This document shows positions 1 through 56,145 of a DNA stretch of 56,145 nt, one piece after another (the first letter of the stretch is position 1; each line of letters begins with the position of its first letter). Origin of the DNA: a phage. The stretch lies in the sequence record PZ386950.1; one strand, 5' to 3'. The translations under genes were made by a program, and so were the position numbers. The notes below the pieces were generated by a model that worked only from the letters and a program-made list of their open reading frames with translations, had not been told where the DNA came from and did not search any database.

Positions 1-1764
1 ATGAATAAGTTTACTGGAAATATTCATAATTACCCGCGCTGGCGTGATGCCTACGCAAATGACGAACGTATCTGGCGAAAAGGTCAGCCACGCCCGGATT
101 ACAAACAGTGTTACATTGACCGTATTAACCTGTTAAATCGTATGCGCACGGATCGGGCAATTGTCCCGGTACTGAAAAAGTATTACGAAACAAACCCGGT
201 AGCGTTCATTCTTGACTGGGCGTTTACTTATGACCCGCGTAACGTCGGTACTGAATACCCGCCAAATATGCCTTTCTGCCTGTTCGAACGTCAAATCGAC
301 ATGGTTCAGTTTGTTTACGAAGCGCTTGAAGACAAAGAAAAAGGGCTTTGGGAAAAATCGCGAGATTATGGTGCAACCTGGGTAGCTTGTGGTTTGTCCG
401 TGTGGGCGTGGCTGTATCGTCCTGGTTCTTCAGTTGGCTGGGGATCACGTAAAGAGCAGCTTGTCGATAAACTGGGTGACCCGGATAGTATTTTTGAAAA
501 GATTCGCCAGATTATCCGTGCATTACCACCGGAATTACGCCCTGTTGGTCTGCGTGAAAAAGACCATCTGGTTTACATGAAATGTATCAACCCTGAAAAC
601 GGTGCGACAATTACTGGTGAAGCTGGCGATAACATCGGTCGTGGTGGTCGTAAATCTGTCTATTTTTTGGATGAAGCGGCACACGTAGATCGTCCTGAAC
701 TGATTGAAGCGTCGTTGTCAGCTAACACCAACGTTCGTATCGACATCAGTTCAGTTAATGGCGTTGGTAATGTTTTTTATCGTAATCGTAAAGCTGGTCT
801 GGAATGGGAACCGGGCAAGAAATTACCCCGTGGTAAATTGCGTGTAATGGTTCTTGACTGGCGTGATCACCCGGCTAAAGACGATGAATGGTATAAGCGA
901 GAAAAACAATCGTTCGCTGAAAAAGGTTTACAGCATATTTTCGCACAGGAAGTTGACCGCGATTATGCCGCTGCTGTTCAGGGTGTACTGATTAAAGCTG
1001 AATGGGTTCGCGCTGCTTTTGACGCTTTCCGTGACACAGAATGGCGCAAAGCTAATGGACTACTTACACCAACAGGTCAACGTATCGCCGGACAGGATGC
1101 CGCAGACGGTGGTGAAGACGCAAGCGCACTGGTAATTGCTCACGGTGTATTCCTGACACATCTACAACTTGACCACAGAGGCGCTGAACTGGCTGCACCA
1201 GGGATGTTGACGATGGCTAATATGCTGGGTGTTGATGAATATTGGTACGAAGTTAACGGTGTTGGTACAGGCGTTAAAGTAGCGGCAAATGACCGGAAAG
1301 ATACTTTACGCTTCCGTGTGCGCCCGTGGTTACCGAATGGAAAAGTTGTGGATCCGGGTGGTGATATTATCGGTGGTACGAAACCTGGCGATAAAGACCG
1401 TAAATCAAACAAAGATTATTTCTCAAATTATAAAGCACAGGCATCGTGGGCGTTACGCCTGCGTTGTCAGCGAATTTATAAATGGTATGTGGAAGGTCAA
1501 CCACAGGATCCGGACGAAATCATTCTGATTGATCCATCACTGGAAAATGCACAACGGTTAGAAGCTGAGTTAAGTCAGCCAACGTATACCAGTAACGGTG
1601 CCGGGAAGATTGTGATCGACAAGAAACCAAACGGAAGTAAGTCGCCAAACTTTTTCGATGCTGCGGTTATTGCACTATCACCAAAACGCACTGAATTTGT
1701 CGAAGAACCATTTACTGGTGGTGTGAATCCTGTTGGTACGCCTGATTACGGTGACATTTTTTAA
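1..1764 (+). CDS. terL: terminase large subunit
   Basis: 587-aa ORF; Walker-A-like KSRDYGATWV near N-terminus and acidic nuclease-like C-terminal half typical of phage large terminases; followed by two hairpin terminators. Confidence 0.85.
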   Translation: MNKFTGNIHNYPRWRDAYANDERIWRKGQPRPDYKQCYIDRINLLNRMRTDRAIVPVLKKYYETNPVAFILDWAFTYDPRNVGTEYPPNMPFCLFERQIDMVQFVYEALEDKEKGLWEKSRDYGATWVACGLSVWAWLYRPGSSVGWGSRKEQLVDKLGDPDSIFEKIRQIIRALPPELRPVGLREKDHLVYMKCINPENGATITGEAGDNIGRGGRKSVYFLDEAAHVDRPELIEASLSANTNVRIDISSVNGVGNVFYRNRKAGLEWEPGKKLPRGKLRVMVLDWRDHPAKDDEWYKREKQSFAEKGLQHIFAQEVDRDYAAAVQGVLIKAEWVRAAFDAFRDTEWRKANGLLTPTGQRIAGQDAADGGEDASALVIAHGVFLTHLQLDHRGAELAAPGMLTMANMLGVDEYWYEVNGVGTGVKVAANDRKDTLRFRVRPWLPNGKVVDPGGDIIGGTKPGDKDRKSNKDYFSNYKAQASWALRLRCQRIYKWYVEGQPQDPDEIILIDPSLENAQRLEAELSQPTYTSNGAGKIVIDKKPNGSKSPNFFDAAVIALSPKRTEFVEEPFTGGVNPVGTPDYGDIF

Positions 1765-1771
1765 ACAGTGT

Positions 1772-1796
1772 GGCGGGATTATTCCCGCCCGTTTTC
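1772..1796 (+). terminator. rho-independent terminator after terL
   Basis: GC stem ggcggg-attatt-cccgcc followed by cgttttc. Confidence 0.55.
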
Positions 1797-1879
1797 AGAG
1801 GGTTTACCAGTCCGTTCATAGTACCGTTACAGTTTTCCGCGTTCACGTTTAGGCCTTTTGTATTTTACTGATCGACTTC

Positions 1880-1906
1880 GCCCCGGAAAGTTCCGGGGCT
1901 TTTTTC
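1880..1906 (+). terminator. rho-independent terminator
   Basis: stem gccccgg-aaagtt-ccggggc followed by tttttt; overlaps 3' end of convergent minus-strand gene. Confidence 0.7.
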
Positions 1907-2180
1907 AACGTCTGAAAGATGAAAGAACAGCGAGGCTAACAGAACCTAAACCGAATATGACGGCGTATGTTAGCTGATGTTGAAGTTTCACAAAACCGTA
2001 ATAATCGCTTTGTAATTCCACGATGTCAAAAGCAATTGAAAAACTGGTTGCCAACAACATGATTGAAAGAACACGAATCAGAGCAACCGCTAACCCTATA
2101 ACACCTTGTTCTTTTTTCTCAGTTGTAACAACGACAACAATCATTAACAGAAGTGAGAAAGCAATGTACATGTATTCCAT
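1905..2180 (-). CDS. small membrane protein (about 3 predicted TM helices)
   Basis: 91-aa ORF with hydrophobic stretches LLLMIVVVV, IGLAVALIRVLSIMLLA, AVIFGLGSVSLAVL. Confidence 0.5.
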   Translation of the reverse strand: MEYMYIAFSLLLMIVVVVTTEKKEQGVIGLAVALIRVLSIMLLATSFSIAFDIVELQSDYYGFVKLQHQLTYAVIFGLGSVSLAVLSSFRR

Positions 2181-2340
2181 AATTATTAGTCCCGATAAAC
2201 TTCAGCACACCCATAAATTTTACCAGGGTTGTAAGCCTGTTCAGCTTGTAACGCACCCTGACACTGTTCGAACGTCATGATACGTTCTGTCACAGGTTCA
2301 ATAGCCACACCATGAAGAACGAGCACCAGTACGTAACCAA

Positions 2341-2688
2341 TTAACATTTTCTTAGAGTCTCCCGCCAGTTCAGCCCGTGTAGGTTTACAAAGCCGATACT
2401 TAGAACATTAAGTGAATCGCTAATCCAGTAACGGTTGTTACGTTGTGGTTCTTCATCAAAACAAAAAACTTCACCGTCACGATCTGTTGATATGTATTTT
2501 GCAAATAAAGGAACTTGTAATTCAAGTCCAAAATAATTAACTGTCTTATAACAACTTTCAATCAGTGTCATTTTACAATCTGGCGCTTCTTCGTGGATAT
2601 CCCACGATTTACCACAGTGTGAACACTGATATTCATCGTTACAGCGAATAGCGTTTACATGATTCATGATTATTCTCCTGTTATTCAA
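2341..2688 (-). CDS. hypothetical Cys-containing protein
   Basis: 115-aa ORF with CxxC (CSHCGKSW) and further Cys; tightly packed with neighbours in same orientation. Confidence 0.5.
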   Translation of the reverse strand: MNNRRIIMNHVNAIRCNDEYQCSHCGKSWDIHEEAPDCKMTLIESCYKTVNYFGLELQVPLFAKYISTDRDGEVFCFDEEPQRNNRYWISDSLNVLSIGFVNLHGLNWRETLRKC

Positions 2689-2885
2689 TTGACTAAGTAA
2701 TAAATGTTATCACGGGCCAATTCATCAGCGTCTTCCTGACATTCGATTAAGGTGTTATCGTCATGCCATTCTTTAGCACATTCACGCGCTTGCTTACGAC
2801 GTTTTTTCTTACTGTTACGAAGGTCTAAAAATATTTTTAATTCTTTATCATAAGCTCTTACCATACGTTTCATTGTACTTTTCAT
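2685..2885 (-). CDS. hypothetical basic small protein
   Basis: 66-aa ORF, 4-nt overlap with downstream gene, K/R-rich. Confidence 0.45.
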   Translation of the reverse strand: MKSTMKRMVRAYDKELKIFLDLRNSKKKRRKQARECAKEWHDDNTLIECQEDADELARDNIYYLVN

Positions 2886-2887
2886 GA

Positions 2888-3154
2888 TTATTCTCCTATT
2901 GCTTTAGCAACAATAGCTTTCATTTTCATATAAAGTTCATATTCAGAATTACGTTTTGCGATAGCTAATTGTAAAACTTTTAACAGTTCCGGCGCTGCAG
3001 CGATTAATCGTGCGTTTGCTAATTGTTCTGTTTTGTCACCGTTATAAGTTGGTGTATATGCAATCTCAACACCTGAGTCTGAAACAATATCGGGAGTATT
3101 ATCATCATTGATAATAACTTTCCACGAACCTTTTGTACCTTTAAACTGGTTCAT
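2888..3154 (-). CDS. hypothetical protein
   Basis: track ORF 2888..3187 trimmed to internal ATG at 3154 (MNQFKG...) so it no longer overlaps the upstream gene. Confidence 0.45.
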   Translation of the reverse strand: MNQFKGTKGSWKVIINDDNTPDIVSDSGVEIAYTPTYNGDKTEQLANARLIAAAPELLKVLQLAIAKRNSEYELYMKMKAIVAKAIGE

Positions 3155-3159
3155 AATTA

Positions 3160-3582
3160 TTACCCTGCGTCCTGAATATCTTCCCATTTTTCATCGGATA
3201 CATTTTGCCCATAAACACCGCCGTAAAAATAATTTTCACCGGGCCAAACGATACTACCACCATAATAACCGTTCGAACTATTACGATAGTCAATAACCAA
3301 ATCGCCTTTATCAGTGGTTATTTTTGCACCGTAGAACTGAAGACATTCATATTCTTCATTTTCTAGCGGTTCTTTGTTCATATCTAAATCGTCGCAAGCA
3401 ATGACGGTAAACGGAAAACCCAATGCAGGAAGTTCTACTGATTCAATCCATGTATACGAACAGCAATCAGCATCAACGCGAACGATCAGTTGCTGACCAT
3501 CATCAGTGACAAAAAGAAGTGCTTCTTTATCCGAAGCGATTTGCATTTTAACGATTTTCTTATTCAATAATAAGTTATTCAT
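3160..3582 (-). CDS. hypothetical protein
   Basis: 140-aa ORF, ATG preceded by aagg; same orientation as block. Confidence 0.5.
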   Translation of the reverse strand: MNNLLLNKKIVKMQIASDKEALLFVTDDGQQLIVRVDADCCSYTWIESVELPALGFPFTVIACDDLDMNKEPLENEEYECLQFYGAKITTDKGDLVIDYRNSSNGYYGGSIVWPGENYFYGGVYGQNVSDEKWEDIQDAG

Positions 3583-3585
3583 AAT

Positions 3586-3732
3586 TCAAAACCCCTTACT
3601 TTTAGCAATTTGTTGTGCACGTTTTTTAGTGTGACCAGTGACAATCAAGCGTTTAATTTCGGCTTTACGACGTTCAAAGTGATCGGCGCGTGAATTTTCA
3701 ACCAGTGACCGGCTAATATTTCTCGGATTCAT
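3586..3732 (-). CDS. small basic protein (about 48 aa), first gene after promoter
   Basis: ATG at 3732 about 30 nt downstream of predicted -10 at 3764-3769; not in ORF track (below 60 aa); translation MNPRNISRSLVENSRADHFERRKAEIKRLIV... Confidence 0.3.
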   Translation of the reverse strand: MNPRNISRSLVENSRADHFERRKAEIKRLIVTGHTKKRAQQIAKSKGF

Positions 3733-3763
3733 AGTCTCGTACCCCTGTTCATTTGATGACTAA

Positions 3764-3803
3764 AGCATAATCGCACGTTTGCAATCCGTCAAGAATTATT
3801 TTA
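3764..3803 (-). promoter_or_regulatory. sigma70-type promoter with UP element (conserved family, copy 1)
   Basis: minus-strand AAAATAATTCTTGACGGATTGCA, 17-bp spacer, TATGCT; identical core recurs 11 times in window. Confidence 0.6.
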
Positions 3804-3874
3804 ACACCGTGCAAAAAAACCATCACTGATATAACATACGTTAAGAACCGTAAACCGTATGGAGCCTGTAGAAC

Positions 3875-5230
3875 ATGGCTGATCAACAATTCGAACAACT
3901 AGCCGTTGCCGGGTACAGTCGAACAGGCAACCAGGTAAACGACGATTTCCTTCCTAAGCTGAACGGTAAACAAGGCCGTCGTATTCTTCGTCAGATGGCT
4001 GAGAACGACGAAACGATCGGTGGTGTACTGTTTGCCATGAGCAGTGTTTATCGTTCTGTACAGTGGATTTTTGACCCGTCTGACAAAGATGATCCAGAAG
4101 CTATCCGTTATTCAGAATGGTTACAGGACGCTATTGAAAATAAAATGGGTGATCCGCGTGGTGCACTCCCGGATGATACCTGGTCCGCGTTCGTTCAGAC
4201 ATGGACAGACGTTGATGTATTCGGCTGGGGTTGGTATGACATTTGGGTGAAAGACCTTGATGATGGCACGGTGGGTATTGCCCGTCTGGTTCCTGTAGCA
4301 CCTGAAACGCTTGCTGGATGGGATATTGAAGAACCGACAGGTTATGTTCGTGGTATTTATCAACGTTCACCTAACCAGGGTACAACGACGTTAATCACGC
4401 GTGACCGTTCGCTTCATTTGATTTCAAGTCCGAATAAAGGTAACCCGGAAGGTTTATCACTGCTGCGCACAGCTTATCGCCCGTGGTACTACAAAAAAGT
4501 GAATATGGAAATCGAATCCATACTTGCCGAACGTGGTACAGGGTTCCCGGTAATTACTGTTAACGCAGATATTAAAAAAGCGGCTAATGATCCTAATGTT
4601 CCTGAACAACAGCGTCAGGCAGCACAGGCGATGATTGATAACTATGAAAACATCGTCGCTAATATCAAACGCAATGAACAATCAGGACTGGTGATTTATT
4701 CTAAACCGTATATCACGGGTTATGATAACGAAACAGGTGTTACCACGTATGGTGGTGAACAACAGGTGAAACTGGAATTCGTTACACCTAACCAGACCAG
4801 TTCTGTGGATATTGACCGGACGATTAAACGTCTGGATACCAGTATTGCCCGTGCGTTACTGGCAGACTTTTTATTTTTTGGCAGTTCGGGTAATACAAGT
4901 AATGGTGCTAACCTGGGTAATCGTACTGAACTGTGGATCCGCGCAATGCAATCACGTATTGATAGTATTGTAGAATGTGTTAATCGTCAGTTGATACCGC
5001 AGTTATGGTCGTTAAACGCATTTCCTGATGAATACCGCCCGTCGATTCGCGCCGGGTCAATCAGTAAAGACAGTATCGAAACGTTGACTACGGCACTTGC
5101 TCGTTTAGCACAAGCTGGTGCGCCTGTATTCCCGGATCCAGACCTTCAGGAATACGTATATAAAGAGGCGGGTCTACCTATTACGGGGATTGATAAAGCC
5201 GGAGACGGATTACCGTCTATTGACGACTGA
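3875..5230 (+). CDS. portal protein
   Basis: 451-aa ORF directly downstream of terminase region; size, acidic C-terminus and position typical of portal proteins. Confidence 0.8.
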   Translation: MADQQFEQLAVAGYSRTGNQVNDDFLPKLNGKQGRRILRQMAENDETIGGVLFAMSSVYRSVQWIFDPSDKDDPEAIRYSEWLQDAIENKMGDPRGALPDDTWSAFVQTWTDVDVFGWGWYDIWVKDLDDGTVGIARLVPVAPETLAGWDIEEPTGYVRGIYQRSPNQGTTTLITRDRSLHLISSPNKGNPEGLSLLRTAYRPWYYKKVNMEIESILAERGTGFPVITVNADIKKAANDPNVPEQQRQAAQAMIDNYENIVANIKRNEQSGLVIYSKPYITGYDNETGVTTYGGEQQVKLEFVTPNQTSSVDIDRTIKRLDTSIARALLADFLFFGSSGNTSNGANLGNRTELWIRAMQSRIDSIVECVNRQLIPQLWSLNAFPDEYRPSIRAGSISKDSIETLTTALARLAQAGAPVFPDPDLQEYVYKEAGLPITGIDKAGDGLPSIDD

Positions 5231-5233
5231 ATG

Positions 5234-5266
5234 AAAAAGGGACCGTTTCTGGTCCCTTAATTTTTA
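5234..5266. terminator. bidirectional rho-independent terminator
   Basis: stem agggacc-gtttct-ggtccct flanked by aaaaa upstream and taattttt downstream, between convergent genes. Confidence 0.7.
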
Positions 5267-5596
5267 CTTAGTTTCAGGCTGCACGATTGACAGTAATTTA
5301 CTCGCTTCATCAACCGCAGTCTGAATACGAGTCTGTAACGGATAACTGTTGTTGATCGCACGTTCCAGCGTTTTATCAAGCAATTGCAGTTTGACTTCAT
5401 CATCGCCAGTGAACGCGTACATATCAGCAACGACTTCTTTAAACTGTGATGCTTGCTCAACAATAGTCGTGGTTACAATGTATTTCCAGACTTTGTTTAG
5501 CAGTTTAAATTTCACTTCGTTATCAGCAACTGCATCAACCAGAATTTCAGCAGCAGTCTTGTCATATTTAACAAGTTCAAGAATTTCAAAACGCAT
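5264..5596 (-). CDS. hypothetical protein
   Basis: 110-aa ORF in minus-strand block. Confidence 0.5.
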   Translation of the reverse strand: MRFEILELVKYDKTAAEILVDAVADNEVKFKLLNKVWKYIVTTTIVEQASQFKEVVADMYAFTGDDEVKLQLLDKTLERAINNSYPLQTRIQTAVDEASKLLSIVQPETK

Positions 5597-5611
5597 TTAA
5601 GTCTTCTCCTG

Positions 5612-5956
5612 TCAGTTAACATACTTCGCGATTAGTTTATCACAGTCCTCGCGACAGGTAGCATACTTAAACAGGTCACTGGCTGCTTCTGCCCGGTAGT
5701 CAGTATCAATGGTGTAATGTTCATTGACATAGTTATAGGCTGCAAGGTAATTGCTGAACATCCCCGTGGTTACCACTTTCGGTAGTTCCCTTACGACCTT
5801 ACCGTTAAACAGATATGCGATTACCAGAATCAGACCACCGATCACAGGACTTGTGAGAAATGCGATAAAGAACCATGCACCAGGATTACGACCCGTTTGT
5901 TTGGCAACACCCGCGACAACCAGACAGAAAAGAATCCATAAAATAGTGAATAACAT
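5612..5956 (-). CDS. membrane protein
   Basis: 114-aa ORF; strong RBS AAGGAGG 7 nt upstream of ATG; two hydrophobic helices in N-terminal half. Confidence 0.6.
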   Translation of the reverse strand: MLFTILWILFCLVVAGVAKQTGRNPGAWFFIAFLTSPVIGGLILVIAYLFNGKVVRELPKVVTTGMFSNYLAAYNYVNEHYTIDTDYRAEAASDLFKYATCREDCDKLIAKYVN

Positions 5957-5986
5957 GATTGTGTCCTCCTTTGTTTTGATGTTTGT

Positions 5987-6027
5987 AGGTTACACGTCCT
6001 TGTGTAATCCGTCAAGAATTATTTTAA
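5987..6027 (-). promoter_or_regulatory. sigma70-type promoter with UP element (copy 2)
   Basis: minus-strand AAAATAATTCTTGACGGATTACA plus 17-bp spacer and TAACCT. Confidence 0.55.
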
Positions 6028-6267
6028 ATTATCGTATACAGGCGGTAAACCCATTGCTGCCTGAACAGACCGTTTTTCGTATTCCTCCCGAAGTTTCTGA
6101 AGCCGTTCAATACCGATGTCACAACCACGCATAATATCAGCGCACAGATCGTTGTAGGTCGCTTCAGATTGCTTGCTGTGTGGGTAATCAACACAGGATG
6201 GATCTGCCATAATGACTTTCGGCAGATACGCGACAGTATCGCCCATTGCGTTTTTAAATATCGTCAT
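6019..6267 (-). CDS. hypothetical protein
   Basis: 82-aa ORF; 3' end overlaps promoter copy 2. Confidence 0.4.
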   Translation of the reverse strand: MTIFKNAMGDTVAYLPKVIMADPSCVDYPHSKQSEATYNDLCADIMRGCDIGIERLQKLREEYEKRSVQAAMGLPPVYDNLK

Positions 6268-6593
6268 AAATACGACCCCACAATTGCTGCACAGTTGACG
6301 ATCGCTAAACGCGTTGCTTTTTCACGGTCTTCTCCGTGGCTAACTGGTTGCTTATAACTAACGCCAGTGTCAGGGTTATTAACCGTCACTTCGTTGTCAC
6401 GAATATCCAGATCCATGTACATGTTAACCATCAGACTGAAAGCATCCTCATTACGTGTAAGAGGGTTCCACAGGCGACCGTTGCCTATATCAATACCTTC
6501 GTTTATGTAACGTTCGTCGTACGCGACGTAATATTTACCATGGATTTCAGCAGCCCGTGCTGCGTTGACTAATAAATCACGATTGTTCATCAT
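6264..6593 (-). CDS. hypothetical protein
   Basis: 109-aa ORF, 4-nt overlaps with both neighbours. Confidence 0.5.
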   Translation of the reverse strand: MMNNRDLLVNAARAAEIHGKYYVAYDERYINEGIDIGNGRLWNPLTRNEDAFSLMVNMYMDLDIRDNEVTVNNPDTGVSYKQPVSHGEDREKATRLAIVNCAAIVGSYL

Positions 6594-6949
6594 ACCCGTC
6601 CTGTTGTACGTTTATATTCTTGAACACAGTAATCAAAGTATTCACCATATGTTTTAACATAATTAATTAGTTCAATTATTACGTCACCGTGGCATGGTTT
6701 AGGGGAACAGAAACAAACTAAATCTTTACCATCTAATGATAAAATATCAGATTTAGTTATGTTTCCTTTCAAACATTCATTCCATAACCATGTTTTATAA
6801 CGAAATAATGTCGCACCTCGTTCTTCATTTTCCGAAAGTTTAAAAGGGTTTGCGAATTTACTTTGTGTTAACCCTTTACCACCGCGACCGATATAAACAG
6901 CACCTTCTGGGATTTGTTTACCAATACGATAGAAGTTTAACACTCTCAT
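6590..6949 (-). CDS. DUF4326-like protein
   Basis: track ORF trimmed to ATG at 6949 (MRVLNFY...); motifs FANPF and CFCSPKPCHGD recalled as DUF4326 hallmarks. Confidence 0.45.
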   Translation of the reverse strand: MRVLNFYRIGKQIPEGAVYIGRGGKGLTQSKFANPFKLSENEERGATLFRYKTWLWNECLKGNITKSDILSLDGKDLVCFCSPKPCHGDVIIELINYVKTYGEYFDYCVQEYKRTTGRV

Positions 6950-6950
6950 G

Positions 6951-7455
6951 TTACATGTTCCCCGTTGATCCAAACCCGCCATTACGCTGACTATCAACAT
7001 CTGGTAATTCTTCCACTTCAACCAGGTTAACAGGTTCGACACGTTCAACCATGAGCTGACAAACACGTTCACCGTCTGCGATAGTCTGTAATTTCTGCCC
7101 GTGGTTAGTCAGCGTAACGTAGTATTCTTCTTTGTAATCACGATCACCGATACCCACACAGTTGATTAGTGACAAACCGTGTTTAAGACTCATGCCGGAA
7201 CGTGGATAGAATTTAATGCAATATCCGCTATCAACTGACATTTTCAGACCAGTGGGGATCATAGCGCGGTCGCCGGGCCATAATGCGATTGTTCCTGCAA
7301 CAACCGGACGTTCCACTTTAGCGCCTGATTCTGTGAATATAGTTACCGATTCTTCCCACAGACAAGCACGAACGTCTAACCCTGCGCTGTCTGGTGTTGC
7401 CCGTGTCGGAAGTTCAGCGTGGGGTGTTAGTTTTTTTGATATACAGGTTAGTCAT
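6951..7455 (-). pseudogene. dut: dUTP diphosphatase interrupted by frameshift in A7 run
   Basis: all five dUTPase motifs present (AGLDVRA, PRSG, GIGDRDY, RVCQLMV, GGFGSTG); motif 1 lies upstream of the track ORF in a frame with no start codon; ATG at 7455 with RBS GAGGAA is in the +1 frame and joins after the A7 run at 7431-7437. Confidence 0.75.
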
Positions 7456-7489
7456 TGTTTGATTCCTCAGTGTGTTTCGTTCGTGACAA

Positions 7490-7531
7490 ATGTTAGTGTT
7501 ACTGCTTGCAATGTGTCAAGAATTATTTTAA
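7490..7531 (-). promoter_or_regulatory. sigma70-type promoter with UP element (copy 3)
   Basis: minus-strand TAAAATAATTCTTGACACATTGCA then about 17-18 bp and TAACAT-like -10. Confidence 0.55.
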
Positions 7532-7562
7532 ACTTCTGTCAACGTTAACCAATGAGGAACGA

Positions 7563-8222
7563 ATGATGTTTGAACATCCGTGGAACATACCTGCATATGA
7601 TGCTGAAAGTGAAAAACAATCACTTGACTATCGAATGTACGCACCAATTTTAAGAAATCCGTCACAAATTATGGAGAATGCTGATGACTTTGAAATCTTT
7701 GAAAAACGCCCTTGTGGTCCAGCAACACCTGTCAAAACAAAACTGTTAATGACACCGAAAGCCCGTGGTAATACTTACGAAGAATTCATTGCGACCGGGT
7801 GGAATGACGACCAGTTAGTCGAACATGGTTATGCTGTTCGTACTACAGACAAACGTTCCTGGTCACCAATGACCGTCGGAACTGAAACAATTACACCACC
7901 TTCAAACTGTCGGTGCACATTCACCCCTGTTCAACAACCATCAACAGCGTCTGACTTGCTGAAACAGGCTGAACAGCTACTGACAGAACGTGGTAAGCAG
8001 TATGACACGTCTGGTCAGGAACGTTCGTCAGCTAAAATCGTTGCTGCGTTTAACACAATTACCGGGCGCGACTTAACACCGGGTGAAGGGTGGTTGTTCC
8101 TGATGTTGTTAAAAGCGGTTCGTTTCTATTCCAACACTGAAACACCACATCGTGACAGTCTGGAAGACCTGATCAGCTATGCTGCATTACACGCAGAGGA
8201 ATATCTTAACGATGAACGGTGA
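7563..8222 (+). CDS. hypothetical protein with conserved 35-aa module and all-alpha C-terminal domain
   Basis: track ORF trimmed to ATG 7563 (RBS tgaggaa); contains TYEEFIATGWNDDQLVEHGYAV module shared with the SSB-like protein. Confidence 0.5.
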   Translation: MMFEHPWNIPAYDAESEKQSLDYRMYAPILRNPSQIMENADDFEIFEKRPCGPATPVKTKLLMTPKARGNTYEEFIATGWNDDQLVEHGYAVRTTDKRSWSPMTVGTETITPPSNCRCTFTPVQQPSTASDLLKQAEQLLTERGKQYDTSGQERSSAKIVAAFNTITGRDLTPGEGWLFLMLLKAVRFYSNTETPHRDSLEDLISYAALHAEEYLNDER

Positions 8223-8394
8223 ACAAGCATTCGACCTTCTGGTTAAATACGACATTATTGTTATTCACTGTGACCGTGAACAAATCGTTTTCACAGACGA
8301 TCTTCGTTATGAAGAACCTTATGACGGTGATAAACGGTCAGCCACGATTCGGTTAATCGAACGTGTGGCACGTGACAGAGGGGAACTATTATAA
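8212..8394 (+). CDS. hypothetical small protein
   Basis: internal ATG at 8212 overlapping upstream stop. Confidence 0.4.
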   Translation: MNGEQAFDLLVKYDIIVIHCDREQIVFTDDLRYEEPYDGDKRSATIRLIERVARDRGELL

Positions 8395-8588
8395 TGGTTC
8401 AAACTATTTCTGAATTACTACCCACCGTTTATGGCAACGTGACAGAACTTGCCAGGCGGATTGGGTGTAACAAAGCGACAGTTTATAAATACATGGATGA
8501 CACCAACGGTGAATTTCACGCAGTGGTGAATGGTAAGTTGATGGTCAGACCCGGTTTTAAAGGACGTTATACTCGTGACAAAAGATGA
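8394..8588 (+). CDS. small putative DNA-binding protein
   Basis: 64-aa ORF; ELARRIGCNKATVYKYM resembles helix-turn-helix. Confidence 0.45.
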   Translation: MVQTISELLPTVYGNVTELARRIGCNKATVYKYMDDTNGEFHAVVNGKLMVRPGFKGRYTRDKR

Positions 8589-8732
8589 AAAATTATTACG
8601 TGAACTTGAAATAGACTACGAACGAGCGCAAAAAGCGTTACAGTTTCTGGAAGAACAGATCCGCGAAGTTAAGAACCGCATTCAGGGAACTGAAAAACGT
8701 AATCTTCCACGCCCGTAACACGTGATATAATC

Positions 8733-8761
8733 AGCCTCAGTGTGTTAACTGAGGCTTTTTT
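8733..8761 (+). terminator. rho-independent terminator
   Basis: stem agcctcag-tgtgttaa-ctgaggct followed by ttttt immediately before ATG of next gene. Confidence 0.65.
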
Positions 8762-9721
8762 ATGGCTACTAAAGACCCATACCCGGATATTTCAGACAAG
8801 TATGACGCTCGTATTCGCGAAGCACTTGATGTCGTGTGGGAAAACGTGCGTCGTAGTGAGTCGTTAGCTAACCTGGAATACATCATTGAAACTCAGGGTA
8901 TTGCCGGATTACTCCCCATTCTTGAAACACTCCCTGATGAACTTAGTGCACAGTTGCGCCCGGTTATTGAAGATGCGATCGCCGAATCAGGTCGTGTAGT
9001 CGTTCAGGTTTTACCGAAAGCGGCTGTGACAGGTCCGGTTGTGTTCAGTCTGGTCACCCCACAGGTCAGTACATACATCAACAACTATGTCGGGCAACTG
9101 ATCCGTGAAGTCAGTGATGAAACAGTCAAAGCTGTTCAGATTGCAGTTAACCAGGGTGTGGTAACCGGACGAAATCCGCGTCAGATAGCCCGTGATTTTC
9201 GATCATCAATAGGGTTAACAACACGGCAGGAAATGACGGTTCAACGTCTGCGATCAGCACTGGAAAAAGGTGAAGCAGGTTATGTGAACAGTCTGACCAC
9301 TGTTACAGACAGTGCAAAGAACGCTGTAAGTGCCGGGAAACTATCACAGGCGAAGATTGACCAGATAATCGAACAGACACGCTTGCGTTATGTAAAACAG
9401 CGCACAGAGACGATTGCGCGTACTGAATCACTTCGTGCTGTATCAGTTGGTCAGGATAAGGCTATTCGTCAAGGGCAGGTTACCGGGGCTATTAGTAATG
9501 AATTGCTGAAGCGCTGGTTATACAGAAAGGATGGTAGGACACGTGACGCGCATATTTCCACGGGCGAAACGAACGGCTGGATACCAATGGACAGACCGTT
9601 TTCAACACCGTTAGGACCACTTATGTTTCCTCGTGATCCTAACGGTAGTGCTGCGAACACGATCAACTGCAGGTGCCGGGTTCAGTATAGTTTACCTGAA
9701 GATATTGGTTCACTGGGTTAG
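8762..9721 (+). CDS. head morphogenesis protein (Mu gpF / SPP1 gp7-like)
   Basis: 319-aa ORF with C-terminal NTINCRCRV motif typical of F-like head morphogenesis proteins. Confidence 0.7.
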   Translation: MATKDPYPDISDKYDARIREALDVVWENVRRSESLANLEYIIETQGIAGLLPILETLPDELSAQLRPVIEDAIAESGRVVVQVLPKAAVTGPVVFSLVTPQVSTYINNYVGQLIREVSDETVKAVQIAVNQGVVTGRNPRQIARDFRSSIGLTTRQEMTVQRLRSALEKGEAGYVNSLTTVTDSAKNAVSAGKLSQAKIDQIIEQTRLRYVKQRTETIARTESLRAVSVGQDKAIRQGQVTGAISNELLKRWLYRKDGRTRDAHISTGETNGWIPMDRPFSTPLGPLMFPRDPNGSAANTINCRCRVQYSLPEDIGSLG

Positions 9722-10227
9722 ATGTGACACGGCATTACAATCATATATGCATCGTTTGGAAAATGAATATGAACCGGTCGATTAGAACTTTGCATACTAA
9801 TTTTTGCTTTACACACCCCGAAATATTTAGCCGCTTTAGCAGCGTCGTTTAAATATTGCAAATTCAGTCCGATTTCCGAAATTTTACATTCATCATAGCG
9901 AGCAACTCTACGCCAGTCTGGGTAACGCCCGTCAACAATGTCCAATGGTGTTTGTTGAACAGTCTCACCATTAACATCACAAAATGTTGCTGTATTATGT
10001 GTCACATCGATTAATACATGGTCAAATTTAGCTGGTGCTTTACCTTTAACAGATACAATAACAGTTTCATCATCTGTCATTGCTTTACCAACGAACATCC
10101 TGTAACCATCGGTTGACACAATAAAACCATCACTGTCAATACAGACCCCGTTGAAACAACAACGAACGTCGTTTTTTGCAGCGCAAAGAATTGCACACAT
10201 AAATTCAGGTCTACTAACTCTAATCAT
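9718..10227 (-). CDS. single-domain DNA polymerase III beta-clamp-like protein
   Basis: 169 aa from ATG 10227; VRCCFNGVCID...STDGYRMFV and IVDGRYPDWRRV closely match DnaN motifs (RYYLNG...ATDGHRLAV; LVDGRFPDYRRV). Confidence 0.6.
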   Translation of the reverse strand: MIRVSRPEFMCAILCAAKNDVRCCFNGVCIDSDGFIVSTDGYRMFVGKAMTDDETVIVSVKGKAPAKFDHVLIDVTHNTATFCDVNGETVQQTPLDIVDGRYPDWRRVARYDECKISEIGLNLQYLNDAAKAAKYFGVCKAKISMQSSNRPVHIHFPNDAYMIVMPCHI

Positions 10228-10499
10228 TCCTGTTTCTCCCCGCAGAACGGACAATAAGACATTTTGATGTTGGTTTCCAGGCGTGTGAAGTTCTTCGCCA
10301 GTTCACCGTTTTTCTTTTTGGCACGGTATGCAAGACGATATTTCAACATAACGTGAATTTTACCAGACGTCAGACCGAAACACTGATTATCCCAGCCAAC
10401 TTTATCAAACAGGTTAGTGCTGACTTCCGAACCTACTGGTACTTTTACCATCAGACGTTTTTGAAGTTCGTCACCAACTTTTTTCATGCAATCACACAT
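10224..10499 (-). CDS. zinc-ribbon protein
   Basis: 91 aa, N-terminal CDC and C-terminal CPFCG. Confidence 0.5.
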   Translation of the reverse strand: MCDCMKKVGDELQKRLMVKVPVGSEVSTNLFDKVGWDNQCFGLTSGKIHVMLKYRLAYRAKKKNGELAKNFTRLETNIKMSYCPFCGEKQE

Positions 10500-10660
10500 T
10501 ATGTATACCTCGATAGACGTTTTAATTTAACTATTAATCTTGTGACTTTACTCCAGTCAGATTCAGTAAAGTCGTCCACGTCTTTAGCCCATAACTCATT
10601 AACATGTCGTGGGTTATATGGTTCTTTCTTGACAGGCTGTTTCCGTTTCTTTTTACCCAT
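10499..10660 (-). CDS. small basic protein (about 53 aa)
   Basis: ATG at 10660 with GGGGAA RBS; TAATG overlap with downstream gene; not in track. Confidence 0.35.
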   Translation of the reverse strand: MGKKKRKQPVKKEPYNPRHVNELWAKDVDDFTESDWSKVTRLIVKLKRLSRYT

Positions 10661-10663
10661 AGG

Positions 10664-11044
10664 TTATTCCCCAGGGTGACGGATATTCAGATCCGGGAGA
10701 ATTTGCATCGGGTTAAACGTAACACGATAACGATACTGATCTGTTGGTGAAGGGTCTGTTTGTTCAATGAAATAAGTTACCTCCGTGGTTAACCCCATAA
10801 AGTGTTTCTTAACGTCGTTCGGACCAGTTTTACAGGTGATTTCGATCTCTTTGCTAGTGTTCTCACGGGCACAACGACCTTCGATAGACAAAAGATACTC
10901 ACCGTTACGAACATTATAGAAAACGATACGACGATTTACTTCAAAGTTAGCTGCAGCGGTTGCAACGTTACGACTGGCAACATCAGCAGCGTTATCACAG
11001 GCTGTCAGGGTTGTTAACATTGCGCATAGAATCAGTTTCTTCAT
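10664..11044 (-). CDS. lipoprotein
   Basis: MKKLILCAMLTTLTAC: signal peptide with lipobox LTAC. Confidence 0.65.
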   Translation of the reverse strand: MKKLILCAMLTTLTACDNAADVASRNVATAAANFEVNRRIVFYNVRNGEYLLSIEGRCARENTSKEIEITCKTGPNDVKKHFMGLTTEVTYFIEQTDPSPTDQYRYRVTFNPMQILPDLNIRHPGE

Positions 11045-11059
11045 TTTAGTGTCTCGGAG

Positions 11060-11461
11060 TTATTTAATGATTAATGTTGGTTGTAAGTCTTCTTCATACC
11101 AAGTCCAACCAATGCATGTACCATCTTCAGCATCAACATATGGTTTCAACCAGTCGATAAATTGTTCAATCTCACCACCATAATTTTTAATATCGCTACG
11201 ACTAAAAATATATTGAGTATCGGTGAAATCAAATTTAGGACAACTATTTATTACTTCCGGGTGATGATAAAAACTGCTACAACTACCAATAAAATTCCAT
11301 CTGGGGAGACTGAAAAACTTATGTTGTGGTAGTTTCTCTGGTTCTTTTTCACCACAGAACATGTGTGCAATAATAGCTTTCACATCCACAGGTACATCTG
11401 CTTTAATCTGACACTTCAACACTAATTCGGTATACATTCCCATTTTCACATCCTCATTCAC
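11060..11461 (-). CDS. hypothetical protein
   Basis: 133-aa ORF; alternative start at 11443 has better RBS (GAGGA). Confidence 0.5.
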   Translation of the reverse strand: MNEDVKMGMYTELVLKCQIKADVPVDVKAIIAHMFCGEKEPEKLPQHKFFSLPRWNFIGSCSSFYHHPEVINSCPKFDFTDTQYIFSRSDIKNYGGEIEQFIDWLKPYVDAEDGTCIGWTWYEEDLQPTLIIK

Positions 11462-11489
11462 CAGCGACCCATTGTCGCTTCCTGTAATA

Positions 11490-11530
11490 AAGATATCCTA
11501 CCGTCTGTAATCCGTCAAGAATTATTTTAA
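11490..11530 (-). promoter_or_regulatory. sigma70-type promoter with UP element (copy 4)
   Basis: minus-strand TTAAAATAATTCTTGACGGATTACA plus 17 bp and TATCTT. Confidence 0.6.
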
Positions 11531-11619
11531 AGATACAGTTAATACAGAACGTGTACTAACTGTACATGGTTTTACATAGGTTTCATGATTTTGAGTTGCA
11601 GCTAATACTGAATCTGTAT

Positions 11620-11760
11620 TAGTAGATCATAGATTCATAGATCGCGTCATGTTTATTTTTGACCAACCCATCTCTATCTTATTCTTTTTATTATCTTTTT
11701 ATAGAAAACATAGAAAACATAGATAAATAGAAGAGTAGTATAAGTAGTAAAAGTTGCTGC
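11620..11760. repeat. AT-rich element copy A (about 90 percent identical to 50985-51125)
   Basis: cgtcatgtttatttttgaccaacccatctctatcttattctttttattatctttttatagaaaacatagaaaacatagata matches second copy nearly base for base. Confidence 0.8.
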
Positions 11761-11816
11761 AAGTAGGAGAGGTTTAAAAGGTATAGAGAGTCGCATACTT
11801 CCCATGAATCTATACG

Positions 11817-11856
11817 TAAAATAATTCTTGACGAATTACACCGACACAACTACTCT
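11817..11856 (+). promoter_or_regulatory. sigma70-type promoter with UP element (copy 5, plus strand)
   Basis: AAAATAATTCTTGACGAATTACA plus 17 bp and TACTCT. Confidence 0.55.
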
Positions 11857-11886
11857 GTGGTTAAGAAAACAAGAAGGGTTGAATGT

Positions 11887-12255
11887 ATGGATCCGAACAT
11901 CAGAGTTGCCACAGACGAATTCATTCGTCGCGCCTGTAAAATTCATGGTGATCGTTACGACTACTCATTCAGCATTGTTGAAGATAGTTCCAGCACAGTG
12001 GTTATTATTGACCGTGAAACTAATACAGTGTTTTTCCAGGTTGTCGCTGAACATCTGGACGGTGTTGAACCAGTAACGACTGCTGTTGAACCGGTAACGA
12101 CTGCTGTTGAACCGGTAACGACTGTTGTTGAACCGGTCAAGAATCTTTCTGAGACATTCGGTAACGTTGCAAACAGCGTGTATCACCAGTGCAATTATTC
12201 ATCTGAAATGTTAGAATTTAGTCATGTTGAAACAATACGAGGACAGTCCCCGTGA
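11887..12255 (+). CDS. hypothetical protein with VEPVTTA tandem repeats
   Basis: track ORF starts at GTG inside the promoter -10; trimmed to in-frame ATG 11887 with RBS AAGAAGGG. Confidence 0.55.
   Translation: MDPNIRVATDEFIRRACKIHGDRYDYSFSIVEDSSSTVVIIDRETNTVFFQVVAEHLDGVEPVTTAVEPVTTAVEPVTTVVEPVKNLSETFGNVANSVYHQCNYSSEMLEFSHVETIRGQSP
12064..12137 (+). repeat. 21-bp coding tandem repeat (about 3.5 copies)
   Basis: gttgaaccRgtaacgactgct repeated, encoding VEPVTTA. Confidence 0.85.
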
Positions 12256-12662
12256 TAAATGTAAAAGTCAGCAAAACAGACCCCGGTTTACGAATGGTAT
12301 TCGGCTGGGGAACGATTTGTAAGAAAAGAAATTCTGAAAACGGTTTGTTAGAGGAGTACATCGACACTGACAACGAAATATTTCCCGAAGATGTTGTTCT
12401 AAAAGCATGGTTGGAATTCATGTCTGGCGACCAGCGTATTATGGACAATATGCACAATGAACAACCTGTAGGGAAAGTTGTGTTTGCGTTCCCGATGACT
12501 GAAGACATTGCGGAAAGTTTTGGGCTGGTTGATAAACTGGATCAGACAGGCATCATTGTTGGTACGTTGATAACTGATGACGAAGTTTTGAAAAAGTTTC
12601 AGACTGGTGAATATACGGGCTACAGCATCGGTGGTTCAGCTTATTATAAGGATGTGGAATAA
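12252..12662 (+). CDS. putative prohead protease (S78/U35-like catalytic region)
   Basis: MHNEQPVGKV and TGEYTGYSIGG resemble His and Ser motifs of HK97-type prohead proteases as I recall them; position before scaffold and capsid. Confidence 0.45.
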   Translation: MINVKVSKTDPGLRMVFGWGTICKKRNSENGLLEEYIDTDNEIFPEDVVLKAWLEFMSGDQRIMDNMHNEQPVGKVVFAFPMTEDIAESFGLVDKLDQTGIIVGTLITDDEVLKKFQTGEYTGYSIGGSAYYKDVE

Positions 12663-13921
12663 TGCGTACAGATGGTACTAATCATTTACGTCGCGCTAAA
12701 TCGATGAAGATCGGTTTTCTGTCCGGCGTGACAAAACCTGCTCACGAGGGAGCAAATGCTCTTGTTCTTAAATCACATTCAGAACCGCCTGCCGTTGCTC
12801 TTTTAAAGTCAACATTCAGTGCAGCACTGGCTGAAAAAGAACTTGAACAGAAAGTTCGCGATTTCCTCTCTAATTCGTGGATGTTGAACGATGCGCTTTA
12901 TGAAGCAGCAGAGGATATTGCAAAAGATGATTCTGTTACCGATAAACAAGCAGCATTGCGTGACGCGGTAAATGAATATATTATAACGTTGCAACAGGCC
13001 GCTGGTATTTCGATGAATAAAGCGAAAGGTGGTAAAACTGAAGACGGTGAAGTTTTCCCGGCATCTGATTATGCATATGTACCAGATCCAGAAAAACCTT
13101 CAACCTGGAAACTTCGTTTAACAGCTACCCCTGGCGGTGAACCTGATGCGCGTATTGTAGGCGCTGCACTTGCTGCATTAGGTCCGGGTTATCGCGGTAA
13201 CAAAGTTGAAATCCCTGAAGCCGATTTAGCAGGTGTGAAAAACAAAGTCCGATCCGCGTGGAAAAAATTACACCCGGACCAGGAAGTACCTCAAGTTTTA
13301 AAAACGGCAGAGGAAATCGAAATGTCCGAACTGGAAAAATACAAAGCCCTGGCTGAGATGAACGACGTCCATAAGGCGTATCATAATTCTCTGCCTGAAT
13401 CTGATCAGGAAGCATTCCGTAAAATGGATGTGACTGCTCGCGATGCCCTCGTGACGATGGCTAAACAGGCTGATGAATCGTTTACCACGATTGCGGGTCA
13501 GGTTGTTCAGAAATCTGTAGCTGGTCCGATGTATGACGTTCTGAAATCTCAGGACGAACAACTTCGCAAAGCACAGACTGAAGCGGCACTGGCGAAAGCT
13601 AAAGAAACCGTGAACACTGATTTCGCACATATTCCGGGTGAAATGGTACAGAAAACCCAGATGGTCATGACTCTTGAGCGTTTACCGGAAGCGGATCGTA
13701 ACTTCCTGGTTGAAAAGCTCAAACAGGCCGACGAACTCTGGAAAGCACGTAAAGAGCCAGCCGCGCCGAACGGCAGTGGTAAAGGTTCCAGTGCACTGGA
13801 AGACATGATCAACGAATGGCTGAAAGCAAATCCGGGTAAAACACGCACCCAGGCTATGCAGGCCATTTCTGCAACTAAAAAAGGTCAGGAAGCAATCGAA
13901 GCGATGCGAGGTGACGAATAA
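12662..13921 (+). CDS. scaffolding-like protein
   Basis: 419-aa acidic, helix-rich protein between protease-like and capsid genes. Confidence 0.55.
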   Translation: MRTDGTNHLRRAKSMKIGFLSGVTKPAHEGANALVLKSHSEPPAVALLKSTFSAALAEKELEQKVRDFLSNSWMLNDALYEAAEDIAKDDSVTDKQAALRDAVNEYIITLQQAAGISMNKAKGGKTEDGEVFPASDYAYVPDPEKPSTWKLRLTATPGGEPDARIVGAALAALGPGYRGNKVEIPEADLAGVKNKVRSAWKKLHPDQEVPQVLKTAEEIEMSELEKYKALAEMNDVHKAYHNSLPESDQEAFRKMDVTARDALVTMAKQADESFTTIAGQVVQKSVAGPMYDVLKSQDEQLRKAQTEAALAKAKETVNTDFAHIPGEMVQKTQMVMTLERLPEADRNFLVEKLKQADELWKARKEPAAPNGSGKGSSALEDMINEWLKANPGKTRTQAMQAISATKKGQEAIEAMRGDE

Positions 13922-14331
13922 TGGCTAAGAACAGCAAAATCTACTGGAACTATGAGCGCCCGACCCGTGCCGTTGCATCCGTGGCTATTTCGGCAGGTAT
14001 TGGTCTTGTTCTGGATACCAGTTTAGGTGACACTAACCAATGTGTACCTAAATACAAACTCCCAACGGCTGGCGGTCGTATTGACGGTGTAGCTGTTGAT
14101 GATGCCACTGCTGGTGTATTCTTCGACCTGGTAAACGAAAAAGAAAAATTCGTACCAGTAAAAGCATCTGCAGCGTTCGGTACAGGTGTCGAACTTGCTG
14201 TTGGTGCTGACGGACGATTCCAGACCGCTACTACTGATCAACTGGTTGTGGCTATTTCTCAAACTGGTGCCACTGCTGAAAACCAGGTAGTTACCGCATT
14301 ACTTATTGCACCGTATTCTAAAGGAGCATAA
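13921..14331 (+). CDS. capsid-associated protein (possible decoration protein)
   Basis: 136-aa ORF immediately upstream of major capsid gene. Confidence 0.45.
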   Translation: MAKNSKIYWNYERPTRAVASVAISAGIGLVLDTSLGDTNQCVPKYKLPTAGGRIDGVAVDDATAGVFFDLVNEKEKFVPVKASAAFGTGVELAVGADGRFQTATTDQLVVAISQTGATAENQVVTALLIAPYSKGA

Positions 14332-14334
14332 CCG

Positions 14335-15354
14335 ATGAGTTACAAACAGAATTTTCGCGACGTTGGCGCACCAGATACATTCCTGTCTAACTTTTCTGTA
14401 AGTTACTGGCAGGATACATCACTGTTTGTCGGTACTCGTTATTTCCCGGTAGTTCCTGTTAATCAGGCTGCTGGTAAGTTTCTGACTTACCCGAAAGGTT
14501 ATTTCGGTCGTCCGGTTAACTCCAAACGTGCCGAAGATGGTGTTGCTAACACTATTGGTTACAAAACCAAAAACCAGGGTTACACCGTTGATGACGATGC
14601 GATCCGTATCTTCATTTCTGACAAAAAACGTGCAAACGTTCAGAACGGTCAGCAACTGGATATGGAAGCGTCTGCAGTAACCACAGATGCGTTACTGATC
14701 AACAAAGAAGTGGATTTTGCTGAAAAATTCCTGACCGCTGGTAAATGGGGTCTTGATTTCCAGGGCAAAGACGCGTCTCCGTCCACGGGCGAATTCCTGA
14801 AATGGTCTAATGCGAATGCCGATCCGATTGGTGATATCCTGTCACGTCGTGTTGCGTTCTCTCTGGCATCCGGTGGTCGTCGCTGGAATAAAGCACTGAT
14901 GACGCTGGACGTGTATGACGCACTGACCCGTAGTCCGGCTGTTATTGACCGCATTAATGGTGGTTCTACCACTCAGAATCCGGGAATCGTGACTAAACAG
15001 GCACTGGCTGCACTGCTGGAAGTTGACGAACTGGAAATCATGCAGTCCGTGGTCAACATGGCTGCTGATGGCGTTGAAGACGGTGATGGCAATCCGATGT
15101 CAGACTTCCAGTTTGCTAAAACTGGTGTGCTGATGCTCAACTATGTTGAACCGACTGTTGGTAACATGAAACCTGTTGCTGCTGCGGGCTTCGTGTGGAA
15201 CGAGTTCATCGATCTGGGTGTTAACAACGGACCGTCTATCCGCACCTATCCGGGTGTTGAAGGTCGCCGTGGTAATTTCGTTGAAGCGGAATTTGCCATT
15301 GATGTTCAGATGGTTGCACCTGACCTGGGCGTTCTATTCTACGACGCGGTTTAA
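14335..15354 (+). CDS. major capsid protein
   Basis: 339-aa ORF with strong codon usage, followed by a terminator; position after scaffold. Confidence 0.7.
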   Translation: MSYKQNFRDVGAPDTFLSNFSVSYWQDTSLFVGTRYFPVVPVNQAAGKFLTYPKGYFGRPVNSKRAEDGVANTIGYKTKNQGYTVDDDAIRIFISDKKRANVQNGQQLDMEASAVTTDALLINKEVDFAEKFLTAGKWGLDFQGKDASPSTGEFLKWSNANADPIGDILSRRVAFSLASGGRRWNKALMTLDVYDALTRSPAVIDRINGGSTTQNPGIVTKQALAALLEVDELEIMQSVVNMAADGVEDGDGNPMSDFQFAKTGVLMLNYVEPTVGNMKPVAAAGFVWNEFIDLGVNNGPSIRTYPGVEGRRGNFVEAEFAIDVQMVAPDLGVLFYDAV

Positions 15355-15373
15355 TAACAACTGTGGTATCATT

Positions 15374-15402
15374 AAGGGGTGGCTTATGCTGCCCCTTTTT
15401 TC
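15374..15402 (+). terminator. rho-independent terminator after capsid gene
   Basis: GC-rich imperfect stem aagggg...cccctt followed by ttttt. Confidence 0.5.
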
Positions 15403-15416
15403 ATGAGGTTAAAATC

Positions 15417-15770
15417 ATGCGTAATTCATATGACCCGTCACTGAAATATGTTTTCACCCGTCCGATGCTGTGGAACGGTAAACAGATGTCCGCTGGCGAT
15501 AAAGTATCAACATCAAAAGCTACCCCGGCTGTTTTAAATGCCCTTGTGCGTATGCGCCACATTGAACCAGCTACTGCGACCGTTGAAGAACCAGTGACTA
15601 TAGCAAACGAAGAATCGGCATCAACCACATCTGCTGAAATCCGACGTGATGCGCCAAAAACCTATAACGTTTATGTTATGGGTATGCCGATGAATTCAGA
15701 ATCGTTTAGTAGTAAAAGTGCCGCTGCTGAATGGTGTGAATCTCAAGGCTTGACATATAACTATTCTTGA
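15417..15770 (+). CDS. hypothetical protein
   Basis: ATG 15417 with RBS GAGG; 117 aa. Confidence 0.5.
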   Translation: MRNSYDPSLKYVFTRPMLWNGKQMSAGDKVSTSKATPAVLNALVRMRHIEPATATVEEPVTIANEESASTTSAEIRRDAPKTYNVYVMGMPMNSESFSSKSAAAEWCESQGLTYNYS

Positions 15771-15996
15771 CCTATTGTTAAGTCAGTGACAGAACTGCAT
15801 AGCAGACACTATCACTTAATCGGTCGAAAGACGCCGGATAAACGTAACCGGCACACAACAGGTAAGAGCATTGAGTTGTTTAAAGTGGTGCTGCGACGAT
15901 TATCATACATCTCAGTGCTCTTATCGTTGTGGTGAATTGCAGTTCTCAGAAACAACCAGAAGATAAGCGCCTGGCACTGCAACCAAACACTCGCTG

Positions 15997-16010
15997 ATAA
16001 GGAGGTGATC
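15997..16010 (+). promoter_or_regulatory. extended Shine-Dalgarno-like 14-mer complementary to 16S rRNA 3' end
   Basis: TAAGGAGGTGATCC is the exact reverse complement of GGATCACCTCCTTA. Confidence 0.5.
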
Positions 16011-16184
16011 CTTATCTTGCTGGCGGGAAAGCCGCAAATCGTGGGTAAAGCATGTTGTGAAACATCCTGAACTGCGTGTCGTTTTACATAACTGGTTATT
16101 CACGTGTCACGCATAGGGGTATGTTGGGACGTCAGGTGTGGATGACCAGTTATGTAAAACCCTCATTATCACCCAGAGCCATTT

Positions 16185-16210
16185 GCCGTCTGTTTAAGAC
16201 GGCTTTTTTT
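16185..16210 (+). terminator. rho-independent terminator
   Basis: stem gccgtct-gttta-agacggc followed by ttttttt. Confidence 0.7.
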
Positions 16211-16249
16211 CGTGCTAATATAACGAAAACATTTCTCACAGGTGATCAC

Positions 16250-16660
16250 ATGGCTATTACAGTTGAAGGTATTCGTTATTTGATCAGTGTCCCTGATGTT
16301 ACTGATGAACAAATTCAGTGGTACATTGACAACGGTTATACAAATCCTCTCAGTATTTGCGTTGCTCTCTGTGATTATATGGCGTCTATCGCCAGCAACG
16401 ATACTGATATTAAAGTAGGTCCGATCTCACTCAGCAGTAGTCAGTCAGCAGACGCCTGGAATAAACTTAAAAAAGATTTTATTTTACGTATTAATACTGG
16501 CGCTGATTCAGGTGGTGGTTTGTTAGGTAGTTTTATGGGTGTTGGTGGAGCTACATTAACTGGCGCTGGTATGCAACCTGCTATTCAACGTGGTCAGTTC
16601 GACAACCCACCTGTAACACTTGAAAGCGGTGGTCGTGCACTTAACGAGGGTGAACGGTGA
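16250..16660 (+). CDS. structural protein (head-tail region)
   Basis: track ORF trimmed to ATG 16250; glycine-rich C-terminus. Confidence 0.4.
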   Translation: MAITVEGIRYLISVPDVTDEQIQWYIDNGYTNPLSICVALCDYMASIASNDTDIKVGPISLSSSQSADAWNKLKKDFILRINTGADSGGGLLGSFMGVGGATLTGAGMQPAIQRGQFDNPPVTLESGGRALNEGER

Positions 16661-17034
16661 TGGCAGATAAACGTCAAAGTGTCCTGAACGGTGTTACTCG
16701 TGCACTTGCTGAAGTAGGTGAAGATTTAACGGTAAAACGTGTGACAACGGTTCCCAATCCATCAAACCCTACATTACCGGGCACAACCGTTACCGAATCA
16801 CATACCTGTCGTGGTTATATTTACCCATTGGAAAAATGGGATTCGACTACTATGACCCGAATAACCACGACGATGGTAATTATGGATAGTCAGAGTTTTG
16901 AACCACGATTTGTTCCTGATCGGGGTGATATTGTGGTTGATGAACGTGGTAAAGAATATCGCCTTCTTGATCGTCAAAACCCACGATTGTTAGGGGATGA
17001 TATGGCATTTATTCACCCTGTTGGAGCGGCCTGA
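16657..17034 (+). CDS. head-tail joining protein (putative)
   Basis: 125-aa ORF by position between capsid and tail genes. Confidence 0.4.
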   Translation: MMADKRQSVLNGVTRALAEVGEDLTVKRVTTVPNPSNPTLPGTTVTESHTCRGYIYPLEKWDSTTMTRITTTMVIMDSQSFEPRFVPDRGDIVVDERGKEYRLLDRQNPRLLGDDMAFIHPVGAA

Positions 17035-17035
17035 T

Positions 17036-17467
17036 ATGGCTAAGGCTAACGTTAATGACATAAACCGTATAACAGGTGTCTTTAAAGACATTAAAGCTGA
17101 CCTGCGAGATTTTACCGATCGTGAAGTCATCCGGTATGTCCTGACGTTACGTAATATTCTTGTCAGTGAACCACCTGACGGTACACCAATATTGAGTGGC
17201 TGGGCAAGCAACAACTGGTGGTTCGATCAGGGGCAACCCGCTAATAGTCCTGATACACCAACAGGTAATGTTGAAGCCAGTAAAGCACGTATCGAACAGG
17301 ATACGGTCACTATCAGCAGTATTAAAGTTAATGGTCAGGAACTGCATATTACTAACAACGTTCCTTACATTGGGGTTCTCAATGGTGGTAGCAGTACACA
17401 GACACCTTCCGGGTTTGTCGAACGTGCTATATTAAAAGCCGGAATAATGGTGAGGTTTAATCAGTGA
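17036..17467 (+). CDS. tail-associated protein (putative)
   Basis: internal ATG 17036 overlapping upstream stop. Confidence 0.4.
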   Translation: MAKANVNDINRITGVFKDIKADLRDFTDREVIRYVLTLRNILVSEPPDGTPILSGWASNNWWFDQGQPANSPDTPTGNVEASKARIEQDTVTISSIKVNGQELHITNNVPYIGVLNGGSSTQTPSGFVERAILKAGIMVRFNQ

Positions 17468-17889
17468 TGACACTCTCAGATGTTTCAGGAATTGTTTATA
17501 ATCGCGTTCTGGCGAATCTCCCCGTGGAAATTACGCCTGACAGATTTACAATCGCTTCTGGTCAACTCCCTGATGACACTACAGAAAAACCCGGTCTGAT
17601 TCTGACACACAATCCCGGTCCGTGGACAATAACCACGTTGGGTGGGGAAGGTGTTTGTCGTCGTCGTTTAAGAACAGGAAACGTTTTTTTACAGGTACGC
17701 ACACCTGCTCAGTATGGTATGGACACTTTGAGTATTGATATTGCGGATCGGCTTGCAAAATTATTTGAAGGTGTCTGGCAGGATCGCCCGTTAATTTACA
17801 CGAGTGTTGATATTCGTCATCAGGGTCGTGATAACGCGTGGTTTTTAACGAACGTCGTACTTAGTTACGAATACGAAGAAATATATTAA
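17464..17889 (+). CDS. tail-associated protein (putative)
   Basis: 141-aa ORF by position. Confidence 0.4.
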   Translation: MMTLSDVSGIVYNRVLANLPVEITPDRFTIASGQLPDDTTEKPGLILTHNPGPWTITTLGGEGVCRRRLRTGNVFLQVRTPAQYGMDTLSIDIADRLAKLFEGVWQDRPLIYTSVDIRHQGRDNAWFLTNVVLSYEYEEIY

Positions 17890-17925
17890 ACTACGAATGA
17901 TTGCAATCAAACGAGGCTTAGAACA

Positions 17926-19383
17926 ATGGCTGAATCAATTTTTAAATGTTCGCAAACACCTGCGGCTGATGTAAACGCAACACGACTCAGTGTAGCAAAA
18001 GTCTGTGAACCTGTTTCTGGTACACCCTGGACGGTTCAACAACCGAATGAAATCAGTTCTTATAGTGCTGATATTACAAAGACTCAACGCACACCGATCA
18101 GTACGGACCGATCTGCACGTAAAGGCACGGTAACTAACGTTGAAGTTGCACCGGGTTTTCAGACAGACCTGACACTTGATACGTTCCGCTACTGGGGTGA
18201 CGGATTCCTTTATAGTAAATGGGTCGGTGCTGGTGCAATTGATATTGACGTTACCAGTGTTGGCGCTGACGCTTATAACGTTACTACTCTTGATGCTGCG
18301 CTACCACAAGGCGCACTTGTTTATGCAACAGGTTTTACACTGGCTGCAAACAACGGTTTGAAAACAGTAGGTGCTGATAGTACCACTACTGCTATCAACG
18401 TGTCAGGGCTTACTGCTGAAGCGTTACCGCCTCCTGAAGCTCGTTTGTATCTCGTGGGTTATGTAGCAACGTCTGGTGATATCGCTGTTAACAGTAATGG
18501 TCAGTTGACGTCAACCACCCTGGATTTTTCCACACTGGGTTTAGTACCGGGCCAGTATATTTATATTGACGGTCTAACACAGCCCGTGACCAGTAAAATG
18601 GCCCGTGTGACTATGGTTGGTGATCATGTTCTGACTCTCGCTAACAGTGAATTCACCACTGAAGAAGGTACGGGTAAAACTGTACGTTTATTTGTTTCCA
18701 GTTTTGTTCGAAACGTTCCTGTTGACTCTGCAGAGTTCGTTAAAACCGAATACACAATGGAAGCACGTTACAACACGACACCTGTTATTTATGAATATGC
18801 GCGTGCTGTAGCTGCAAACCAGATGACGATCAACGCGCCGTTGACTGAAAAAATGACAATGGATTTGACGTTTGTCGCACAAGACTTGTCAGCACCGTCA
18901 GAAACCGCGTTACCGGGTTCCGGGTATATTGAATTCGTGGCTAACGAAGCGTACAACACCGTAACGAACCTGAACCGTGTACGACTGACCGGTATTGATG
19001 ATAGTGGCCTCAGTACGTTCCTGAAAGACGTTACTGTCACCGTGAATAATAACGTGTCAGGTGAAAACGTGCTGGGCGTGATGGGTGCTGCGTTTACTAA
19101 CATCGGTAACCTGGAAATCACGATGGAAACTGAAACGGTGATGACGGACGGTGCTGTATTGGCTGCGATCCGTAACAACGCAACAGTCAACTTCGAACTT
19201 GCCGGGGTAAACGGTGACGGTGCCATCGTGGTTAACATCCCCGCTATGACACTGGGTGATGGTTCCAAGAACCTTGCGACGGGCGAAAAAGTGAAAGTTA
19301 CTGTGTCCGGTAACGCCCACGAAGAAGAGTCAATTGGTTTTATGATTGGGTTTAGCTTGTTCCCGTACTTGCCTACAGCATGA
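17926..19383 (+). CDS. major tail protein
   Basis: 485-aa ORF upstream of chaperone and tape measure genes; strong terminator after it. Confidence 0.6.
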   Translation: MAESIFKCSQTPAADVNATRLSVAKVCEPVSGTPWTVQQPNEISSYSADITKTQRTPISTDRSARKGTVTNVEVAPGFQTDLTLDTFRYWGDGFLYSKWVGAGAIDIDVTSVGADAYNVTTLDAALPQGALVYATGFTLAANNGLKTVGADSTTTAINVSGLTAEALPPPEARLYLVGYVATSGDIAVNSNGQLTSTTLDFSTLGLVPGQYIYIDGLTQPVTSKMARVTMVGDHVLTLANSEFTTEEGTGKTVRLFVSSFVRNVPVDSAEFVKTEYTMEARYNTTPVIYEYARAVAANQMTINAPLTEKMTMDLTFVAQDLSAPSETALPGSGYIEFVANEAYNTVTNLNRVRLTGIDDSGLSTFLKDVTVTVNNNVSGENVLGVMGAAFTNIGNLEITMETETVMTDGAVLAAIRNNATVNFELAGVNGDGAIVVNIPAMTLGDGSKNLATGEKVKVTVSGNAHEEESIGFMIGFSLFPYLPTA

Positions 19384-19403
19384 CATGGTGGATGGTAGTG
19401 GTT

Positions 19404-19428
19404 GCCCGGTTAACGCCGGGCTTTTTTG
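19404..19428 (+). terminator. rho-independent terminator
   Basis: stem gcccgg-ttaacg-ccgggc followed by tttttt. Confidence 0.7.
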
Positions 19429-19488
19429 TTGCGTAATTTGTACAGAACTATTACTATCTAATCGTCTACTACATAAAAGGTAAAAACC

Positions 19489-19911
19489 ATGTCAAAGTTT
19501 GACCATCTGAAAAAAGCACTTTCTCCACTGGTGCTGAAGTCTTCTGCTGAACTGATTTTAAATGAAAATTTCAGTATCACCGTGTTGAACCTGAACACCG
19601 CTAACCAGGTATATAACGTAACAGTCGCGGACTATGTAAAACAGAACGGTGTGTTGTCTGAAAACTTCTTTGAAAAACTGTGGAGTCAGGAATATACACC
19701 AGAAGGTGTTAAGTTCGTGGCTAACGTTCTTATGCTGGACTGGAAACTGATTGGTGAAGATGACAAACCGGAACCATTCAGTGTCGAAGAAGCTATTGAA
19801 CTGTTAAGTGATGAACGTTTCGGTCAGGTGATCTACAGTCGTGTTATTCAGTTCGCAATTAATTCCGCATTCTTCAAGGACGAATGGGAAAAACAGATTG
19901 AAAAAAACTGA
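19489..19911 (+). CDS. tail assembly chaperone (G-like)
   Basis: 140-aa ORF directly upstream of tape measure gene, ends at slippery A_AAA_AAC. Confidence 0.7.
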   Translation: MSKFDHLKKALSPLVLKSSAELILNENFSITVLNLNTANQVYNVTVADYVKQNGVLSENFFEKLWSQEYTPEGVKFVANVLMLDWKLIGEDDKPEPFSVEEAIELLSDERFGQVIYSRVIQFAINSAFFKDEWEKQIEKN

Positions 19912-20207
19912 TTGACTTCCTCTTGTGGAACGATAAGACAGACGGGGACGACCTGGACTGGGTTACACAAGGGGCGGTTGCACGTGGTATATCTGTTCCG
20001 GTTGTTGTACAGAAACGTCCTAAACTGCGACCTGATGCTGTTTTTTACTGGAATGCTTTTTTGGATTTGATAGGTGCTGATTGGGTTGCTTGTGAGCGTT
20101 ATGCACGGGTGTATAACGTTGATGTACAATTCTTGTGGAAATTATTGATAGCATTGCGGTCTGCACGTGTTGCCGAGATGAAGAAAAATAAACATAAGCC
20201 CGGTTAG
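19489..20207 (+). CDS. tail assembly chaperone frameshift product (GT-like)
   Basis: -1 slip at A_AAA_AAC (19902-19908) continues into the 19923..20207 frame (KKLIDFLLWNDKTDG...). Confidence 0.6.
19902..19908 (+). other. programmed -1 ribosomal frameshift slippery heptamer
   Basis: A_AAA_AAC immediately before the stop codon of the chaperone ORF. Confidence 0.6.
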
Positions 20208-20221
20208 TTCCGGGCTTTTTC
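20197..20221 (+). terminator. rho-independent terminator
   Basis: stem agcccgg-ttagtt-ccgggct followed by ttttt. Confidence 0.6.
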
Positions 20222-20278
20222 ATATCTCGTGGTTAACGTGTTAAACTATATACATGCTTCACGAAAAGGTTAACCAAC

Positions 20279-23194
20279 ATGGCACAATATCCTATTGATA
20301 TTAAGATTGACACCGGTTCGGCTGACCGCAATCTTAATAACCTTAACAGTCAGTTAGATCAGACTGAAAAATCAACCATAGCTGCTGCACAGGCTGCTAA
20401 TCAGTTATCTGAGGCTGAACAGCAGGTTGCAAAAGCAGCACAGCAACTGGCACAGCAACAAGCTAATCAGGCTGCGCGTACTATAGCAACTGCTCGCGCT
20501 ACTCGTGAAGCGGCAACAGCACAACTACAGCTTGAAAAATCACTTTCTGCATCTACTGACAACTTTCATGTTATTGCACGTTTACAGGCGCAAGTTAAAC
20601 AAGCTACTGAAGCTGAAACAAAAGCTACAGAACAATTAAAAAACAGTCTTAAACAACTTGTACCTGAACAGAAAAAAGTCATAGAAAATACTAAGCAGGT
20701 AGAAACCAGCACTAACAAAACAACAGGCGCTCTTGAAACACTTGTCACTGGTGCAAAAGCGTTTGTCGGTTTACAGATTGCAGGATCGCTTTACGACTGG
20801 GGTAAAGCCTTTGTAGATACTGCAACGAAAGTCGAACTGCTACAAAGTCGTATCAATCTGTACACATCAACGTCTGTCGAATCACAACAGATATTTGCGC
20901 AATTAGTACAACAAGCTAACCGTGCTGGTACAGATATTGACGCTGTGGCAAACAGTTTTCAGCGTTTTGCCGCTGCTGGTAAAGATGCCGGGATTAGTAA
21001 TCAGGTTATTTTACAGTTTACCGACAACCTGCAAAAAATGGCCCGTGTATCTGGTGCATCCAGTGCTGAAGCATCTGCGGCTATTTATCAATTATCACAG
21101 GCATTTGCATCTGGTCGTTTGCAGGGTGATGAATTCCGATCTGTGTCAGAACAGTTACCAACTGTTCTTCAGGTGCTGGCTAAACAGATGGGTGTCACCA
21201 CGGGGGAACTTAAACATTTAGGTTCTGATGGTGAAATTACCCGTGATAAACTGTTGTTGTTAAACAACGCGACTGATGAAATCAGCGCACAGTTCGATAA
21301 ACTTCCTCGTTCTGTAGATCAGTCTGCCACTGCGTTACGTAACAACCTGTCTGTGGCTATTGCTGAACTCGATCAGCAGATTGGCGCATCTAAATTCCTG
21401 GCTAAATTCCTGGACCTGTTAGCAGGTGGTGTATCGGGTACAACAGAGTTAATAAAAGCCGCTGCAGGTGCTGACAAACTGGCACAAGCCACTAACAATC
21501 TGAACAGTGTTACCGCAAAACGTGAAGCCAATCTGAAAGAAATTGCAGATCTGGAAGCACAAATTCAGCGTGGGTATACAACACAGTCAATTGGTGGGTA
21601 TACAAAATTTGTTGGTGACACCAGTGCTGCACAGAAGAAATTAAACGAACTTAAAAAACTTGATGTTCAGTTAACAAAACAACAAGCAGAAGCACAACGA
21701 GGGGTTGTTCAGGCTACTCCGTTGGGTAAGGGTGTTGCTGAAAATCTTGCAAATCAGGCAAGCACTTTACAGGCGAGTATTACGGCTGCTCAGGCTGCCG
21801 GACGTCCTGATGCCGAATCTGCAAAACAGATTAAAAATCTGAAAGAACAGATCACCTATACCCAGGCGCTTGCTGACGGTAACTATGAACTGGCAGCAAG
21901 TCAGAAACTGGGTAATAAAGCAACGAAGGAACAGATTGCAGACTACGCCGCGTTGTTGAAACAACAGGCAGAATATAAAGAAAATCAAAAGAACCAGAAG
22001 AAATCAGCCAGTGCTGAAGCATCTGCTGCTAAACGTGCACAGAAAGAACTGGAACGTAATCAGGCTGCTAACCAGAAATACCTGAAAACGCTTCAGGATA
22101 AAATCAATGCTGGTAATTATGATGTTCAGTTAGCACGCGAACAGGTTCAGATTGCTTTAACACAGGGGTCGTCTGTTGAACAACTTACAGCAACGTATCA
22201 GAAAGAATATCAGGTACGTCAACAGTTAACGCTGGCATCACAACAGGCAGAAGCACAATCACGACTGAATAAAGACGCGACTGATGCTGAACGTGCCGCT
22301 GTTGATGCACATGTGGCTGCATTGCAACGACAACAGCAGATAGCACAGTTAAGCGCAGATGTAAAACAAGTTGACATTGATGTGAAAGCACAGTTGAACC
22401 CGTATCAATCACAAATTGATCAGGTTAATCAACAGGAAGCAACACGTCTTAGTATTATTCAAACTGCCCGTGAACAAGATTTAATCAACGAGCAACAATA
22501 CCAGGATATGAAAACGCAGATTCAACAGGCTGGGGAACAAGCCCGTACGAATCTTGCAAACGCTAACTACAGCTTGTTGCTACAATCCAGTGCTGATTTT
22601 TTGGGTCAAATGGCTGCTGGTCTGGCACAATCTAAAGGTGAGCAATCAAACGCGTATAAAGCGATGTTTGCACTGTCTAAAGCCTTTAGTATCGCACAGG
22701 CAAGCATTAACCTGTGGACAGCAGTTAGCCAGGCTATGGCGTTGCCGTTCCCGGCGAATATTCCGTTCATTGCACAGGCTTTGTCATATGGAACAAGCGT
22801 GTTAGGTAATATTCAGTCTGTGGCTGCAACAGGTTTTGCAACGGGTGGTTATGTTAAAGGTCCGGGTACAGGTCAGAGTGACAGTATAAACGCACGTTTG
22901 AGTAATGGTGAGTTTGTCAGTACCAAACAGGCTACCAGTCGTTATCGTAGCACTCTGGAAGCAATGAATCGTGGGACATATACCCCCGGATCTGAAGGTG
23001 GTTCATCACCTAATATTCAGGTTCATAACTACGGTGGTGAACGTGTTCAGGTGAAACAAGGATTAACACGGGATGACGTAGTGCTTATCATAGGTGAAGA
23101 ATTCCCACGACAATCAGCGGCACAATGGAATGACCCGTACAGTCAGACAAATAAAGCGTTCAGGTCTAACTATGATGCGAACAGGAAAATATAA
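20279..23194 (+). CDS. tail tape measure protein
   Basis: 971 aa, long Q/A/K-rich coiled-coil N-terminal two thirds, location after chaperone pair. Confidence 0.85.
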   Translation: MAQYPIDIKIDTGSADRNLNNLNSQLDQTEKSTIAAAQAANQLSEAEQQVAKAAQQLAQQQANQAARTIATARATREAATAQLQLEKSLSASTDNFHVIARLQAQVKQATEAETKATEQLKNSLKQLVPEQKKVIENTKQVETSTNKTTGALETLVTGAKAFVGLQIAGSLYDWGKAFVDTATKVELLQSRINLYTSTSVESQQIFAQLVQQANRAGTDIDAVANSFQRFAAAGKDAGISNQVILQFTDNLQKMARVSGASSAEASAAIYQLSQAFASGRLQGDEFRSVSEQLPTVLQVLAKQMGVTTGELKHLGSDGEITRDKLLLLNNATDEISAQFDKLPRSVDQSATALRNNLSVAIAELDQQIGASKFLAKFLDLLAGGVSGTTELIKAAAGADKLAQATNNLNSVTAKREANLKEIADLEAQIQRGYTTQSIGGYTKFVGDTSAAQKKLNELKKLDVQLTKQQAEAQRGVVQATPLGKGVAENLANQASTLQASITAAQAAGRPDAESAKQIKNLKEQITYTQALADGNYELAASQKLGNKATKEQIADYAALLKQQAEYKENQKNQKKSASAEASAAKRAQKELERNQAANQKYLKTLQDKINAGNYDVQLAREQVQIALTQGSSVEQLTATYQKEYQVRQQLTLASQQAEAQSRLNKDATDAERAAVDAHVAALQRQQQIAQLSADVKQVDIDVKAQLNPYQSQIDQVNQQEATRLSIIQTAREQDLINEQQYQDMKTQIQQAGEQARTNLANANYSLLLQSSADFLGQMAAGLAQSKGEQSNAYKAMFALSKAFSIAQASINLWTAVSQAMALPFPANIPFIAQALSYGTSVLGNIQSVAATGFATGGYVKGPGTGQSDSINARLSNGEFVSTKQATSRYRSTLEAMNRGTYTPGSEGGSSPNIQVHNYGGERVQVKQGLTRDDVVLIIGEEFPRQSAAQWNDPYSQTNKAFRSNYDANRKI

Positions 23195-23697
23195 TGAGCA
23201 ATACAGATGATTTACCACGGCTTGAGTACGGCGCGAAAATGGTGTTACCTGAGCGTGATAATTACAGTTATAACCCGCCGTGGGGTGTAACTAAATCTGA
23301 TATTTCCGGGACGCTATCACGGTTAGGTCGTAGCGCCTTTGGTGGTCCTGCTCAGGTATCGTGTACAATTCAGTTATATAGTCCTGCGATGCTTCAGTGG
23401 TGGGACGATTTTTATAATCTGGAAATCGCTGAAGGTAGTAAGCGGTTTGTGATGCAACTGTTTGTGAACGGTTTGATTCAGGAACACGTTGTTCAGATTG
23501 TCAGTAACCCGTCGTCCTCTGTTGTAGGATGGAAAGGATCTGTCGATCTACAGTTGCAAGCTGTTCCTGTAATCGACCGTTGCGCAATGGCATCACGATT
23601 GTTAATCACTAAATGCCAGGGTGATTACGCTGCTTGTTACCTTAAAGAAATTATTGATACTGGCCTACTCTTAAATAACGCGTGGACACCAGAATGA
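23194..23697 (+). CDS. minor/distal tail protein
   Basis: 167-aa ORF immediately after tape measure gene. Confidence 0.55.
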   Translation: MSNTDDLPRLEYGAKMVLPERDNYSYNPPWGVTKSDISGTLSRLGRSAFGGPAQVSCTIQLYSPAMLQWWDDFYNLEIAEGSKRFVMQLFVNGLIQEHVVQIVSNPSSSVVGWKGSVDLQLQAVPVIDRCAMASRLLITKCQGDYAACYLKEIIDTGLLLNNAWTPE

Positions 23698-24200
23698 AAG
23701 ACGAACTGCGTGAATTATTAACGGTCGCAACAACTGGTAAAGGTGTTGTTGACGGTGTGAAACTGAATCATAGTTCATGGCCTAATCCGCTATACATCAC
23801 CAGTATTTATCCGGGATTTATCGCTGTACATGAAGACGGTAAGGAATATGAGTACGAATACGTTCCGATGTCCGTCAAGAAGGCGAATAAACAAAACGAT
23901 TTATCACAGGATTATTCATTCACCATTCAGGATCTGAATGAAGTTGTCGGTGTATATCTGGACTTAATTCCGCTTGACAGTAATGAAAAACCATCTGTTG
24001 AGTTACGAACATTTGTTTACCGTGAAGATGGTTCCATGTCTGATATTCAGGATGGGCCATATCTTCTGGAATCTGGTGACATTACTACCGAACCACAGGG
24101 TTGTACGTTCACAGCATCACCACCTATTACAAACTTCGCCGGGACAGGTGAATTATATACGTTCGAACGTTTTCCTACATTGCTGGCGTATGCAACATGA
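23694..24200 (+). CDS. minor tail protein
   Basis: ATG 23694 in ATGA overlap. Confidence 0.5.
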   Translation: MKDELRELLTVATTGKGVVDGVKLNHSSWPNPLYITSIYPGFIAVHEDGKEYEYEYVPMSVKKANKQNDLSQDYSFTIQDLNEVVGVYLDLIPLDSNEKPSVELRTFVYREDGSMSDIQDGPYLLESGDITTEPQGCTFTASPPITNFAGTGELYTFERFPTLLAYAT

Positions 24201-24556
24201 TCGGTGATCGCTACGATATTGATAAATGGAATTGTACACACGAGGTCAGTCAGTGGTATCAGGTGCACAATTACCCACACGTATTGAAAACTGTTTCAGG
24301 TGATGAATGGGATATTGCGTTTGTCAGATGGATGCGAAAACGTTTTTCACCAATTACCACACCGGAACAAGGCGCGCTTGTACTGATGAAGAACCGATAT
24401 TCAGGCGGTTTTCATGTCGGCGTGTGGGATTGTGGAATGGTTCATCATTGTTATCAGCCACCTGGTGATTCACCAGGACAGACAATCAGATCACCTTTAA
24501 GTATAATCAAGACAGCACATAAAGAAATCACGTTCTGGAGAATGAAAAGTGTCTAA
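24197..24556 (+). CDS. tail protein with Cys/His peptidase-like motif
   Basis: 119 aa with conserved Cys and His spacing. Confidence 0.45.
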   Translation: MIGDRYDIDKWNCTHEVSQWYQVHNYPHVLKTVSGDEWDIAFVRWMRKRFSPITTPEQGALVLMKNRYSGGFHVGVWDCGMVHHCYQPPGDSPGQTIRSPLSIIKTAHKEITFWRMKSV

Positions 24557-27080
24557 AGTCATTTATCACACTAATCCTGTTGAACACGCGGATAACGTTG
24601 ACTTTGGTGAATGGATGCTGAAACGCTGGCCCGTGGGTACAGTTCGTCCGCGTGGGTTACTGATTTATAAAAACGACGAAAACATTACCCAGAAATGGGT
24701 CACTGACCCCAGCGTATTAACTGATCCTGATGCTGTTTATCACATTTATGAATTACCAAAAGGTGGGGTGGTTAGTGCAATAACGAAAGTTATTAGCACA
24801 ATTTTAAACCCCGTTTTAAAATTGTTCATGCCGAATACCAGTGCGTCGGCTAATCTTAAGAACTCACGTTCAGCGTCGTCTAACAACGCGCTTCAGGGGC
24901 GTACTAATGCTTCACGACCGGGTGAACGTATTTCTGATATCCGCGGTCGTGTACTGGCATATCCTGACCTGTTAATGGACTACCGAATCTTCATTGACCG
25001 AACAGAATATGAAGTTCAGTTTCTGTGTCTGGGTGCTGGTGAATACGAAGTCGAAGATGTTCGTGATGGTATTACACCTGCTGTAAATATCAGCGGTGAA
25101 AAATTAGACTTTTATAAAAAAGGTAATGCACCAGGGTATGGTTCTCCATATATGAATATCGGTGGTGCAATTGATATTAACACTTTTCCGATCATGGTTG
25201 CTAAGTCATCGAACGAAGCAGACGGATCTGAAGTCAAGCCACCAAACTATGCTGATATCAGCAAAGCGAGTTTTAAAATTTACAGCACTGGTGAAATTGA
25301 CACTATGATTTCCAGTGATGATAACACTACGGTTGACTGGTCGGAACGTGCACCAATCGGTAGTAAAATTCGTTTATCACAATTTTACAGTTTTACACCT
25401 AATACTTTACCGTTAAACACGTATGTACGTAATGACCTATCCGGTGAATATGATGTTATTTATGCAGGTGAGAATACGTTAATCATTGATACTACTGGTC
25501 GTGAAGGTTGGGATGCTCTGTCTGAAAGTGGTCAGGCTGCGTATACACAGGCTTACTTGCGAAATGACGGTTACTGGGAATTTGAAACCACTGAAGGAAG
25601 TGGAAGTTTTTTATACAAATTTTCACCATCTCTTGACAGTACTATGCCGTATATTGTCGGACCTTATCTGATCGATAGTGCGGATAAGCTGATGATCAAC
25701 TTGTATGCGCAGAACGGTGTGTATAAAACTGATGGTGATATTTATCCGTTTACCTGTGATTTCCAGGTAGTGTTGTCAGATCCTAATGGTGTGAAAGCGA
25801 ATGTGACACACTCTATGTCTGTTCGTGGTCGTTATACAGAAGCCGTAGGTAATTCATTAATCGTGGACAACCCTTTTGATGGTCCTGTTAACGTGTCTGT
25901 AAGACGACTATCAAATACAGACAAAGATTTCGAAGGATCTGTTGTTGACAACATTAAGTGGCGCGATTTATACGCTATCACGAACGTTTCTCCGCGTTCC
26001 TATGGTGATGTGACATTGATCCATACAGTAACGAAAGCAACAAACGCGGCACTGAAACAAAAAGAACGTAAGCTAAATATGATTGCAACACGTGTGTATA
26101 ACGGTGTTGCAAGTAGTAATTTTGCAGATGTTGCAATGTCAATGCACACAGATTCTTTATTTGGTCGTCGCACATTAGACACTATTGATCGTGATGCTTT
26201 ATATGCTGTTCAGGCACAACTTCTTGAATATTTTGGTGACCAACGAGCAATTGAGGTTGGCTATACATTCGATAACAACAGTACGACGTACGAAGAAGGA
26301 TTAGACATCATCTGTAACACGGTGAATGTTAAACCATATCAGATTGGTAGTGTATTATATTTCTGGCCCGAATTACCACAGGATCAGTCAGCAATGCAAT
26401 TTGGTCACGCGTTTAAAATTCCTGACAGTGATAAACGCACACGTTCTTTTGCACCACCTAAAGAATACACTGGTGTTCAGGTTAAATACTTCGACCACGA
26501 TGAAAAATCATATTTATACGTAACTAAAGGTGAAGAAACAAACCTTAATAAGATAGACCTTGTTGCGTGTCAGTCGAGATATCTGGCTACAATTCGCGCT
26601 AATCGTGAAATGAATAAACTACGTTATCAGCGTATTACGCACGAATGCACCGCGCTTAGTATCGGGTTGCAGGCTACCCCAGGAATGCGAGTGGATATGA
26701 TTGATAATACGAGAATGAAACAACATGAAGGAGTGATCATCGATGTTGATGGTTTAGTACTGACATTAAGTGACCCTGTTGATTTTGTTACAGGTAATAC
26801 ATATTCGATCACGATAACCGGGCGTTTAGGTACGCTTGAAAACATCCCTGTTTCACCGGGCGATGATGAATTTACAGTTATTTTACAATCTGCACCAACG
26901 GAAGAAATTTACACAGGATGGTTACAGGATCGGACAAGTTATATTATCAGAACAGATGATGAACGTAGTAAGCTGGCGATGCTGGTACAGACTATGGAAC
27001 CATCAGGCGCTGATAACAACTATCAGGTGGGTTTAACGTGCATCAATTACGATGCACGTTATTATCAAGATGACGTTTAA
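24549..27080 (+). CDS. tail tip / host-specificity protein
   Basis: 843-aa ORF after minor tail genes; GTG start preceded by GGAGAA. Confidence 0.6.
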   Translation: MSKVIYHTNPVEHADNVDFGEWMLKRWPVGTVRPRGLLIYKNDENITQKWVTDPSVLTDPDAVYHIYELPKGGVVSAITKVISTILNPVLKLFMPNTSASANLKNSRSASSNNALQGRTNASRPGERISDIRGRVLAYPDLLMDYRIFIDRTEYEVQFLCLGAGEYEVEDVRDGITPAVNISGEKLDFYKKGNAPGYGSPYMNIGGAIDINTFPIMVAKSSNEADGSEVKPPNYADISKASFKIYSTGEIDTMISSDDNTTVDWSERAPIGSKIRLSQFYSFTPNTLPLNTYVRNDLSGEYDVIYAGENTLIIDTTGREGWDALSESGQAAYTQAYLRNDGYWEFETTEGSGSFLYKFSPSLDSTMPYIVGPYLIDSADKLMINLYAQNGVYKTDGDIYPFTCDFQVVLSDPNGVKANVTHSMSVRGRYTEAVGNSLIVDNPFDGPVNVSVRRLSNTDKDFEGSVVDNIKWRDLYAITNVSPRSYGDVTLIHTVTKATNAALKQKERKLNMIATRVYNGVASSNFADVAMSMHTDSLFGRRTLDTIDRDALYAVQAQLLEYFGDQRAIEVGYTFDNNSTTYEEGLDIICNTVNVKPYQIGSVLYFWPELPQDQSAMQFGHAFKIPDSDKRTRSFAPPKEYTGVQVKYFDHDEKSYLYVTKGEETNLNKIDLVACQSRYLATIRANREMNKLRYQRITHECTALSIGLQATPGMRVDMIDNTRMKQHEGVIIDVDGLVLTLSDPVDFVTGNTYSITITGRLGTLENIPVSPGDDEFTVILQSAPTEEIYTGWLQDRTSYIIRTDDERSKLAMLVQTMEPSGADNNYQVGLTCINYDARYYQDDV

Positions 27081-27081
27081 T

Positions 27082-27345
27082 CTAAACATCATCTTCAACA
27101 GCGCTGGAAAATTTTTCCAGCGTTTTTAAATAATTATAAGCCTGAATAAAAGGGTTATCCCCCATAATGTCATAAGGGCATTCGTACTGTTCTGAATACA
27201 ACTCTTCTATCTCTTCTTTATTGGCAAAAAATCTAACGCCAAAAGATATAATTTGTTTATCACGAATGATGGCTGGCATGTTAACCCTGGCCACGCCCTG
27301 TGCCACGGTAAGACCACGAAAACTGATAGGTAAAATCAACGCCAT
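27082..27345 (-). CDS. putative tail fiber assembly/chaperone protein
   Basis: ATG 27345 with GGGGG RBS directly downstream of tail fiber gene on same strand. Confidence 0.4.
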   Translation of the reverse strand: MALILPISFRGLTVAQGVARVNMPAIIRDKQIISFGVRFFANKEEIEELYSEQYECPYDIMGDNPFIQAYNYLKTLEKFSSAVEDDV

Positions 27346-27356
27346 AAATCCCCCTA

Positions 27357-29783
27357 TTACCACGCAGCGACGGCAACGCGCCGCCATGTGTTAGTTGCTG
27401 TGCAAATATAAAGATAAGAGCCATCAGAAGCCCATTGCCCCTCCTGGCCTCCAGACGTTGCTGTTGCTGGGACTGGCACCTTCATGGAAAAAATATACCC
27501 ATCTGTAGCAGAAGCAGGCTCTGAACCTGGTTTATATAGAATCCCTACTGAGCTTTTGAAAAGCCAGCCTTGCCCCCACTGAATTCTACGTCTGTCGTAT
27601 GCTGGCTGTGTCGATGACTTTGTTCCAATAGCAAGATCGCTCTCTATTTTATACGGACCGGAATAGCTGCCAATGTTAATTGCGTTTTTAAGGTCGTGCG
27701 GGCCGATACAAATGCGACCAGAAACGTTGGAAGTCGACGTGTTAACGGAATAAGCAAGTCCGGGAAAGTCTTTAAGGTTTAAGACATCAAGATTGTTGAT
27801 GTTCTGAAAATACAGTGTTGTATCCGTCGAGACGGTTGAATAGTTAACGCCATCAATAATCCGCACGTCGTTGCCGACCGTTACCGCCCACGGGCCTGAT
27901 GCCGACCCCGCAATACTAATACACCGCCCCGCGTTTTTATCGTCGGCTTTGCGGACCGTGGGAATGAGGTCCAGATACTGAGGCCCGGTTACCTGTATGA
28001 AATTTGCGTCTACGGTCATTTTCGACCGGATAGGGTTTCGAATAAAAACACCAAAGTCGCAAGTCATTTCGGCAGTAAAATTAACAAGTTCATACAAACG
28101 GCTATCCGCGCCGCCGTGTGAGTTTGATAACGAACCGCCTTTAATACCATCAAGCCAGATCCCCAGACCGCCACGGTCCTTCCCTGTGCTTATCCCGGAG
28201 AAATGCACATTACGGCCCCAGTTGTAATATGGGGTGAAGAGGAAGTCTACATAGAAGCCGTTAATGGATTGTGACCCTGAAGAGATCCCGTAGTCGGTGG
28301 CGACCACGCCATCAACCGTACACTCGATAGGACTCATCATCTTAAATGCGGCGTTGTCCGTTGTGCCGGTAGCGCCAGACGTTACGATATTGTCAATCGT
28401 CATCCTGCGAGCATAAGTGAAGCTCATCGCGCTCGGAGTGGATGCCGTAACGATACAGTCCCCGAAGTTACCTGCGTAAGAGTAATCGTTAATGCTTCGA
28501 TTAAACCGGCAGCCTTTCACCTGCAGCGACGTTATCGCCCTGAGCTGTAAAACGTCAAAATTCGCATTCAGAATATTAAGTTTATTAAGGAACGCGGCGG
28601 GTACGATAAACGGATCGCCAAAGGCGGTAACCAGAGGGTCCTCTAAAACGAGCTGGGAAGCGCTGGCGGATTTAACCCGGGAATGTTCAAAATAGACGGT
28701 CCCGGAGTTAACGGAGTCTGTTCCGGTAATGTTTTCGAAGCGTACAACGTCACCAGCTGAAAATGCGCTGAAATCGCCGGTGATAGTTGTCGTCCCTACC
28801 GCCAGGGTGCCAGAGTATTTTACAAAAGTAGTTTTACTAATCACAAATTTATCAAAGGCAAAACGTAGCCCATCGGCGATAACCAATTGTGAAGAGTCAG
28901 CTGAAACTACAGTTGAGAAATGTATACCAATCTGATTTATACTACCATTGAATGCGGTATCTGCGGCTAGTTCAATTACAATCTTATCACCGGGACTATA
29001 CGCAGAAAAATTACCAGGAAAAGTTGTAGTACCTACAGCATAAGTTGTATAATCATTAACAGTACCAACAGTTACAGAATTAGTACGAGTTTTTAATATA
29101 TCGCCTTTTATGACAACAAAACCGCTGATAACACCAGGACCAGTTAGGTTAAGACCACCTCTGGAAAATACAAGGCCGTCCCAATTGACGTTAATATCTA
29201 CTACTGCTTGCTTATTGTTATCTATGCAGTAATTTAAAAAAGTGGTCGCTAATGCAGCCTCGTTTCCAGAACCTGTAAAGCCAAAAGATGACGCTGTAAC
29301 AGACGATAACCCGCCAACCATCATAGCACCGTTTACTGATGCCAGTTCCTGGCGTAAATTAGCATCACCAACACTCACCATATGAGTAACATCAGTTGCC
29401 CACGATGTACTATTTGTACCCGTGGTTGTGTATGGTGGAGTTGTGGCCGCGTTTAATCGCCAGAATTCATTCTGATAACGAATAATCTGGTTACGAGCTG
29501 CAATTGTGTATGGTCCGTTTTCATAATCTCCCAGGAACTGATACCCAGAATTTAAAAGGAATTGCTGAAAACGTGCTTCTTTATCAGCCTGAGCATCCTG
29601 AAACTGAGTCTCCATACCATCAAGTGTCAAGTTCGTTACTTGCTCACCGCGAATGGTATCAGTTACAGTTAACGCATGTGCACCGTTAGCATCTTTACTT
29701 TTAGCCACATGTTCTATGTGCTGGACTGCTTGTTTACCTGTTTTAAGGTCGTCAGCACTGATATAATCACTGCAGTTAGCCAT
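27357..29783 (-). CDS. tail fiber / tailspike protein
   Basis: 808-aa ORF; G/T/S/N-rich repetitive central region consistent with beta-helix; encoded opposite to the rest of the tail module. Confidence 0.65.
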   Translation of the reverse strand: MANCSDYISADDLKTGKQAVQHIEHVAKSKDANGAHALTVTDTIRGEQVTNLTLDGMETQFQDAQADKEARFQQFLLNSGYQFLGDYENGPYTIAARNQIIRYQNEFWRLNAATTPPYTTTGTNSTSWATDVTHMVSVGDANLRQELASVNGAMMVGGLSSVTASSFGFTGSGNEAALATTFLNYCIDNNKQAVVDINVNWDGLVFSRGGLNLTGPGVISGFVVIKGDILKTRTNSVTVGTVNDYTTYAVGTTTFPGNFSAYSPGDKIVIELAADTAFNGSINQIGIHFSTVVSADSSQLVIADGLRFAFDKFVISKTTFVKYSGTLAVGTTTITGDFSAFSAGDVVRFENITGTDSVNSGTVYFEHSRVKSASASQLVLEDPLVTAFGDPFIVPAAFLNKLNILNANFDVLQLRAITSLQVKGCRFNRSINDYSYAGNFGDCIVTASTPSAMSFTYARRMTIDNIVTSGATGTTDNAAFKMMSPIECTVDGVVATDYGISSGSQSINGFYVDFLFTPYYNWGRNVHFSGISTGKDRGGLGIWLDGIKGGSLSNSHGGADSRLYELVNFTAEMTCDFGVFIRNPIRSKMTVDANFIQVTGPQYLDLIPTVRKADDKNAGRCISIAGSASGPWAVTVGNDVRIIDGVNYSTVSTDTTLYFQNINNLDVLNLKDFPGLAYSVNTSTSNVSGRICIGPHDLKNAINIGSYSGPYKIESDLAIGTKSSTQPAYDRRRIQWGQGWLFKSSVGILYKPGSEPASATDGYIFSMKVPVPATATSGGQEGQWASDGSYLYICTATNTWRRVAVAAW

Positions 29784-29810
29784 CTTTTAACCCTCGTGGG
29801 AGTGTGAACA

Positions 29811-30134
29811 ATGTCCGATAATCCGGTATTGAAATATTGGCCTATTATAACATTTATTGCAACGGGTGCGGTAGGTTTTGGCGTACTCCAGCAACAGGTT
29901 AACGCAACGGCTAAAGATGTAGCTGACGCAAAAGTAAACGCCACCAACGCCTATAACCTCGCAAAACGTATTGAATCTCGTGTTGATGTACACGATGTAA
30001 AGTTAGAGTATCAGGCTGTTCAAAATACTCAAATCCTTTCCAGCGTCAAAGAACTTACCCAGTCTACTAACGATCTAAAAGTCGTTATTGAAGGTCTTAA
30101 AAATCAACGTCGTACAGAAGGTGAAACAAGATGA
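29811..30134 (+). CDS. holin-like protein (single TM helix plus coiled coil)
   Basis: N-terminal hydrophobic helix WPIITFIATGAVGFGVL; ATGA overlap with endolysin gene. Confidence 0.45.
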   Translation: MSDNPVLKYWPIITFIATGAVGFGVLQQQVNATAKDVADAKVNATNAYNLAKRIESRVDVHDVKLEYQAVQNTQILSSVKELTQSTNDLKVVIEGLKNQRRTEGETR

Positions 30135-30691
30135 GCACAGGCAACGTATCTGTTGATAAAATCATTGATACAACTATTGGTCACGAAGGAGGTTATTCAA
30201 ATAATAGCGCCGATCGTGGTGGTGCAACAATGTGGGGCATTACTGAGACTGTAGCACGTGCACACGGATACAAAGGTGATATGCGTTTATTACCACGGGC
30301 AACCGCTGTAAGCATTTACGAGGCTGATTACTGGTTTAGTCCTCGTTTCGATCTGGTACAACAAGTTTCACCGCTAATTGCCGCTGAACTTTTTGATACT
30401 GGTGTTAACATGGGGCCATCAGTTCCGTGCAAGTTTTTTCAACGGTGGCTGAATGTCTTCAATAATCAGCAAAAACTTTACCCTGATTTGATCGCAGACG
30501 GTCAAATCGGACCGCGAACTATTAATGCTCTTAAACAGTATTTAACCACCCGTGGTAAAGATGCTGAAAAAGTCATGGTGCGTGCGTTGAACTGTTCACA
30601 AGGTAATCGTTATCTGGAACTGTCAGAGGCACGGGAAGCGAATGAAACGTTTACTTATGGTTGGTTACTTAATCGCGTGGGGTCACTCTGA
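30131..30691 (+). CDS. endolysin (GH108-like N-terminal domain with peptidoglycan-binding C-terminal domain)
   Basis: GHEGGYSNNSADRGGATMWGIT matches the GH108 motif E-G-G-Y...D-x-G-G-x-T-x-x-G-I as I recall it. Confidence 0.75.
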   Translation: MSTGNVSVDKIIDTTIGHEGGYSNNSADRGGATMWGITETVARAHGYKGDMRLLPRATAVSIYEADYWFSPRFDLVQQVSPLIAAELFDTGVNMGPSVPCKFFQRWLNVFNNQQKLYPDLIADGQIGPRTINALKQYLTTRGKDAEKVMVRALNCSQGNRYLELSEAREANETFTYGWLLNRVGSL

Positions 30692-30933
30692 TGGATATGT
30701 TCAGCATGTTTCGTAACGCAGCGGGTGGTATCTCGTTAAGCCGTGCGCAGGCTGCGCTGGGGTTCCTTGTGGTAACCGGGATCCTGATTTACCAGGCAGT
30801 CGATCAGACATTAGATAACACGGTTCTGTTAACGTACTTCGGTTTTTGTATCGGTCAGTATGTTGGCGCTAAGAAAATTGCCGTTGATAAGGATATCAAA
30901 GAACAGAAAATTGATGCGGGGTTAAACCCATGA
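30691..30933 (+). CDS. holin (two TM helices)
   Basis: 80 aa with two hydrophobic helices and charged C-terminus. Confidence 0.55.
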   Translation: MDMFSMFRNAAGGISLSRAQAALGFLVVTGILIYQAVDQTLDNTVLLTYFGFCIGQYVGAKKIAVDKDIKEQKIDAGLNP

Positions 30934-31328
30934 CTATTCGTAGCATTGCCATTACAGCGGTCGCACTTTTACTGGCTTTAGCGGCAGGTGGTATAACCTG
31001 TTACAAGGCTGGATATAAAGCGCGATTGAATGAAGAAAAACAGGAAAAGTTAAATGATGCACAACAGGAACAGTTGCGTTTAAAAGCACAGCAACAGTTG
31101 GCAGATAACGTTTTACGTGGTCTTGCTGACTGGTCACAAAATACTAAAATCGTGGAAATTCGTCATGAAAAAACTAATACTGTTTTTCGTAATGAGTGTC
31201 TTACTCCTGAATATCAGCGCCTGTACAACGAACGAGTTACCGAAGCAGAAAGCCGTTTATCAGGCCGCATTAGTTCAGAAGTGTCAGACCGAAAACCTTC
31301 CACGGCTGAACGGTCTGACAGGAAGTGA
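30930..31328 (+). CDS. i-spanin (Rz-like)
   Basis: N-terminal TM helix then coiled coil; contains nested o-spanin ORF. Confidence 0.65.
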   Translation: MTIRSIAITAVALLLALAAGGITCYKAGYKARLNEEKQEKLNDAQQEQLRLKAQQQLADNVLRGLADWSQNTKIVEIRHEKTNTVFRNECLTPEYQRLYNERVTEAESRLSGRISSEVSDRKPSTAERSDRK

Positions 31329-31413
31329 TTCAACAGATGTTAATGACAAGTGGTTAGATATTTATTTCAAATGTGCAACTATTCACAACGCATTAGTAGA
31401 CAGTCTTCAGTAA
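31165..31413 (+). CDS. o-spanin (Rz1-like lipoprotein), overlapping i-spanin in +1 frame
   Basis: MKKLILFFVMSVLLLNISAC lipobox; ORF starts inside the i-spanin gene and extends past its stop. Confidence 0.7.
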   Translation: MKKLILFFVMSVLLLNISACTTNELPKQKAVYQAALVQKCQTENLPRLNGLTGSDSTDVNDKWLDIYFKCATIHNALVDSLQ

Positions 31414-31626
31414 ATCTTCAACCGATACTTCAATCCACGATGCGGGAACCGGATATTCAGTCCGGTACATGAACAAGGATGTTCCTATCAACCCGTGTGG
31501 ATCTGTTTTAATCCCTCGCATGTTCAACAACGGAAAAAACTGTTCGCGTGTTTGTGGCAATCGTGCAAAGCGTCCTGTCGGGCGTTTAGCAGGATCCATA
31601 GGGTTGAATTCAACGATTGTGGACAT
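31393..31626 (-). CDS. hypothetical protein
   Basis: 77-aa ORF at end of minus-strand replication operon. Confidence 0.45.
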   Translation of the reverse strand: MSTIVEFNPMDPAKRPTGRFARLPQTREQFFPLLNMRGIKTDPHGLIGTSLFMYRTEYPVPASWIEVSVEDLLKTVY

Positions 31627-32131
31627 AACAATAACTCCTGTACGCTTGTCGTTTTATTTTCTGATAGTCGGAAACTTTTACAGATCTCGTTTTACATTCA
31701 CCGATATGATGTGGGTCGAAAACAAACATCACCTGTGAACGGTCATTTCCGCCTGCAGGTAACCCGGTGTCAGGATCTACAAACGCTATACGACCTTTAA
31801 ATACCCATAGTTCTGAACAATGTGTCAGTGCTTTATGAAACCAGTCTGCAGACGTCATAGCGTTCACAAGTAATAACGAACCAGTTCCCTGATAAACAGT
31901 GGTTATTATTTTATTAACCCAGGGGGACGGATCGCTGTACGGTGGGTTACACCAGACGAACCCACCACCATTACTTTGAACAATCGAATGCCAGTCTTTA
32001 TTCAGACTATCAGTGATAAACAACGAACATTTAGCGTTAGAACCATCGGTACACACATCAAGAACAAGTGGGAATTCACGAGAAACATTATCAATAAAAT
32101 CCCACGGTGTTTCCCAGTTGTCTTTAGCCAT
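31610..32131 (-). CDS. dam: DNA N6-adenine methyltransferase (phage Dam-like)
   Basis: FVWCNPPY catalytic motif, WETPWDF N-terminus; trimmed to ATG 32131 (MAKDNWETPW). Confidence 0.8.
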   Translation of the reverse strand: MAKDNWETPWDFIDNVSREFPLVLDVCTDGSNAKCSLFITDSLNKDWHSIVQSNGGGFVWCNPPYSDPSPWVNKIITTVYQGTGSLLLVNAMTSADWFHKALTHCSELWVFKGRIAFVDPDTGLPAGGNDRSQVMFVFDPHHIGECKTRSVKVSDYQKIKRQAYRSYCYVHNR

Positions 32132-32477
32132 GTTCCGGTACGCTCTCCACGCTGTAATACACAGGAATACCCAGACGTTCAGCTTCTGCAATTTCCGCAA
32201 TAGTCCCGGACGAACGACGATAATCAGGAAGCACCAGAACAGCGTCACACCGACGCATAACTTCTAATGTGCCTGACAGGTAGTATTCGGGTTGTATATT
32301 GCGTAAACCACCGTCAAAGTCCCACAATTCGGTGTTTTTGTGAGGGATGATCGGGAACCACCCCGGACGTTGTAACGCCAGTCGTTTACCTGCCTGTTCA
32401 GCGCGTGACACGTTACGGGAGGTTTTAAGCGCACAATCAGCACGATAAGGCCCGGCAATGTAACAGAGTTTAATCAT
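32124..32477 (-). CDS. DUF4406-like protein (nucleoside 2-deoxyribosyltransferase-like fold)
   Basis: CYIAGPY...CDAVLVLPDY...GTIAEIAEAERLGIPVYY pattern; trimmed to ATG 32477. Confidence 0.55.
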   Translation of the reverse strand: MIKLCYIAGPYRADCALKTSRNVSRAEQAGKRLALQRPGWFPIIPHKNTELWDFDGGLRNIQPEYYLSGTLEVMRRCDAVLVLPDYRRSSGTIAEIAEAERLGIPVYYSVESVPEHG

Positions 32478-32811
32478 GGTTGTTTTCCTGCATCTGTAAG
32501 AACACAATCATTGCGGCACGGAGTGGGTTAGCGTGAATAACACATGAGTCATCCGCATAAATCATTTCTGTCGCATCACCAGTAATTCCATCAATAGCAG
32601 CATTGTCAGGTAAAGCGATCCATGATGAATCTGTTGAAACAATACTAATTTTATTTTCAATAATAATCGGCATTGCATCGTCTGGTTTATTACAATAATC
32701 GACTACTTGATTCACCAGTTTGAGACGATGTTCATGTGATGGTTCACCGTACAATTTACGACTAACCATTGCGTTGATTGAAATATCACTTAAAACACTG
32801 TAATCAGTCAT
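32470..32811 (-). CDS. hypothetical protein
   Basis: 113-aa ORF. Confidence 0.5.
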   Translation of the reverse strand: MTDYSVLSDISINAMVSRKLYGEPSHEHRLKLVNQVVDYCNKPDDAMPIIIENKISIVSTDSSWIALPDNAAIDGITGDATEMIYADDSCVIHANPLRAAMIVFLQMQENNHD

Positions 32812-33340
32812 GACGATTCATTCCCTCTAACATGTCCCAGATAAGCGCAACACGACGCGGATCCGTGCTGATAGTGTGTAAAGTTTCACATCCGTAATGC
32901 CATCCCCAACGAACGGATAATTCAGACAGCAGATAACCACGGGAATTAGCTAGTTCAGCCAGTTCACCAGGTTTGAACGTCGTTGTATTAGGTTCTGTAA
33001 GAACACGAGTACCACAGATAGCGTCACTGATGCGCCACGGTTTCATCAGGTCATCAACCTTGTACCAGTTACTGATACTGATTTCAGACGTTCCCCAGCG
33101 TGCAGCCAGTTTCAGACGTTCCTGACGGGCCGGGAACATTGGCATCTGTGGTAAACGCAGTTGAATCTGTTCTGCAGGTTCGAACATATCGTCGTCTGTT
33201 AAACGGAATTCACCACGGTCATCAATATAAAAACCACGGGAACGACCGTCGCGGGTGAACCCGTCAACACGGTTATAAATTTTACCGGGAGTAAAGACAC
33301 CAATCGGTGAACCAGCTACGAATTTGTGTGAAGTATGCAT
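32804..33340 (-). CDS. hypothetical protein
   Basis: 178-aa ORF downstream of polymerase gene. Confidence 0.5.
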   Translation of the reverse strand: MHTSHKFVAGSPIGVFTPGKIYNRVDGFTRDGRSRGFYIDDRGEFRLTDDDMFEPAEQIQLRLPQMPMFPARQERLKLAARWGTSEISISNWYKVDDLMKPWRISDAICGTRVLTEPNTTTFKPGELAELANSRGYLLSELSVRWGWHYGCETLHTISTDPRRVALIWDMLEGMNRHD

Positions 33341-33379
33341 TGTTATCGCCTCAATAAGTTTTAAATAATTCTATACGGT

Positions 33380-35236
33380 TTACCGAAGTGGTGCAACGAG
33401 TTTTTCAGCTTCTTTGATGTAAAAATCATAATTGAGTGTTGCCCGGTTAAAACGTTTCATGTCGTTACACTCAGTGGTCAACCAACCTTTACACACTGAC
33501 ATGCGGCGTTCAGGCGCATCAGGGTTCAGTTTCAGTGATTTTGCCAGCGGTGGCATGACTTTTGTTAATGGTGCACCATCTGTGCTGACATAATAACGGG
33601 TAATGTTCTGAACCTGTTTGTCACCCCATAGTAATTTGCTATTACGCGGTACTTTCGTCACCAACATAAAATCGTGAATGTCTTCGTGTGATGTTATAAA
33701 ATCACGAATGTCTTTATTGTGTACCAGTGCTGCTTCAGCCGCTTTTGCAACAACCTGCATACTGTGGTTTTGATGCCAACCCAGATCAACACTGTGGCAA
33801 TAAGCACCTTTACGTTTAACCTTCTTACCACCTTCATAAACAGCGATGTAGTTATTTACATCGCGGATAAACATCACGTCATAAATCGCTTCTTCAAGCT
33901 GGAGTCTGGTTAATTTTTCCCACGCGTGACGAACCTGTTCTACTTGTTCGGTAAACACTCGTGGCACGTAAACCGTAAGACCATCTGTGTTAGCCTGGAT
34001 CATGGACAAACCAGGGATTTTCAGAAGTTCTTCAGCCAACATGCACAAAAGTAACTGTCCATTAATCGTAATAGCCATTGTATAAGCAGGATCGTAGAAC
34101 GGGCTGTATACGTTATTACTGTCGCCATACACACCGTTTAACGCCAGTTTTAACATTGCATTTTCTGGTGTACCTTTCGGGTAACTGGAACGCATGTCAT
34201 AAACATTTTTATAAATGGTGCAAAATTGTTTTCCCAAATGTGCAGGGTAAAGTTCATTACTAATCGCAAGGTTTGGATAAAAACTGGCAACGTCCAGATC
34301 GATGATCACATAATTTTCAGTGGACCTGATAGTTTGAGATTCAATAGACCCGTGGATACCACCCGTACCAAAATCAAACGAGAACCCGTTAATGTCTGCG
34401 CTTAAATCAGTAAACACACCTTTTGTTTCAGTGATGACCTGTTGACGTAACCAGTTAAGAACACGATTAAATTCAGGCTGTTCAAAACGAACATAAGGGA
34501 AAATCACACTGTTCAATGCGATTGATGGTCTGTGCGTCTGCCGTGGTTTTCTGCTACCCGGTTCGAAACATTGAATACCTGATTTTTTAAGTTCCATGAT
34601 GAAATAGTCTTTACCGATTTTCGTGTCGTTATGGTTCATGAAATTACGACCGTATTTAGCAGAAAGTTCACGACGAAAATCGATCAGCTTTTTACTGTGT
34701 TTATAAAACATCAAAGTCGCTTTTAAATCGTGTATCAGATATTGACGAAGCGTATCAATTTGAGAATCGGTTAAATAAGTCCCTGGGGTAAACGGAAGGT
34801 CTTCAATGTTTTCCATTCTCATGTTGAACTCAAGTGTTTTCAGACTTGTTCGTTTTGCCTGGTTGTCGAAATGATGAATTTTATACAAATCAAGTTGGGG
34901 AACTATCCAGTCTTTTTCCCACACCATATGAGCAAAACGATTTTCATCACCAGCGTTAATTATCGAATCACCTTTTTTGTAAATGTCTGCGTTGGTGATA
35001 TACATGATGTTGTTCAAAATAGAATGCTGAACAGGATAGTCGTAACCTAGATTGTTATAACCAACTTCTTCAGCACGATGTTCACGCAAATATTCTGTGA
35101 ACAGGTAAAAAGCCTGACGATCGTCGCGACGATGTGAAATCTCAAAAATATAAGGTGTTTCAGTTAATGCGTGAATAGCACCGAACAGGAAAACATTAGG
35201 ATAATTTTCAATATCGTGAATGTAAGCATCTGACAT
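33380..35236 (-). CDS. family B DNA polymerase (compact, with 3'-5' exonuclease motifs)
   Basis: Exo I HDIEN, Exo II YNNLGYDYP, Exo III YLIHD; polymerase motif A DLDVASFYPN, motif B KLALNGVYG, motif C ANTDG. Confidence 0.75.
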   Translation of the reverse strand: MSDAYIHDIENYPNVFLFGAIHALTETPYIFEISHRRDDRQAFYLFTEYLREHRAEEVGYNNLGYDYPVQHSILNNIMYITNADIYKKGDSIINAGDENRFAHMVWEKDWIVPQLDLYKIHHFDNQAKRTSLKTLEFNMRMENIEDLPFTPGTYLTDSQIDTLRQYLIHDLKATLMFYKHSKKLIDFRRELSAKYGRNFMNHNDTKIGKDYFIMELKKSGIQCFEPGSRKPRQTHRPSIALNSVIFPYVRFEQPEFNRVLNWLRQQVITETKGVFTDLSADINGFSFDFGTGGIHGSIESQTIRSTENYVIIDLDVASFYPNLAISNELYPAHLGKQFCTIYKNVYDMRSSYPKGTPENAMLKLALNGVYGDSNNVYSPFYDPAYTMAITINGQLLLCMLAEELLKIPGLSMIQANTDGLTVYVPRVFTEQVEQVRHAWEKLTRLQLEEAIYDVMFIRDVNNYIAVYEGGKKVKRKGAYCHSVDLGWHQNHSMQVVAKAAEAALVHNKDIRDFITSHEDIHDFMLVTKVPRNSKLLWGDKQVQNITRYYVSTDGAPLTKVMPPLAKSLKLNPDAPERRMSVCKGWLTTECNDMKRFNRATLNYDFYIKEAEKLVAPLR

Positions 35237-35316
35237 AATAAAACCCTGATAAATAAATGGGGCACTATGGCCCCATGTCTGTTTAAAGCGGTATGTTGTC
35301 CCAGTTCCAGTAACTA

Positions 35317-36300
35317 TCAGTAACCGTTACCGTTGAGAAAATTCGGGGCCGGGGTGGTCATTACCATATAACCGTTAGCGATCAGTTGTTCATCATTCCA
35401 ACCTTGCGCAATAAACTGTTCGTAAGTAGCACCACCTGCTTTTTCAGTCATTACCTTCACAGGCGTTGCTACAGGTGCTGCCGCTGGTGTAGGCGTTGCT
35501 ACAGGTGCTGCCGCTGCTACAGGCGCTGCTACAGGTGCTGCCGCTGGTGTAGGCGCTGCTACAGGTGCTGCCGCTGGTGTAGGCGCTGCTACAGGTGCTG
35601 CCGCTGGTGTAGGCGCTGCTACAGGTGCTGCCGCTGGTGTAGGCGCTGCTACAGGTGCTGCCGCTGGTGTAGGCGCTGCTACAGGTGCTGCCGCTGGTGT
35701 TACGCCGATCGGACGTGCACCTTCAGGCATTGCAGGAGCAGCACCGAACACAGATGCAGGAGCCGGACCAGAAATAATTTCTTCACCTGCATAAAGCAAT
35801 TGCGCCATTTCCATGTTGATATACACACCGGCCTGGTTACCTGTACGACCGTTTGCAACAGATGATCCGCTGATACGGTAGTAATAACCTTTTTTCGCCA
35901 GATTTTTATCAATAACTGGCTGGTACGCTGCGTTATAAACCGGACACGCGTCAATAGCCACGTTGCGTGAGAAACCAATTACCCAGTGACCAGCATAACC
36001 AGTTTTACTCGCATGTTTCGGATCGTCACCGTTAATAATTTTCCATGCGAAAGTGGGTTGTTGTGGTTCGCCGTTCACATAGTGTGAGTTAGCCGCTCGC
36101 ATGATGGCCTGGAACACCGCACCCAGTTCACCTTGTTCTTCCCACCAGTTCGCCGCTGTTTTAGGAAACGCCAGACCAACCCACCAGTTATGTTTTTCAG
36201 GTGCTAACGGTTTATTTTCGTGGTCATGGGTGTTGATATCGAAAAAAGAACCGCCAACCAGACGACCAACCGGAGTTACAAAAGATTCTTTCTGTGCCAT
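35317..36300 (-). CDS. putative ssDNA-binding protein (DUF2815/gp2.5-like) with P/A-rich repeat linker
   Basis: position between DUF2800 nuclease and polymerase genes; strong RBS AAGAAGG; long PTPAAAPVAA repeats; C-terminal conserved module. Confidence 0.45.
   Translation of the reverse strand: MAQKESFVTPVGRLVGGSFFDINTHDHENKPLAPEKHNWWVGLAFPKTAANWWEEQGELGAVFQAIMRAANSHYVNGEPQQPTFAWKIINGDDPKHASKTGYAGHWVIGFSRNVAIDACPVYNAAYQPVIDKNLAKKGYYYRISGSSVANGRTGNQAGVYINMEMAQLLYAGEEIISGPAPASVFGAAPAMPEGARPIGVTPAAAPVAAPTPAAAPVAAPTPAAAPVAAPTPAAAPVAAPTPAAAPVAAPTPAAAPVAAPVAAAAPVATPTPAAAPVATPVKVMTEKAGGATYEQFIAQGWNDEQLIANGYMVMTTPAPNFLNGNGY
35461..35700 (-). repeat. 30-bp coding tandem repeat (about 8 copies)
   Basis: aggcgYtgctacaggtgctgccgctggtgt repeated nearly perfectly. 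Confidence 0.9.
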
Positions 36301-36315
36301 GTTATTAACCTTCTT

Positions 36316-37461
36316 TTAAAGTGGACGTGCGCCAGTCGGCATCGTCACGGGTTTATTAAAAACAGATTCTGCCAGTGTGCTGTGACCTTTACGCGGGTCA
36401 CTGTCAGGTACTAAAACTGGCTGACCTTCTGGTTTTGTCGTACACATGTCAACAAGTGCCGGAGGCAGTGATTTTTCCAGTGTTGACAATGGTTTTAATT
36501 TACGTTCGTACAATGTTTCAGGGTTTACACCAAACATTGGTGCAGCACCGATCAGTTTTCCTTCGTCCGTAAGCTGACGTCGGGTTTGTTTTGTTGCAAG
36601 TTTAAAACCCGGTAAAGCCTTACCCATGCGAACAAAATGTAACCCCTGAGTATGTAACGCTGTTTTTGCTTCAGAAGAACGCGTATACAGTTCTTCAAGA
36701 AGTGCCAGACGACGCGCTACTTCTTCTGGTGTAAGTGATGGTGGTGCGTCAAGAACAGTAGCCAATTCTAAAACCCTCTCATACATTGCCGGACACATAC
36801 CACGCGCCGGACAGTAATGACAATGACTACCAACATTTAACGGTGCGTCTGGTTTATGTGCTTCGTTAAACCCGTGTTTAAATCGTTCAGCCCATTCCAT
36901 CAATGTTGCCCGGTTAAACTCCCATCGTCTTACAGGTCCGAGTGGGTGATAAGCCCGTGGCTGAACAATTGTGAACACAACGCGCTTAACAGTGTCGATG
37001 CAACGTTGGTCCAGTGCATAATAGACCCCCTGTGAGTTATCAACTGCGTCAACTGCAACATGACCGTATTTATAATCCCATACATAAAGCGTATCAGTAT
37101 TAAAGTCATACCAGCGATAATCACAGGTTCCGTACTGACCGGGTAACAACCAGTCAATGTGAATGCGAACTTCTGAAAACAGCGGATCAAGTTTCGCACC
37201 AACTGAAAGAACATCTGCTATAAAGTCATCCGCGTAAATGTGCATGTCTTCAGTAACCTGAACACCGTTAGGAGCAATACACGGCATTAATGGCGGTTTA
37301 CCTTTAATCTTCTGTTCTAACACCCAGTGCCCGGCTGTACCTTCTTCAGCACTGGGTGATGATGGTTCTACATAATCAATCCGCTGTGACAGTTGAACGC
37401 TACCAGGACAAGCTAACCAACGTTTTGATCCACTGGCACTAAAGGTAGCGTGACTTGTCAT
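36316..37461 (-). CDS. PD-(D/E)xK nuclease, DUF2800 / Cas4-like
   Basis: N-terminal FSASGSKRWLACPG and C-terminal Cys cluster CHYCPARGMCPA. Confidence 0.7.
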   Translation of the reverse strand: MTSHATFSASGSKRWLACPGSVQLSQRIDYVEPSSPSAEEGTAGHWVLEQKIKGKPPLMPCIAPNGVQVTEDMHIYADDFIADVLSVGAKLDPLFSEVRIHIDWLLPGQYGTCDYRWYDFNTDTLYVWDYKYGHVAVDAVDNSQGVYYALDQRCIDTVKRVVFTIVQPRAYHPLGPVRRWEFNRATLMEWAERFKHGFNEAHKPDAPLNVGSHCHYCPARGMCPAMYERVLELATVLDAPPSLTPEEVARRLALLEELYTRSSEAKTALHTQGLHFVRMGKALPGFKLATKQTRRQLTDEGKLIGAAPMFGVNPETLYERKLKPLSTLEKSLPPALVDMCTTKPEGQPVLVPDSDPRKGHSTLAESVFNKPVTMPTGARPL

Positions 37462-38231
37462 CAGAATGTCCCACCCATTTGTTTAACAGATTCAGCCTGA
37501 CCAACAATGTTTTCAGCATCAGCCGGGGCCGCGTTAATGCGTTCAATCAGTTCGATGATAGATTTCAGTTTTACCGGGTCGTCAATCTGCATCACGTTCT
37601 GAGTTTCATACAGCCCCATGATTCGCTGACTTAATGGCGCAGCACGGTCACCCGTAATTTGTCCAAACATCTGCATCAGTGCTGACTGAAGAACCTGTGT
37701 GTTATAAACTTTAGCCGGATCCGTGGTTACAGGTTGCTCGACAGGCGCGACTGGTGCAGCCGGTGCTGCTGGTACAACTGGAGCTACCGGAGCGGCAGGA
37801 ACCGCTGGAGCAGGATCAACAGGTGCTACATAACCCGGTGCAAGTTCTGCAGGTCCGGTATAACGCCCTGCTTCAACTGCTTCAGCGATAAGTTCACGTT
37901 TAACACCGTCAACAAACGCTTCATCCAGTTTTTTCTTCTGACGCCACAGACCGTCACCTTTGTTCAGGGATTTACTGTCAGTGTGGATACGCGGATCATG
38001 ACGCAAACCCCATTTGTCGAACTCTTCAGTGCTGGTTTCGTTATCGTCAACATCTTCAGTTGGTGCAGATACAACAGGCAGTGATTCAGCAACGACAGTT
38101 ACCGTTTCTTTAGTGATACCATCACCCTGAGCAGTCATGAGTGGTGCAGCACCAGTCGCAATAGCATTTGCCAGATTGTTGATCGCAGTTTCCAGACCCG
38201 GAGCAGTTACAAGTAATTTAACTTCGAACAT
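37461..38231 (-). CDS. hypothetical P/A-rich protein, first gene of replication operon
   Basis: 256 aa with PAAPVAPV-type low-complexity linker. Confidence 0.5.
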   Translation of the reverse strand: MFEVKLLVTAPGLETAINNLANAIATGAAPLMTAQGDGITKETVTVVAESLPVVSAPTEDVDDNETSTEEFDKWGLRHDPRIHTDSKSLNKGDGLWRQKKKLDEAFVDGVKRELIAEAVEAGRYTGPAELAPGYVAPVDPAPAVPAAPVAPVVPAAPAAPVAPVEQPVTTDPAKVYNTQVLQSALMQMFGQITGDRAAPLSQRIMGLYETQNVMQIDDPVKLKSIIELIERINAAPADAENIVGQAESVKQMGGTF

Positions 38232-38263
38232 TACGTTTTCCTCTTGTTGTTTGGTTGTCGCTA

Positions 38264-38305
38264 ACTTTAAAAGGTGTTGTGTAATCTGTCAAGAATTATT
38301 TTACA
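38264..38305 (-). promoter_or_regulatory. sigma70-type promoter with UP element (copy 6)
   Basis: minus-strand TAAAATAATTCTTGACAGATTACA plus 17 bp and TAAAGT. Confidence 0.6.
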
Positions 38306-38326
38306 CGCGCCTTTCGTTGATGCAGA

Positions 38327-38367
38327 TGTTAGAGGAATAAGTTGCAATGCGTCAAGAACTATTTTAA
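38327..38367 (-). promoter_or_regulatory. sigma70-type promoter with UP element (copy 7, tandem)
   Basis: minus-strand AAAATAGTTCTTGACGCATTGCA, about 60 bp upstream of copy 6. Confidence 0.5.
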
Positions 38368-38401
38368 ACTTTTTTCACGATTCGATATTACAGGGTAGAA
38401 A

Positions 38402-40063
38402 ATGAAAGCTCGTTATTATCAGACTGAAGCTATCAATAACGTATGTCAGGCATGGTCAAGCGGTGCTGACGACGTGATTCTTGTGCTTCCCACGGGGGCA
38501 GGAAAAACGTTCTGTATGTCTGAACTGGTAAAAACAAGAGACGGTGTAAAAGTCATCCAGGCGCACCGTAAAGAACTGGTTAGTCAAATCGCAATGGCTG
38601 TTGCTCGCCAGGGGTTAGCACACAGATTTATAGCGCAAAAAGATACTGTTAAGTTTGCAACTAATCAGCAGATGAAAACGCTTGGTTACAGTACCTATTC
38701 CCCCGGTGCTGACATCGTTATTACCAGTTCACAAACGTTAAGAACAAAACAGTACGAACGATGGTACAACGACGTGTCTCTTGTATTCAGCGACGAAGCG
38801 CATCACCTGGTGCGTGGCACACAGTGGGGAGACTGCCGGGAAAAATTCCCTAACGCTAAAGGTCTGGGTGTTACAGCTACACCGATCCGTGCTGACGGTA
38901 AAGGCTTGGGTCGTCATGCGTCAGGTTACGCAGATCAGATGATCATCGGTCCATCAATGCGTGAGTTAATCAGCCAACAACACCTGGCTGATTATCGCCT
39001 GATCATGGCTGAAACAGACCTGGAATTAACTGCAGAAATGATTTCCCATACTACGGGTGATTACAAACCCTCTGCGTTAAAAAAAGCGATGGAAGATTCA
39101 AACATCGTTGGTGATACCGTCAGTACGTGGAAAACGTATGCAGATGGTTTACTCACCGTTGTGTTTACGTGTGATGTGGATTCTGCTGAAGCACTTGCAA
39201 AAGAATTTCGCGATGCTGGTATTCCTGCAGAGGCGATCAGTTCACGAAACAGTAATCAGGAACGAGCGGATATTCTGGAACGTTTTGAACGACGTAAAAC
39301 ACTCGTGCTATGTAACAACGATTTATTCGGTGAAGGATACGACTGTCCGGCAATGGAATGTGCTGTAATGGACCGTCCAACAGAATCTTACTCTTTGTTT
39401 GTACAACAAATGGGTCGACCATTGCGTTTCAAACCGGGTAAAAAAGCACTGATTATTGATAAAGTCGGTAATGTTCGTCGATTTCTGGCCCGTGGTTTTC
39501 CACTTCCTGATCAGCATTACAACTGGTCTTTAGATGACCGTGACCGTCGTTCATCTAACAGCAGTGGGAACAGTAATACAACATGTACAAACAAGGGTGA
39601 TCCTGATAACGGTATTCCACCGTGTCTGAAGCCTTATCCGTCTGGTCTTCCGTGCTGCCCGTATTGTGGTCATGTTCCTGAAAAAGCCGAACGTTCAGGC
39701 CCGGATCGTGTAGAAGGTAATTTACGTGAACTGACACCTGAAGAACTGGAAGAATTACGCCGGGCAGTTGTGATAATCGACCGTGACCCTGTTGCGGTAA
39801 AAGAACAAATGTTAAACGCTGGTGCACCCCCTGTTGTAGCTTACAGTGCAATGAAAAACATTCAGGCAATGAACGATGCACAGCGTAAGTTACGCAGCAT
39901 GATCACCACATGGGCAGGTATTCAGCGTGATAAAGGTATACCCGTTGATGACGCTTACAAGATGTTTTACAGGGTGTTTGGTGTTGATGTACTTAGTGCA
40001 CAGGGCTTACGTACTCGTGAAGCTAACGAACTCGCCGCAAGGGTTGCAAGTTCATTAATCTGA
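38402..40063 (+). CDS. superfamily II DNA helicase
   Basis: Walker A LPTGAGKT, DEAH box FSDEAHH, helicase C-terminal region. Confidence 0.8.
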   Translation: MKARYYQTEAINNVCQAWSSGADDVILVLPTGAGKTFCMSELVKTRDGVKVIQAHRKELVSQIAMAVARQGLAHRFIAQKDTVKFATNQQMKTLGYSTYSPGADIVITSSQTLRTKQYERWYNDVSLVFSDEAHHLVRGTQWGDCREKFPNAKGLGVTATPIRADGKGLGRHASGYADQMIIGPSMRELISQQHLADYRLIMAETDLELTAEMISHTTGDYKPSALKKAMEDSNIVGDTVSTWKTYADGLLTVVFTCDVDSAEALAKEFRDAGIPAEAISSRNSNQERADILERFERRKTLVLCNNDLFGEGYDCPAMECAVMDRPTESYSLFVQQMGRPLRFKPGKKALIIDKVGNVRRFLARGFPLPDQHYNWSLDDRDRRSSNSSGNSNTTCTNKGDPDNGIPPCLKPYPSGLPCCPYCGHVPEKAERSGPDRVEGNLRELTPEELEELRRAVVIIDRDPVAVKEQMLNAGAPPVVAYSAMKNIQAMNDAQRKLRSMITTWAGIQRDKGIPVDDAYKMFYRVFGVDVLSAQGLRTREANELAARVASSLI

Positions 40064-40104
40064 TGGTAATCTGCATAGAAATATTTTAAACGTAAGGAAC
40101 TGTA

Positions 40105-40596
40105 ATGACAACGCTTGAACAATGGGCGATTCGTCACGGTATTAGTCAGATGGCGTTGTACGAGTTATACGCGCTTTATCAGCCTGATGGGACACCACAC
40201 GAAGACGGTGTAAGTGAAAGCGCCACCAGTAAAGAGTGTGAACTGATTGCGGCACGTTCCGGGCAACGTATCTGGCGTAATAACTCAGGTGCTCTGAAAA
40301 ACGAAAAAGGAATGATGGTTCGTTATGGTCTTGGTAACACCAGTGCGAAAATCAACGCTGTTATGAAGTCAAGCGACTACATCGGCATTAAAACCAAAAT
40401 CGTTACACCTGATATGATCGGTTCGAAAGTGGGCGTCTTTATTGCTGCCGAAATGAAACGCCCTGACTGGCACATGATCCCCAGTGATAAACGTGCACAA
40501 GCACAGGCCACTTTCGGTGCGATTGTTGAAAACGCAGGTGGTGAATTTCGTTTCATCACTCATCCTTCACAATTTGAAAAATGGATTAAACAATGA
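40105..40596 (+). CDS. VRR-NUC domain nuclease
   Basis: 163 aa with RNNSGAL and conserved acidic/Lys residues. Confidence 0.65.
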   Translation: MTTLEQWAIRHGISQMALYELYALYQPDGTPHEDGVSESATSKECELIAARSGQRIWRNNSGALKNEKGMMVRYGLGNTSAKINAVMKSSDYIGIKTKIVTPDMIGSKVGVFIAAEMKRPDWHMIPSDKRAQAQATFGAIVENAGGEFRFITHPSQFEKWIKQ

Positions 40597-40868
40597 ATAA
40601 AAAATCTTTAATCGCAACAATTGTAAGTCCTGAATACAAACAAAAACGTGAATCAATAACGTCTGAAATTGTTTCTGAATTTGATGACGTTAAAAAAACA
40701 AACCAGCGCGTATCACGTCTACAAAAACTGATTGATAACCACGGTATTGAAGCTGTTGCTAAACGTCTGAACGTTACTGAAATTCATGTTAAACGTAATC
40801 TGCTTACAGGGCGATCTGCTATCAACCTGGTCAAACTGATGGCTGCTGAACGTCAGTTCGGAGCGTAA
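40593..40868 (+). CDS. small putative DNA-binding protein
   Basis: 91-aa ORF, ATGA overlap. Confidence 0.4.
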   Translation: MNKKSLIATIVSPEYKQKRESITSEIVSEFDDVKKTNQRVSRLQKLIDNHGIEAVAKRLNVTEIHVKRNLLTGRSAINLVKLMAAERQFGA

Positions 40869-40871
40869 ATT

Positions 40872-43226
40872 ATGAAAGGGTTACTGAACCGTAAACAGTG
40901 GGTCATGTGGCGGCTTGAGACAGTCGCCGATCGTCCAAAACCAACGAAAGTACCATACAGTCCGGTACACGGTTACAAAGCCAGTACCACTAATCCTAAC
41001 GACTGGTCTGACTATCACACCGCGTTAGGTATGGCGCAAATGTACGGCATGTCTGGTGTTGGTTTTGTATTCACAGAAAACGACCCTTATTTCTTTATTG
41101 ATGTCGATAACTGTCTGGTAGATCAGGCAACAGCTACGTGGTCACCACTGGCGCATGAATTCGTAAACCGTTTTCCAAATGCTTACACTGAAGTCAGTCA
41201 GTCAGGAACAGGTTTGCATATAATCTGTGCTTATACCAGCATACCGGAAGGTTTTAACAGTCTGAACGACCAGAAAACCGGGCTGGAAATGTACTGGCGT
41301 GATCGTTTCGTCGCGATGACGCTCACGGGTAATGGTGATGTTGATATTGATTATACCCAGGGTATTCATGATTCTATTGCCCGGTATGGTCGCATCCGTT
41401 CAGACCGTTCCGCACGCTGGACAACAGCACCCTGTGATGACTGGTCAGGCCCGGCAGACGATGATGAACTGATTAAAATGGCGTTAAATTCGTCCAGTGC
41501 TGCTTCAGTATTTGGTAATAAAGCGTCATTTGCGGATCTGTGGAATGCAAACGTTGAACGCCTGTCTGTGTCATATCCCAGCGACCAGGGAAAAGACTAC
41601 AATGCATCTGCCGCTGATGCTGCCCTGTGCTCACACCTTGCTTTCTGGACCGGGAAAGATTGCGAACGTATTGAACGTCTATTTAACCGTTCCGGGCTGG
41701 TTCGTGGTAAATGGACAGACCGTCAGGATTACCGTGAGAATACGATTCTGGGCGCTGTGGAACGTTGCGATACTGTTTATCGTAGTCAACCGACGCTGAC
41801 ACCAGAACTGATGAAAGCAGTCACACCAGCGCCTACCATCGTTCCTAACGGTGGAACACCTGCGTACATGAGTGTGAAACCCGGTGAAGGTGCATATGGT
41901 TCAAACCACACGGTTAACGCATCCACTTTCGTTAATAACTATTATCCGAACAACACATTGATTTTCGTCCAGCAACAACCATACCGGTTCAACGGTCGCG
42001 TGTGGGAACGTGTCAGTGAAGATGAACTGAAACATCAAATTTCTATGGCAATGCTCGCCAGCGAACCAAAAGCTGACGTGATTAATGGTACGTACAAGGT
42101 TTTGTCGTATTTATTCACACGGGCTGATCGTGAGCTTGGAACATGGCCCGGCGTTGATGTATCACACTATATTGTTTGTCAGAACGGGATACTGGATGTA
42201 CACACGGGTAAATGTGATGCACATAACCCTGATTTCTTTACGACCAGTATTTTACCGTATAGCTACGATCCATTTGCTCGTGCACCAGCGTTTGAACAGT
42301 TTTTAAATACAACTCTGGAAGGTGATCAGGAACGTATTGCATTGTTGCAGGAATGGCTGGGTTACATGCTTGTCAACTCGTATGACTATCAGAAAGCGAT
42401 GCTGTTGATTGGTGCACCACGTTCCGGTAAAGGTACGATTGGTCGCATCATTCAGGCACTGGTAGGTGATGAAGCGTATGCAGGGATCACACTGGAGGGT
42501 TTAGCAAGTGATGCGGTACTTGAAACTGTGCTGGATAAATCTGTGCTATTTATCGGTGATGCTCACAGTGTGTCCGGGCCTGATCGCAACCGAATTCTGG
42601 ACCGTTTCAAATCTATTACAGGTTGTGATGCGATTCCGGTTAATCGTAAATATAAAGGTGCATGGAACGGTCGTTTACCGGGACGTATGACACTGGCTGC
42701 TAACAACATACCTGCATTTGCTGATGATTCCGGTGCAATGGCTAACCGTTTGCTGATCCTACCATTCAACATTTCGTTCCTGGGTCGTGAAGATACCACT
42801 CTGGAAGCACGACTGATGAAAGAACTACCGGGGATCTGTAACTGGGCGATTGAAGGTTTACAACGGTTACGTGCAAACGGACGGTTTACTGAACCAAAAG
42901 CAAGTCTGGAAGAACGTCAGGAAATTATGGATCAACAATCACCACTTAGAAGTTTTATCAGAGATTGTTGCGAATTGGTATCTGATGGTGAGGTGCACAC
43001 TGAAGAACTCTATGGTCGTTATCGTCTCTGGAAAACACAGGAAGGTGGTCCAGCAATGACTAAAACTGCATTTAGTCGGGCGTTTAAATCCACCCTTCGT
43101 GGTAAAGTGAAAAAAGACGTTGTTAATATAAATAACGTTCGACTAAACGGTTTCAGGGGTATTCGTCTTCTCCCTTTTCAGTCAACAGCTAATGTAGTGC
43201 CTTTCCCACCTGCGAGTAACGGTTAG
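40872..43226 (+). CDS. primase-helicase (primase-polymerase N-terminal domain plus P4/D5-type SF3 helicase)
   Basis: N-terminal SQSGTGLHIIC, C-terminal Walker A GAPRSGKGT. Confidence 0.8.
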   Translation: MKGLLNRKQWVMWRLETVADRPKPTKVPYSPVHGYKASTTNPNDWSDYHTALGMAQMYGMSGVGFVFTENDPYFFIDVDNCLVDQATATWSPLAHEFVNRFPNAYTEVSQSGTGLHIICAYTSIPEGFNSLNDQKTGLEMYWRDRFVAMTLTGNGDVDIDYTQGIHDSIARYGRIRSDRSARWTTAPCDDWSGPADDDELIKMALNSSSAASVFGNKASFADLWNANVERLSVSYPSDQGKDYNASAADAALCSHLAFWTGKDCERIERLFNRSGLVRGKWTDRQDYRENTILGAVERCDTVYRSQPTLTPELMKAVTPAPTIVPNGGTPAYMSVKPGEGAYGSNHTVNASTFVNNYYPNNTLIFVQQQPYRFNGRVWERVSEDELKHQISMAMLASEPKADVINGTYKVLSYLFTRADRELGTWPGVDVSHYIVCQNGILDVHTGKCDAHNPDFFTTSILPYSYDPFARAPAFEQFLNTTLEGDQERIALLQEWLGYMLVNSYDYQKAMLLIGAPRSGKGTIGRIIQALVGDEAYAGITLEGLASDAVLETVLDKSVLFIGDAHSVSGPDRNRILDRFKSITGCDAIPVNRKYKGAWNGRLPGRMTLAANNIPAFADDSGAMANRLLILPFNISFLGREDTTLEARLMKELPGICNWAIEGLQRLRANGRFTEPKASLEERQEIMDQQSPLRSFIRDCCELVSDGEVHTEELYGRYRLWKTQEGGPAMTKTAFSRAFKSTLRGKVKKDVVNINNVRLNGFRGIRLLPFQSTANVVPFPPASNG

Positions 43227-43245
43227 TCATTGCACAAGGATGTGT

Positions 43246-43285
43246 AAAATAATTCTTGACGAATTACAGACGTGTGCGCTATAGT
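43246..43285 (+). promoter_or_regulatory. sigma70-type promoter with UP element (copy 8)
   Basis: AAAATAATTCTTGACGAATTACA plus 18 bp and TATAGT. Confidence 0.65.
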
Positions 43286-43316
43286 CTGTACATCAAGTGA
43301 ACAAGGAGTGATTGTT

Positions 43317-43529
43317 ATGAAACCACATTACCGATTAATGAGACTTTCACAGTGTCCTAACGGAACACGGTTTTATTTTTATCGTCTGAAGCAACTATTA
43401 CCTTTCACGTTAATTGCTAACAGCTTCAAGAAACACGAAAGTATTTATCACGAAGGTCACGATTTTAATATAACCGCGCGAAAATACAGAACGTCTACTC
43501 ATAAACTTGTGTGGGCTAAGGTGGGTTAA
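43317..43529 (+). CDS. hypothetical protein
   Basis: ATG 43317 with RBS AAGGAG; 70 aa. Confidence 0.5.
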   Translation: MKPHYRLMRLSQCPNGTRFYFYRLKQLLPFTLIANSFKKHESIYHEGHDFNITARKYRTSTHKLVWAKVG

Positions 43530-43531
43530 TA

Positions 43532-43771
43532 ATGGGTGGTCGTGGATCATGTCGTCGAACTCGTTCATTACGCTGCAGTAAGTGTTATGAACAGAATTTA
43601 CATGGATATCTTTTAGGATACGGTACACGCAACTGGGAAAACGTTGAAGTTACTGGTGAAAATGGAAACACTTACACCTGCCGTTGTGAATCCTGTGGTC
43701 ACACTTATCAAACAACATCAGCGGCTGCACGTCGCGAATGGAAGTGGAAGAAAAACCATGTTGATAACTAG
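43532..43771 (+). CDS. zinc-ribbon protein
   Basis: CSKC ... CRCESCGH. Confidence 0.5.
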   Translation: MGGRGSCRRTRSLRCSKCYEQNLHGYLLGYGTRNWENVEVTGENGNTYTCRCESCGHTYQTTSAAARREWKWKKNHVDN

Positions 43772-44015
43772 TATTTTCATACTTGTATTTTGGATAATCA
43801 TCGTTATACGTATAATTATTTGTGCTGTCATACAAAGAAAAATGATTGATTTTTATTATTCTGATAAAAGTGGTTGGGACACACATCAACAGAGTATGTT
43901 TGATGCTTACCCACAATTAGATACTTTCAAAATGATTTTTAAATTCTGGGTGTGGCCTATGTCAAAATTCTATCCTGAATACAGGAAAGGTAAAAACCAT
44001 GAAAAACATATTTGA
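43758..44015 (+). CDS. small membrane protein
   Basis: MLITSIFILVFWIIIVIRIIICAVI hydrophobic N-terminus. Confidence 0.45.
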   Translation: MLITSIFILVFWIIIVIRIIICAVIQRKMIDFYYSDKSGWDTHQQSMFDAYPQLDTFKMIFKFWVWPMSKFYPEYRKGKNHEKHI

Positions 44016-44196
44016 CCGTTTAATTACTGTTATCGTGTTCCTTGTGTCCGTAACACTAGCGTCTTGTATTGTCGGACTAATGACCCGTGGTAATCATGCG
44101 GAAACTCCGTGGTGGTTTCTGGCGGGTCTTGGATTATTAGCGGCTGCTGCATCAATTGGCGCTTGCATGTGGGGAGTGAAAAACGATCATGACTGA
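43999..44196 (+). CDS. small membrane protein (two TM helices)
   Basis: 65 aa with two hydrophobic helices. Confidence 0.5.
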   Translation: MKNIFDRLITVIVFLVSVTLASCIVGLMTRGNHAETPWWFLAGLGLLAAAASIGACMWGVKNDHD

Positions 44197-44404
44197 GTTC
44201 GGTGCTGTAATCAAAAAAGAAGACCGTTATGCACATATTGACACCAGGATTACCTGGGTTGATATCAGTGAAGCTACTCTGTTCAGTTCAACTTACATGG
44301 CTGGTGTTGCACTTAAAGCACTTCGTGATCAAGGTTTCAATTGTAAAAAAGTAACAATCGCGCCTGTTAAAATCACGCGGATCGTCGAGGAGACAGAAGG
44401 ATGA
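44189..44404 (+). CDS. hypothetical protein
   Basis: 71-aa ORF, ATGA overlap downstream. Confidence 0.45.
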   Translation: MTEFGAVIKKEDRYAHIDTRITWVDISEATLFSSTYMAGVALKALRDQGFNCKKVTIAPVKITRIVEETEG

Positions 44405-45081
44405 AAATTGTCTGGTCATTATTCGACGGTTCCGGGATTATGGGTTTACCGTGGGCTAAGGCTGGCTATCAGGTTTATTGCTTTAATGCTGATTCCGGTA
44501 ATCACGGGGAATATAAAATCAAAATGCAACACCCCAATCTTCATTACATTAATCAATGGATTGATCCACAGTTTGCAATTAAGCGGGAAATACTGGGAAC
44601 ACCTTTACCGTCAATTATTTTTGGTTTTCCGGATTGCACCCTGTTTGCTCAAAGCGGTTCGCAACATGACCGGGATGACGCTGAACTACAGTATGCACTG
44701 GCAAACGCAAAACTGATCCGTGAACTCGGAGAACGTTATAACGTACCCTGGATGGTCGAAAACCCTGTCGGTGCTTTATCGCGTCCTGAAATGATGGGGA
44801 CACCTGACGCTTATTTTCACCCATGGGAATATGGCGGTTATATGACAACAGATGACAAACCTTTTCACCCTAAAATGCCGATGTTTGACGGGTACACGAA
44901 GAAAACGTGTCTGTGGTTCGGTAACGGTTTCAGAATGCCTGAAAAACGTCCCGGACCGATTAACATCGGCTTTTTCTGGGGCTGGAAATATCTGGGTGGT
45001 AAATCTGAAACAACTAAACAGTTACGTTCATTAACCCCGCGTGGTTTTGCTCGCGCTGTATTTGAGGCTAATAAACAATGA
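44401..45081 (+). CDS. short DNA (cytosine-5)-methyltransferase-like protein
   Basis: motif I SLFDGSGIMG, motif IV-like GFPDCTLFAQSG, motif VI-like ENPVGAL; only 226 aa with no recognisable target-recognition domain. Confidence 0.5.
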   Translation: MKIVWSLFDGSGIMGLPWAKAGYQVYCFNADSGNHGEYKIKMQHPNLHYINQWIDPQFAIKREILGTPLPSIIFGFPDCTLFAQSGSQHDRDDAELQYALANAKLIRELGERYNVPWMVENPVGALSRPEMMGTPDAYFHPWEYGGYMTTDDKPFHPKMPMFDGYTKKTCLWFGNGFRMPEKRPGPINIGFFWGWKYLGGKSETTKQLRSLTPRGFARAVFEANKQ

Positions 45082-45473
45082 TAATAGTCGTTACAGGTGG
45101 TCGTGACTTCAACGACAGAACAGCAGTATTTTCCGCGTTAGGACTACTTCACAAACAATTCCCCATTACCGAACTAATTGAAGGTGGTGCGTCAGGTGTT
45201 GATAACCTGTGTAAGCAATGGGCGCAATTACACGGTATTCCTGTACGTAGTTGCCCGGCAGCATGGGACGATCTGACTGTACCAGGTGCGGTTGTAAAAC
45301 AAGGTAAGCACGGGCCTTATAACGCTGTTGCAGGTCATCAACGTAATCAGGCGATGTTAGAGGGTGAGCCACGCCCTACATACGGTGTTGTGTTCCCCGG
45401 TGGTCGTGGTACTGCTGATATGCACCGTCGCATGTTGAAAGCTGGTTTAACTGTGTGGGTGCCGTATGGTTGA
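45078..45473 (+). CDS. SLOG-family protein (DUF2493-like)
   Basis: IIVVTGGRDF ... EGGASGVD Rossmann-like motifs in 131 aa. Confidence 0.55.
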   Translation: MIIVVTGGRDFNDRTAVFSALGLLHKQFPITELIEGGASGVDNLCKQWAQLHGIPVRSCPAAWDDLTVPGAVVKQGKHGPYNAVAGHQRNQAMLEGEPRPTYGVVFPGGRGTADMHRRMLKAGLTVWVPYG

Positions 45474-45828
45474 TGCGTATCATATTACTAAAGTGGAAAA
45501 CCGTGAAAGTATCCTGATGAAAGGTATCGTACCAGGGATAAAACTGATCACCAATAATTTAGATGGTCGTCAGGGATTAGGTGTTCCCATCCGTTCCTGT
45601 AGTTATGATAATTTATACGGTTTCCACCCCGTGTTCATTACCTTTAATCCTGTTGAGGCTATATCAATAATGAGTTATCGTGGTTCTGCTGATGAATGGT
45701 GTGTTGCTGTTATAAACGCTACTAATTTACAACATAAACCCGGTCGTTTTTCGTGGGAGTCAATCACTGATTATGTACCTGCTGATTGTATAAAACGTTT
45801 CGAACCCCTGACCAACTTCTTAAAATAA
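45466..45828 (+). CDS. hypothetical protein
   Basis: 120-aa ORF; stop overlaps promoter copy 9. Confidence 0.45.
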   Translation: MVDAYHITKVENRESILMKGIVPGIKLITNNLDGRQGLGVPIRSCSYDNLYGFHPVFITFNPVEAISIMSYRGSADEWCVAVINATNLQHKPGRFSWESITDYVPADCIKRFEPLTNFLK

Positions 45829-45860
45829 TTCTTGACAGATTACCAAACCTCCCCGATAAT
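45822..45860 (+). promoter_or_regulatory. sigma70-type promoter with UP element (copy 9)
   Basis: AAAATAATTCTTGACAGATTACC plus 17 bp and GATAAT. Confidence 0.65.
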
Positions 45861-45894
45861 TAGCCTCAGTTAACATACATGAGGCTAAACACAA

Positions 45895-46662
45895 ATGGCT
45901 AACATTAACTCCCTTCGCAAGCTGTCTGATACCGATAAAACCAACGTAAAACGTGGTAATGCATATCGTATTGATCCGCGTATCATCAAGATTCGCCCTG
46001 GTCATAATCCACGTGGTGTGTTTACCGACAACTACTGGGAAACTGAAGCAGCACTGGCACACATTGAAAACTTTCGTCAGGCTTATACCAACGGCGATTT
46101 CGTTCCACCGATCGTGGTACAGGTTGTTGATGGTGTTCCTTATGTTCAGGATGGTGAGCATCGTTTACGTGGCGTATTGGCAGCTATTGAGGCCGGGACG
46201 CCGATTCTGACAGTAGACGTTGTTGAATCGTCCGGTGACGAACTACAACAGACCCTGACACTGTTAAAAGGTAATGAAGGTAAACCGTGGTCCCCTGTTG
46301 AACGTGCTGTTATTTACGGTCGTTTCCGTTCATATGGCATGAGTGTTGAGCAGATTGCTACACAAGTCGGTAAAACCGTTCAGCACGTTTACGAACAACT
46401 GAATATTCTTGATATGCCGCTGGAACTTAAACGTCGTATTCAGAACGGTGAAATCAGCGCATCAGCAGCCATACGCCAGTTCAAAGCAGGTGATAAAGAA
46501 CCAGTAATAACGCGTCGTCCGCCTGCTAAACTGGTACGATCTGCAGTGGAAGCAATCCGTGGTGAATGGTCTGTAACCCGCCAGGAAGGTGGTAAAGTCC
46601 TGGTTGAACTTACCGCTGAACAGTTCGAAGCGTTAAAAGCACTGAAGGAGCACCAGTTATGA
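45895..46662 (+). CDS. ParB-like nuclease domain protein
   Basis: VQDGEHRLRG motif and HTH-like middle region. Confidence 0.6.
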   Translation: MANINSLRKLSDTDKTNVKRGNAYRIDPRIIKIRPGHNPRGVFTDNYWETEAALAHIENFRQAYTNGDFVPPIVVQVVDGVPYVQDGEHRLRGVLAAIEAGTPILTVDVVESSGDELQQTLTLLKGNEGKPWSPVERAVIYGRFRSYGMSVEQIATQVGKTVQHVYEQLNILDMPLELKRRIQNGEISASAAIRQFKAGDKEPVITRRPPAKLVRSAVEAIRGEWSVTRQEGGKVLVELTAEQFEALKALKEHQL

Positions 46663-47003
46663 TTATTAACAAACAACAACTGCGTGACGATATTAAAAAG
46701 CGCAAAAATTTACCTGAACCGGGTATTAGTGTTGAAGAAACTTTTCAACGTATACAAATCATCGCTGAAACACAAAAAAGTTTCACACCAGAAATCGTTG
46801 AAGCGCTGTTGGACGAAATTAAATTTAAAGATGTTCGAATCGCTGAACTTACAGATGCTCTTATGCAAATGGTTAATGCATATAAGCGTATTATTCACGA
46901 TGGTTACAATCGTATTGTTGAATATGGGGGGGGTGATTGTGATTCACCGGAAGAAATGATTTCAAGAGAACCGGATATCAACAAAGCGCTAAAAGCATTG
47001 TAA
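46659..47003 (+). CDS. hypothetical protein
   Basis: 114-aa ORF, ATGA overlap. Confidence 0.5.
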   Translation: MIINKQQLRDDIKKRKNLPEPGISVEETFQRIQIIAETQKSFTPEIVEALLDEIKFKDVRIAELTDALMQMVNAYKRIIHDGYNRIVEYGGGDCDSPEEMISREPDINKALKAL

Positions 47004-47017
47004 GAAGGAGACTAGTT

Positions 47018-47221
47018 ATGAAAAACCGCAAGGCAAAGATTCTGTTAGTTCGTAGAAACGGTCCCGGCGTCTGGCAGTGGGTAAGACTCAGCAACCGACG
47101 AATGGGGTTGATGAAATATTACGGGATGATGGATTGTGGTTTTTGCAAAAAGCCCAGCGCGGCGCAAAACCGCTGGAAAAACCACCGGCACCCTAAAGGA
47201 GACAGAATTTATGTCAGATAA
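47018..47221 (+). CDS. hypothetical small protein
   Basis: RBS AAGGAG 8 nt upstream. Confidence 0.5.
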   Translation: MKNRKAKILLVRRNGPGVWQWVRLSNRRMGLMKYYGMMDCGFCKKPSAAQNRWKNHRHPKGDRIYVR

Positions 47222-47372
47222 CTTAACACCAATTTACGGTACGTTGACCTGTCGTTCTAAATTTAAACCGTTGACAAAAGAAGAAGAACGTCAGTGTAAG
47301 TTCAATAACAGTTTTCCCAGCGTTAATGAAAATCGTTGGATTGCTAAACTAACCGGGAGTAAAAAGAAATGA
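47211..47372 (+). CDS. hypothetical small protein
   Basis: ATG 47211 with RBS AAGGAG. Confidence 0.4.
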   Translation: MSDNLTPIYGTLTCRSKFKPLTKEEERQCKFNNSFPSVNENRWIAKLTGSKKK

Positions 47373-47632
47373 CTAAAATCTACGTTACAAAATATGCGTT
47401 AACAACTGGTATTTTCAGTGTAGATGCTAAAATAAAATCAGATGGTACAAGTGCAACTTTCGACGACAAAAGAAACATGCGACAGTTTGTTTATGGTAAA
47501 GATTTTTGGTTGACACCGGAAGAGGCTTTTATTGATTGCGAGCGCCGTCGAATAAACAAATTAAAATCTCTGGAGAAACAGAAACAAAAAGTTGAAAGTT
47601 TAAACTTTCAACTTATTAAGGAACATTTATGA
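47369..47632 (+). CDS. hypothetical protein
   Basis: ATGA overlap chain. Confidence 0.45.
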   Translation: MTKIYVTKYALTTGIFSVDAKIKSDGTSATFDDKRNMRQFVYGKDFWLTPEEAFIDCERRRINKLKSLEKQKQKVESLNFQLIKEHL

Positions 47633-47853
47633 CTATCAGACTGATGAATCCAACCGTTGCCCGTGATATTAAACCGGGTGACAAGATTGAAGTATTTAAC
47701 GAATGGTACTGGGTGCGCTATATCAATTACCACGGGTCACAGATTACGCTTCGTTTACAACCGGAAGATGAACCGCTATCACCATTTTGTGAAAACGACC
47801 GTGTTGTGGTGACAGTACCAGAAGATCTAATGATTGATGTCGAGGTGCGTTAA
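47629..47853 (+). CDS. hypothetical protein
   Basis: ATGA overlap chain. Confidence 0.45.
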   Translation: MTIRLMNPTVARDIKPGDKIEVFNEWYWVRYINYHGSQITLRLQPEDEPLSPFCENDRVVVTVPEDLMIDVEVR

Positions 47854-48105
47854 ATGACTGTGTACGAAATGGAATATTTTCTTCGTGGTAAATGTGTTCC
47901 GGGTGATTTGAAAGTTAACGAAACAAACGCTGAATATCTGGTGCGTAAATTAACACTTGTGGATCAACAACTGGAAGCACTGGATAAACTAGCAGGTCAA
48001 TTTCTACAATTATCAATGGAACGTGGCGGTCGTGTTTCAACCGCGTATGCTGAGTGTGCTGATTTGTTGGCTAGAACTGTTCGCGACATAAGGAAAAACA
48101 CATGA
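47854..48105 (+). CDS. hypothetical protein
   Basis: TAAATG junction. Confidence 0.45.
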   Translation: MTVYEMEYFLRGKCVPGDLKVNETNAEYLVRKLTLVDQQLEALDKLAGQFLQLSMERGGRVSTAYAECADLLARTVRDIRKNT

Positions 48106-48308
48106 ATACTAACGATTATTTATATCTTGTATTAGTTCCAATTGCTGAGGTATTCAGATCACGTTTTCCGAAGGGTTCTGCGCCTTTTAGTGCTATTCGT
48201 AACAATAAAACCTGTCGCGTTAAATTTACAAGCAAACGGCTTGAAAAAGAATGGCAGGAATTTTGTAAAAATAACGAATTGAAAAATGATCCAAAACTGG
48301 AATACTAA
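48102..48308 (+). CDS. hypothetical protein
   Basis: RBS AAGGAAA. Confidence 0.45.
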   Translation: MNTNDYLYLVLVPIAEVFRSRFPKGSAPFSAIRNNKTCRVKFTSKRLEKEWQEFCKNNELKNDPKLEY

Positions 48309-48537
48309 CAGGTTCCCTCGTAACGGTTTGAAGTGGTCCGCACGAGATCTGGTGTTATTAAAAATTAATGCGGGGAAGATCAGTGCGGGCGAAATAGCGT
48401 ATTACCTTCGCCGGGACGTTGAAGCGTCACGTCTCGGTATATCACTGGTAACCAATAAATGTAAACGTGGTCATGCGCGAGTTTACCAAAAAGGTAGATG
48501 GCGCTGTCCTGAGTGTAGAAAATTAAAAGGGTATTAA
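48286..48537 (+). CDS. hypothetical protein with C-terminal zinc ribbon
   Basis: CKRGH ... CPECRK; start uncertain. Confidence 0.4.
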   Translation: MIQNWNTNRFPRNGLKWSARDLVLLKINAGKISAGEIAYYLRRDVEASRLGISLVTNKCKRGHARVYQKGRWRCPECRKLKGY

Positions 48538-48539
48538 AT

Positions 48540-48773
48540 ATGAAAATTAAAAATATGGCTGCAAGTGGTCTGTCAGGCCGTATCTTTTACGGTACGATGG
48601 AAACAAAAGACGGTGGTCAGTCTGGTAAATGGTTAGCAGGAAAGCAAGACGTTACTGATATGGCGATCCGCGCCGTTGCTGAACATTGTCATCTGACAGG
48701 AAACGAATATTCATTTACTATTAACGACGGTCGTGTGATTACACTGACAGTAACAGAGGTACAACCATCATGA
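48540..48773 (+). CDS. hypothetical protein
   Basis: 77-aa ORF. Confidence 0.45.
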   Translation: MKIKNMAASGLSGRIFYGTMETKDGGQSGKWLAGKQDVTDMAIRAVAEHCHLTGNEYSFTINDGRVITLTVTEVQPS

Positions 48774-49339
48774 CACCTGAACAATTTGCAAAAGCAGCAC
48801 ACGGTGATCAACTGCGTAAATATACCAACGACCCATATGTTAACCACTGCCGGAACGTTGCTGAACTGGTTAAACGCTATGGTGGTACGCCGGATATGGT
48901 TACTGCTGCCTGGCTGCATGACGTCGTTGAAGATACGCCCGTGACCGTGGGTGATGTGTGTTCGCAGTTCGGTGAGACTGTGGCACGTTATGTTGATCAG
49001 CTTACTGATGTGAGTCGTCCACACCACGGCAACCGTGTTAAGCGTAAAGCACGGGACATCGACCATTTATCACGGGCTGAACCTGTGGTGAAAACTATAA
49101 AACTGTGTGATCTGCTGGATAACACCTCTTCAATTGTCCGACACGATCCGAAGTTTGCTGTAACTTACCTGGCTGAAAAACAACTCATGCTTGCTCATCT
49201 GTCAGACGCAAGCAACCAGGAGTTATACGCGCTTGTTGAGCGTGAATTGTTTAAAGCCAAATACAAACTAACGAACGTCCAGTTGACCGCGTTTGACAAG
49301 CACTACGACGCACTGGTTAAAGCGATGGGGAATCTGTGA
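48770..49339 (+). CDS. HD-domain phosphohydrolase, SpoT/Mesh1-like (putative (p)ppGpp hydrolase)
   Basis: HGDQLRKYTNDPYVNH ... AAWLHDVVEDT matches the RelA/SpoT hydrolase-domain signature. Confidence 0.65.
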   Translation: MTPEQFAKAAHGDQLRKYTNDPYVNHCRNVAELVKRYGGTPDMVTAAWLHDVVEDTPVTVGDVCSQFGETVARYVDQLTDVSRPHHGNRVKRKARDIDHLSRAEPVVKTIKLCDLLDNTSSIVRHDPKFAVTYLAEKQLMLAHLSDASNQELYALVERELFKAKYKLTNVQLTAFDKHYDALVKAMGNL

Positions 49340-49341
49340 TT

Positions 49342-49512
49342 ATGAAAGAAATAGAACAACTGGTTGAACGTTTACGTGCTGCTGGTCATCAACTTACTGT
49401 TGAAAATAACTGGATAGTGGTTAACCCACCATGTTCTTTATCTGATACGCTTTTAATTCAGAAATTGAATAAAGGTGAAAAACTGGCTAAGTATATTAAG
49501 GAAAATCCGTAA
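49342..49512 (+). CDS. hypothetical small protein (56 aa)
   Basis: ATG 49342, TAATG overlap downstream; not in track. Confidence 0.3.
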   Translation: MKEIEQLVERLRAAGHQLTVENNWIVVNPPCSLSDTLLIQKLNKGEKLAKYIKENP

Positions 49513-49652
49513 TGAAACTAAAAATTCCCGGTTACTGGTTCGCCGTAAGCTGGAACAGTTACAGTAAGTGGGGTTATTTCAAACTGTGGCATGACGGGCC
49601 GTACCGCGCGTTCTGGATCGGTCGTCTTTGTTTCGAATGGTGGTGGCGATGA
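49512..49652 (+). CDS. hypothetical small Trp-rich protein (46 aa)
   Basis: coupled by overlaps on both sides; not in track. Confidence 0.3.
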   Translation: MKLKIPGYWFAVSWNSYSKWGYFKLWHDGPYRAFWIGRLCFEWWWR

Positions 49653-49936
49653 CCATAAGACGTGTTGTGTGTGCGGCAAATAAATATGAGCTTAACGACG
49701 GTTCAACTAAAATTTTCACGGGTATTCGTCACTATTGTCCCGTTATGCGTCAGAATATGGAATTCTGGAAATTATCCATCAAACGTTCTACAGAAATACA
49801 AGGCTTTGTAGATCAGTATGGTGTTTTTATGGACCGTTTTGAAGCACTTCAGGTTGCAAAAGATGCCGGGCAACTGAATATTGCCAGACCAAAAACATCA
49901 CCTGAAGATCGGTTGTTTAGCGAGGACTTATACTAA
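49649..49936 (+). CDS. hypothetical protein
   Basis: trimmed to ATG 49649 in ATGA overlap. Confidence 0.45.
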   Translation: MTIRRVVCAANKYELNDGSTKIFTGIRHYCPVMRQNMEFWKLSIKRSTEIQGFVDQYGVFMDRFEALQVAKDAGQLNIARPKTSPEDRLFSEDLY

Positions 49937-49966
49937 CAAAAAGCGGGGATAATTACCCCGCTATCT

Positions 49967-50764
49967 TTATTGACCCATCATATCTTTATACATCATCAAA
50001 ACAATATCATCCGGCATATTGTCTACATCACAATGTGGGTTGTGTGATAACGCATACAGTCTGATTTTCTCCTTCAAATCGCTGACATCGACTACAGGTG
50101 CTTCCACTCGTGTTACAGGTGCTTCCACTCGTGTTACAGGTGGAAGCACTCGTGTTACAGGTGGTTCCACTCGTGCTACAGGTGCTTCCACTCGTGCTAC
50201 AGGTGCTTCACAAACCATCACATTAAACGGTGTACCGGTGCCTTCGTATTTTTCAAGCAAATCGACCATTACGTTTACACATTCCGGGATCCATCCCCGG
50301 CGCAAACCATTCTGAATCCAACTGTCAGTAATTGTGTGTTCGTTTAAATTCCTGCGTAGCACATATCTTGCACATTCAAAATTACCGCACATCGCCTCAA
50401 ACCGTGTCCACACGTCGTGACCGTGAACAGCTTCCAGGATCTGTGAATCAACGTATCTGACACGTTGCCAGTAGTTATTAGCAAAACGCCTGTGTGGTAA
50501 TTTCTGACGCAGTTCGGTAACCGGTATTGTGTGTTTAAGAACAATGTTTTCGTCAGAATGTTGTACTGACGAAGGTGACAGTGTGAAGTCAGTAATCTCT
50601 TCAAGAATAATACTGATCGTTTCATATTTAGGATGAAACCTACCGCTTAACCATTGGTTGTAACGACCAATGGTTACCTTAACACCTCGACGATTAAGGT
50701 ATTCAACAGCATTTTGTACCCCGCCTTTTAAATCTATCAATTCGTCTAAAAGGTTCTTTTTCAT
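49967..50764 (-). CDS. hypothetical protein with EAPVARV tandem repeats
   Basis: ATG 50764 with perfect RBS AAGGAGG; divergent from terS across the iteron region. Confidence 0.55.
   Translation of the reverse strand: MKKNLLDELIDLKGGVQNAVEYLNRRGVKVTIGRYNQWLSGRFHPKYETISIILEEITDFTLSPSSVQHSDENIVLKHTIPVTELRQKLPHRRFANNYWQRVRYVDSQILEAVHGHDVWTRFEAMCGNFECARYVLRRNLNEHTITDSWIQNGLRRGWIPECVNVMVDLLEKYEGTGTPFNVMVCEAPVARVEAPVARVEPPVTRVLPPVTRVEAPVTRVEAPVVDVSDLKEKIRLYALSHNPHCDVDNMPDDIVLMMYKDMMGQ
50092..50212 (-). repeat. 21-bp coding tandem repeat (about 6 copies)
   Basis: acaggtgcttccactcgtgtt repeated with point variants. Confidence 0.85.
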
Positions 50765-50809
50765 TATCACCCCTCCTTATTTGACCACGGATAAATCATA
50801 ACGCGCGTT

Positions 50810-50980
50810 AGCAGCTAGTGCAAGACGTGCTTTATATGTTAGTGTATTTACACTTAGTGCATGTTGTGCTTTAGCAGTTAGTGCAAGATGCACGTTGTGT
50901 ATTAGCTGTTAGTGCACGTTGTGTATCTATGTTGGTACAGCTAATGCACGTTGTGAATTATATAGTGCATGTTGTGCATT
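50810..50980. repeat. iteron array TTAGTGCAYGTTGTG (about 6 copies)
   Basis: ctagtgcaagacgtgc, ttagtgcatgttgtgc, ttagtgcaagatgcacgttgtg, ttagtgcacgttgtg, ctaatgcacgttgtg, tagtgcatgttgtgc. Confidence 0.8.
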
Positions 50981-50984
50981 AAAG

Positions 50985-51125
50985 TTATACTTAACATAGA
51001 TTTCGTCATGTTTACTTTTTAACCAACCCCTCTCTATCTTATTCTTTTTATTATCTTTTTATAGATAACATAGAAAACATAGATATAAATAAGAAGTAGT
51101 ATAGAAAAATAGAGATAGTGCATAT
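50985..51125. repeat. AT-rich element copy B
   Basis: near-identical to 11620-11760; followed by further iteron copies at 51117-51310. Confidence 0.8.
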
Positions 51126-51374
51126 AGTGTATTAGCTGTAAATAGAGCTAAAATAAAAGTCTGGGAGATACCTATTGTAATCTATGTTTTTATGCAAGTC
51201 TTTGAAATTATTGTGATTATTGGATACGTATTTATGTATGTGATCGAAAATTAGTGCATGTTGTGCACTAACTGTAAACTTAATACTAACGTTGTATTAG
51301 CTGTAAAACAGGGCGTGTGGACAACCCGTGGGTATCTGTGGGAAACTAATTTAAAATTTATGGGAGACAAATTT

Positions 51375-52010
51375 ATGAAAATTTCAGACCGGGCTAAAAG
51401 GGCTGCTCTGGAGTTAACAACCGATCAACTCCGTTTCGCTAACCTGTGGTTAGATCGTGTCAATAACGGCTTCAGCAACGCTCAGTGCGTCTTACACGCT
51501 TATCCGGGACATAAAGACCCTGACGCAGCTAAAGTCACCGCACATCGCCTCCTGTCGAATACGAAGGTGTTGAACTATCTGGACGCGATGGGAAGTCATG
51601 CGCTTGAGTCTGTCGGGGAATCGTTAACGAGTCGTGTCGAGTGGTGGAAACGAGCGGCAAGTACGGCTGAAGAATTACTGGAACCGTATTGTCAACGTGT
51701 CATCGTTCCTGGCGAAGACGACACAGAAGCGAAACACCTGTGGGTGAACAGTACCGGCGATATCCCCAGCCATCTGCAACAGTACGTAGTTTGCTACAAA
51801 CGTTACATGCTGGGTGGATACATTCTGGTGACACGTGAACTGTTCGATCCGAAAACTCGTGCAAAAGCGTCTGAACAACTGGATAAGATCACCGGGAACA
51901 GTATCGACCGTGTGGAATTGTCTGGCGTGGTTGGTAACGTGGTTCAGAGTGTTCCTGAAGGTGCAACTATCGACGACATCGCGCAATTGTATCAGAAGGC
52001 GCTTAAATAA
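51375..52010 (+). CDS. terS: terminase small subunit
   Basis: trimmed to ATG 51375 (RBS GGGAGA); N-terminal HTH-like region FANLWLDRVNNGFSNAQCVLHAY resembles small-terminase DNA-binding domains. Confidence 0.65.
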   Translation: MKISDRAKRAALELTTDQLRFANLWLDRVNNGFSNAQCVLHAYPGHKDPDAAKVTAHRLLSNTKVLNYLDAMGSHALESVGESLTSRVEWWKRAASTAEELLEPYCQRVIVPGEDDTEAKHLWVNSTGDIPSHLQQYVVCYKRYMLGGYILVTRELFDPKTRAKASEQLDKITGNSIDRVELSGVVGNVVQSVPEGATIDDIAQLYQKALK

Positions 52011-52108
52011 CGCCGGAAACCGTTTGCGTTTTCGATAAACAGGATAGAGTAGTGCAAGTGTACTGATAAGGGTATTAAGTTCGTCATAGAGCGTTTTAGA
52101 AAGCCCGG

Positions 52109-52312
52109 TTAATTCCGGGCGATATTCTGGAAGTGAACGTAAATCCCAGGCGTACCATCGACAGCTAATTTTTCAAAATCGAATGGTTGTGGTTTTCCGT
52201 TGTCGTCGAAAACTTTTTCAGACTTTTGGTTTACCAGATAACATTTGCCAACAGTAAATAGTTCGCGGTAACGGTCTGCAATTTTTGTAAAACCTGAACA
52301 CTTAACAATCAT
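52109..52312 (-). CDS. hypothetical small protein
   Basis: ATG 52312 with RBS GAGGG. Confidence 0.4.
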   Translation of the reverse strand: MIVKCSGFTKIADRYRELFTVGKCYLVNQKSEKVFDDNGKPQPFDFEKLAVDGTPGIYVHFQNIARN

Positions 52313-52325
52313 GATTACCCTCGTA

Positions 52326-52350
52326 TTAAAAACCCCGGTTAGTTCCGGGG
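52326..52350 (-). terminator. rho-independent terminator (minus strand)
   Basis: stem ccccgg-aactaa-ccgggg followed by ttttt on minus strand. Confidence 0.55.
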
Positions 52351-52359
52351 TAATGTTCA

Positions 52360-52695
52360 TTATTCGCCCAACGCTTCTTTCAACAACCGATACGTTTCAG
52401 GACATTTACCGGATCCGCGTTCACGTTCATAAGCTGCGCTGATTGTGTCCCAGTTTTCAATCACTCCTTTAAACGCCGGACATTTTTCAGCAATCAATGG
52501 AAAACTGTTTCTGATTTCTGGTACAGCTTCAACCAGGAACCAACAACGGCAAAAATCAGCAACATCCCGTGGTGCACGAAATCCCCAGTCGCCATCCATT
52601 TCATTACCTGTGTGAATGCAGACCATCGTTTTAGAACTTAGTCCAGTTTCACCAGAGCATAACCACTGAATAATACGTTCCTGTTCTGTTTTCAT
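52360..52695 (-). CDS. hypothetical protein
   Basis: 111-aa ORF. Confidence 0.5.
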   Translation of the reverse strand: MKTEQERIIQWLCSGETGLSSKTMVCIHTGNEMDGDWGFRAPRDVADFCRCWFLVEAVPEIRNSFPLIAEKCPAFKGVIENWDTISAAYERERGSGKCPETYRLLKEALGE

Positions 52696-52856
52696 TTCAC
52701 ATCACCTTTTAAATATTTATCATCACCCGAAATCCAAAAACGGCTACCAATATTTGGTGCGTTGTCCCACGGCATCTGTTCAGTTACTTCAATTTCAACT
52801 TCTCCGTGTTCATTACGGTTAACGATTTTCACGGGCACACCGTCATAGGTTTTCAT
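52692..52856 (-). CDS. hypothetical small protein (54 aa)
   Basis: ATGA overlaps at both ends; not in track. Confidence 0.35.
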
Positions 52857-53767
52857 CGTTTAGTCTCCCCACCCAAAGCCGTGATAAGTTGTTTAATCAG
52901 CGCCTGAAGTTCACCTGTCATTAGTACAAAATCAGCGTCGAATCGTGCCAGACTGTCTTCGCAGTCAATATCGTCGTTCTGGTCGAGCAACCCATCACAG
53001 AACTTCACACGGTTTAACGTCATGTTGTAAGTTAGCGTAAACGTTACCCGTTGCTGCCAGTCCATCGCCAGCTTTGTAACGATTTTCCCGGCTTCAATAT
53101 GCGTGGCTATTTCATCACTGGTTAAATCCTGTTTTTTAACGCGTGCAACACCGCCATCAGTCAGGTTTGCTTTCAGTTCAGCAGAATCACCCATTGTGAA
53201 ACCTGTTGGCGCGTTTCCTGAACGTACCCACTCCGTCATCGTCAGTTCAACAGGGTTTTCCATCGTCAGCGGGACGACTGGCAGACTACCCAGGGGTTTA
53301 CGCAACAGTGCTAATGCGTCTTCAGCCCGTTTAGCACTGGACGCATCAACCACGATTAATCCGTTAGTAATATCAATCCACAACTGTGTACGACTGTTTT
53401 TAACAAATGCTCGTGGTAACAGACTATGCAACACTTCATCTTTCAGTGCGTCTTTCTCTGTTTTCTTCAGCTTACGTGCCTGTTCCGCTTCCAGTTTGAC
53501 GATTCGCGCGTTCAGATGCTGTTTAATGACCGGACCCGGAATAATCTTTTCCTGTTTCTGGATGGTCAGCAAATATTGCCCGTTAGCCTGGTGAACCAGC
53601 GTATGATGTTGTTCAGTTGCCGGAACCCACCCAGTACGCGCCATATCCTGTGAACCACATGGGGTAAACTGAAATGCACACAGGCTGTCTTCCAACGTTG
53701 GTAAATGGGCCATTAATTGCATCGGGTTAGTCAGACGATAAATGATTGCGTTTTTAAAGAAGTTCAT
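52853..53767 (-). CDS. rdgC: recombination-associated protein RdgC
   Basis: [16 protein letters not shown] ... [38 protein letters not shown] near-identical in pattern to E. coli RdgC. Confidence 0.8.
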
Positions 53768-53961
53768 AGTTCAATGTCCTGTGGTTTGATAGTAACTTTT
53801 CCGTCAAGAACAACAGTGTTTACACCACTTAGTTTTTGTTCTTCGTATAAATCAAGTTCAACATTAATTCCGACGATTGAGGCTTCGTGTATCGCACAGT
53901 TTAACTGTTTAATGAGGTCTGAAATTCTACGCTGATAATCTTGTGCTTCTGATAGTTTCAT
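53764..53961 (-). CDS. hypothetical small protein
   Basis: 65-aa ORF. Confidence 0.4.
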
Positions 53962-54109
53962 TTCCTGTTCCTTCTTTTCTTCGCCTCGCGTCTGGCTTTT
54001 GCAATACCTGTTTTACGATGTGGTTGTTTACGGTCAGTAATAATTCCGTATGGTGGGATATCCCACAAAGTGTTAGCGGAACCTAATAATTTAATCATGT
54101 AATCTAAGA

Positions 54110-54403
54110 TCATACGTTCACCACTCTTAAATCGGGTGTCAGGCTACGATGGTCATGATGACCGTTCATAGTAAATGAGAAAGTGTAATCGCACTGCTTA
54201 CCGTCGAACGTGAAGGGGATTTGAAACCCTGTATCGTCAACGATGCGAACTTTAACCGGGTATTCAGCTTGCGGATCGACTGCTACAACAGTGCCGAACG
54301 GTTTAGATTTGCGACGTGCGAGAATTTCTAACAGTCGTGGATTGGTGATTTCTACGTATTGACCAGTTTTAAACATGGCGATAACTCCAGTTGTTTTACA
54401 CAA
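54110..54403 (-). CDS. hypothetical protein
   Basis: 97-aa ORF downstream of promoter copy 10. Confidence 0.45.
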   Translation of the reverse strand: MCKTTGVIAMFKTGQYVEITNPRLLEILARRKSKPFGTVVAVDPQAEYPVKVRIVDDTGFQIPFTFDGKQCDYTFSFTMNGHHDHRSLTPDLRVVNV

Positions 54404-54408
54404 ACTGA

Positions 54409-54450
54409 AGTCTATCTGATAATGTGTAAACCGTCAAGAATTATTTTAAA
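54409..54450 (-). promoter_or_regulatory. sigma70-type promoter with UP element (copy 10)
   Basis: minus-strand TTAAAATAATTCTTGACGGTTTACA. Confidence 0.5.
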
Positions 54451-54627
54451 CTGTCCGTCACTGTCTGCAGCGTAACAAATACCGTGACTGTAGATTGTCG
54501 CAGTTCGTGTAATGCGTTGATAGTCTGAGCATTGGTTACGAACACGAAGGTCATACCCGGACTGTATGATCAGCCAGGTTGCAATAATAGCGAGTAATTT
54601 TAAAACGTATCTGAACATGTTCCGCAC
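54412..54627 (-). CDS. hypothetical small protein
   Basis: 71-aa ORF with hydrophobic N-terminus. Confidence 0.35.
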   Translation of the reverse strand: MRNMFRYVLKLLAIIATWLIIQSGYDLRVRNQCSDYQRITRTATIYSHGICYAADSDGQFKIILDGLHIIR

Positions 54628-54689
54628 TCCTGTTTGATAGTTTCAGGGTAGTGCGGAACTGGTAAGAATGGTATGGGTTTTACAATAAT

Positions 54690-55085
54690 TTAACAGGGGT
54701 TTCGGCTGGCGTAAAACTTTGTACCTACTGGCATACGTTCCATGCCGAGTTTTCCACGCAAGTATTTGTATGTTTCACCGGGAGAACGTAGTTCTGCTTC
54801 ACACGGTCTTTCAACAATTTCACCCACGGGATCACCTAACGCGCCTTTCCACCCTTCCCACATTGCACTCATAGTGATAAACCAGACACTACCTAAACTG
54901 GCTTTCTTGTTCTCCCAAAACCAATCGATGAACTCTATCGACATTCCGTGCTGTTTTGCAATTTCGTAACGGTCATCCACTTTTTCAACCCTCCACCCAT
55001 ATTTGGCACGATTCATAGCGGTCCGTTCATCATTCGTGGTGAACAGTACGCGCCCGGATTTATGACAAATGTTCCAAGTCGTCAT
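54690..55085 (-). CDS. hypothetical protein
   Basis: 131-aa ORF. Confidence 0.5.
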   Translation of the reverse strand: MTTWNICHKSGRVLFTTNDERTAMNRAKYGWRVEKVDDRYEIAKQHGMSIEFIDWFWENKKASLGSVWFITMSAMWEGWKGALGDPVGEIVERPCEAELRSPGETYKYLRGKLGMERMPVGTKFYASRNPC

Positions 55086-55299
55086 TTCGCTAATACACCA
55101 ATAATGAAAATTAGCATATAGAATAAAACATTACGGGTCATAATTCATAAACCTTAAAACTACCGCCTGAATAGCGATGTTTATTACACAAATTACAACG
55201 GTGTTCCTGATTTGCGTAGTTACGTTCATCACCGTGTATAGTACGATATAAACACCATTCGTGTTTGCAGAATAATCGTTTGATAAATATCTTCATAGT

Positions 55300-55494
55300 T
55301 CAATAACCCCTCCTCGACTGGTAATCAATTTTCTTCAGTGATTGTTGCACGATCTGCCAGGATGACAACATGAATAATTGCGCGTATTGTCCCAGTGCTA
55401 AATTTCGTGGTTTATCCTGGTAAGCGTAAATGGTCGCAATGTCATCACCATTTAAACGGATCCGCCACGGTGTCAGAGTTGGTTTATCACCCAT
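55300..55494 (-). CDS. hypothetical small protein
   Basis: trimmed to ATG 55494. Confidence 0.4.
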   Translation of the reverse strand: MGDKPTLTPWRIRLNGDDIATIYAYQDKPRNLALGQYAQLFMLSSWQIVQQSLKKIDYQSRRGY

Positions 55495-55816
55495 GTTCGA
55501 CGCGCTCCAGTAGTTCACGAATGTTTTGCAACACCTGTTGTTTTGTCTGAGTAGTGACACATACACCATCAGTACGCCCAAAAGTTTCTAACACAGTTTG
55601 AAGTGCTTGATATATTTCAGGACTATTTAACATTAATGACAGGTTACCCCGGAGTTCCTGGAGTTTTTCTTGTTCTTCGTTTGGTAAATAACAAGGGTCT
55701 TCCATTTTAATAACCACTTGCGCGATTGCCCCGTGGTCTGGTGATGAAATACTCACATGATTTTCAACCCATCCTTCATCTTTAAACCACGGTAATTGTG
55801 AACATTTCATACTCAT
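55487..55816 (-). CDS. hypothetical protein, first gene after promoter copy 11
   Basis: 109-aa ORF. Confidence 0.5.
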   Translation of the reverse strand: MSMKCSQLPWFKDEGWVENHVSISSPDHGAIAQVVIKMEDPCYLPNEEQEKLQELRGNLSLMLNSPEIYQALQTVLETFGRTDGVCVTTQTKQQVLQNIRELLERVEHG

Positions 55817-56040
55817 GACCCTCTTGTTTTTTGTTTAGTGAAAAGATATCTCTTCAACCCGTCGCAACTAATTTCACAATCCCCGCAGGAACCACCATCC
55901 AACCAGATGATGCATAGTGTGTGATTTCGTGGGGTGAGTTACGCTTTATACTCACCGTAGCGCCTGACAATCAGCGGTATCTTCAGCCGGACAATTCCGG
56001 GTTACTACATACTTGGTCAGGTATCTTTTCTATGGCAATA

Positions 56041-56082
56041 ACTATACAGATACATGAGTAATCTGTCAAGAATTATTTTAAA
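56041..56082 (-). promoter_or_regulatory. sigma70-type promoter with UP element (copy 11)
   Basis: minus-strand TTAAAATAATTCTTGACAGATTACT plus 17 bp and TATAGT. Confidence 0.65.
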
Positions 56083-56145
56083 TCTCTGTCACCACCAATC
56101 ACCCGTGGTAAACTGTATAGAACAGTTACAAACGGGCCGATAACC

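What the first reader, a model, noticed from the sequence alone, without database searches (positions are those of the whole stretch)
1..11856. Structural genes interleaved with reverse-oriented early gene blocks
terL, portal and head morphogenesis genes are each separated by minus-strand blocks of small genes (1905-3732, 5264-7455, 9718-11461) driven by the conserved promoter, and terS lies about 5 kb away from terL across another minus-strand block (52109-55816). Packaging and head genes are usually contiguous, so this looks like repeated insertion of promoter-led cassettes.
Basis: partly seen in the sequence, partly recalled or inferred. Interest (0 to 1): 0.5.

Follow-up and report, generated by a model that had tools for sequence, protein, structure and literature searches.

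The report
Head genes interleaved with reverse operons
This is the complete genome of a 9NA/Sasha-type E. coli phage whose packaging and head genes are separated by backward-facing operons of small genes; the layout is real but is an old, inherited and already noted hallmark of this phage group, not a recent series of insertions.

Summary
terS, terL, portal and the head-morphogenesis gene lie on the + strand as separate units. Four minus-strand blocks of 5-12 small genes separate them. Each block is headed by a copy of one promoter, AAAATAATTCTTGAC (11 copies; 0.3 expected by chance).

The interpretation (recent, repeated insertion of promoter-led cassettes) is mostly not supported.
- The same four blocks sit in the same slots in E. 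coli, Salmonella and Klebsiella relatives, and in Proteus and Morganella relatives (portal about 60% identical).
- Same-strand orthologs such as the dUTPase diverge in step with the structural genes.
- The promoter copies share only a 28-nt core; their flanks are unrelated.
- Differences from the closest relatives are mostly single promoterless genes swapped at exact gene boundaries.

Only two small modules behave as promoter-led cassettes. Distant relatives (portal about 30%) are all-forward, so the interleaving is derived but ancient.

The same promoter heads the replication operon, so the blocks probably belong to the early regulon. The forward units carry a different, conserved extended −10 element. 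Casjens et al. (2014) already noted the interspersed small genes in 9NA. This is an ordinary member of a known group.

The parts
51258..52010 (+). terS (small terminase); relatives annotate a shorter form that would start at 51375
   Evidence: PHROG terS E=2.6e-12; 82-99% identical to terS of relatives
52109..55970 (-). Reverse block A (terS-terL interval): about 11 small genes including an RdgC-like gene at 52853-53767
   Evidence: minus-strand terminator 52332-52351
56065..56079 (-). Early-type promoter copy heading block A (-35 TTGACA, -10 TATAGT)
54433..54447 (-). Internal early-type promoter copy in block A
1..1764 (+). terL (large terminase)
   Evidence: 92-100% identical to E. coli, Salmonella and Klebsiella relatives
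56114..56122 (+). Conserved TGTATAGAA element 24 nt before the terL ATG; candidate forward (-10 type) promoter
   Evidence: footprint alignment; motif count
1772..1899 (+). Two forward-facing terminator hairpins after terL (1772-1791, 1880-1899). The single CGTTTTC at 1790-1796 marks the empty site of a 2 kb promoter-led forward module present in AVIO78A, Bas82, PJ16 and Sasha
1905..3732 (-). Reverse block B (terL-portal interval): 7 small genes of unknown function (one DUF7448)
3788..3802 (-). Early-type promoter copy heading block B
3827..3835 (+). TGATATAAC extended -10 element 40 nt before the portal ATG, conserved in E. coli, Salmonella and Klebsiella relatives
3875..5230 (+). Portal gene
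5237..5258 (.). Bidirectional terminator hairpin at the convergent portal / block C junction
5264..7455 (-). Reverse block C (portal-hmorph interval): 7 genes including DUF2560, a DUF4326 insertion (6590-6949) and a frameshifted dUTPase (6951-7455)
6011..6025 (-). Internal early-type promoter copy in block C
7515..7529 (-). Early-type promoter copy heading block C (first gene is the dUTPase)
7563..8718 (+). Forward unit of four small genes (DUF6378 protein, NinH-like protein and others), divergent from block C
8723..8761 (+). TGATATAAT extended -10 element followed at once by a conserved hairpin (8733-8756) and a U6 run, directly before the hmorph ATG
   Evidence: z = -6.0
8762..9721 (+). Head morphogenesis gene (SPP1 gp7-like)
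9718..11461 (-). Reverse block D (hmorph to head operon): RusA-like gene, Phage_VG64 ('RDF') family gene and three unknowns. Its stop codon overlaps the hmorph stop, with no terminator between
11514..11528 (-). Early-type promoter copy heading block D
11818..12255 (+). Plus-strand early-type promoter copy plus a 123-132 aa gene with VEPVTTA repeats. This clade-specific promoter-led module replaces the TGATATTAT-type element that precedes the head operon in 9NA, Sasha and Klebsiella phages
12252..15354 (+). Head operon: XkdF-like protease, a 419-aa protein, a decoration/scaffold-like protein, and the major capsid protein
   Evidence: annotations of relatives

Best explanation
The window is a complete, circularly permuted genome of a 9NA/Sasha-type siphophage of E. 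coli. Its packaging and head genes keep the canonical order (terS, terL, portal, gp7-like head morphogenesis, protease/scaffold/capsid) but are split into separate forward transcription units. Between them lie four backward-facing operons of small, mostly uncharacterised genes.

Shown: each backward operon starts with a copy of one strongly conserved sigma-70-type promoter (A/T-rich UP-like element, TTGAC(G/A), 17-18 nt spacer, weak TAnnnT -10). The same promoter heads the replication operon (exonuclease, SSB, DNA polymerase) and two other non-structural units.

Inferred: the backward operons are therefore part of the host-polymerase-driven early/middle regulon.

Shown as conserved sequence, inferred as function: the forward units carry a different kind of element, an extended -10 (TGATATAAY type) with no -35, about 40 nt before the ATG of portal, hmorph and the holin, and before the head operon in relatives. 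These elements sit back-to-back with the reverse promoters in short divergent spacers.

Convergent ends are insulated by hairpin terminators. The portal / block C junction has a bidirectional one. The hmorph / block D junction has only overlapping stop codons.

The layout is inherited. It was fixed in the common ancestor of the E. coli, Salmonella, Klebsiella, Proteus and Morganella members of the group. Since then it has served as a fixed scaffold inside which single accessory genes are gained, lost and swapped at exact gene boundaries.
For: Identity of the phage: 95-96% nucleotide identity to AVIO78A, Bas82, PDP46 and PJ16; 89% to Sasha; 83% to 9NA.

Conserved layout: the same order and strands in 10 GenBank relatives and 11 IMG/VR loci.

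Orthologs: same-slot, same-strand orthologs exist for most reverse genes. All five called genes of block C have one in Sasha or 9NA (68-92%) and in Klebsiella phages (50-69%). The dUTPase is 52-55% identical in Proteus and Morganella phages. These identities track those of the anchor genes.

Promoter: 11 copies against 0.3 expected. Core pairwise identity is 85% against 28-34% in the flanks. Orthologous copies are present in E. coli, Salmonella and Klebsiella relatives. The variant AAAATATCGCTTGAC heads all four reverse blocks of Morganella Henu15, and a similar variant heads the pre-portal block of Proteus PM-CJR.

The promoter also drives replication genes.

Forward-type elements are conserved across genera. 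All three TGATATAAY sites in the genome precede the first gene of a forward late unit, including the lysis cassette.

Terminators.

Gene-level flux: breakpoints against AVIO78A, Bas82, PJ16 and PDP46 fall at gene boundaries and involve promoterless single genes.

Polarity: distant relatives (portal 24-31%) are all-forward, usually with portal and hmorph adjacent; the Vibrio phage (42%) is intermediate.

Published note: Casjens et al. [quoted passage not shown]
Against: There are no transcription data, so 'early' and 'late' are inferred only from which genes share a promoter class. One copy of the early-type promoter (11818, + strand) points into the head operon in this clade, which blurs a strict early/late split. 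TGATATAAY is not enriched by count (3 against 1.5 expected); its support rests on position and cross-genus conservation, and two of the three sites suggested the motif in the first place. terL and the tail-chaperone unit carry a different element (TGTAYAGAA), and no clear forward promoter was found for terS. Reverse blocks B and D lack canonical terminators at their 3' ends, so insulation is incomplete. Most reverse-block proteins have no known function.
Confidence: 0.8

Rival explanations
1. One reading: the packaging/head module was contiguous until recently, and each reverse block is a recently inserted cassette led by its own copy of the promoter.
For: Every block does begin with a promoter copy and has lower GC than the structural genes. 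Distant relatives have portal, hmorph and protease adjacent. Two small modules really are promoter-led presence/absence units: the forward module after terL, bounded by the 7-bp repeat CGTTTTC in AVIO78A with a single copy here (the same empty-site junction occurs in IMG/VR loci L014 and L015), and the 11818 promoter plus gene 11857-12255.
Against: All four blocks are present in the same slots in every relative, down to about 60% portal identity, and orthologous genes within them diverge in step with the anchor genes. The promoter copies share only a 28-nt functional core, so they are not recent duplicates. Variation among close relatives is by promoterless single genes at gene boundaries.
Confidence: 0.05
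2. The blocks arose in the ancestor by inversion of pre-existing forward clusters of small genes, not by insertion of foreign DNA.
For: The Vibrio relative has 6 forward small genes between terL and portal, and IMG/VR loci L051, L052 and L069 have 13-17. In 9NA, Sasha and AVIO78A the terL-portal interval still holds a forward module next to the reverse block.
Against: No homology was detected between the forward small genes of the Vibrio phage and the reverse genes here (separate clusters). In many distant relatives portal and hmorph are directly adjacent, so nothing was there to invert in that interval.
Confidence: 0.12
3. The reverse ORFs are shadows of forward reading frames or chance ORFs, and the interleaving is a gene-calling artefact.
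For: Many are short (48-140 aa) and lack any Pfam family.
Against: Their codon-usage scores favour the minus strand. PHROG matches reach E=1e-55. dUTPase, RdgC-like and RusA-like functions are recognisable. Orthologs are annotated on the same strand in more than 10 genomes. GC skew is negative across the stretches that hold the blocks.
Confidence: 0.01
4. The interleaving is kept by selection as a regulatory device. Back-to-back promoters of two mutually exclusive classes, together with convergent transcription, would produce the early-to-late switch through promoter competition, antisense RNA or a phage factor that disables -35-dependent initiation.
For: The scaffold is conserved across five host genera while its contents turn over. 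The two promoter designs are consistently paired in short divergent spacers. Blocks B and D lack canonical terminators, and the hmorph and RusA-like stop codons overlap, so convergent read-through is plausible. The hmorph -10 element sits 2 nt before a conserved terminator hairpin, so its own transcripts would start inside the 5' arm and escape termination.
Against: There are no expression data. No anti-sigma or activator homolog was recognised among the roughly 40 small and anchor proteins scanned. The 11818 early-type copy faces the head operon. Conservation of the layout could simply reflect that insertions are tolerated only at the boundaries of transcription units.
Confidence: 0.18

Closest known systems
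Salmonella phages 9NA, Sasha, Sergei, Solent and E. coli phages AVIO78A, KarinMuster (Bas82), PDP46, PJ16 (Nonanavirus/Sashavirus group)
   Same: Same gene order, same four reverse blocks in the same slots, the same promoter 15-mer at the head of each block, and 83-96% nucleotide identity. Casjens et al. 2014 already remarked on the many small genes interspersed among the virion genes.
   Different: This genome lacks the 2 kb forward module after terL. It carries a RusA-like gene whose only same-slot homolog found is in Morganella phage Henu15, at 32%. It has an extra DUF4326 gene and a frameshifted dUTPase. I could not read Zeng et al. 2019 (J Virol 93:e00848-19), so I cannot say whether the promoter classes are already described there.
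Proteus Gorganvirus phages (PM-CJR, PmiS-Isfahan) and Morganella phage Henu15
   Same: The same interleaved scaffold at about 60% portal identity. The dUTPase sits in the block after portal. Sister promoter variants occur: AAAATATCGCTTGAC heads all four reverse blocks of Henu15, and AAAATATGGCTTGAC heads the pre-portal block of PM-CJR.
   Different: Almost all other block genes are unrelated. There is an extra reverse block before hmorph, and only one reverse gene between hmorph and the head operon.
Morons of lambdoid phages (Hendrix/Juhala concept: promoter + gene + terminator units inserted between late genes; recalled from my own knowledge)
   Same: Own promoter, lower G+C than neighbours, location between structural genes. 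The forward module after terL and the 11818 module fit this well.
   Different: The four reverse blocks are multi-gene operons shared by all relatives, not presence/absence units. Two of them lack canonical terminators. They share their promoter with the replication genes and so look like core early operons, not add-ons.
T4-type genomes, with early and late genes interspersed and distinct promoter classes (-35-dependent early promoters; late promoters defined by a -10-region element alone; recalled from my own knowledge)
   Same: Interspersed units of opposite orientation, and two promoter designs, one rich in UP/-35 signal and the other with only a -10-region element.
   Different: No homologs of AsiA, MotA, gp55 or gp33 were recognised in the proteins scanned. 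The forward elements here look like ordinary extended -10 sigma-70 promoters, not TATAAATA. Nothing was tested experimentally.
Vibrio phages of the 1.270.A type and uncultured IMG/VR relatives (portal 24-43% identical)
   Same: Homologous terL, portal, hmorph, protease and capsid genes in the same order. Small genes separate terL from portal in several of them.
   Different: The small genes are forward-oriented. Portal and hmorph are usually adjacent in the distant set. Only the Vibrio lineage has a reverse block after portal. The 15-mer promoter is absent from the Vibrio phage 1.270.A locus, even allowing 3 mismatches; the IMG/VR loci were not scanned for it.

Membership tests
9NA-like phages (Nonanavirus/Sashavirus group) | High nucleotide identity to group members over most of the genome | tested here: met
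   95-96% to AVIO78A, Bas82, PDP46 and PJ16 over 76-89% of the first 12 kb; 89% to Sasha; 83% to 9NA
9NA-like phages (Nonanavirus/Sashavirus group) | Genome of 52-58 kb that is largely syntenic, with virion genes in canonical order and many small genes interspersed | tested here: met
   The window is 56,145 bp. The synteny maps and per-slot ortholog table agree with 10 relatives. The description is from Casjens 2014
9NA-like phages (Nonanavirus/Sashavirus group) | pac-type headful packaging with circularly permuted virion DNA | not testable with these tools
   Only indirect evidence: terL is 97-100% identical to that of 9NA, Sasha and the E. coli relatives, and the window ends are adjacent in relatives. 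Packaging is an experimental property
Moron (autonomous promoter-gene-terminator insertion in a late operon) | Own promoter | tested here: met
   A motif copy heads each reverse block
Moron (autonomous promoter-gene-terminator insertion in a late operon) | Own terminator | tested here: inconclusive
   Block C ends at a bidirectional terminator and block A has one at 52332-52351. Blocks B and D have no hairpin followed by a U-tract in their own orientation
Moron (autonomous promoter-gene-terminator insertion in a late operon) | Present in one phage and absent between the same two genes in close relatives | tested here: not met
   All four reverse blocks are present in every relative, down to about 60% portal identity. 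The feature is met only for the forward module after terL (absent here) and for the 11818 module
Moron (autonomous promoter-gene-terminator insertion in a late operon) | Base composition different from the flanking genes | tested here: met
   Blocks have GC 0.375-0.43 against 0.45-0.48 for terS, terL, portal and hmorph
T4-like sigma appropriation (AsiA/MotA) or other phage-encoded switch of promoter class | A phage-encoded anti-sigma or co-activator protein | tested here: inconclusive
   No such family appeared among the roughly 40 proteins scanned with PHROGs or Pfam. Many small proteins have no family at all, and the scan did not cover the whole genome
T4-like sigma appropriation (AsiA/MotA) or other phage-encoded switch of promoter class | Two promoter classes with different dependence on the -35 element | tested here: inconclusive
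   Sequence shows a UP/-35-rich class with a weak -10 and an extended -10 class with no -35. Function and timing are untested

The most novel reading that the evidence does not exclude
The interleaving is not just tolerated clutter. It would be a conserved regulatory circuit, built from -35/UP-dependent reverse early promoters and -35-independent extended -10 forward promoters paired back-to-back, with partly uninsulated convergent units. The early-to-late switch would then work by promoter-class discrimination (for example a still unrecognised small early protein that targets sigma-70 region 4) and/or by antisense interference. The promoter-inside-a-terminator arrangement before hmorph would be one module of that circuit.
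Probability: 0.15. Interest if true: 0.55.

Novelty: new member of a known kind. Interest (0 to 1): 0.22.

Why it matters
It matters little as a discovery. The layout is the family signature of 9NA-like phages, and this genome is one more member. It is useful in three modest ways. First, it corrects the natural reading: the layout is ancient scaffold plus gene-by-gene turnover, not recent cassette insertion. Second, it gives a compact, testable transcription map for a phage group whose gene expression does not appear to have been studied, judging from the papers I could search. Third, the reverse blocks are clearly delimited plasticity zones under one strong promoter, which makes them obvious places to look for host-takeover or anti-defence genes, or to insert payloads when engineering these phages.

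Tried and rejected
1. Zeng et al. 2019 (J Virol; PMC6819911), the main genomics paper on this group, is not in the library. Other papers citing it say nothing about strand architecture or promoters. 'Already described' therefore rests on Casjens 2014 and on the GenBank annotations.

2. A greedy longest-ORF gene call picked wrong-strand ORFs (5751-6134+, 10353-10679+). I replaced it with codon-usage scoring.

3. TGATATAAY as a late-promoter motif: the count is not significant (3 against 1.5), and relaxed versions are at background. I kept it only as a positionally conserved footprint.

4. TGTAYAGAA: 4 against 1.3 expected, weak.

5. ACCCGTGG: enriched (7 against 1.6), but most copies lie inside genes; left unexplained.

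6. The generic promoter scan found no excess of sigma-70-like sites overall (28 against 28.4), so it is uninformative on its own.

7. Rfam and tRNA scans of the whole window found nothing.

8. Pfam on 20 small proteins from the interleaved region gave only DUFs, so no regulator candidate emerged.

9. No clear forward promoter was found for terS, or for the pfk-like unit beyond an overlap with the reverse UP element.

Full report
WHAT THE WINDOW IS. The first 12 kb match E. coli phages AVIO78A, KarinMuster (Bas82), PDP46 and PJ16 at 95-96% nucleotide identity. They match Salmonella phage Sasha at 89%, 9NA at 83% and Klebsiella phages at about 80%. The window begins at the terL ATG. Its two ends are contiguous in relatives: a single alignment to AVIO78A runs from window 56058 through 1796. 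It is therefore a complete, circularly permuted 56,145-bp genome of a 9NA/Sasha-type siphophage.

CHECK OF THE OBSERVATION. PHROG profiles identify terL (1-1764), portal (3875-5230), an SPP1-gp7-like head-morphogenesis gene (8762-9721) and terS (51258-52010). ORF calls scored with a codon-usage model trained on the window's own long genes give a clean alternation:
- terS forward;
- 11 reverse genes (52109-55970);
- terL forward;
- 7 reverse genes (1905-3732);
- portal forward;
- 5 reverse genes called at 5264-7316 (the block runs to 7455 and holds 7 genes once the DUF4326 gene and the full dUTPase are counted);
- 4 small forward genes (7563-8718) and hmorph;
- 5 reverse genes (9718-11461);
- then 15 kb of uninterrupted forward head and tail genes.

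The reverse ORFs are real. Most hit PHROG families, with E-values down to 1e-55. They include a dUTPase, an RdgC-like protein and a RusA-like resolvase. GC skew turns negative across the stretches that hold them, and their GC content is 0.375-0.43 against 0.45-0.48 for the structural genes.

The 'conserved promoter' is AAAATAATTCTTGAC. It has 11 copies against 0.30 expected. Minus-strand copies head all four blocks (3802, 7529, 11528, 56079), and internal copies lie at 6025 and 54447. On the transcribed strand the layout is regular: TTGAC(G/A), a 17-18 nt spacer, a TAnnnT box, and a start codon preceded by a ribosome-binding-site-like sequence 56-74 nt from the start of the motif in 10 of 11 copies.

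IS IT RECENT INSERTION? No. The same scaffold, with reverse blocks in the same four intervals, is present in the following genomes:
- AVIO78A, Bas82, PJ16 and PDP46;
- Sasha and 9NA;
- Klebsiella phages BU9 and Carvaje;
- Proteus phage PM-CJR and Morganella phage Henu15 (portal 60-63% identical).

It is also present in all 11 close IMG/VR contigs. A per-slot table shows same-interval, same-strand orthologs for most reverse genes. In the portal-hmorph block, all five called genes have an ortholog in Sasha or 9NA (68-92%) and in the Klebsiella phages (50-69%). The dUTPase persists in the Proteus and Morganella phages (52-55%). These identities fall in step with those of terL, portal and hmorph, which is what vertical inheritance in place predicts. 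A recent paper on phage TayeBlu also lists dUTPase among the conserved core and near-core genes of the wider family.

The promoter copies are not recent duplicates. Pairwise identity is 85% over a 28-nt core but 28-34%, which is background, in the flanks. Orthologous sites in E. coli, Salmonella and Klebsiella relatives keep the 15-mer. Morganella Henu15 heads all four of its reverse blocks with the sister variant AAAATATCGCTTGAC, and Proteus PM-CJR has a similar variant heading the block before its portal gene.

HOW THE BLOCKS ACTUALLY VARY. Alignment breakpoints against the closest genomes fall at gene boundaries and involve single, promoterless genes:
- an extra 54-aa gene at 52692-52856;
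- a DUF4326 gene inserted at about 6606-6960 between the dUTPase and its neighbour;
- a RusA-like gene (9718-10254) that replaces an unrelated small gene;
- single extra genes in AVIO78A relative to the window.

Two exceptions do behave as promoter-led cassettes.

(i) In AVIO78A a 2 kb forward module of four genes starts exactly at a promoter variant (TTTTTAATTCTTGACAAATTACA), immediately after the terL terminator. It is bounded by a 7-bp direct repeat, CGTTTTC, and the window keeps a single copy of that repeat at 1790-1796. The identical empty-site junction occurs in IMG/VR locus L015, and with four substitutions in L014. PDP46 lost most of the module through different breakpoints.

(ii) The plus-strand promoter copy at 11818, together with the gene at 11857-12255, replaces a 148-nt segment of 9NA, Sasha and Klebsiella phages. 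It is confined to the E. coli clade.

POLARITY. Fifteen IMG/VR loci with portals only 24-31% identical are essentially all-forward. Many have portal directly followed by hmorph, and some then have the protease. Several have 13-17 forward small genes between terL and portal. Vibrio phage 1.270.A (portal 43%) is intermediate: it has forward small genes between terL and portal, and a reverse block plus a forward block between portal and hmorph. The interleaving is therefore derived, but it was fixed before the enterobacterial lineages diverged. As a statement about this genome's recent history it is not.

HOW IT PROBABLY WORKS. Tandem copies of the same promoter at 38302 and 38365 head the operon encoding an exonuclease, a gp2.5-like SSB and the DNA polymerase. 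The copies at 43246 and 45822 head units that include a DNA methyltransferase and a ParB-like protein. I therefore infer that the reverse blocks belong to the early/middle, host-RNA-polymerase regulon.

Phylogenetic footprinting of the divergent spacers shows a second kind of conserved element on the forward strand:
- CTGATATAAC ends 40 nt before the portal ATG.
- GTGATATAAT ends 31 nt before the hmorph ATG (TGATACAAT in Klebsiella phages).
- CTGATATAAT ends 44 nt before the holin ATG.
- TGATATTAT, TGATATCAT and TGATACTAT precede the head operon in 9NA, Sasha and Klebsiella phages.

These are extended -10 (TGnTATAAT-type) elements with no recognisable -35. terL and the tail-chaperone unit carry a related TGTAYAGAA.

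The early-type promoters have the opposite design: a strong UP-like element and -35, and a weak -10.

At hmorph the -10 element lies 2 nt upstream of a conserved, very stable hairpin followed by U6 (z = -6.0). Transcripts coming from the upstream small-gene unit should terminate there. Transcripts started from this promoter would begin inside the 5' arm of the hairpin and escape termination. This is inference.

The convergent junctions are only partly insulated:
- a bidirectional terminator at 5237-5258;
- a minus-strand terminator at 52332-52351;
- two forward-only terminators after terL (the second, at 1880-1899, corresponds to the terminator that ends the forward module in AVIO78A);
- overlapping stop codons with no hairpin at 9718-9721.

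CAVEATS. No expression data exist. The TGATATAAY count is not significant on its own. The 11818 early-type copy points into the head operon. No forward promoter was recognised for terS. Nearly all reverse-block proteins are DUFs or orphans.

COMPARISON WITH WHAT IS KNOWN. The closest known things are the published relatives themselves. Casjens et al. [quoted passage not shown] The GenBank annotations of more than ten relatives show the same strand pattern. I could not access Zeng et al. 2019, so I cannot tell whether the promoter classes are already described.

The blocks resemble morons in having their own promoter and lower GC. They fail the defining presence/absence criterion, and they share their promoter with core replication genes. 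Only the two small modules above qualify as morons. The two-promoter-class logic resembles the T4-type early/late organisation in principle, but no homologous regulators were found.

VERDICT. The architecture is an ancestral, already noted hallmark of a known phage group, so interest is low. The most novel reading still open is that the back-to-back pairing of promoter classes and the convergent units form a selected early-to-late switch. That is plausible but unsupported by any expression data.

Noticed in passing
window 7431-7437 (minus-strand gene 6951-7455): The dUTPase, first gene of reverse block C, has a run of 7 A's where AVIO78A has 6. This shifts the frame after codon 8, so the ORF from ATG 7455 stops after 14 codons and the rest of the protein continues in another frame down to 6951. 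It is either a homopolymer sequencing error or a real inactivation.
   Followed up: partly
window 6590-6949 (-), inserted segment about 6606-6960: A DUF4326 gene (Pfam E=3e-20) is inserted precisely between the dUTPase and the next gene, compared with AVIO78A, Bas82, PJ16 and PDP46. It has no promoter of its own.
   Followed up: yes
window 9718-10254 (-): The RusA-like resolvase gene (PHROG E=4e-41) has no counterpart in any E. coli, Salmonella or Klebsiella relative examined. Its only same-slot homolog is in Morganella phage Henu15 (32% identity). Its stop codon overlaps the stop of the convergent hmorph gene.
   Followed up: partly
window 11627-11740 and 50995-51103: An A/T-rich element of about 80-110 nt (92% identical over 79 nt) occurs twice, upstream of the head operon and upstream of terS. 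Both copies are conserved at the same two places in AVIO78A, Bas82 (head-operon copy), PJ16, PDP46, Sasha and 9NA. It could be a shared late regulatory region.
   Followed up: partly
window 50791-51295: Five or more copies of a motif of about 16-21 nt (TTAGTGCAYGTTGTGC / TGCAYGTTGTG) are spread over 500 nt upstream of terS and into its 5' end. They could be binding sites linked to pac or terS, or iterons.
   Followed up: no
window 8723-8761: A perfect extended -10 (TGATATAAT) lies 2 nt before a conserved 9-bp hairpin followed by U6, which abuts the hmorph ATG. The GAGG in the 3' arm of the hairpin is the only Shine-Dalgarno-like sequence. The arrangement is conserved in E. coli, Salmonella and Klebsiella relatives with variable loops.
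   Followed up: partly
window 29418, 30548, 34348, 44083, 47730(-), 51324, 56101: The octamer ACCCGTGG occurs 7 times against 1.6 expected (0 of 100 shuffles reach that), 6 of them on the + strand. Two copies lie just upstream of terS (short start) and terL; the others are inside genes. Unexplained.
   Followed up: no
window 12063-12142; 35401-35760; 50072-50226: In-frame tandem repeats occur inside genes: a 21-nt unit, VEPVTTA three times plus a fourth imperfect copy (VEPVKNL), in the clade-specific gene 11857-12255; 30-nt units in the gp2.5-like SSB gene; and 21-nt units in the gene 49967-50770.
   Followed up: no
window 1880-1899, 19404-19426, 20198-20220, 52103-52125, 52332-52351: Terminator hairpins across the genome share nearly the same stem, (G/A)CCC(C)GG...CCGGG(G)(C/T). 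This suggests a reused terminator module.
   Followed up: no
L051, L052, L069 (IMG/VR contigs; portal 28-30% identical): These distant relatives have 13-17 forward-oriented small genes between terL and portal, while portal and hmorph are adjacent. Separation of terL from portal by small genes may therefore be much older than the reverse orientation.
   Followed up: partly

What the first reader, a model, noticed from the sequence alone, without database searches (positions are those of the whole stretch)
3764..56082. Eleven copies of one conserved promoter motif
AAAATAATTCTTGAC(A/G)(G/C)ATTRCA occurs at about 3787, 6010, 7514, 11513, 11828, 38287, 38350, 43256, 45832, 54432 and 56064. Each has an A/T-rich UP-like element, a -35 TTGACR, a 17-18 bp spacer and a plausible -10, and each points into a block of early or replication genes. 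None precedes the structural operons. The conserved GATTAC stretch after the -35 suggests selection beyond sigma70 contacts.
Basis: seen in the sequence. Interest (0 to 1): 0.6.

Follow-up and report, generated by a model that had tools for sequence, protein, structure and literature searches.

The report
Shared early promoter box of 9NA-like phages
The window is a complete 9NA-like (Sashavirus/Nonanavirus) phage genome that carries eleven near-identical copies of a 26-base promoter box, which most likely lets the host RNA polymerase switch on the early and replication genes; this is an ordinary kind of phage feature, but seven conserved bases lie outside the contacts expected for the host sigma factor.

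Summary
There are 11 matches with at most 1 mismatch and none in shuffles. The conserved unit is 26 bp, ttTAAAATAATTCTTGACRSATTRCA (about -48 to -23). Each copy has a TAnnnT -10 hexamer 17-18 bp after the -35. Nine of 11 have a 22-28 nt leader to a ribosome-binding site and start codon.

The window is a whole 9NA-like siphophage genome opened at the large terminase (TerL) start. Every E. coli, Salmonella and Klebsiella relative carries 9-13 copies. Proteus relatives (capsid protein 61% identical) carry 6-8 copies that differ only at -39 to -37, so ATTRCA is under selection. The box is absent from a Vibrio relative and from bacterial genomes.

Best reading: a clade-specific class of strong sigma-70 early promoters with a proximal UP element, plus an extra conserved element whose partner is unknown.

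Copy 11818(+) runs without a terminator into the head operon.

Most other late genes instead have conserved extended -10 elements (TGnTATAAT type) with no -35. Two or three conserved partial copies lack TTGAC. No regulator was identified.

This is a new member of a known kind, of moderate interest.

The parts
3764..3805 (-). Promoter box copy 1 (GTTAAAATAATTCTTGACGGATTGCA) with -10 TATGCT, spacer 17. It heads the leftward small-gene block 3732 to 1905 and is divergent from the portal gene.
5987..6028 (-). Copy 2 (consensus box) with -10 TAACCT, spacer 17, and a 24-nt leader to the ATG at 5956. It heads block 5956 to 5264.
7490..7532 (-). Copy 3 (TTGACACATTGCA) with -10 TAACAT, spacer 18. It heads the dUTPase block 7455 to 6019.
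11490..11531 (-). Copy 4 (consensus box) with -10 TATCTT, spacer 17. It heads block 11461 to 9718, which includes RusA-like and recombination directionality factor (RDF)-like genes.
11815..11856 (+). Copy 5 (TTGACGAATTACA) with -10 TACTCT, spacer 17. It heads gene 11887-12255 and, with no terminator, the head operon (protease 12252, major capsid 14335-15354).
38264..38305 (-). Copy 6 with -10 TAAAGT, spacer 17, and a 26-nt leader to the ATG at 38231. It is the proximal promoter of the leftward replication operon (38231 to about 31393, including exonuclease, SSB-like protein and DNA polymerase).
38326..38368 (-). Copy 7 (AAAATAGTTCTTGACGCATTGCA) with -10 TAACAT, spacer 18. It is a tandem distal promoter 63 bp upstream of copy 6 and is divergent from the helicase gene at 38402.
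43243..43285 (+). Copy 8 with -10 TATAGT, spacer 18. It lies directly after the primase gene and heads small genes 43317-45828, including a Dcm-type methylase.
45819..45860 (+). Copy 9 (GATTACC variant) with -10 GATAAT, spacer 17. It heads the ParB-HTH gene 45895-46662 and small genes up to 49936. The palindrome AGCCTCA-N11-TGAGGCT (45862-45886) covers the expected start site.
54409..54450 (-). Copy 10 (GGTTTACA variant) with -10 TAGACT, spacer 17. It heads block 54376 to 52109, including an RdgC-like exonuclease.
56041..56082 (-). Copy 11 (GATTACT variant) with -10 TATAGT, spacer 17, and a long leader of about 220 nt. It heads block 55810 to 54412 and is divergent from TerL (ATG at window position 1; the genome is circular).
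33359..33384 (+). Conserved partial copy without TTGAC (TTTTAAATAATTCTATACGGTTTACC). It lies between the DNA polymerase gene and the next gene and is antisense to both. It is 26/26 identical in PDP46, 9NA and Carvaje, although the flanks are about 78% identical. Read in the sense direction it is GGTAAACCGTATAGAA, 28 nt before an ATG.
40065..40090 (-). Conserved partial copy without TTGAC (TTTAAAATATTTCTATGCAGATTACC; in 9NA and Carvaje TTTAAAATAATTCTAAACAGATTACC, 29.5 bits). It lies between the helicase gene and gene 40105. Read in the sense direction it is aTGGTAATCTGCATAGAA, an extended -10-like element 24 nt before the ATG.
56107..56122 (+). Related element GGTAAACTGTATAGAA, 24 nt before the TerL ATG. 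It is 15/17 identical to the sense reading of the partial copy at 33359-33384, lacks the A-tract, and is preceded by TG (TGGTAAACT, extended -10-like). It is conserved in 9NA and Carvaje.

Best explanation
The eleven sites are one class of strong promoters read by the host sigma-70 RNA polymerase. They are specific to the 9NA-like and Proteus Gorganvirus phage lineage and drive the early, nucleotide-metabolism and replication gene blocks of this virulent phage, which has no polymerase of its own.

Proposed mechanism. AAAATAAT (-45 to -38) acts as a proximal UP subsite for the alpha C-terminal domain. TCTTGACR is a near-consensus extended -35 for sigma region 4. A modest TAnnnT -10 follows after 17-18 bp. 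Transcription starts about 7 nt later, and a compact 22-28 nt A-rich leader brings a strong ribosome-binding site.

The promoters are scattered in both orientations, because blocks of small early genes are interleaved with the rightward late genes (small terminase TerS, TerL, portal, head morphogenesis, head and tail). Most late units instead carry conserved extended -10 elements without a -35. The two classes could therefore be separated in time by anything that disables -35 or UP recognition.

The seven bases after the -35 (S-ATT-R-CA, -29 to -23) are under purifying selection. They are most likely a recognition element for something other than sigma region 4; the partner is not identified.

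Shown: sequence anatomy, copy number, statistics, orientation towards genes, conservation across lineages and absence elsewhere. Inferred: that they fire, that they fire early, which protein parts touch which bases, and any role of ATTRCA.
For: - Copies and statistics: 11 copies against 0 expected. The block is 26 bp with sharp edges.
- Promoter anatomy: a -10 hexamer at 17-18 bp in all 11 copies, and a 22-28 nt leader to a ribosome-binding site and ATG in 9 of 11.
- Orientation: every copy is intergenic or at a gene end and faces the next gene block.
- Gene content: the downstream genes are small unknowns, dUTPase, a RusA-like resolvase, an RdgC-like exonuclease, Dcm, a phosphohydrolase, ParB-HTH, exonuclease, SSB and polymerase.
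- No phage RNA polymerase is annotated in four relatives.
- Distribution: 9-13 copies in each of about 20 9NA-like genomes from three host genera. There are 6-8 copies of TTTAAAATATAGCTTGACAGATTACA in four Proteus phages. There are none in a Vibrio relative (0 of 50 CTTGAC sites). In 185,579 bacterial species genomes there were only 3 single hits, in unrelated MAGs, none in a host genus.
- A full copy also sits upstream of an unrelated gene in Klebsiella temperate phages, which suggests that the box can function with host factors alone.
- The GenBank record of AVIO78A annotates at least one orthologous site simply as a sigma-70 promoter.
- Late units carry TGATATAAT, TGTTATAAT, TGATATAAC or TGGTAAACT without a -35, conserved in relatives.
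Against: - I found no transcript or start-site data for any member of this group, so activity and timing are inferred.
- The generic promoter scan does not find more sigma-70-like sites than shuffles give, so hexamer matches alone prove little.
- The -10 hexamers are only 3-5 of 6.
- One copy feeds the head operon, which blurs the early/late split.
- The helicase-primase operon has no box in its own orientation.
- Sigma-70 and alpha contacts, as I know them, do not explain conservation at -29 to -23.
- They also do not explain the conserved partial copies that lack TTGAC.
Confidence: 0.8

Rival explanations
1. The box is a promoter fused to an operator. An unidentified DNA-binding protein, phage-encoded or host, recognises the flanks (the A-tract and ATTRCA) and switches all early promoters off or on together. 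The partial copies without TTGAC are pure binding sites for it. This extends the best explanation rather than replacing it.
For: - ATTRCA is conserved across lineages whose other intergenic DNA cannot be aligned, and the same positions are degenerate in both lineages.
- All copies in the Proteus lineage changed together at -39 to -37. This is what co-evolution with a phage factor would give, whereas (from general knowledge, not checked here) host alpha and sigma are nearly identical in these hosts.
- The partial copies keep both flanks but not TTGAC and are more conserved than their surroundings: 26/26 identical against flanks of about 78%.
- A palindrome over the start site of copy 9, next to a ParB-HTH gene, shows that additional promoter-proximal control exists in this genome.
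Against: - No regulator was found. PHROGs and Pfam scans of about 60 ORFs gave only one HTH protein (ParB-like), which tblastn did not detect in the Proteus phage.
- The box has no dyad symmetry that survives in the Proteus version (read from the sequences).
- A full copy works, or at least persists, in Klebsiella prophages that share no genes with 9NA-like phages.
- Read in the sense direction, two of the three partial elements look like extended -10 elements 24 nt before an ATG; the third, 33359-33384, does not. So some may be promoters of another kind.
- A concerted change can also arise from gene conversion among copies.
Confidence: 0.3
2. The extended identity is mostly history, not function. 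The box is a mobile promoter cassette that spreads with small genes (moron or PeSL-like) and is kept uniform by recombination among copies. It serves as a homology patch for module shuffling.
For: - The genes behind the boxes are the most variable part of the genome; many have no counterpart in 9NA or Carvaje.
- Whole cassettes come and go. A leftward box plus small gene lies between the tail tube and chaperone genes in PDP46, 9NA and Carvaje but is absent here. Copy 11818(+) and its gene are absent from 9NA and Carvaje.
- Ends of homology blocks lie within 40 bp of a box 4-5 times more often than random positions do.
- A single copy occurs in unrelated temperate phages.
- T4-type PeSLs are a documented precedent (PMC2839356).
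Against: - Twenty-three of 26 positions are identical between lineages whose capsid proteins are only 61% identical. Neutral drift of a homogenised family would not give that.
- Conservation stops sharply at -49 and -22, whereas duplicated segments would carry flanks.
- The junction enrichment is no larger than expected if junctions simply fall at gene boundaries (11 boxes among about 95 boundaries; my estimate).
- Against the closest relative the enrichment is weak: 2 of 26 ends, P about 0.09.
- No stem-loop partner lies next to the boxes in the window.
Confidence: 0.15
3. The sites are not promoters at all. They are signals for another process such as replication initiation, packaging or DNA modification.
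For: - Two partial copies sit beside the polymerase and helicase genes.
- The phage encodes several DNA-modifying enzymes.
Against: - Orientation always matches the downstream genes.
- There is a fixed 17-18 bp distance to a TAnnnT hexamer and a fixed short leader to a ribosome-binding site.
- Other repeat arrays upstream of TerS are better candidates for packaging or origin signals.
Confidence: 0.03

Closest known systems
Early promoters of T4-type phages and their PeSL cassettes (promoter-early stem-loops; Arbiol et al. 2010, PMC2839356; Comeau et al. 2014, PMC4122927)
   Same: - Many near-identical strong sigma-70-like promoters with an A/T-rich tract upstream of the -35.
- Placement in front of small, variable genes of unknown function that are interspersed among conserved core genes.
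- Gain and loss of cassettes between relatives.
   Different: - No stem-loop or terminator partner lies next to the boxes in this window.
- Recombination at the boxes is not demonstrated.
- The host phage is a 56-kb siphophage, not a T4-like myophage.
- The conserved part here includes 7 bases downstream of the -35, which are not part of the PeSL description.
Sigma-70 promoters with a proximal UP element (consensus AAAAAARNR at -46 to -38, and the extended -35 tcTTGACat; from my knowledge of Estrem et al. 1999 and the Hawley-McClure and Harley-Reynolds compilations, not checked here)
   Same: TAAAATAAT at -46 to -38, TC before TTGAC, a 17-18 bp spacer and a TAnnnT -10.
   Different: These models do not predict conservation of S-ATT-R-CA at -29 to -23. 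The distal UP subsite is not conserved here.
T4 temporal switch (AsiA/MotA sigma appropriation; ADP-ribosylation of alpha by Alt/ModA), which silences -35- and UP-dependent early promoters while extended -10 promoters stay active (from my own knowledge)
   Same: Two promoter architectures share one genome. The early class is strongly dependent on the -35 and UP element. Late units have conserved TGnTAnAAT-type elements and no -35.
   Different: - No AsiA-, MotA- or Alt/Mod-like protein was detected.
- The boxes keep a canonical -35 rather than a MotA box at -30.
- The timing of either class has not been measured.
Morons of lambdoid phages (a gene with its own promoter and terminator inserted among late genes)
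   Same: Self-contained promoter-gene units are inserted between virion genes, often in the opposite orientation. A copy of the box also drives an unrelated small gene next to the tail fibre gene of Klebsiella temperate phages.
   Different: Moron promoters are not a single shared sequence. Here one box is reused 11 times and also drives the essential replication operon.

Membership tests
Sigma-70 (housekeeping) promoter with UP element | A -35 hexamer close to TTGACA | tested here: met
   TTGACA or TTGACG in 11 of 11 copies
Sigma-70 (housekeeping) promoter with UP element | A -10 hexamer TAnnnT placed 16-18 bp after the -35 | tested here: met
   10 of 11 are TAnnnT and one is GATAAT, all at 17 or 18 bp (for those the scan lists)
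Sigma-70 (housekeeping) promoter with UP element | An A/T-rich tract at -46 to -38 (proximal UP subsite) | tested here: met
   TAAAATAAT is invariant or nearly so. Binding by the alpha C-terminal domain was not tested.
Sigma-70 (housekeeping) promoter with UP element | Transcription by host holoenzyme that starts 6-8 nt after the -10 | not testable with these tools
   No transcript data were found.
PeSL-type mobile regulatory cassette | A conserved strong early promoter repeated in variable regions | tested here: met
PeSL-type mobile regulatory cassette | A stable stem-loop or terminator as part of the same motif | tested here: not met
   No terminator-like hairpin lies within about 60 bp of any box in the window. 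One relative (AVIO78A) has a predicted terminator that abuts one copy.
PeSL-type mobile regulatory cassette | Recombination junctions located in the motif | tested here: inconclusive
   Junctions are enriched 4-5 fold against random positions for 9NA and Carvaje (P about 0.003-0.004). The enrichment is weak for PDP46 and is not above a gene-boundary expectation.
Phage-polymerase promoter (T7-like, N4-like) | The phage encodes its own RNA polymerase | tested here: not met
   None is annotated in 9NA, PDP46, Carvaje or Isfahan. All window ORFs over 600 aa match the tape measure, tail tip, tailspike, primase or DNA polymerase.
T4 middle promoter (MotA-dependent) | A MotA box centred at -30 that replaces the -35 | tested here: not met
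   A canonical TTGAC -35 is present. ATTRCA does not resemble TGCTT (the consensus is from memory).
Repressor operator of the lambdoid type overlapping a promoter | Dyad symmetry of the conserved block | tested here: not met
   The partial dyad AATTCTT-G-ACGRATT (5-6 of 7 pairs) is lost in the Proteus version ATAGCTTGACAGATT, while the block stays conserved (sequences).

The most novel reading that the evidence does not exclude
The box is a composite of a host promoter and a 7-base recognition site (S-ATT-R-CA, possibly together with the A-tract) for a dedicated, still unknown phage factor that co-evolves with it. The factor would silence or re-programme all early promoters at once. Late genes would then run from -35-independent extended -10 promoters. 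This would be a T4-like sigma or alpha takeover logic invented independently in a small siphophage. The conserved copies that lack TTGAC would be further sites for the same factor.
Probability: 0.25. Interest if true: 0.6.

Novelty: new member of a known kind. Interest (0 to 1): 0.35.

Why it matters
The biology of 9NA-like phages is little studied, although they are used in Salmonella, E. coli and Klebsiella biocontrol work. A single 26-bp box that marks every early transcription unit gives three things.

- A ready map of their transcription programme.
- A compact promoter that is probably strong and may be usable in several enterobacterial hosts.
- A clean test case for what constrains promoter DNA between -29 and -23, where sigma-70 is not known to read bases.

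If the extra element binds a phage factor, that factor would be a new global regulator of host RNA polymerase use.

Tried and rejected
1. Mimicry of a host promoter. The box (21-base core) was scanned against one genome from each of 185,579 bacterial species. It gave 3 isolated hits in unrelated MAGs and none in Enterobacteriaceae. Rejected.

2. Dyad-symmetric operator. AATTCTT-G-ACGRATT is a partial palindrome in this clade only and is lost in the Proteus version. Rejected as the reason for conservation.

3. Reverse complement of the box as a divergent promoter (-35 TTGCAA, 17 bp, -10 TAAACT).
   - It works on paper for 7507 and 38343 (upstream of gene 7506 and of the helicase gene) but not for 3780, 11506 or 56057.
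   - Positions -49 and -50 are barely conserved, so it is not a general explanation.
   - G at -25 does seem commoner at divergent sites (11 of 17 against 1 of 13 in three genomes, not independent). This is left unexplained.

4. PeSL-like stem-loops next to the boxes. None are present in the window.

5. Recombination hot spots. The enrichment disappears against a gene-boundary null.

6. Known RNA families. No Rfam hit at gathering thresholds.

7. Search for a regulator.
   - Pfam or PHROGs on about 60 ORFs and PDB sequence searches on three conserved unknowns gave nothing except a ParB-HTH protein.
   - I ran no further search on this, because there was no single good candidate.

8. A common late-promoter motif as long as the early box. 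None was found. Late units share only short extended -10-like elements.

9. Literature. The comparative paper on this group (Zeng et al. 2019, J Virol 93:e00848-19, PMC6819911) is not in the held library, so I could not check whether it already describes the box. The 9NA announcement (PMC4153490), the AVIO78A paper (PMC10612097), the BASEL paper (PMC11990801) and the PDP46 paper (PMC12137930) do not.

Full report
**What the window is.** A 10-kb segment of the window matches E. coli phages PDP46, PJ16, AVIO78A and KarinMuster (Bas82) and Salmonella phages Sasha, Sergei and Solent at 96-97% identity. It matches Salmonella phage 9NA and Klebsiella phages such as Carvaje at about 78%. The window starts at the ATG of the large terminase (TerL) gene. 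Its last 300 bases continue into the sequence that precedes TerL in 9NA. It is therefore a complete, circularly assembled 9NA-like siphophage genome (Sashavirus/Nonanavirus).

The group is known for small genes interspersed among its virion assembly genes (PMC4153490). In this genome those are blocks of small leftward genes lying between the rightward late genes.

**The observation.** Shuffled sequence gives none.

- Aligning the sites in the direction of the motif shows a conserved unit of 26 bases, ttTAAAATAATTCTTGACRSATTRCA. Conservation stops abruptly on both sides.
- With TTGACR taken as -35 to -30, the unit spans -48 to -23.
- All eleven copies have a TAnnnT-type hexamer 17 or 18 bases after the -35. 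None has a TG extension.
- Nine of the eleven have a 22-28 nt, A-rich leader that ends in a ribosome-binding site and a start codon.
- A weight matrix built from the sites scores them at 38.8-44.2 bits. The next best site in the genome scores 22.3.
- The two flanks of the -35 always occur together. Of 29 CTTGAC in the window, 11 carry the downstream block and all 11 also carry the A-tract; the other 18 carry neither (a strict A-tract pattern scored 10 of the 11, and the copy it missed is AAAATAGTTC at 38343).

**Where the copies point.**

- Eight copies are on the minus strand. They head the leftward blocks: 3732-1905, 5956-5264, about 7455-6019, 11461-9718, 54376-52109, 55810-54412 and, as a tandem pair 63 bp apart, the replication operon 38231 to about 31393.
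- Two plus-strand copies follow the primase gene. They head the long run of small rightward genes 43317-49936.
- Family searches on about 60 of these ORFs give mostly families of unknown function. Named hits are dUTPase, a RusA-like resolvase, an RdgC-like exonuclease, a Dcm-type methylase, a phosphohydrolase, a ParB-HTH protein, exonuclease, an SSB-like protein and DNA polymerase.
- This is the content expected of early and middle genes, but the timing itself is an inference.

Its first gene (to 12255) overlaps the start of the XkdF-type protease gene at 12252. The scaffold and major capsid genes follow, and no terminator-like site lies between them. 9NA and Carvaje lack both that gene and that copy. 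It therefore looks like a cassette inserted in the same orientation as the head operon.

**Comparison with relatives.**

- A 30-base probe finds 9-13 copies in every complete 9NA-like genome from E. coli, Salmonella and Klebsiella. Elsewhere among 50,697 phage records it finds essentially nothing.
- Copies at corresponding places in 9NA, Carvaje and PDP46 keep the box, while the spacer and flanks drift.
- The Proteus phage Isfahan is the informative outgroup. It has 61% capsid identity and 36% GC, and its intergenic DNA cannot be aligned to the window.
- Its copies read TTTAAAATATAGCTTGACAGATTACA. They are identical to the box except at -39 to -37.
- Three further Proteus phages have 6-8 copies of that version.
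- The positions that vary within a genome (-30 A/G, -29 G/C/A, -25 A/G) are the same in both lineages.
- A Vibrio relative with 51% capsid identity has no such motif.
- A scan of one genome for each of 185,579 bacterial species finds three isolated hits in unrelated MAGs and none in the hosts.

So the block after the -35, S-ATT-R-CA, is under purifying selection, and it is specific to this phage lineage.

**What I think it is.** The A-tract fits the proximal UP subsite, and TCTTGAC fits the extended -35 consensus (both from my own knowledge of E. coli promoters). The spacing, the -10 hexamers and the leaders complete the picture of strong promoters for unmodified host RNA polymerase.

- No phage RNA polymerase is annotated in any relative.
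- A full copy of the box sits upstream of an unrelated 85-residue gene, beside the tail fibre gene, in Klebsiella temperate phage ST512-KPC3phi13.3 and in about ten prophage-like IMG/VR contigs. This suggests that the box can function, or at least persist, without any 9NA-like gene.
- GenBank annotators of AVIO78A marked at least one orthologous site simply as a sigma-70 promoter, with no mention of a shared box.

I put 0.8 on 'sigma-70 early promoter class'.

**What precedes the late genes instead.**

- The three perfect TGnTATAAT sequences of the genome all lie 30-70 nt upstream of a late gene and in the right orientation: 8723 before the head-morphogenesis gene, 29759 before the holin gene and 29852(-) before the tailspike gene.
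- TGATATAAC precedes the portal gene, and TGGTAAACT precedes TerL.
- None has a recognisable -35, and all are conserved in PDP46, 9NA and Carvaje.
- Their number is no more than chance gives. It is their placement and conservation that argue for function.

One class depends on the -35 and UP element. The other class does not depend on the -35. This is the arrangement that T4 exploits with AsiA and with ADP-ribosylation of alpha. I found no such protein here, so this remains a model.

**The unexplained part.** Known sigma-70 and alpha contacts do not account for -29 to -23. Three conserved relatives of the box also lack TTGAC:

- 33359-33384, after the polymerase gene. It is 26/26 identical in four phages whose flanks are about 78% identical.
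- 40065-40090, after the helicase gene. The 9NA and Carvaje version scores 29.5 bits.
- GGTAAACTGTATAGAA, before TerL.

The first two are antisense to their operons if read as boxes. Read in the sense direction, all three lie 24-28 nt before a start codon, and two of them form a TGGTAAnCT extended -10.

They may be binding sites for a factor that also reads the flanks of the box. Alternatively, they may be internal promoters of the late type that happen to resemble the reverse complement of the box. I cannot decide between these readings.

- The operator reading (0.3) is helped by the concerted change at -39 to -37 in the Proteus lineage.
- It is weakened by the lack of a candidate regulator, by the lack of a dyad that survives between lineages, and by the prophage copies.

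**The cassette reading.** This is the view that the identity is maintained by spread and recombination, as for T4-type PeSLs (PMC2839356). It explains the gain and loss of promoter-gene units between relatives. It also explains the 4-5 fold excess of homology-block ends near boxes relative to random positions.

That excess is about what gene boundaries alone would give. No stem-loop accompanies the boxes here. Neutral history also cannot explain 23 of 26 identical positions across the deep split. I give it 0.15 as the main cause of the extended conservation. It may still contribute to mosaicism.

**Verdict.** The promoter interpretation is well supported by anatomy and comparison, but it has not been tested experimentally.

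The feature is a new member of a familiar kind, a lineage-specific consensus early promoter. Its one unusual trait is a deeply conserved heptamer just downstream of the -35. I could not read the main comparative paper on these phages (Zeng et al. 2019), so prior description cannot be excluded.

Noticed in passing
window 8723-8731(+), 29759-29767(+), 29844-29852(-), 3827-3835(+), 56106-56114(+): Extended -10-like elements without a -35 (TGATATAAT, TGATATAAT, TGTTATAAT, TGATATAAC, TGGTAAACT) lie 30-70 nt upstream of the head-morphogenesis, holin, tailspike, portal and TerL genes. They are conserved in PDP46, 9NA and Carvaje and are candidate late promoters. The holin and tailspike elements each lie inside the other gene's coding region.
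   Followed up: partly
window 8733-8756 and 45862-45886: The palindrome AGCCTCA-N10/11-TGAGGCT occurs exactly twice (0.01 expected). One copy lies right after the late-type -10 at 8723 and is followed by a T run, like a terminator. The other lies over the predicted start site of box promoter 45822, in front of the ParB-HTH gene. Both are conserved in relatives. It may be an operator for the ParB-like protein.
   Followed up: partly
window 50805-51139 (upstream of TerS, 51258-52010): An array of at least 5-8 imperfect direct repeats TAGTGCAyGTTGTGyaTTAGCTGT, spaced 24-39 bp apart, fills the 487-bp gap before the small terminase gene. It is a candidate pac or terminase-binding site, or origin iterons.
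   Followed up: no
window 11701-11745 and 51070-51105; also 11552-11564: ATAGAAAAC repeats followed by ATAGATAAATAGAAGAGTAGTATAAG lie between divergent box copies 4 and 5. They resemble a stretch upstream of TerS. GTGTACTAACTGTA resembles the TerS-upstream repeat unit. These are shared regulatory or packaging elements of unknown role.
   Followed up: no
window about 7437-7443 (minus-strand gene downstream of box 7507): The dUTPase gene has a run of seven A where PDP46 and 9NA have six. This splits the reading frame: a 13-codon ORF, then 6951-7316. It is either a sequencing error or a real frameshift. An extra gene of about 380 bp (6593-6952, phrog_464 / NrdA-like hit) is inserted after it relative to PDP46 and 9NA.
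   Followed up: partly
window 35461-35700; 50093-50209; 12063-12137: In-frame tandem repeats lie inside coding regions: 30 bp x 8 in the SSB-like gene (Gly/Ala/Thr-rich linker), 21 bp x 5.6 in gene 49967-50770, and 21 bp x 3.6 in the gene behind box copy 5. 9NA and Isfahan have their own repeat versions.
   Followed up: no
L068 2501-2526 (Klebsiella phage ST512-KPC3phi13.3, MK422448 52570-52595) and IMG/VR loci L013, L014, L016, L035, L038, L039, L041, L042, L033, L062: Single full copies of the box (TTAAAATAATTCTTGACGGATTGCA) occur in Klebsiella temperate phages or prophage-like contigs. They lie between two small genes next to the tail fibre gene. The genes have no homologue in 9NA-like genomes. 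This suggests transfer of the promoter alone, or use of it as a moron promoter.
   Followed up: partly
window 19384-19488 compared with PDP46 25224-25566, 9NA about 24200-24450 and Carvaje 23734-24030: Relatives carry a leftward box plus one small gene between the tail tube and tail chaperone genes. The window has only a 105-bp gap there. This is an example of presence or absence of a whole promoter-gene cassette.
   Followed up: partly
whole window: The hexamer TATAAT occurs 24 times on both strands against about 57 in mononucleotide shuffles. The depletion is similar in Carvaje (27) and less clear in 9NA (51). It may reflect avoidance of stray -10 elements.
   Followed up: partly
box position -25 in window, 9NA and Carvaje: G rather than A at -25 (ATTGCA) is found at 11 of 17 copies that face a divergent rightward gene, and at 1 of 13 other copies. 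The counts are not independent, because many sites are orthologous. No explanation was found.
   Followed up: partly

Follow-up and report, generated by a model that had tools for sequence, protein, structure and literature searches.

In the dUTPase gene (dut) of phage PZ386950.1, an A homopolymer that is six bases long in most related alleles has one base too many, which breaks the reading frame after codon 8. Based on a comparison of natural alleles, this A tract is probably a real slippage hotspot that recurs across the phage group, not the site of a one-off sequencing error. For the seven-A form (A7) found in this genome, the reading that we favor on balance is a real, recent slipped-strand null mutation. 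Throughout, the window is the whole 56,145-nt stretch of DNA that was analyzed, the first position of which is the ATG of terL.

A single extra base interrupts the dut reading frame

When the minus strand of the window was read directly between positions 6800 and 7600, a GAGGAA sequence (7468-7463) was found ahead of an ATG (7455-7453). From this ATG, the zero frame continues as ACT AAC CTG TAT ATC AAA AAA ACT AAC ACC CCA CGC TGA, which amounts to 13 sense codons and a stop at 7416-7414 on the minus strand. By the same direct reading, the A run is exactly 7 nt long (7437-7431, minus strand). The +1 frame is closed on its 5′ side by a TGA (7454-7452) that overlaps the ATG, is open from 7451, and translates from 7430 as LTPHAELPTRATPDSAGLDV...RNGGFGSTGNM without interruption to a TAA at 6953-6951. 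These readings bear out the first-pass annotation, which had described a frame ending after 13 codons behind ATG 7455 and its ribosome-binding site GAGGAA, with the dUTPase motifs continuing in the +1 frame; all five motifs and the match to PF00692 lie in that frame, upstream of its stop. The predicted peptides are YIKKLTPHAELPTR across the frame-restored junction and YIKKTNTPR for the zero-frame product.

Residues 1-8 of the 13-codon product (MTNLYIKK) are the conserved dUTPase N terminus of all relatives, which in the Klebsiella-phage relatives reads MSNLYIQR. In a protein search, 28 records had a query coverage of at least 80%, and the top 24 of these 28 matches (9NA/Sasha and Klebsiella-phage relatives) align from residue 1 in one piece. 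Because the relatives share this N terminus and align from residue 1, ATG 7455 is the genuine start. An alternative start or re-initiation was considered and rejected: in the list of open reading frames, the dUTPase frame contains no ATG, GTG, or TTG between the upstream TGA (7454-7452) and GTG 7316, and this GTG, the first start in that frame, lies past motif I. The full-length protein therefore cannot be initiated from the sequence as assembled.

The features of the locus are collected in Table 1. The AVIO78A record has a promoter annotated at the position equivalent to the putative one listed there; as a pattern match, the latter would make dut the first gene of a leftward transcription unit.

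Table 1. Coordinates of features at the dut locus of the window
Feature	Position	Strand	Basis or remark
Putative sigma-70-like promoter (TTGACA, 18 nt, TAACAT)	7490..7519	-	Consensus scan, 10/12 matches; pattern match only
Shine-Dalgarno sequence GAGGAA	7463..7468	-	7 nt 5′ of ATG; (G)AGGAA core kept in all relatives
Zero-frame mini-ORF: dut start codon, 12 codons (MTNLYIKKTNTPR), and TGA	7414..7455	-	
A7 homopolymer, site of the extra base (T7 on the plus strand)	7431..7437	-	
dUTPase body, +1 frame, 159 codons and TAA, five trimeric-dUTPase motifs	6951..7430	-	Translation, PF00692, PDB matches
Motif I SAGLD, repaired residues 23-27	7374..7388	-	Aligned to 8y1q/1dud; 5′ of any usable internal start
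Motif V RNGGFGSTG, repaired residues 157-165	6960..6986	-	Aligned to 8y1q/1dud
Longest start-codon remnant (GTG, 121 aa)	6951..7316	-	Without N-terminal strands and motif I
DUF4326 gene, 119 aa, 2 nt past the dut stop	6590..6949	-	PF14216 at 3.2e-20

The repaired product has the features of a trimeric dUTPase

As had been proposed, deletion of one A from 7431-7437 yields a single full-length dUTPase. The repaired protein has 167 aa, scores 68.4 bits against the Pfam dUTPase family PF00692 (E=6.5e-19; Pfam cut-off, 22 bits), and matches the solved dUTPases 8y1q (5.8e-25) and 1dud, the E. coli Dut (4.3e-21). With the templates AGxD (I), PRSG (II), G-x-x-D-x-DY (III), R-[IV]-x-Q (IV), and R-x-x-GFGS-[ST]-G (V), the motifs were found in canonical order as SAGLD (residues 23-27), PRSG (84-87), GIGDRDY (101-107), RVCQL (131-135), and RNGGFGSTG (157-165). 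Motif III departs from the usual G-(hydrophobic)-ID-x-DY in having a Gly where most members have a hydrophobic residue, and in the comparison with E. coli Dut (1dud) a segment of ∼20 residues after motif I (roughly 33-55) falls outside the HMMER alignments. The protein shares its 167-aa length and N terminus with the dut products of phages 9NA, Sasha, AVIO78A, PDP46, and Bas82 (97-99% amino acid identity to the closest), whereas its own frame is broken after codon 8 by the extra A.

As assembled, no uninterrupted ORF spans the complete domain with its motif I. On its own, the 121-aa remnant reaches 59.4 bits against PF00692, with a match that covers profile positions 24-129 only. Because the N-terminal strands and motif I are absent from it, this remnant would, from established knowledge of the fold, not be a functional dUTPase. 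In every sequence feature save the intact frame, the gene is that of a trimeric dUTPase.

Relatives and genome context of the dut locus

PZ386950.1 is, by its sequence, a 9NA/Sasha-like E. coli siphophage. The window is ∼96-97% identical to AVIO78A, PDP46, BDX09P1, Bas82, PJ16, and 536P12, and the Salmonella phages Sasha and 9NA are ∼84% identical to it in the dut region. The window itself was found neither in the phage collection (∼97% identity at best) nor among complete E. coli genomes, and six of its proteins that were queried had no identical counterpart. A 504-nt dut CDS is present in every annotated relative that was fetched. Comparison with related phages had been suggested as a check on the extra base, and in all eight relatives that were aligned (8/8) the 504-nt CDS goes together with an A6 run, which confirms the extra base relative to the homologs. 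In the Klebsiella-phage relatives, the N terminus MSNLYIQRL is coded with ATT CAA CGA CTC and has no homopolymer, so the A tract is a feature of the Escherichia/Salmonella clade.

The DUF4326 gene of the window sits between dut and a conserved 109-aa gene. The close relatives compared have no DUF4326 gene there, and homology jumps from 6606 to 6961 (BLAST breakpoints), which marks DUF4326 as an inserted accessory gene. No exact match to the DUF4326 protein was found on record. At this mosaic junction, the boundary of the DUF4326 insertion, the last two dut codons encode NM in the window versus RV in the close relatives; a protein from a Salmonella Java contig (P0004) likewise ends in GNM. In L032 (ENA ERZ940926, pig gut metagenome; positions 399-739), a conserved 114-aa gene 3′ of dut is called as two genes of 77 and 36 aa, probably another accessory-gene frameshift in this phage group.

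A divergently transcribed DUF6378 gene (7506-8222, plus strand) also adjoins dut. Its C-terminal domain is conserved, its N-terminal length ranges from 179 to 354 aa among the gene calls of relatives, and the longest ORF in the window starts at TTG 7506, a start that is uncertain. Homing-endonuclease-like genes (DUF723, T5orf172, CapR, MUG113) adjoin terL, the portal gene, or the Mu-F-like head gene in some relatives (L027, 4459-5817; L031, 4380-5225; L039, 4318-5121; L041, 4318-5241) and are absent at those positions of the window; their variable occurrence suggests that they are mobile insertions.

Tract length varies among natural dut alleles

Broken alleles are invisible to searches for full-length proteins, so contigs were fetched by way of neighboring genes, using exact matches to the TerL, portal, 109-aa, NinH, and 60-aa proteins of the window, and the tract was read in the DNA. 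These contigs, together with genomes and earlier pattern matches, gave 34 distinct dut alleles. An A6 tract with a 167-aa frame was found in 31 of the 34, one of which (L035) is broken elsewhere; one allele has an in-frame A9 tract (KKK, 168 aa) and is present in two independent metagenome contigs; and two alleles have A7. Thus dut is frameshifted in 3 of 34 alleles, twice at the A tract, and intact in the other 31. Both lysines (codons 7-8) are encoded by AAA in all 34 of these Escherichia/Salmonella-clade alleles, whereas the Klebsiella-phage clade has CAA CGA (Gln-Arg) and no tract.

The two A7 alleles are those of the window and of L024 (Logan, SRR10682580), where the tract lies at 15703-15709. 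The L024 dut is Sasha-like and only 86.6% identical to that of the window (flanks, ∼96%), from which we conclude that its A7 arose as an independent event. No other homopolymer deviation private to L024 was found among 70 comparable runs. Truncated forms are rare among the collected proteins: in the Sasha-like cluster, 12 of 14 distinct sequences are full length; the 129-aa product of L024 occurs on one contig, and the truncated product P0086 is an N-terminal fragment only, apparently cut by the end of its contig.

The A9 allele (MTNLYIKKKLTP) is identical in L039 (JGI 3300045988 Ga0495776_016607) and in L041/L051 (ENA ERZ27304637 k141_156094). Its recovery from two independent assemblies shows that the length of the tract truly varies in nature. 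Nine A's is also the length at which slippage by bacterial RNA polymerase and in replication becomes appreciable. In the broken A6 allele, L035/L045 (ENA ERZ27336974 k87_131959, a 58-kb metagenome-assembled contig), the tract is kept and a GGG in motif I is shortened to GG at codon 25 (GCGCCGGGTTAG to GCGCCGGTTAG), with a stop at codon 26, and a 121-aa remnant is called as the gene. This unrelated 1-nt deletion shows that frameshift alleles of dut exist in wild populations.

Among 26 homopolymers examined between positions 3700 and 10700 of the window, no coding run other than that of dut occurs in three lengths; those of the portal gene and of small genes at 6073-6322 are invariant in up to 21 contigs. 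The exact A7 35-mer was not found in IMG/VR, and scans for A6 and A7 patterns in IMG/VR, JGI metagenome contigs, and GTDB genomes gave A6 forms only. The alleles nearest to that of the window are 19-20 nt away from it, some with A6 and some with A9, so that gain of one base by A6 and loss of two bases from A9 are indistinguishable as origins of its A7.

Homopolymers elsewhere in the assembly

The homopolymers of the window were compared with those of three full relative genomes. Six of 153 comparable runs of at least 5 nt differ from at least one relative, and two of the 153 (the dut run and an A5/A6 difference at 43992) are private to the window. When only the 43 comparable runs of at least 6 nt are considered, 41 match every relative and only the dut run is private to the window; all five comparable 7-nt runs agree with the relatives. 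A tblastn search with 384 ORFs of relatives against the window revealed no other gene that is split or truncated specifically in the window, and the window contains no ambiguous bases. The raw megablast list shows hundreds of "indels," which were set aside as alignment noise, being mostly compensated pairs in divergent segments; one such pair at 12332/12342 is an artifact that leaves the protein frame unchanged. The assembly of the window is not generally error-prone.

Other length differences were seen in these comparisons. The intergenic run at 43992-43996 is A5 in the window and A6 in AVIO78A, PDP46, and BDX09P1, and forms part of the spacer that separates a Shine-Dalgarno-like AAAGG from an ATG (caggaaaggtaaaaaccATG). 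At 19482-19486, a near-identical motif has A5 in the window and AVIO78A and A6 in PDP46 and BDX09P1. In the DUF6378 gene, the run at 7702-7706 (plus strand) is A5 in the window and seven other contigs, including AVIO78A, and A6 in BDX09P1 (OZ035775.1), where it cuts the ORF to 181 aa. BDX09P1 has further private homopolymer differences at window positions 1900, 5261, and 15983; given these private differences, this unannotated assembly may carry homopolymer errors or mutations.

Origin of the A7 allele

The dut gene is under strong purifying selection, with a pN/pS of 0.09-0.15 against 13 homologs. In the window, the body of the gene has two private changes, both synonymous, and shows no decay. 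An undecayed body in a gene under such selection means that the lesion is either very recent or not real. According to earlier work cited in a passage of a preprint (bioRxiv 10.1101/2024.03.13.584857), the host enzyme by itself does not suffice to exclude uracil from the progeny DNA of T5, which fits the purifying selection seen on dut.

The phage is a virulent 9NA/Sasha-like E. coli siphophage from a group across which dut is conserved. In the explanation that we favor, the A6 tract formed by codons 7-8 (AAA AAA, Lys-Lys) would act as a natural slipped-strand hotspot, and mispairing at this short poly-A during replication would generate +1 (A7) and +3 (A9) variants, of which those in frame would persist and those out of frame would appear as sporadic null alleles and be purged by selection. 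Upon a change from A6 to A7, ribosomes that start at the normal ATG would stop after 13 codons, and the 159-codon body would be out of frame. As there is no alternative start, the allele would be null or severely leaky; it would also be very recent, and the phage would then depend on host Dut for low dUTP. We infer that the phage DNA itself has the extra base, which would thus not stem from sequencing, that the truncated products have no activity, and that the loss of dut is tolerated owing to host Dut. Since dut would be the first gene behind the putative promoter, the stop at codon 14 could in addition be polar on downstream genes, including DUF4326, which would be an added cost.

We lean towards a real mutation on the strength of the two A7 assemblies, which are clean otherwise, the natural A9 variation, and the frameshift in L035. 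From the run counts, we put the probability that random errors struck one and the same run in both of these otherwise clean assemblies at about 1 in 20 to 1 in 80. Against a real mutation, purifying selection together with a flawless gene body is exactly the pattern that an artifact would leave.

A sequencing or assembly artifact, in which the true tract is A6 (or A9), dut is intact, and the extra A exists only in the consensus, is accordingly a plausible reading, one that we place somewhat short of probable. Calls of +1 in homopolymers are a classic error of pyrosequencing, Ion Torrent, and nanopore sequencing. The gene is perfect save for one base, with 97-99% protein identity to intact relatives and only the synonymous private changes in its body; it is under strong selection; A7 is absent from every close relative, from IMG/VR as an exact 35-mer, and from the pattern scans; and both A7 alleles are singletons. 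However, the remainder of the 56-kb assembly has no homopolymer problem, as judged from the agreement of its 7-nt runs and of its runs of at least 6 nt with those of relatives, and random error does not predict that the same tract should be A7 in L024 and A9 in L039 and L041.

The 5′ poly-A might instead be kept as an ON/OFF switch of the dUTPase, as at a contingency locus, with A6 and A9 as ON and A7 and A8 as OFF states, which we consider improbable. It is equally hard to credit that populations keep making OFF (A7/A8) and restored ON (A6/A9) forms of dut, with OFF transiently favored in some hosts. If this were so, OFF forms could evade a host defense or satellite that senses Dut, as SaPIs do in staphylococci, and the in-frame A9 would be the trace of a former OFF allele whose frame was restored. 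The tract does lie in the 5′ coding region, has three natural length states (A6 in 31 alleles, A7 in 2, and A9 in 1) that include out-of-frame lengths arising twice independently, and has both lysines encoded by AAA throughout the Escherichia/Salmonella clade; by its sequence, it thus resembles a contingency locus at the level of description. Yet A6 is short for a high-rate switch, the Klebsiella-phage clade has no tract at the same position, and enterobacteria in any case favor AAA for Lys. Only 2 of the 34 alleles are OFF, each seen once, and such rarity speaks against strong maintenance. Classic bacterial contingency loci have longer tracts than the 6-9 nt seen here, where the variation is known from alleles of different phages and contigs.

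Staphylococcal phage Dut acts as a de-repressor of SaPIs (Dut-Stl), which provides a precedent for selection on a phage dUTPase beyond dUTP hydrolysis and a conceivable reason for recurrent loss. We know of no benefit of dut loss for these phages and of no Dut-sensing satellite or defense for 9NA-like phages. A literature search for coliphage defenses or satellites triggered by Dut found nothing relevant beyond the Dut-Stl precedent and parallel dUTPase mutations reported for an evolving T5-like phage.

Regulated production of full-length dUTPase from the A7 allele, by +1 ribosomal frameshifting or RNA polymerase slippage, is very improbable, and the slippage-dependent expression that the first-pass annotation had offered as one of its alternatives is disfavored with it. 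In its favor, tRNA-Lys re-pairs perfectly one base forward on AAA-A, and the +1 frame is open across the 13-codon window, so that a +1 shift at any point there would yield a protein close to the native one. A low background leak is also possible, as unprogrammed frameshift suppression in E. coli reaches 1-10% in aggregate, through -1 events (PMC10861913). On the other side, the split layout is not conserved: 32 of 34 alleles are in frame across the run (31 A6 and 1 A9), and the two A7 alleles are unrelated and were each seen once. In the zero frame, the A-site codon that follows the run is ACU, which is no stop codon; in the +1 frame, it is CUA. CUA is a rare codon, and known +1 sites such as prfB have the reverse of this ACU/CUA context. 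Direct reading found no Shine-Dalgarno-like stimulator just 5′ of the run, and the fold of the 101 nt downstream is not more stable than that of shuffled sequences (z = -0.95), so no stimulatory RNA structure was seen 3′ of the run. Neither a conserved two-frame layout nor a slow codon or stimulator of the kind expected for programmed +1 frameshifting was thus found.

For transcriptional slippage, the needed event would be a 1-nt deletion in the transcript, and the run, at A7, is under the ∼8-9 nt at which bacterial RNA polymerase slips. E. coli RNA polymerase did not slip detectably on runs shorter than eight A's, nor were deletions seen on poly(A) (PMC6260861), and slippery runs typically show signs of being selected against from about nine bases (PMC1088944). 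The annotations of the relatives include no phage RNA polymerase. The locus resembles Thermus dnaX (A9), Shigella mxiE, and the A9/T9 sites of IS elements in that a sense-strand A run joins two overlapping frames. Genes expressed by transcriptional slippage have runs of 8-9 nt or longer and a conserved two-frame layout (PMC1088944), whereas here the run is A7, a deletion is needed, and the layout is not conserved. Significant rescue at the level of RNA or the ribosome is unlikely.

Implications

As a homopolymer slippage frameshift, the lesion falls in a well-known class and is ordinary biology. With slipped-strand pseudogenes and hypermutable tracts it shares the expansion of a 5′ run by a single unit, natural polymorphism (A6, A7, and A9), and independent recurrence; the new element, a modest one, is that this tract is a recurrent hotspot across the phage group. 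The hotspot will keep yielding apparent frameshifts in new assemblies of these phages. In the record, the gene should be annotated as a frameshifted dut (pseudo or "sequence needs verification") rather than split into a short hypothetical ORF and a truncated dUTPase or labeled as programmed slippage.

If the lesion is real, the isolate is a natural dut-null of a 9NA-like phage and thereby a tool for determining how far such a phage depends on its own dUTPase versus host Dut, a dependence that bears on the uracil content of progeny DNA and on its sensitivity to Ung.

Follow-up and report, generated by a model that had tools for sequence, protein, structure and literature searches.

Why should two otherwise unrelated proteins of one phage share a stretch of some 35 amino acids? 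The question is raised by a DNA of 56,145 nucleotides (PZ386950.1; "the window" hereafter means this whole stretch), which derives from a 9NA-like Sashavirus. The original prediction, made from the letters of the DNA, held that a 35-aa module is common to the product of an open reading frame (ORF) at 7563..8222 and the C-terminal tail of a protein resembling single-strand-binding proteins (SSBs), and that it may direct both to one partner. The elements concerned are the following:

7563..8222, plus strand: gene of a 219-aa mosaic protein (ORF list, orthologue alignment, Pfam, PHROGs)
7725..7847, plus strand: module copy A, residues 55-95 of the 219-aa protein (BLASTP, tblastn)
7743..7841, plus strand: profile core of copy A, residues 61-93, LLMTPKARGNTYEEFIATGWNDDQLVEHGYAVR
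7956..8198, plus strand: C-terminal DUF6378 (PF19905) domain of the same protein, residues 132-212 (31.5 bits against a cut-off of 27.1; phrog_474, E=6.5e-24)
35317..36300, minus strand: gene of a 327-aa probable SSB of the Enc34/T7 gp2.5 type (phrog_7011, E=2.3e-99 over residues 2-314)
35731..36300, minus strand: predicted OB-fold DNA-binding domain of the SSB, approximately residues 1-190 (Pfam match at residues 61-187)
35461..35700, no strand assigned: tandem DNA repeat, 30 bp x 8 (Tandem Repeats Finder, 96% matches, score 445)
35353..35466, minus strand: module copy B, residues 279-316 of the SSB (BLASTP, tblastn)
within 35353..35466, minus strand: core of copy B, KVMTEKAGGATYEQFIAQGWNDEQLIANGYMVM
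35320..35352, minus strand: C-terminal tip of the SSB, PAPNFLNGNGY, absent from the DUF6378 protein

Comparison of the two whole proteins returned a single significant segment, ungapped, with 22 of 34 residues identical and 27 of 34 positive (BLASTP, E=3e-12), which locates copy A as anticipated and copy B slightly upstream of the predicted position at about 35320-35440. The Smith-Waterman score of 133 compares with 32.2 +/- 4.6 (maximum 63) for shuffled SSB sequences, and none of 2000 shuffles equalled it, excluding chance similarity. Low complexity does not account for the match either: 18 residue types are represented in one segment and 15 in the other, and their information content of 3.97 and 3.75 bits per residue compares with 1.96 in the adjoining Pro/Ala linker. 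The remainders of the two proteins, a DUF6378 C-terminal domain in one case and an Enc34/gp2.5-type OB fold in the other, are unrelated, and the claim of a module shared by two otherwise unrelated proteins is thus borne out. A third copy was not found in the six frames of the window by tblastn with both modules, the next best match having E=0.28.

Both copies belong to a much larger module family defined by a profile (profile A4 / mod.hmm), the extent and architectures of which were established by an exhaustive HMMER search combined with scans of IMG/VR loci, the ORFs of these metagenomic loci having been called mechanically. The profile recovered 1107 protein clusters (50% identity) at E<=1e-3 and 365 at E<=1e-10, while a word-indexed protein search with the same profile yielded nothing longer than fragments of 30-86 aa, most of them ends of SSBs annotated as small ORFs, and was uninformative on architectures. 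Neither sequence nor profile comparisons of the module with Pfam, NCBIfam and PDB revealed a matching family or structure, and we found no description of the module domain in the literature on the module, DUF6378, DUF2815/DUF2800, Nmad1 and the decapeptide repeat. A narrow-pattern scan of cellular genomes (representatives of 185,579 species) matched only two contigs, both from metagenome bins and both encoding phage-type SSBs. The module thus appears to be a so far unannotated domain family restricted to phages; all carriers among isolated phages infect Gammaproteobacteria.

Modelling suggests that the module is a folded unit. AlphaFold2 with a mixed alignment including approximately 110 module sequences placed a strand at residues 61-63, helices at 72-77 and 82-87 and a second strand at 91-93, and the module (pLDDT 72-78) was the sole confidently folded part of the 219-aa protein, the DUF6378 part remaining below 50; the model obtained for this protein without an alignment was unusable (pLDDT 37). 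A Foldseek search of the mixed-alignment model, confident for the module only, against PDB gave noise (best E=1.4). We predict, with moderate confidence, a strand-helix-helix-strand mini-domain of approximately 33 residues with a G-W turn between the helices. The near-invariant positions of the family (M5, A9, G11, G21-W22, D24, L27, G31 and the T-Y-E helix start) are all present in both window copies; position 33 of copy A is Ala rather than Met, as in 11% of family members.

The protein carrying copy A consists of a variable N-terminal part followed by the module, a linker and the DUF6378 domain. Its gene starts with ATG at 7563, five bases downstream of a GAGGA ribosome-binding site, and is divergent from a dUTPase gene. 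Assignment of the C-terminal domain to DUF6378 (PF19905) is indicated by the profile match and by the sequence itself, in which every invariant column of alignment A7, many of them polar, and the motifs ERG..YD, GERS, FN, EGW, LK.VR and H.DS.ED..YA.L are all conserved. Single-sequence and profile searches of PDB found no relative of DUF6378, and hhalign comparison with one MazG-like and one DUF3310 protein gave nothing, from an alignment that is shallow (Neff only 1.27). In databases DUF6378 is variously labelled "phosphofructokinase" or "nucleotide modification associated domain 1", but these annotations are unverified.

Copies A and B share 65% nucleotide identity and their synonymous sites are saturated; a test for recent gene conversion between them was negative, the two belonging to separate orthologous lineages. 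In 9NA and Carvaje the DUF6378-protein and SSB copies are identical at only 15-17 of 33 positions. Relative to orthologues in Escherichia, Salmonella and Klebsiella phages, copy A shows a dN/dS of about 0.05-0.18 and retains every near-invariant family residue, and on these sequence comparisons it is an old paralogue under purifying selection. Copy B is likewise kept in the SSBs of the matched 9NA-like records, and one relative, Bas82, has both copies. These observations bear on the possibility, scarcely credible and already disfavoured, that the likeness is accidental or a functionless by-product of mosaicism, i.e. a fragment of the SSB gene decaying in a neighbouring gene. High mosaicism does mark the N-terminal half of this gene, with the module optional and patchy among close relatives: a full module is present in 65 of 120 DUF6378-protein clusters, PDP46 retains the second half only (VNDDKLAIHGYSIRT), some relatives lack it altogether, and in Sasha the gene is split with a DUF3310 ORF in place of the DUF6378 domain. 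A decaying fragment is nevertheless difficult to reconcile with a DUF6378 copy that has kept its near-invariant residues under low dN/dS for long enough to saturate synonymous sites, and the independent gain of the module by many other protein families argues for a selected function.

The SSB carrying copy B scores 25.9 bits against Pfam PF10991 (Enc34_ssDNA-bd / DUF2815), just under the gathering threshold of 26, and is connected to clear Enc34/DUF2815 members by a local iterative profile built from residues 1-195. The tandem repeat encodes a flexible Pro/Ala-rich linker, (PAAAPVAAPT)n, joining the OB fold to the module, and in the Sasha and Sergei records this linker repeat is annotated as a "direct tandem repeat region". 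Such a linker is the usual site of the module, which occurs in one to four copies in the linkers of phage SSBs, upstream of the C-terminal tip. The description of copy B as a C-terminal tail is accordingly right as to region, but the extreme end of the protein is formed by the 11-residue tip that follows the module. This tip, ending in NGY, is the positional counterpart of the distinct motifs PSFA, DDLPF and PPW at the ends of other module-bearing SSBs.

Across the family, one copy was counted in 94 SSBs, two in 19 and three in 3, and many family proteins have two to four copies spaced by Pro/Ala linkers; non-SSB carriers mostly have one. Recognised SSB types bearing the module are Enc34/DUF2815 (93 of the top 142), DUF669 and gp2.5-like phrog_112, while a Cys-rich type (phrog_27714) and a phrog_862 type with a canonical DDLPF tip are regarded as SSBs from their position and tail only. 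The N-terminal domains of these SSB-type proteins thus comprise at least three recognised types and several unclassified ones.

The module is also found in other proteins of the replication and recombination cassette, the members of which in the window, together with a cassette-associated primase-polymerase, are:

33380..35236, minus strand: DNA polymerase, without module (phrog_1252, E=1e-215); family-A counterparts elsewhere carry an insertion
36316..37461, minus strand: DUF2800 PD-(D/E)XK exonuclease, without module (Pfam, 197 bits); a homologue, in locus L124, is a carrier
37461..38231, minus strand: 256-aa phrog_27827 protein, without module (motif WGLRHDPRIH...DGLWRQKKK)
38402..40063, plus strand: SF2 helicase (ResIII + Helicase_C), without module; a homologue in locus L039 is a carrier
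40872..43226, plus strand: NrS-1-like primase-polymerase / D5-type helicase (Pfam; gene cluster 4)

The gene order exonuclease-SSB-polymerase is the same as in 9NA and Sasha, and none of the proteins of the window was recognised as clamp-like. In other phages, family-A polymerases carry the module inserted at two different sites (DNA_pol_A with insertion in L037 and L086), an SF2 helicase has a clean 39-residue module insertion (L039), a DUF2800 exonuclease (140.7 bits) ends with the module at residues 442-473 (L124), and four phrog_27827-family proteins are carriers (L059, L060, L062 and L078). Further carriers include a small terminase of the P27 type, a GapR-like protein that binds DNA, a second unnamed cassette family besides phrog_27827, and the DUF6378 proteins. 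In all 17 evaluable genomes with a non-SSB carrier, among them the 9NA-like group and Shewanella phage 1/44, the SSB bears the module as well. This co-occurrence would be equally expected if all carriers bound a common third protein.

Instead of docking, the module might serve as an accessory domain with affinity for nucleic acid or some other ligand, or with a role inside its own protein, for instance bending back onto the DNA-binding domain in the manner of acidic SSB tails; it would have been added to each DNA-handling protein independently as a means of tuning DNA binding. In keeping with this, most of the identified carriers handle DNA (SSBs, polymerase, helicase, nuclease, GapR-like protein and small terminase). 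We consider this explanation improbable. In its predicted strand-helix-G-x-[T/S/N]-helix layout the module resembles ribbon-helix-helix domains, with which its topology and G-W-[T/S/N] turn are compatible. Against this stand its shorter helices, a second predicted strand and a negative charge, and no ribbon-helix-helix, HhH or other DNA-binding Pfam domain matched. Mean net charge over 274 distinct module copies is -1.3, i.e. mildly acidic, with only 9 copies positive, and the module is thus poorly suited to direct DNA binding. Nor is DUF6378 known to bind DNA. A precedent for tuning is provided by Enc34 ORF6, the acidic tail of which modulates discrimination between ssDNA and dsDNA (PMC5686142); at least five unrelated types of N-terminal domain occur alongside the module, however, making one specific fold-back target unlikely.

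A docking element in common use should recur in replication and recombination proteins of phages whose SSB is also a carrier, and the module does so. We posit, tentatively and with somewhat less than even confidence, that the module is a portable protein-docking or "address" domain centred on the SSB, the copies of client proteins pairing with those of the SSB. The SSB would be the constitutive carrier, holding one to four copies on the flexible Pro/Ala linker between OB fold and tip, while other proteins acting on replicating DNA would acquire a single copy by domain shuffling and pair, module to module, with the copies shown on SSB-coated single-stranded DNA. In the window, such pairing would bring the conserved, enzyme-like DUF6378 protein to the replication and recombination machinery. 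We infer from the pattern of carriers both that the module mediates protein-protein contact and that this contact is with another copy of itself; what the phage would gain by recruiting the DUF6378 protein is a guess.

As to the partner, no neighbouring family that tracks the module was singled out, the commonest (SF2 helicase, DUF2800 exonuclease and polymerase) being themselves occasional carriers; the SF2 helicase family adjoins the module in 52 of 80 module-seeded loci. Since all members of the helicase/exonuclease/SSB/polymerase cassette can carry the module, none is likely to be its fixed partner, which favours self-pairing. The carrier distribution is better matched by self-pairing or by a hub outside the cassette than by docking to polymerase or helicase, and a fixed partner of either of the latter kinds appears unlikely. 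The earlier idea of a shared docking module therefore survives in part: the element is maintained, portable and present in further replication and recombination proteins of SSB-carrying phages, but the polymerase or helicase that had been suggested as candidate partners can each carry it themselves.

A hub outside the cassette is a possibility of its own, if a doubtful one, in which the module docks onto a common third protein of phage or host and not onto another copy. Inference points to the hexameric primase-polymerase/D5-type helicase (40872..43226), or to host DnaB, beta clamp or host SSB, as candidates. Such a protein would explain the portability and conservation of the module, and its constant presence on the SSB, equally well; multiple copies per SSB would suit an oligomeric target, and the primase/helicase family (cluster 4) occurs in 20 loci without a single carrier. 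Third-protein docking has a precedent in T7, where one and the same site on gp5/thioredoxin receives the acidic tails of both gp2.5 and gp4, and the clamp-binding motif is common to many bacterial proteins. The hosts of isolated-phage carriers, all Gammaproteobacteria, are compatible with a conserved host target. The likeness between client and SSB modules also bears on this choice. In several genomes it favours self-pairing: in L078 the client module is 84% identical to that of its own SSB against a foreign maximum of 70%, in L059 and L060 71% (rank 1-2) and in L042 62% (rank 4), whereas the L037 polymerase module (rank 62 of 90) and the L022 module are no nearer to their own SSB's than to foreign modules. 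Co-variation of client and SSB modules in these sequences, the pairs of 9NA and Carvaje included, is thus not general, as though both tracked a third surface. On the other hand, the replication gene sets of carriers differ greatly and do not point to any one phage hub: within 12 kb, loci L021 and L043, of the phrog_862 type, have no gene cluster in common with other loci, and the primase family lies within the fetched flanks of only 20 of 80 loci. The scan of cellular genomes described above also found no host protein with the module or an obvious receptor.

The copy in the DUF6378 protein could instead be a decoy of the SSB C-terminal region that titrates a host factor recognising phage SSB, for example one of an SSB-triggered defence. 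Its optional and patchy occurrence among near relatives is of a kind often met in accessory counter-defence genes. There is also a precedent for such triggering, Retron-Eco8 being among the defence systems reported to respond to phage SSBs (PMC13402713; bioRxiv 10.1101/2025.11.11.687766). Insertions of the module in essential enzymes (polymerase, helicase and exonuclease) are hard to reconcile with a decoy, the module remains fused to a conserved enzyme-like domain and was not seen alone in the phages concerned, and no evidence ties it to the sensing of any defence system, all of which render this reading very unlikely.

Docking through an SSB-borne address domain, the reading we favour, has parallels in characterised replication systems. 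SSBs recruit partners through their C-terminal side beyond a flexible linker, and the module occupies the same site, C-terminal to the OB fold, as the docking tails of E. coli SSB (SSB-Ct, DDDIPF), T7 gp2.5/gp4, T4 gp32 (A-domain) and Enc34 ORF6. Like the module, moreover, the tail element of T7 is displayed by two different replication proteins of a single phage, gp2.5 and gp4. These tails are short disordered acidic peptides, whereas the module is a predicted folded mini-domain of approximately 33 residues with a hydrophobic core, is only mildly acidic, coexists with separate tips including the canonical DDLPF, and is present either in one to four copies or inserted internally into enzymes. 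As for Enc34 ORF6, its tail is simply acidic and lacks the module (PMC5686142). An SSB-Ct-type acidic tip was rejected as an identity for the module given its internal position in the 219-aa protein, its distance of 11 residues from the SSB end, its mean charge and its pLDDT.

A second likeness is to the "Decapeptide repeat region" of Pfam PF25296, found in the middle region of Legionella DotG/IcmE and in related giant repeat proteins. Two similar decapeptides, TYEQFIAQGW and NDEQLIANGY, each a short helix ending in Gly-aromatic, make up the helical core of the module, and the module profile matches the 30-31-residue unit of protein P0184 over 23 columns (hhalign probability 95.5%, E=1.4e-8), P0184 being a strong PF25296 member (906 bits) with a DotG match at E=4e-50. 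The helical core of the module is thus probably a distant relative, by sequence, of the DotG/IcmE decapeptide repeats. Membership of PF25296 proper was rejected: the best matches, below the 45-bit threshold, had E=1.9e-5 (5 of 112 carriers) and 16.5 bits, and the window copies gave no hit at E<=1. In DotG-type arrays the units follow one another head to tail, which we count in favour of docking by self-pairing. The phage modules differ in being solitary or few, spaced by Pro/Ala and extended by an additional N-terminal x-M-T-x-K-A-x-G strand. They also reside in cytoplasmic phage replication proteins, DotG being a periplasmic component of a secretion system, and the DotG repeat region is unresolved in structures and so offers no functional clue (bioRxiv 10.1101/2025.06.23.660953).

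Self-pairing would allow a further reading, possible though less than probable, in which the module, a solitary unit of the DotG/IcmE repeat type, is a homotypic "sticker". SSB coating single-stranded DNA would be multivalent and could assemble a replication compartment or condensate, proteins with one copy being its clients. Addresses within the replication factory would then be encoded by a domain, in a system peculiar to phages.

The organisation of replisomes by phage SSBs is generally ascribed to short acidic tails. The present data suggest a second, unannotated solution, in which a mini-domain in the SSB linker, represented in more than 1100 protein clusters, has been copied into polymerases, helicases, nucleases and accessory proteins. 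If it is an address tag, it would serve as a sequence marker for proteins of the phage replication fork, including the DUF6378, phrog_27827 and "W.DSAG...KGxFKKRRG" families, as a handle for pull-downs of phage replication complexes and as a 33-residue tag for targeting cargo to replicating phage DNA. It would also explain the mosaicism of the module part of the DUF6378 gene in 9NA-like phages, and could give a first functional hint for the DotG/IcmE repeat region.

Other small binding elements resemble the module in deployment. Clamp-binding motifs and PIP boxes likewise recur in polymerases, nucleases, helicases and accessory factors, suggesting one platform, but they are linear peptides and their target is known, a ring-shaped clamp, the module being a predicted folded domain. 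The peripheral-subunit-binding domain of E2 in 2-oxo-acid dehydrogenases, which comprises approximately 35 residues and two helices, lies between Ala/Pro-rich linkers and docks enzymes on a multivalent scaffold; here the comparison is one of analogy only, given a different context, no sequence relationship and no Pfam E3_binding match. A PDB match to 8vd6, a "CAP repeat", was dismissed as irrelevant, this being a de novo designed protein. A UBA-like domain was discarded since the module has no UBA match and two predicted helices instead of three; P0184 alone gives a weak overlapping UBA match (E=4.8e-5).

The 219-aa DUF6378 protein and the 327-aa SSB of the window have a single significant segment in common, ungapped, with 22 of 34 residues identical and 27 of 34 similar (BLASTP, E = 3e-12), and its local alignment score is 133; 2000 shuffles scored 32.2 ± 4.6 and at most 63. 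The similarity that had been proposed from the sequence is thus real, and the segment is compositionally complex, unlike the adjoining Pro/Ala linker. The original prediction located copy A correctly and copy B about 30 bases away from its actual position; no third copy was found in the window's six reading frames.

Features of the window (coordinates, strand, description)
7563..8222, plus strand: gene of the 219-aa protein, ATG five bases after a GAGGA ribosome-binding site
7725..7847, plus strand: module copy A, residues 55-95 of the 219-aa protein
35317..36300, minus strand: SSB gene (327 aa), Enc34/T7 gp2.5 type
35353..35466, minus strand: module copy B, residues 279-316 of the SSB
35461..35700: tandem DNA repeat (30 bp x 8, 96% matches) encoding the (PAAAPVAAPT)n linker of the SSB

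The window represents a 9NA-like siphophage of the Sashavirus group and shares 95-97% identity with Sashavirus BDX09P1, Escherichia phages AVIO78A, Bas82 and PDP46, and Salmonella phage Sasha. Its 327-aa protein is a phage SSB (phrog_7011, E = 2.3e-99) that scores 25.9 bits against Pfam PF10991, just short of the cut-off of 26. The gene is flanked by genes for a DUF2800 PD-(D/E)XK exonuclease and a DNA polymerase, with an SF2 helicase and an NrS-1-like primase-polymerase/D5 helicase nearby. The encoded protein comprises an OB fold (residues 1 to ~190), the Pro/Ala linker, the module and an 11-residue tip, PAPNFLNGNGY. In close relatives megablast places the repeat region differently, with many placements per record, so the number of repeats, and with it the length of the linker, seems to differ from strain to strain.

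In a tblastn search of 50,697 phage records, the SSBs of the matched 9NA-like phages proved to bear the module at their C-terminal end, and it was also recovered from Vibrio, Yersinia, Stenotrophomonas and other Escherichia phages. It is always preceded by a Pro/Ala linker; a short tip such as PSFA or PSFG frequently comes after it, and Vibrio phage PS25B.1 carries it twice. Searched exhaustively by HMMER with a profile made from the two window copies and 30 metagenomic fragments, 1.84 billion representative proteins yielded 1107 clusters with E<=1e-3 and 365 with E<=1e-10; many have 2-4 copies. The 274 distinct copies have a mean net charge of -1.3 and the consensus x-[RK]-[VQT]-M-T-[AP]-[KA]-A-x-G-x-T-Y-E-x-[FYM]-I-A-x-G-W-T-D-x-x-L-[IV]-x-x-G-[YML]-M, with M5 conserved in 96%, A9 in 98%, G21 in 96%, W22 in 96%, D24 in 92% and G31 in 97%. 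No matches were found in Pfam-A, NCBIfam or PDB sequences, none in PLSDB plasmids, and no published description in the searchable literature. Narrow search patterns applied to one genome per species for 185,579 prokaryotic species matched two metagenome-bin contigs, both with phage-type SSBs; the family is large and unannotated and, as judged by these patterns, apparently phage-restricted.

The SSB-type proteins that carry the module are of several kinds. An Enc34-like OB domain is present in 93 of the 142 best representative module proteins, and the module also occurs in DUF669 SSBs with PPWAR or PPWL ends, in the gp2.5-like phrog_112 protein S144_54 of Shewanella phage 1/44, in a Cys-rich SSB-type family (phrog_27714), and in the phrog_862 family, which ends in the canonical SSB tip DDLPF or DIPF. 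Lying upstream of varied tips, the module is thus embedded in the linker and is no replacement of the tip. A putative protein-docking or address function centred on the SSB is the simplest reading; it retains in spirit the suggestion that the module may target both proteins to one partner, with the placement in the SSB tail corrected. The variety of accompanying N-terminal domains also speaks against the module folding back onto one specific OB fold. As a control, a set was collected by the OB fold instead of the module; of its 74 short-type Enc34-like SSBs, 59 have the module and the remainder have acidic, GW-repeat or other tails. Copy number in Enc34-like SSBs is one in 94 cases, two in 19 and three in 3. 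The structurally studied family member Enc34 ORF6 has a plain acidic tail instead of the module (PMC5686142).

Module-less Enc34-type SSBs (IMG/VR loci L158-L168) frequently have Trp-rich tails, for example P-A-G-W-G-A-P repeats leading to TGWPNT, and acidic tails such as DWDDGWEDEDESDDLLG. The G-W dipeptide, the most invariant feature of the module, recurs in the Trp-rich tails, and exposed Trp may be the functional element common to both. Proteins P0193, P0195, P0198, P0218 and P0302 and the locus segment L043:5275-6207 combine the module and unclassified N-terminal domains with a DDLPF/DIPF tip, and would thereby join the module to mimicry of the partner-binding tip of the host SSB.

A scan of IMG/VR by the module profile, followed by analysis of the flanking, mechanically called ORFs, revealed carriers other than SSBs, whose identities were confirmed by Pfam, PHROGs and alignment.

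Non-SSB proteins carrying the module
Family-A DNA polymerases: inserted at two sites (residues 601-632 in L037/L038; residues 474-503 in L086)
SF2 helicase: clean insertion of 39 residues, judged against four homologues, one of them the helicase of the window
DUF2800 exonuclease: C-terminal
GapR-like DNA-binding protein: N-terminal
P27-type small terminase: inserted
phrog_27827/11133 family: some members; the window member (37461..38231) is without it
Family with the motif W.DSAG...KGxFKKRRG: present in members
S144_73 of Shewanella phage 1/44: present
Several small unnamed proteins: present

These carriers nearly always have a single copy, and in all 17 evaluable genomes with a non-SSB carrier the SSB bears the module as well. 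It is established that this mini-domain is conserved, portable, apparently restricted to phages and predicted to fold, with the SSB linker as its normal site, and that wherever a replication-associated protein has a second copy the SSB has one too. Because helicase, phrog_27827 protein, exonuclease, SSB, GapR-like protein and polymerase can each carry the module, none of them can be the universal partner, which leaves pairing between copies or a hub outside this set. Our preferred mechanism, held tentatively, is that copies pair with each other: the SSB would act as a multivalent scaffold displaying module copies, with which the other carriers would pair as monovalent clients. Somewhat less probable is a target outside the carriers, for which the primase-helicase and host replication proteins are candidates. 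Similarity between the client module and that of its own SSB is high in L078 (84%), L059 and L060 (71%) and L042 (62%) and not high in others, among them the L037 polymerase and 9NA, a mixed result that does not discriminate between self-pairing and an outside hub. Other readings are less likely than either; a nucleic-acid or regulatory role is doubtful, with direct DNA binding opposed by the mildly acidic charge, and an anti-defence decoy is highly improbable.

A docking element common to replisome proteins and situated at the SSB C-terminus is a known principle in T7 and E. coli. What seems new is the predicted folded form, of ~33 residues, of such a putative docking element, its multiple copies in the linkers of unrelated SSB types and its insertion into enzymes, the lack of annotation in Pfam, NCBIfam and PDB, and a probable origin from a DotG-type decapeptide repeat.

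AlphaFold2 modelling of the 219-aa protein, from an alignment mixing DUF6378-protein homologues and module fragments, gave the module as the only confident part (pLDDT 72-78, moderate confidence), with predicted strands at 61-63 and 91-93 and helices at 72-77 and 82-87; the model is unreliable elsewhere and a fold search with it was uninformative. The two helices correspond to an internal decapeptide duplication, TYEQFIAQGW / NDEQLIANGY (module cores at 7743..7841 and 35359..35457). The module profile aligns with a 30-31-residue unit of the 2733-aa protein P0184 (hhalign probability 95.5%, E = 1.4e-8), itself a strong member of PF25296 'Decapeptide repeat region' (906 bits) that matches Legionella DotG/IcmE (E = 4e-50), so the helical core is probably a solitary unit distantly related to DotG-type repeats. 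The module falls below the Pfam threshold for PF25296 and by that measure is not a member. No functional answer follows from the link, since structures do not resolve the DotG repeat region (bioRxiv 10.1101/2025.06.23.660953).

In the 219-aa protein, a variable N-terminal part precedes the module, a linker and the C-terminal DUF6378 domain (31.5 bits, cut-off 27.1). Its numerous invariant polar positions (R, YD, ERS, FN, EGW, K, R, H, DS, D, Y, E) give this domain an enzyme-like look; PDB sequence and profile searches found no solved structural relative, and the database labels 'phosphofructokinase' and 'nucleotide modification associated domain 1' are putative annotations. The 120 clusters of homologues divide into 65 with the full module, 18 with its second half alone and 37 without it. 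It is present in the window, Bas82, AVIO78A, BDX09P1, 9NA, Carvaje and KP13-27; the PDP46 protein retains only 'VNDDKLAIHGYSIRT', and the Sasha gene is split, a DUF3310 ORF standing where the DUF6378 domain would be. The DUF6378-protein and SSB copies form separate orthologous lineages, the two window copies are 65% identical in nucleotides with saturated synonymous sites, and dN/dS among the DUF6378-protein copies is 0.05-0.18, which together indicate that this copy is old and under purifying selection. We accordingly rejected a recent conversion tract, given the separate lineages and saturation, and a decaying remnant, given the dN/dS values; that the module is a functionless remnant is the least probable reading of all.

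The N-terminal half of the gene (7563..7740) is extremely mosaic even among near-identical phages, as compared with segments L011:1504-2241, L001:2202-2834, L010:1587-2119 and L007:1382-2185. A 33-residue segment of the Bas82 protein is missing from the window, and in 9NA a further, partial module (VTVTRVNDDRL) comes after the full one; in PDP46 the partial one stands alone.

The 256-aa phrog_27827 protein (37461..38231, minus strand) is encoded between the exonuclease and helicase genes. Its motif WGLRHDPRIH...DGLWRQKKK recurs at the matching gene position in many phages (D..G.PWD.RIH...DG.W.KKKG), and a similar motif, W.DSAG.VW...H...KGxFKKRRG, defines another unnamed family adjoining SSB genes; in both families the module is present in members from some phages.

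The gene of the 219-aa protein is divergent from a dUTPase gene (6951..7460, minus strand) that is seemingly frameshifted close to its 5' end: residues 7-167 of the Bas82 dUTPase align at 98% in one frame and the start MTNLYIKK lies in another, the frame changing at a homopolymer of seven A (T on the plus strand) at ~7431..7437. Sequencing error, a true pseudogene and programmed slippage are each possible causes. A mechanically called ORF (6590..7072, minus strand; 160 aa, GTG start) overlaps the dUTPase ORF at its 3' end; in relatives its counterpart is annotated as ~108 aa and directly adjoins the stop codon of the dUTPase gene, and the true start is therefore probably an internal ATG.
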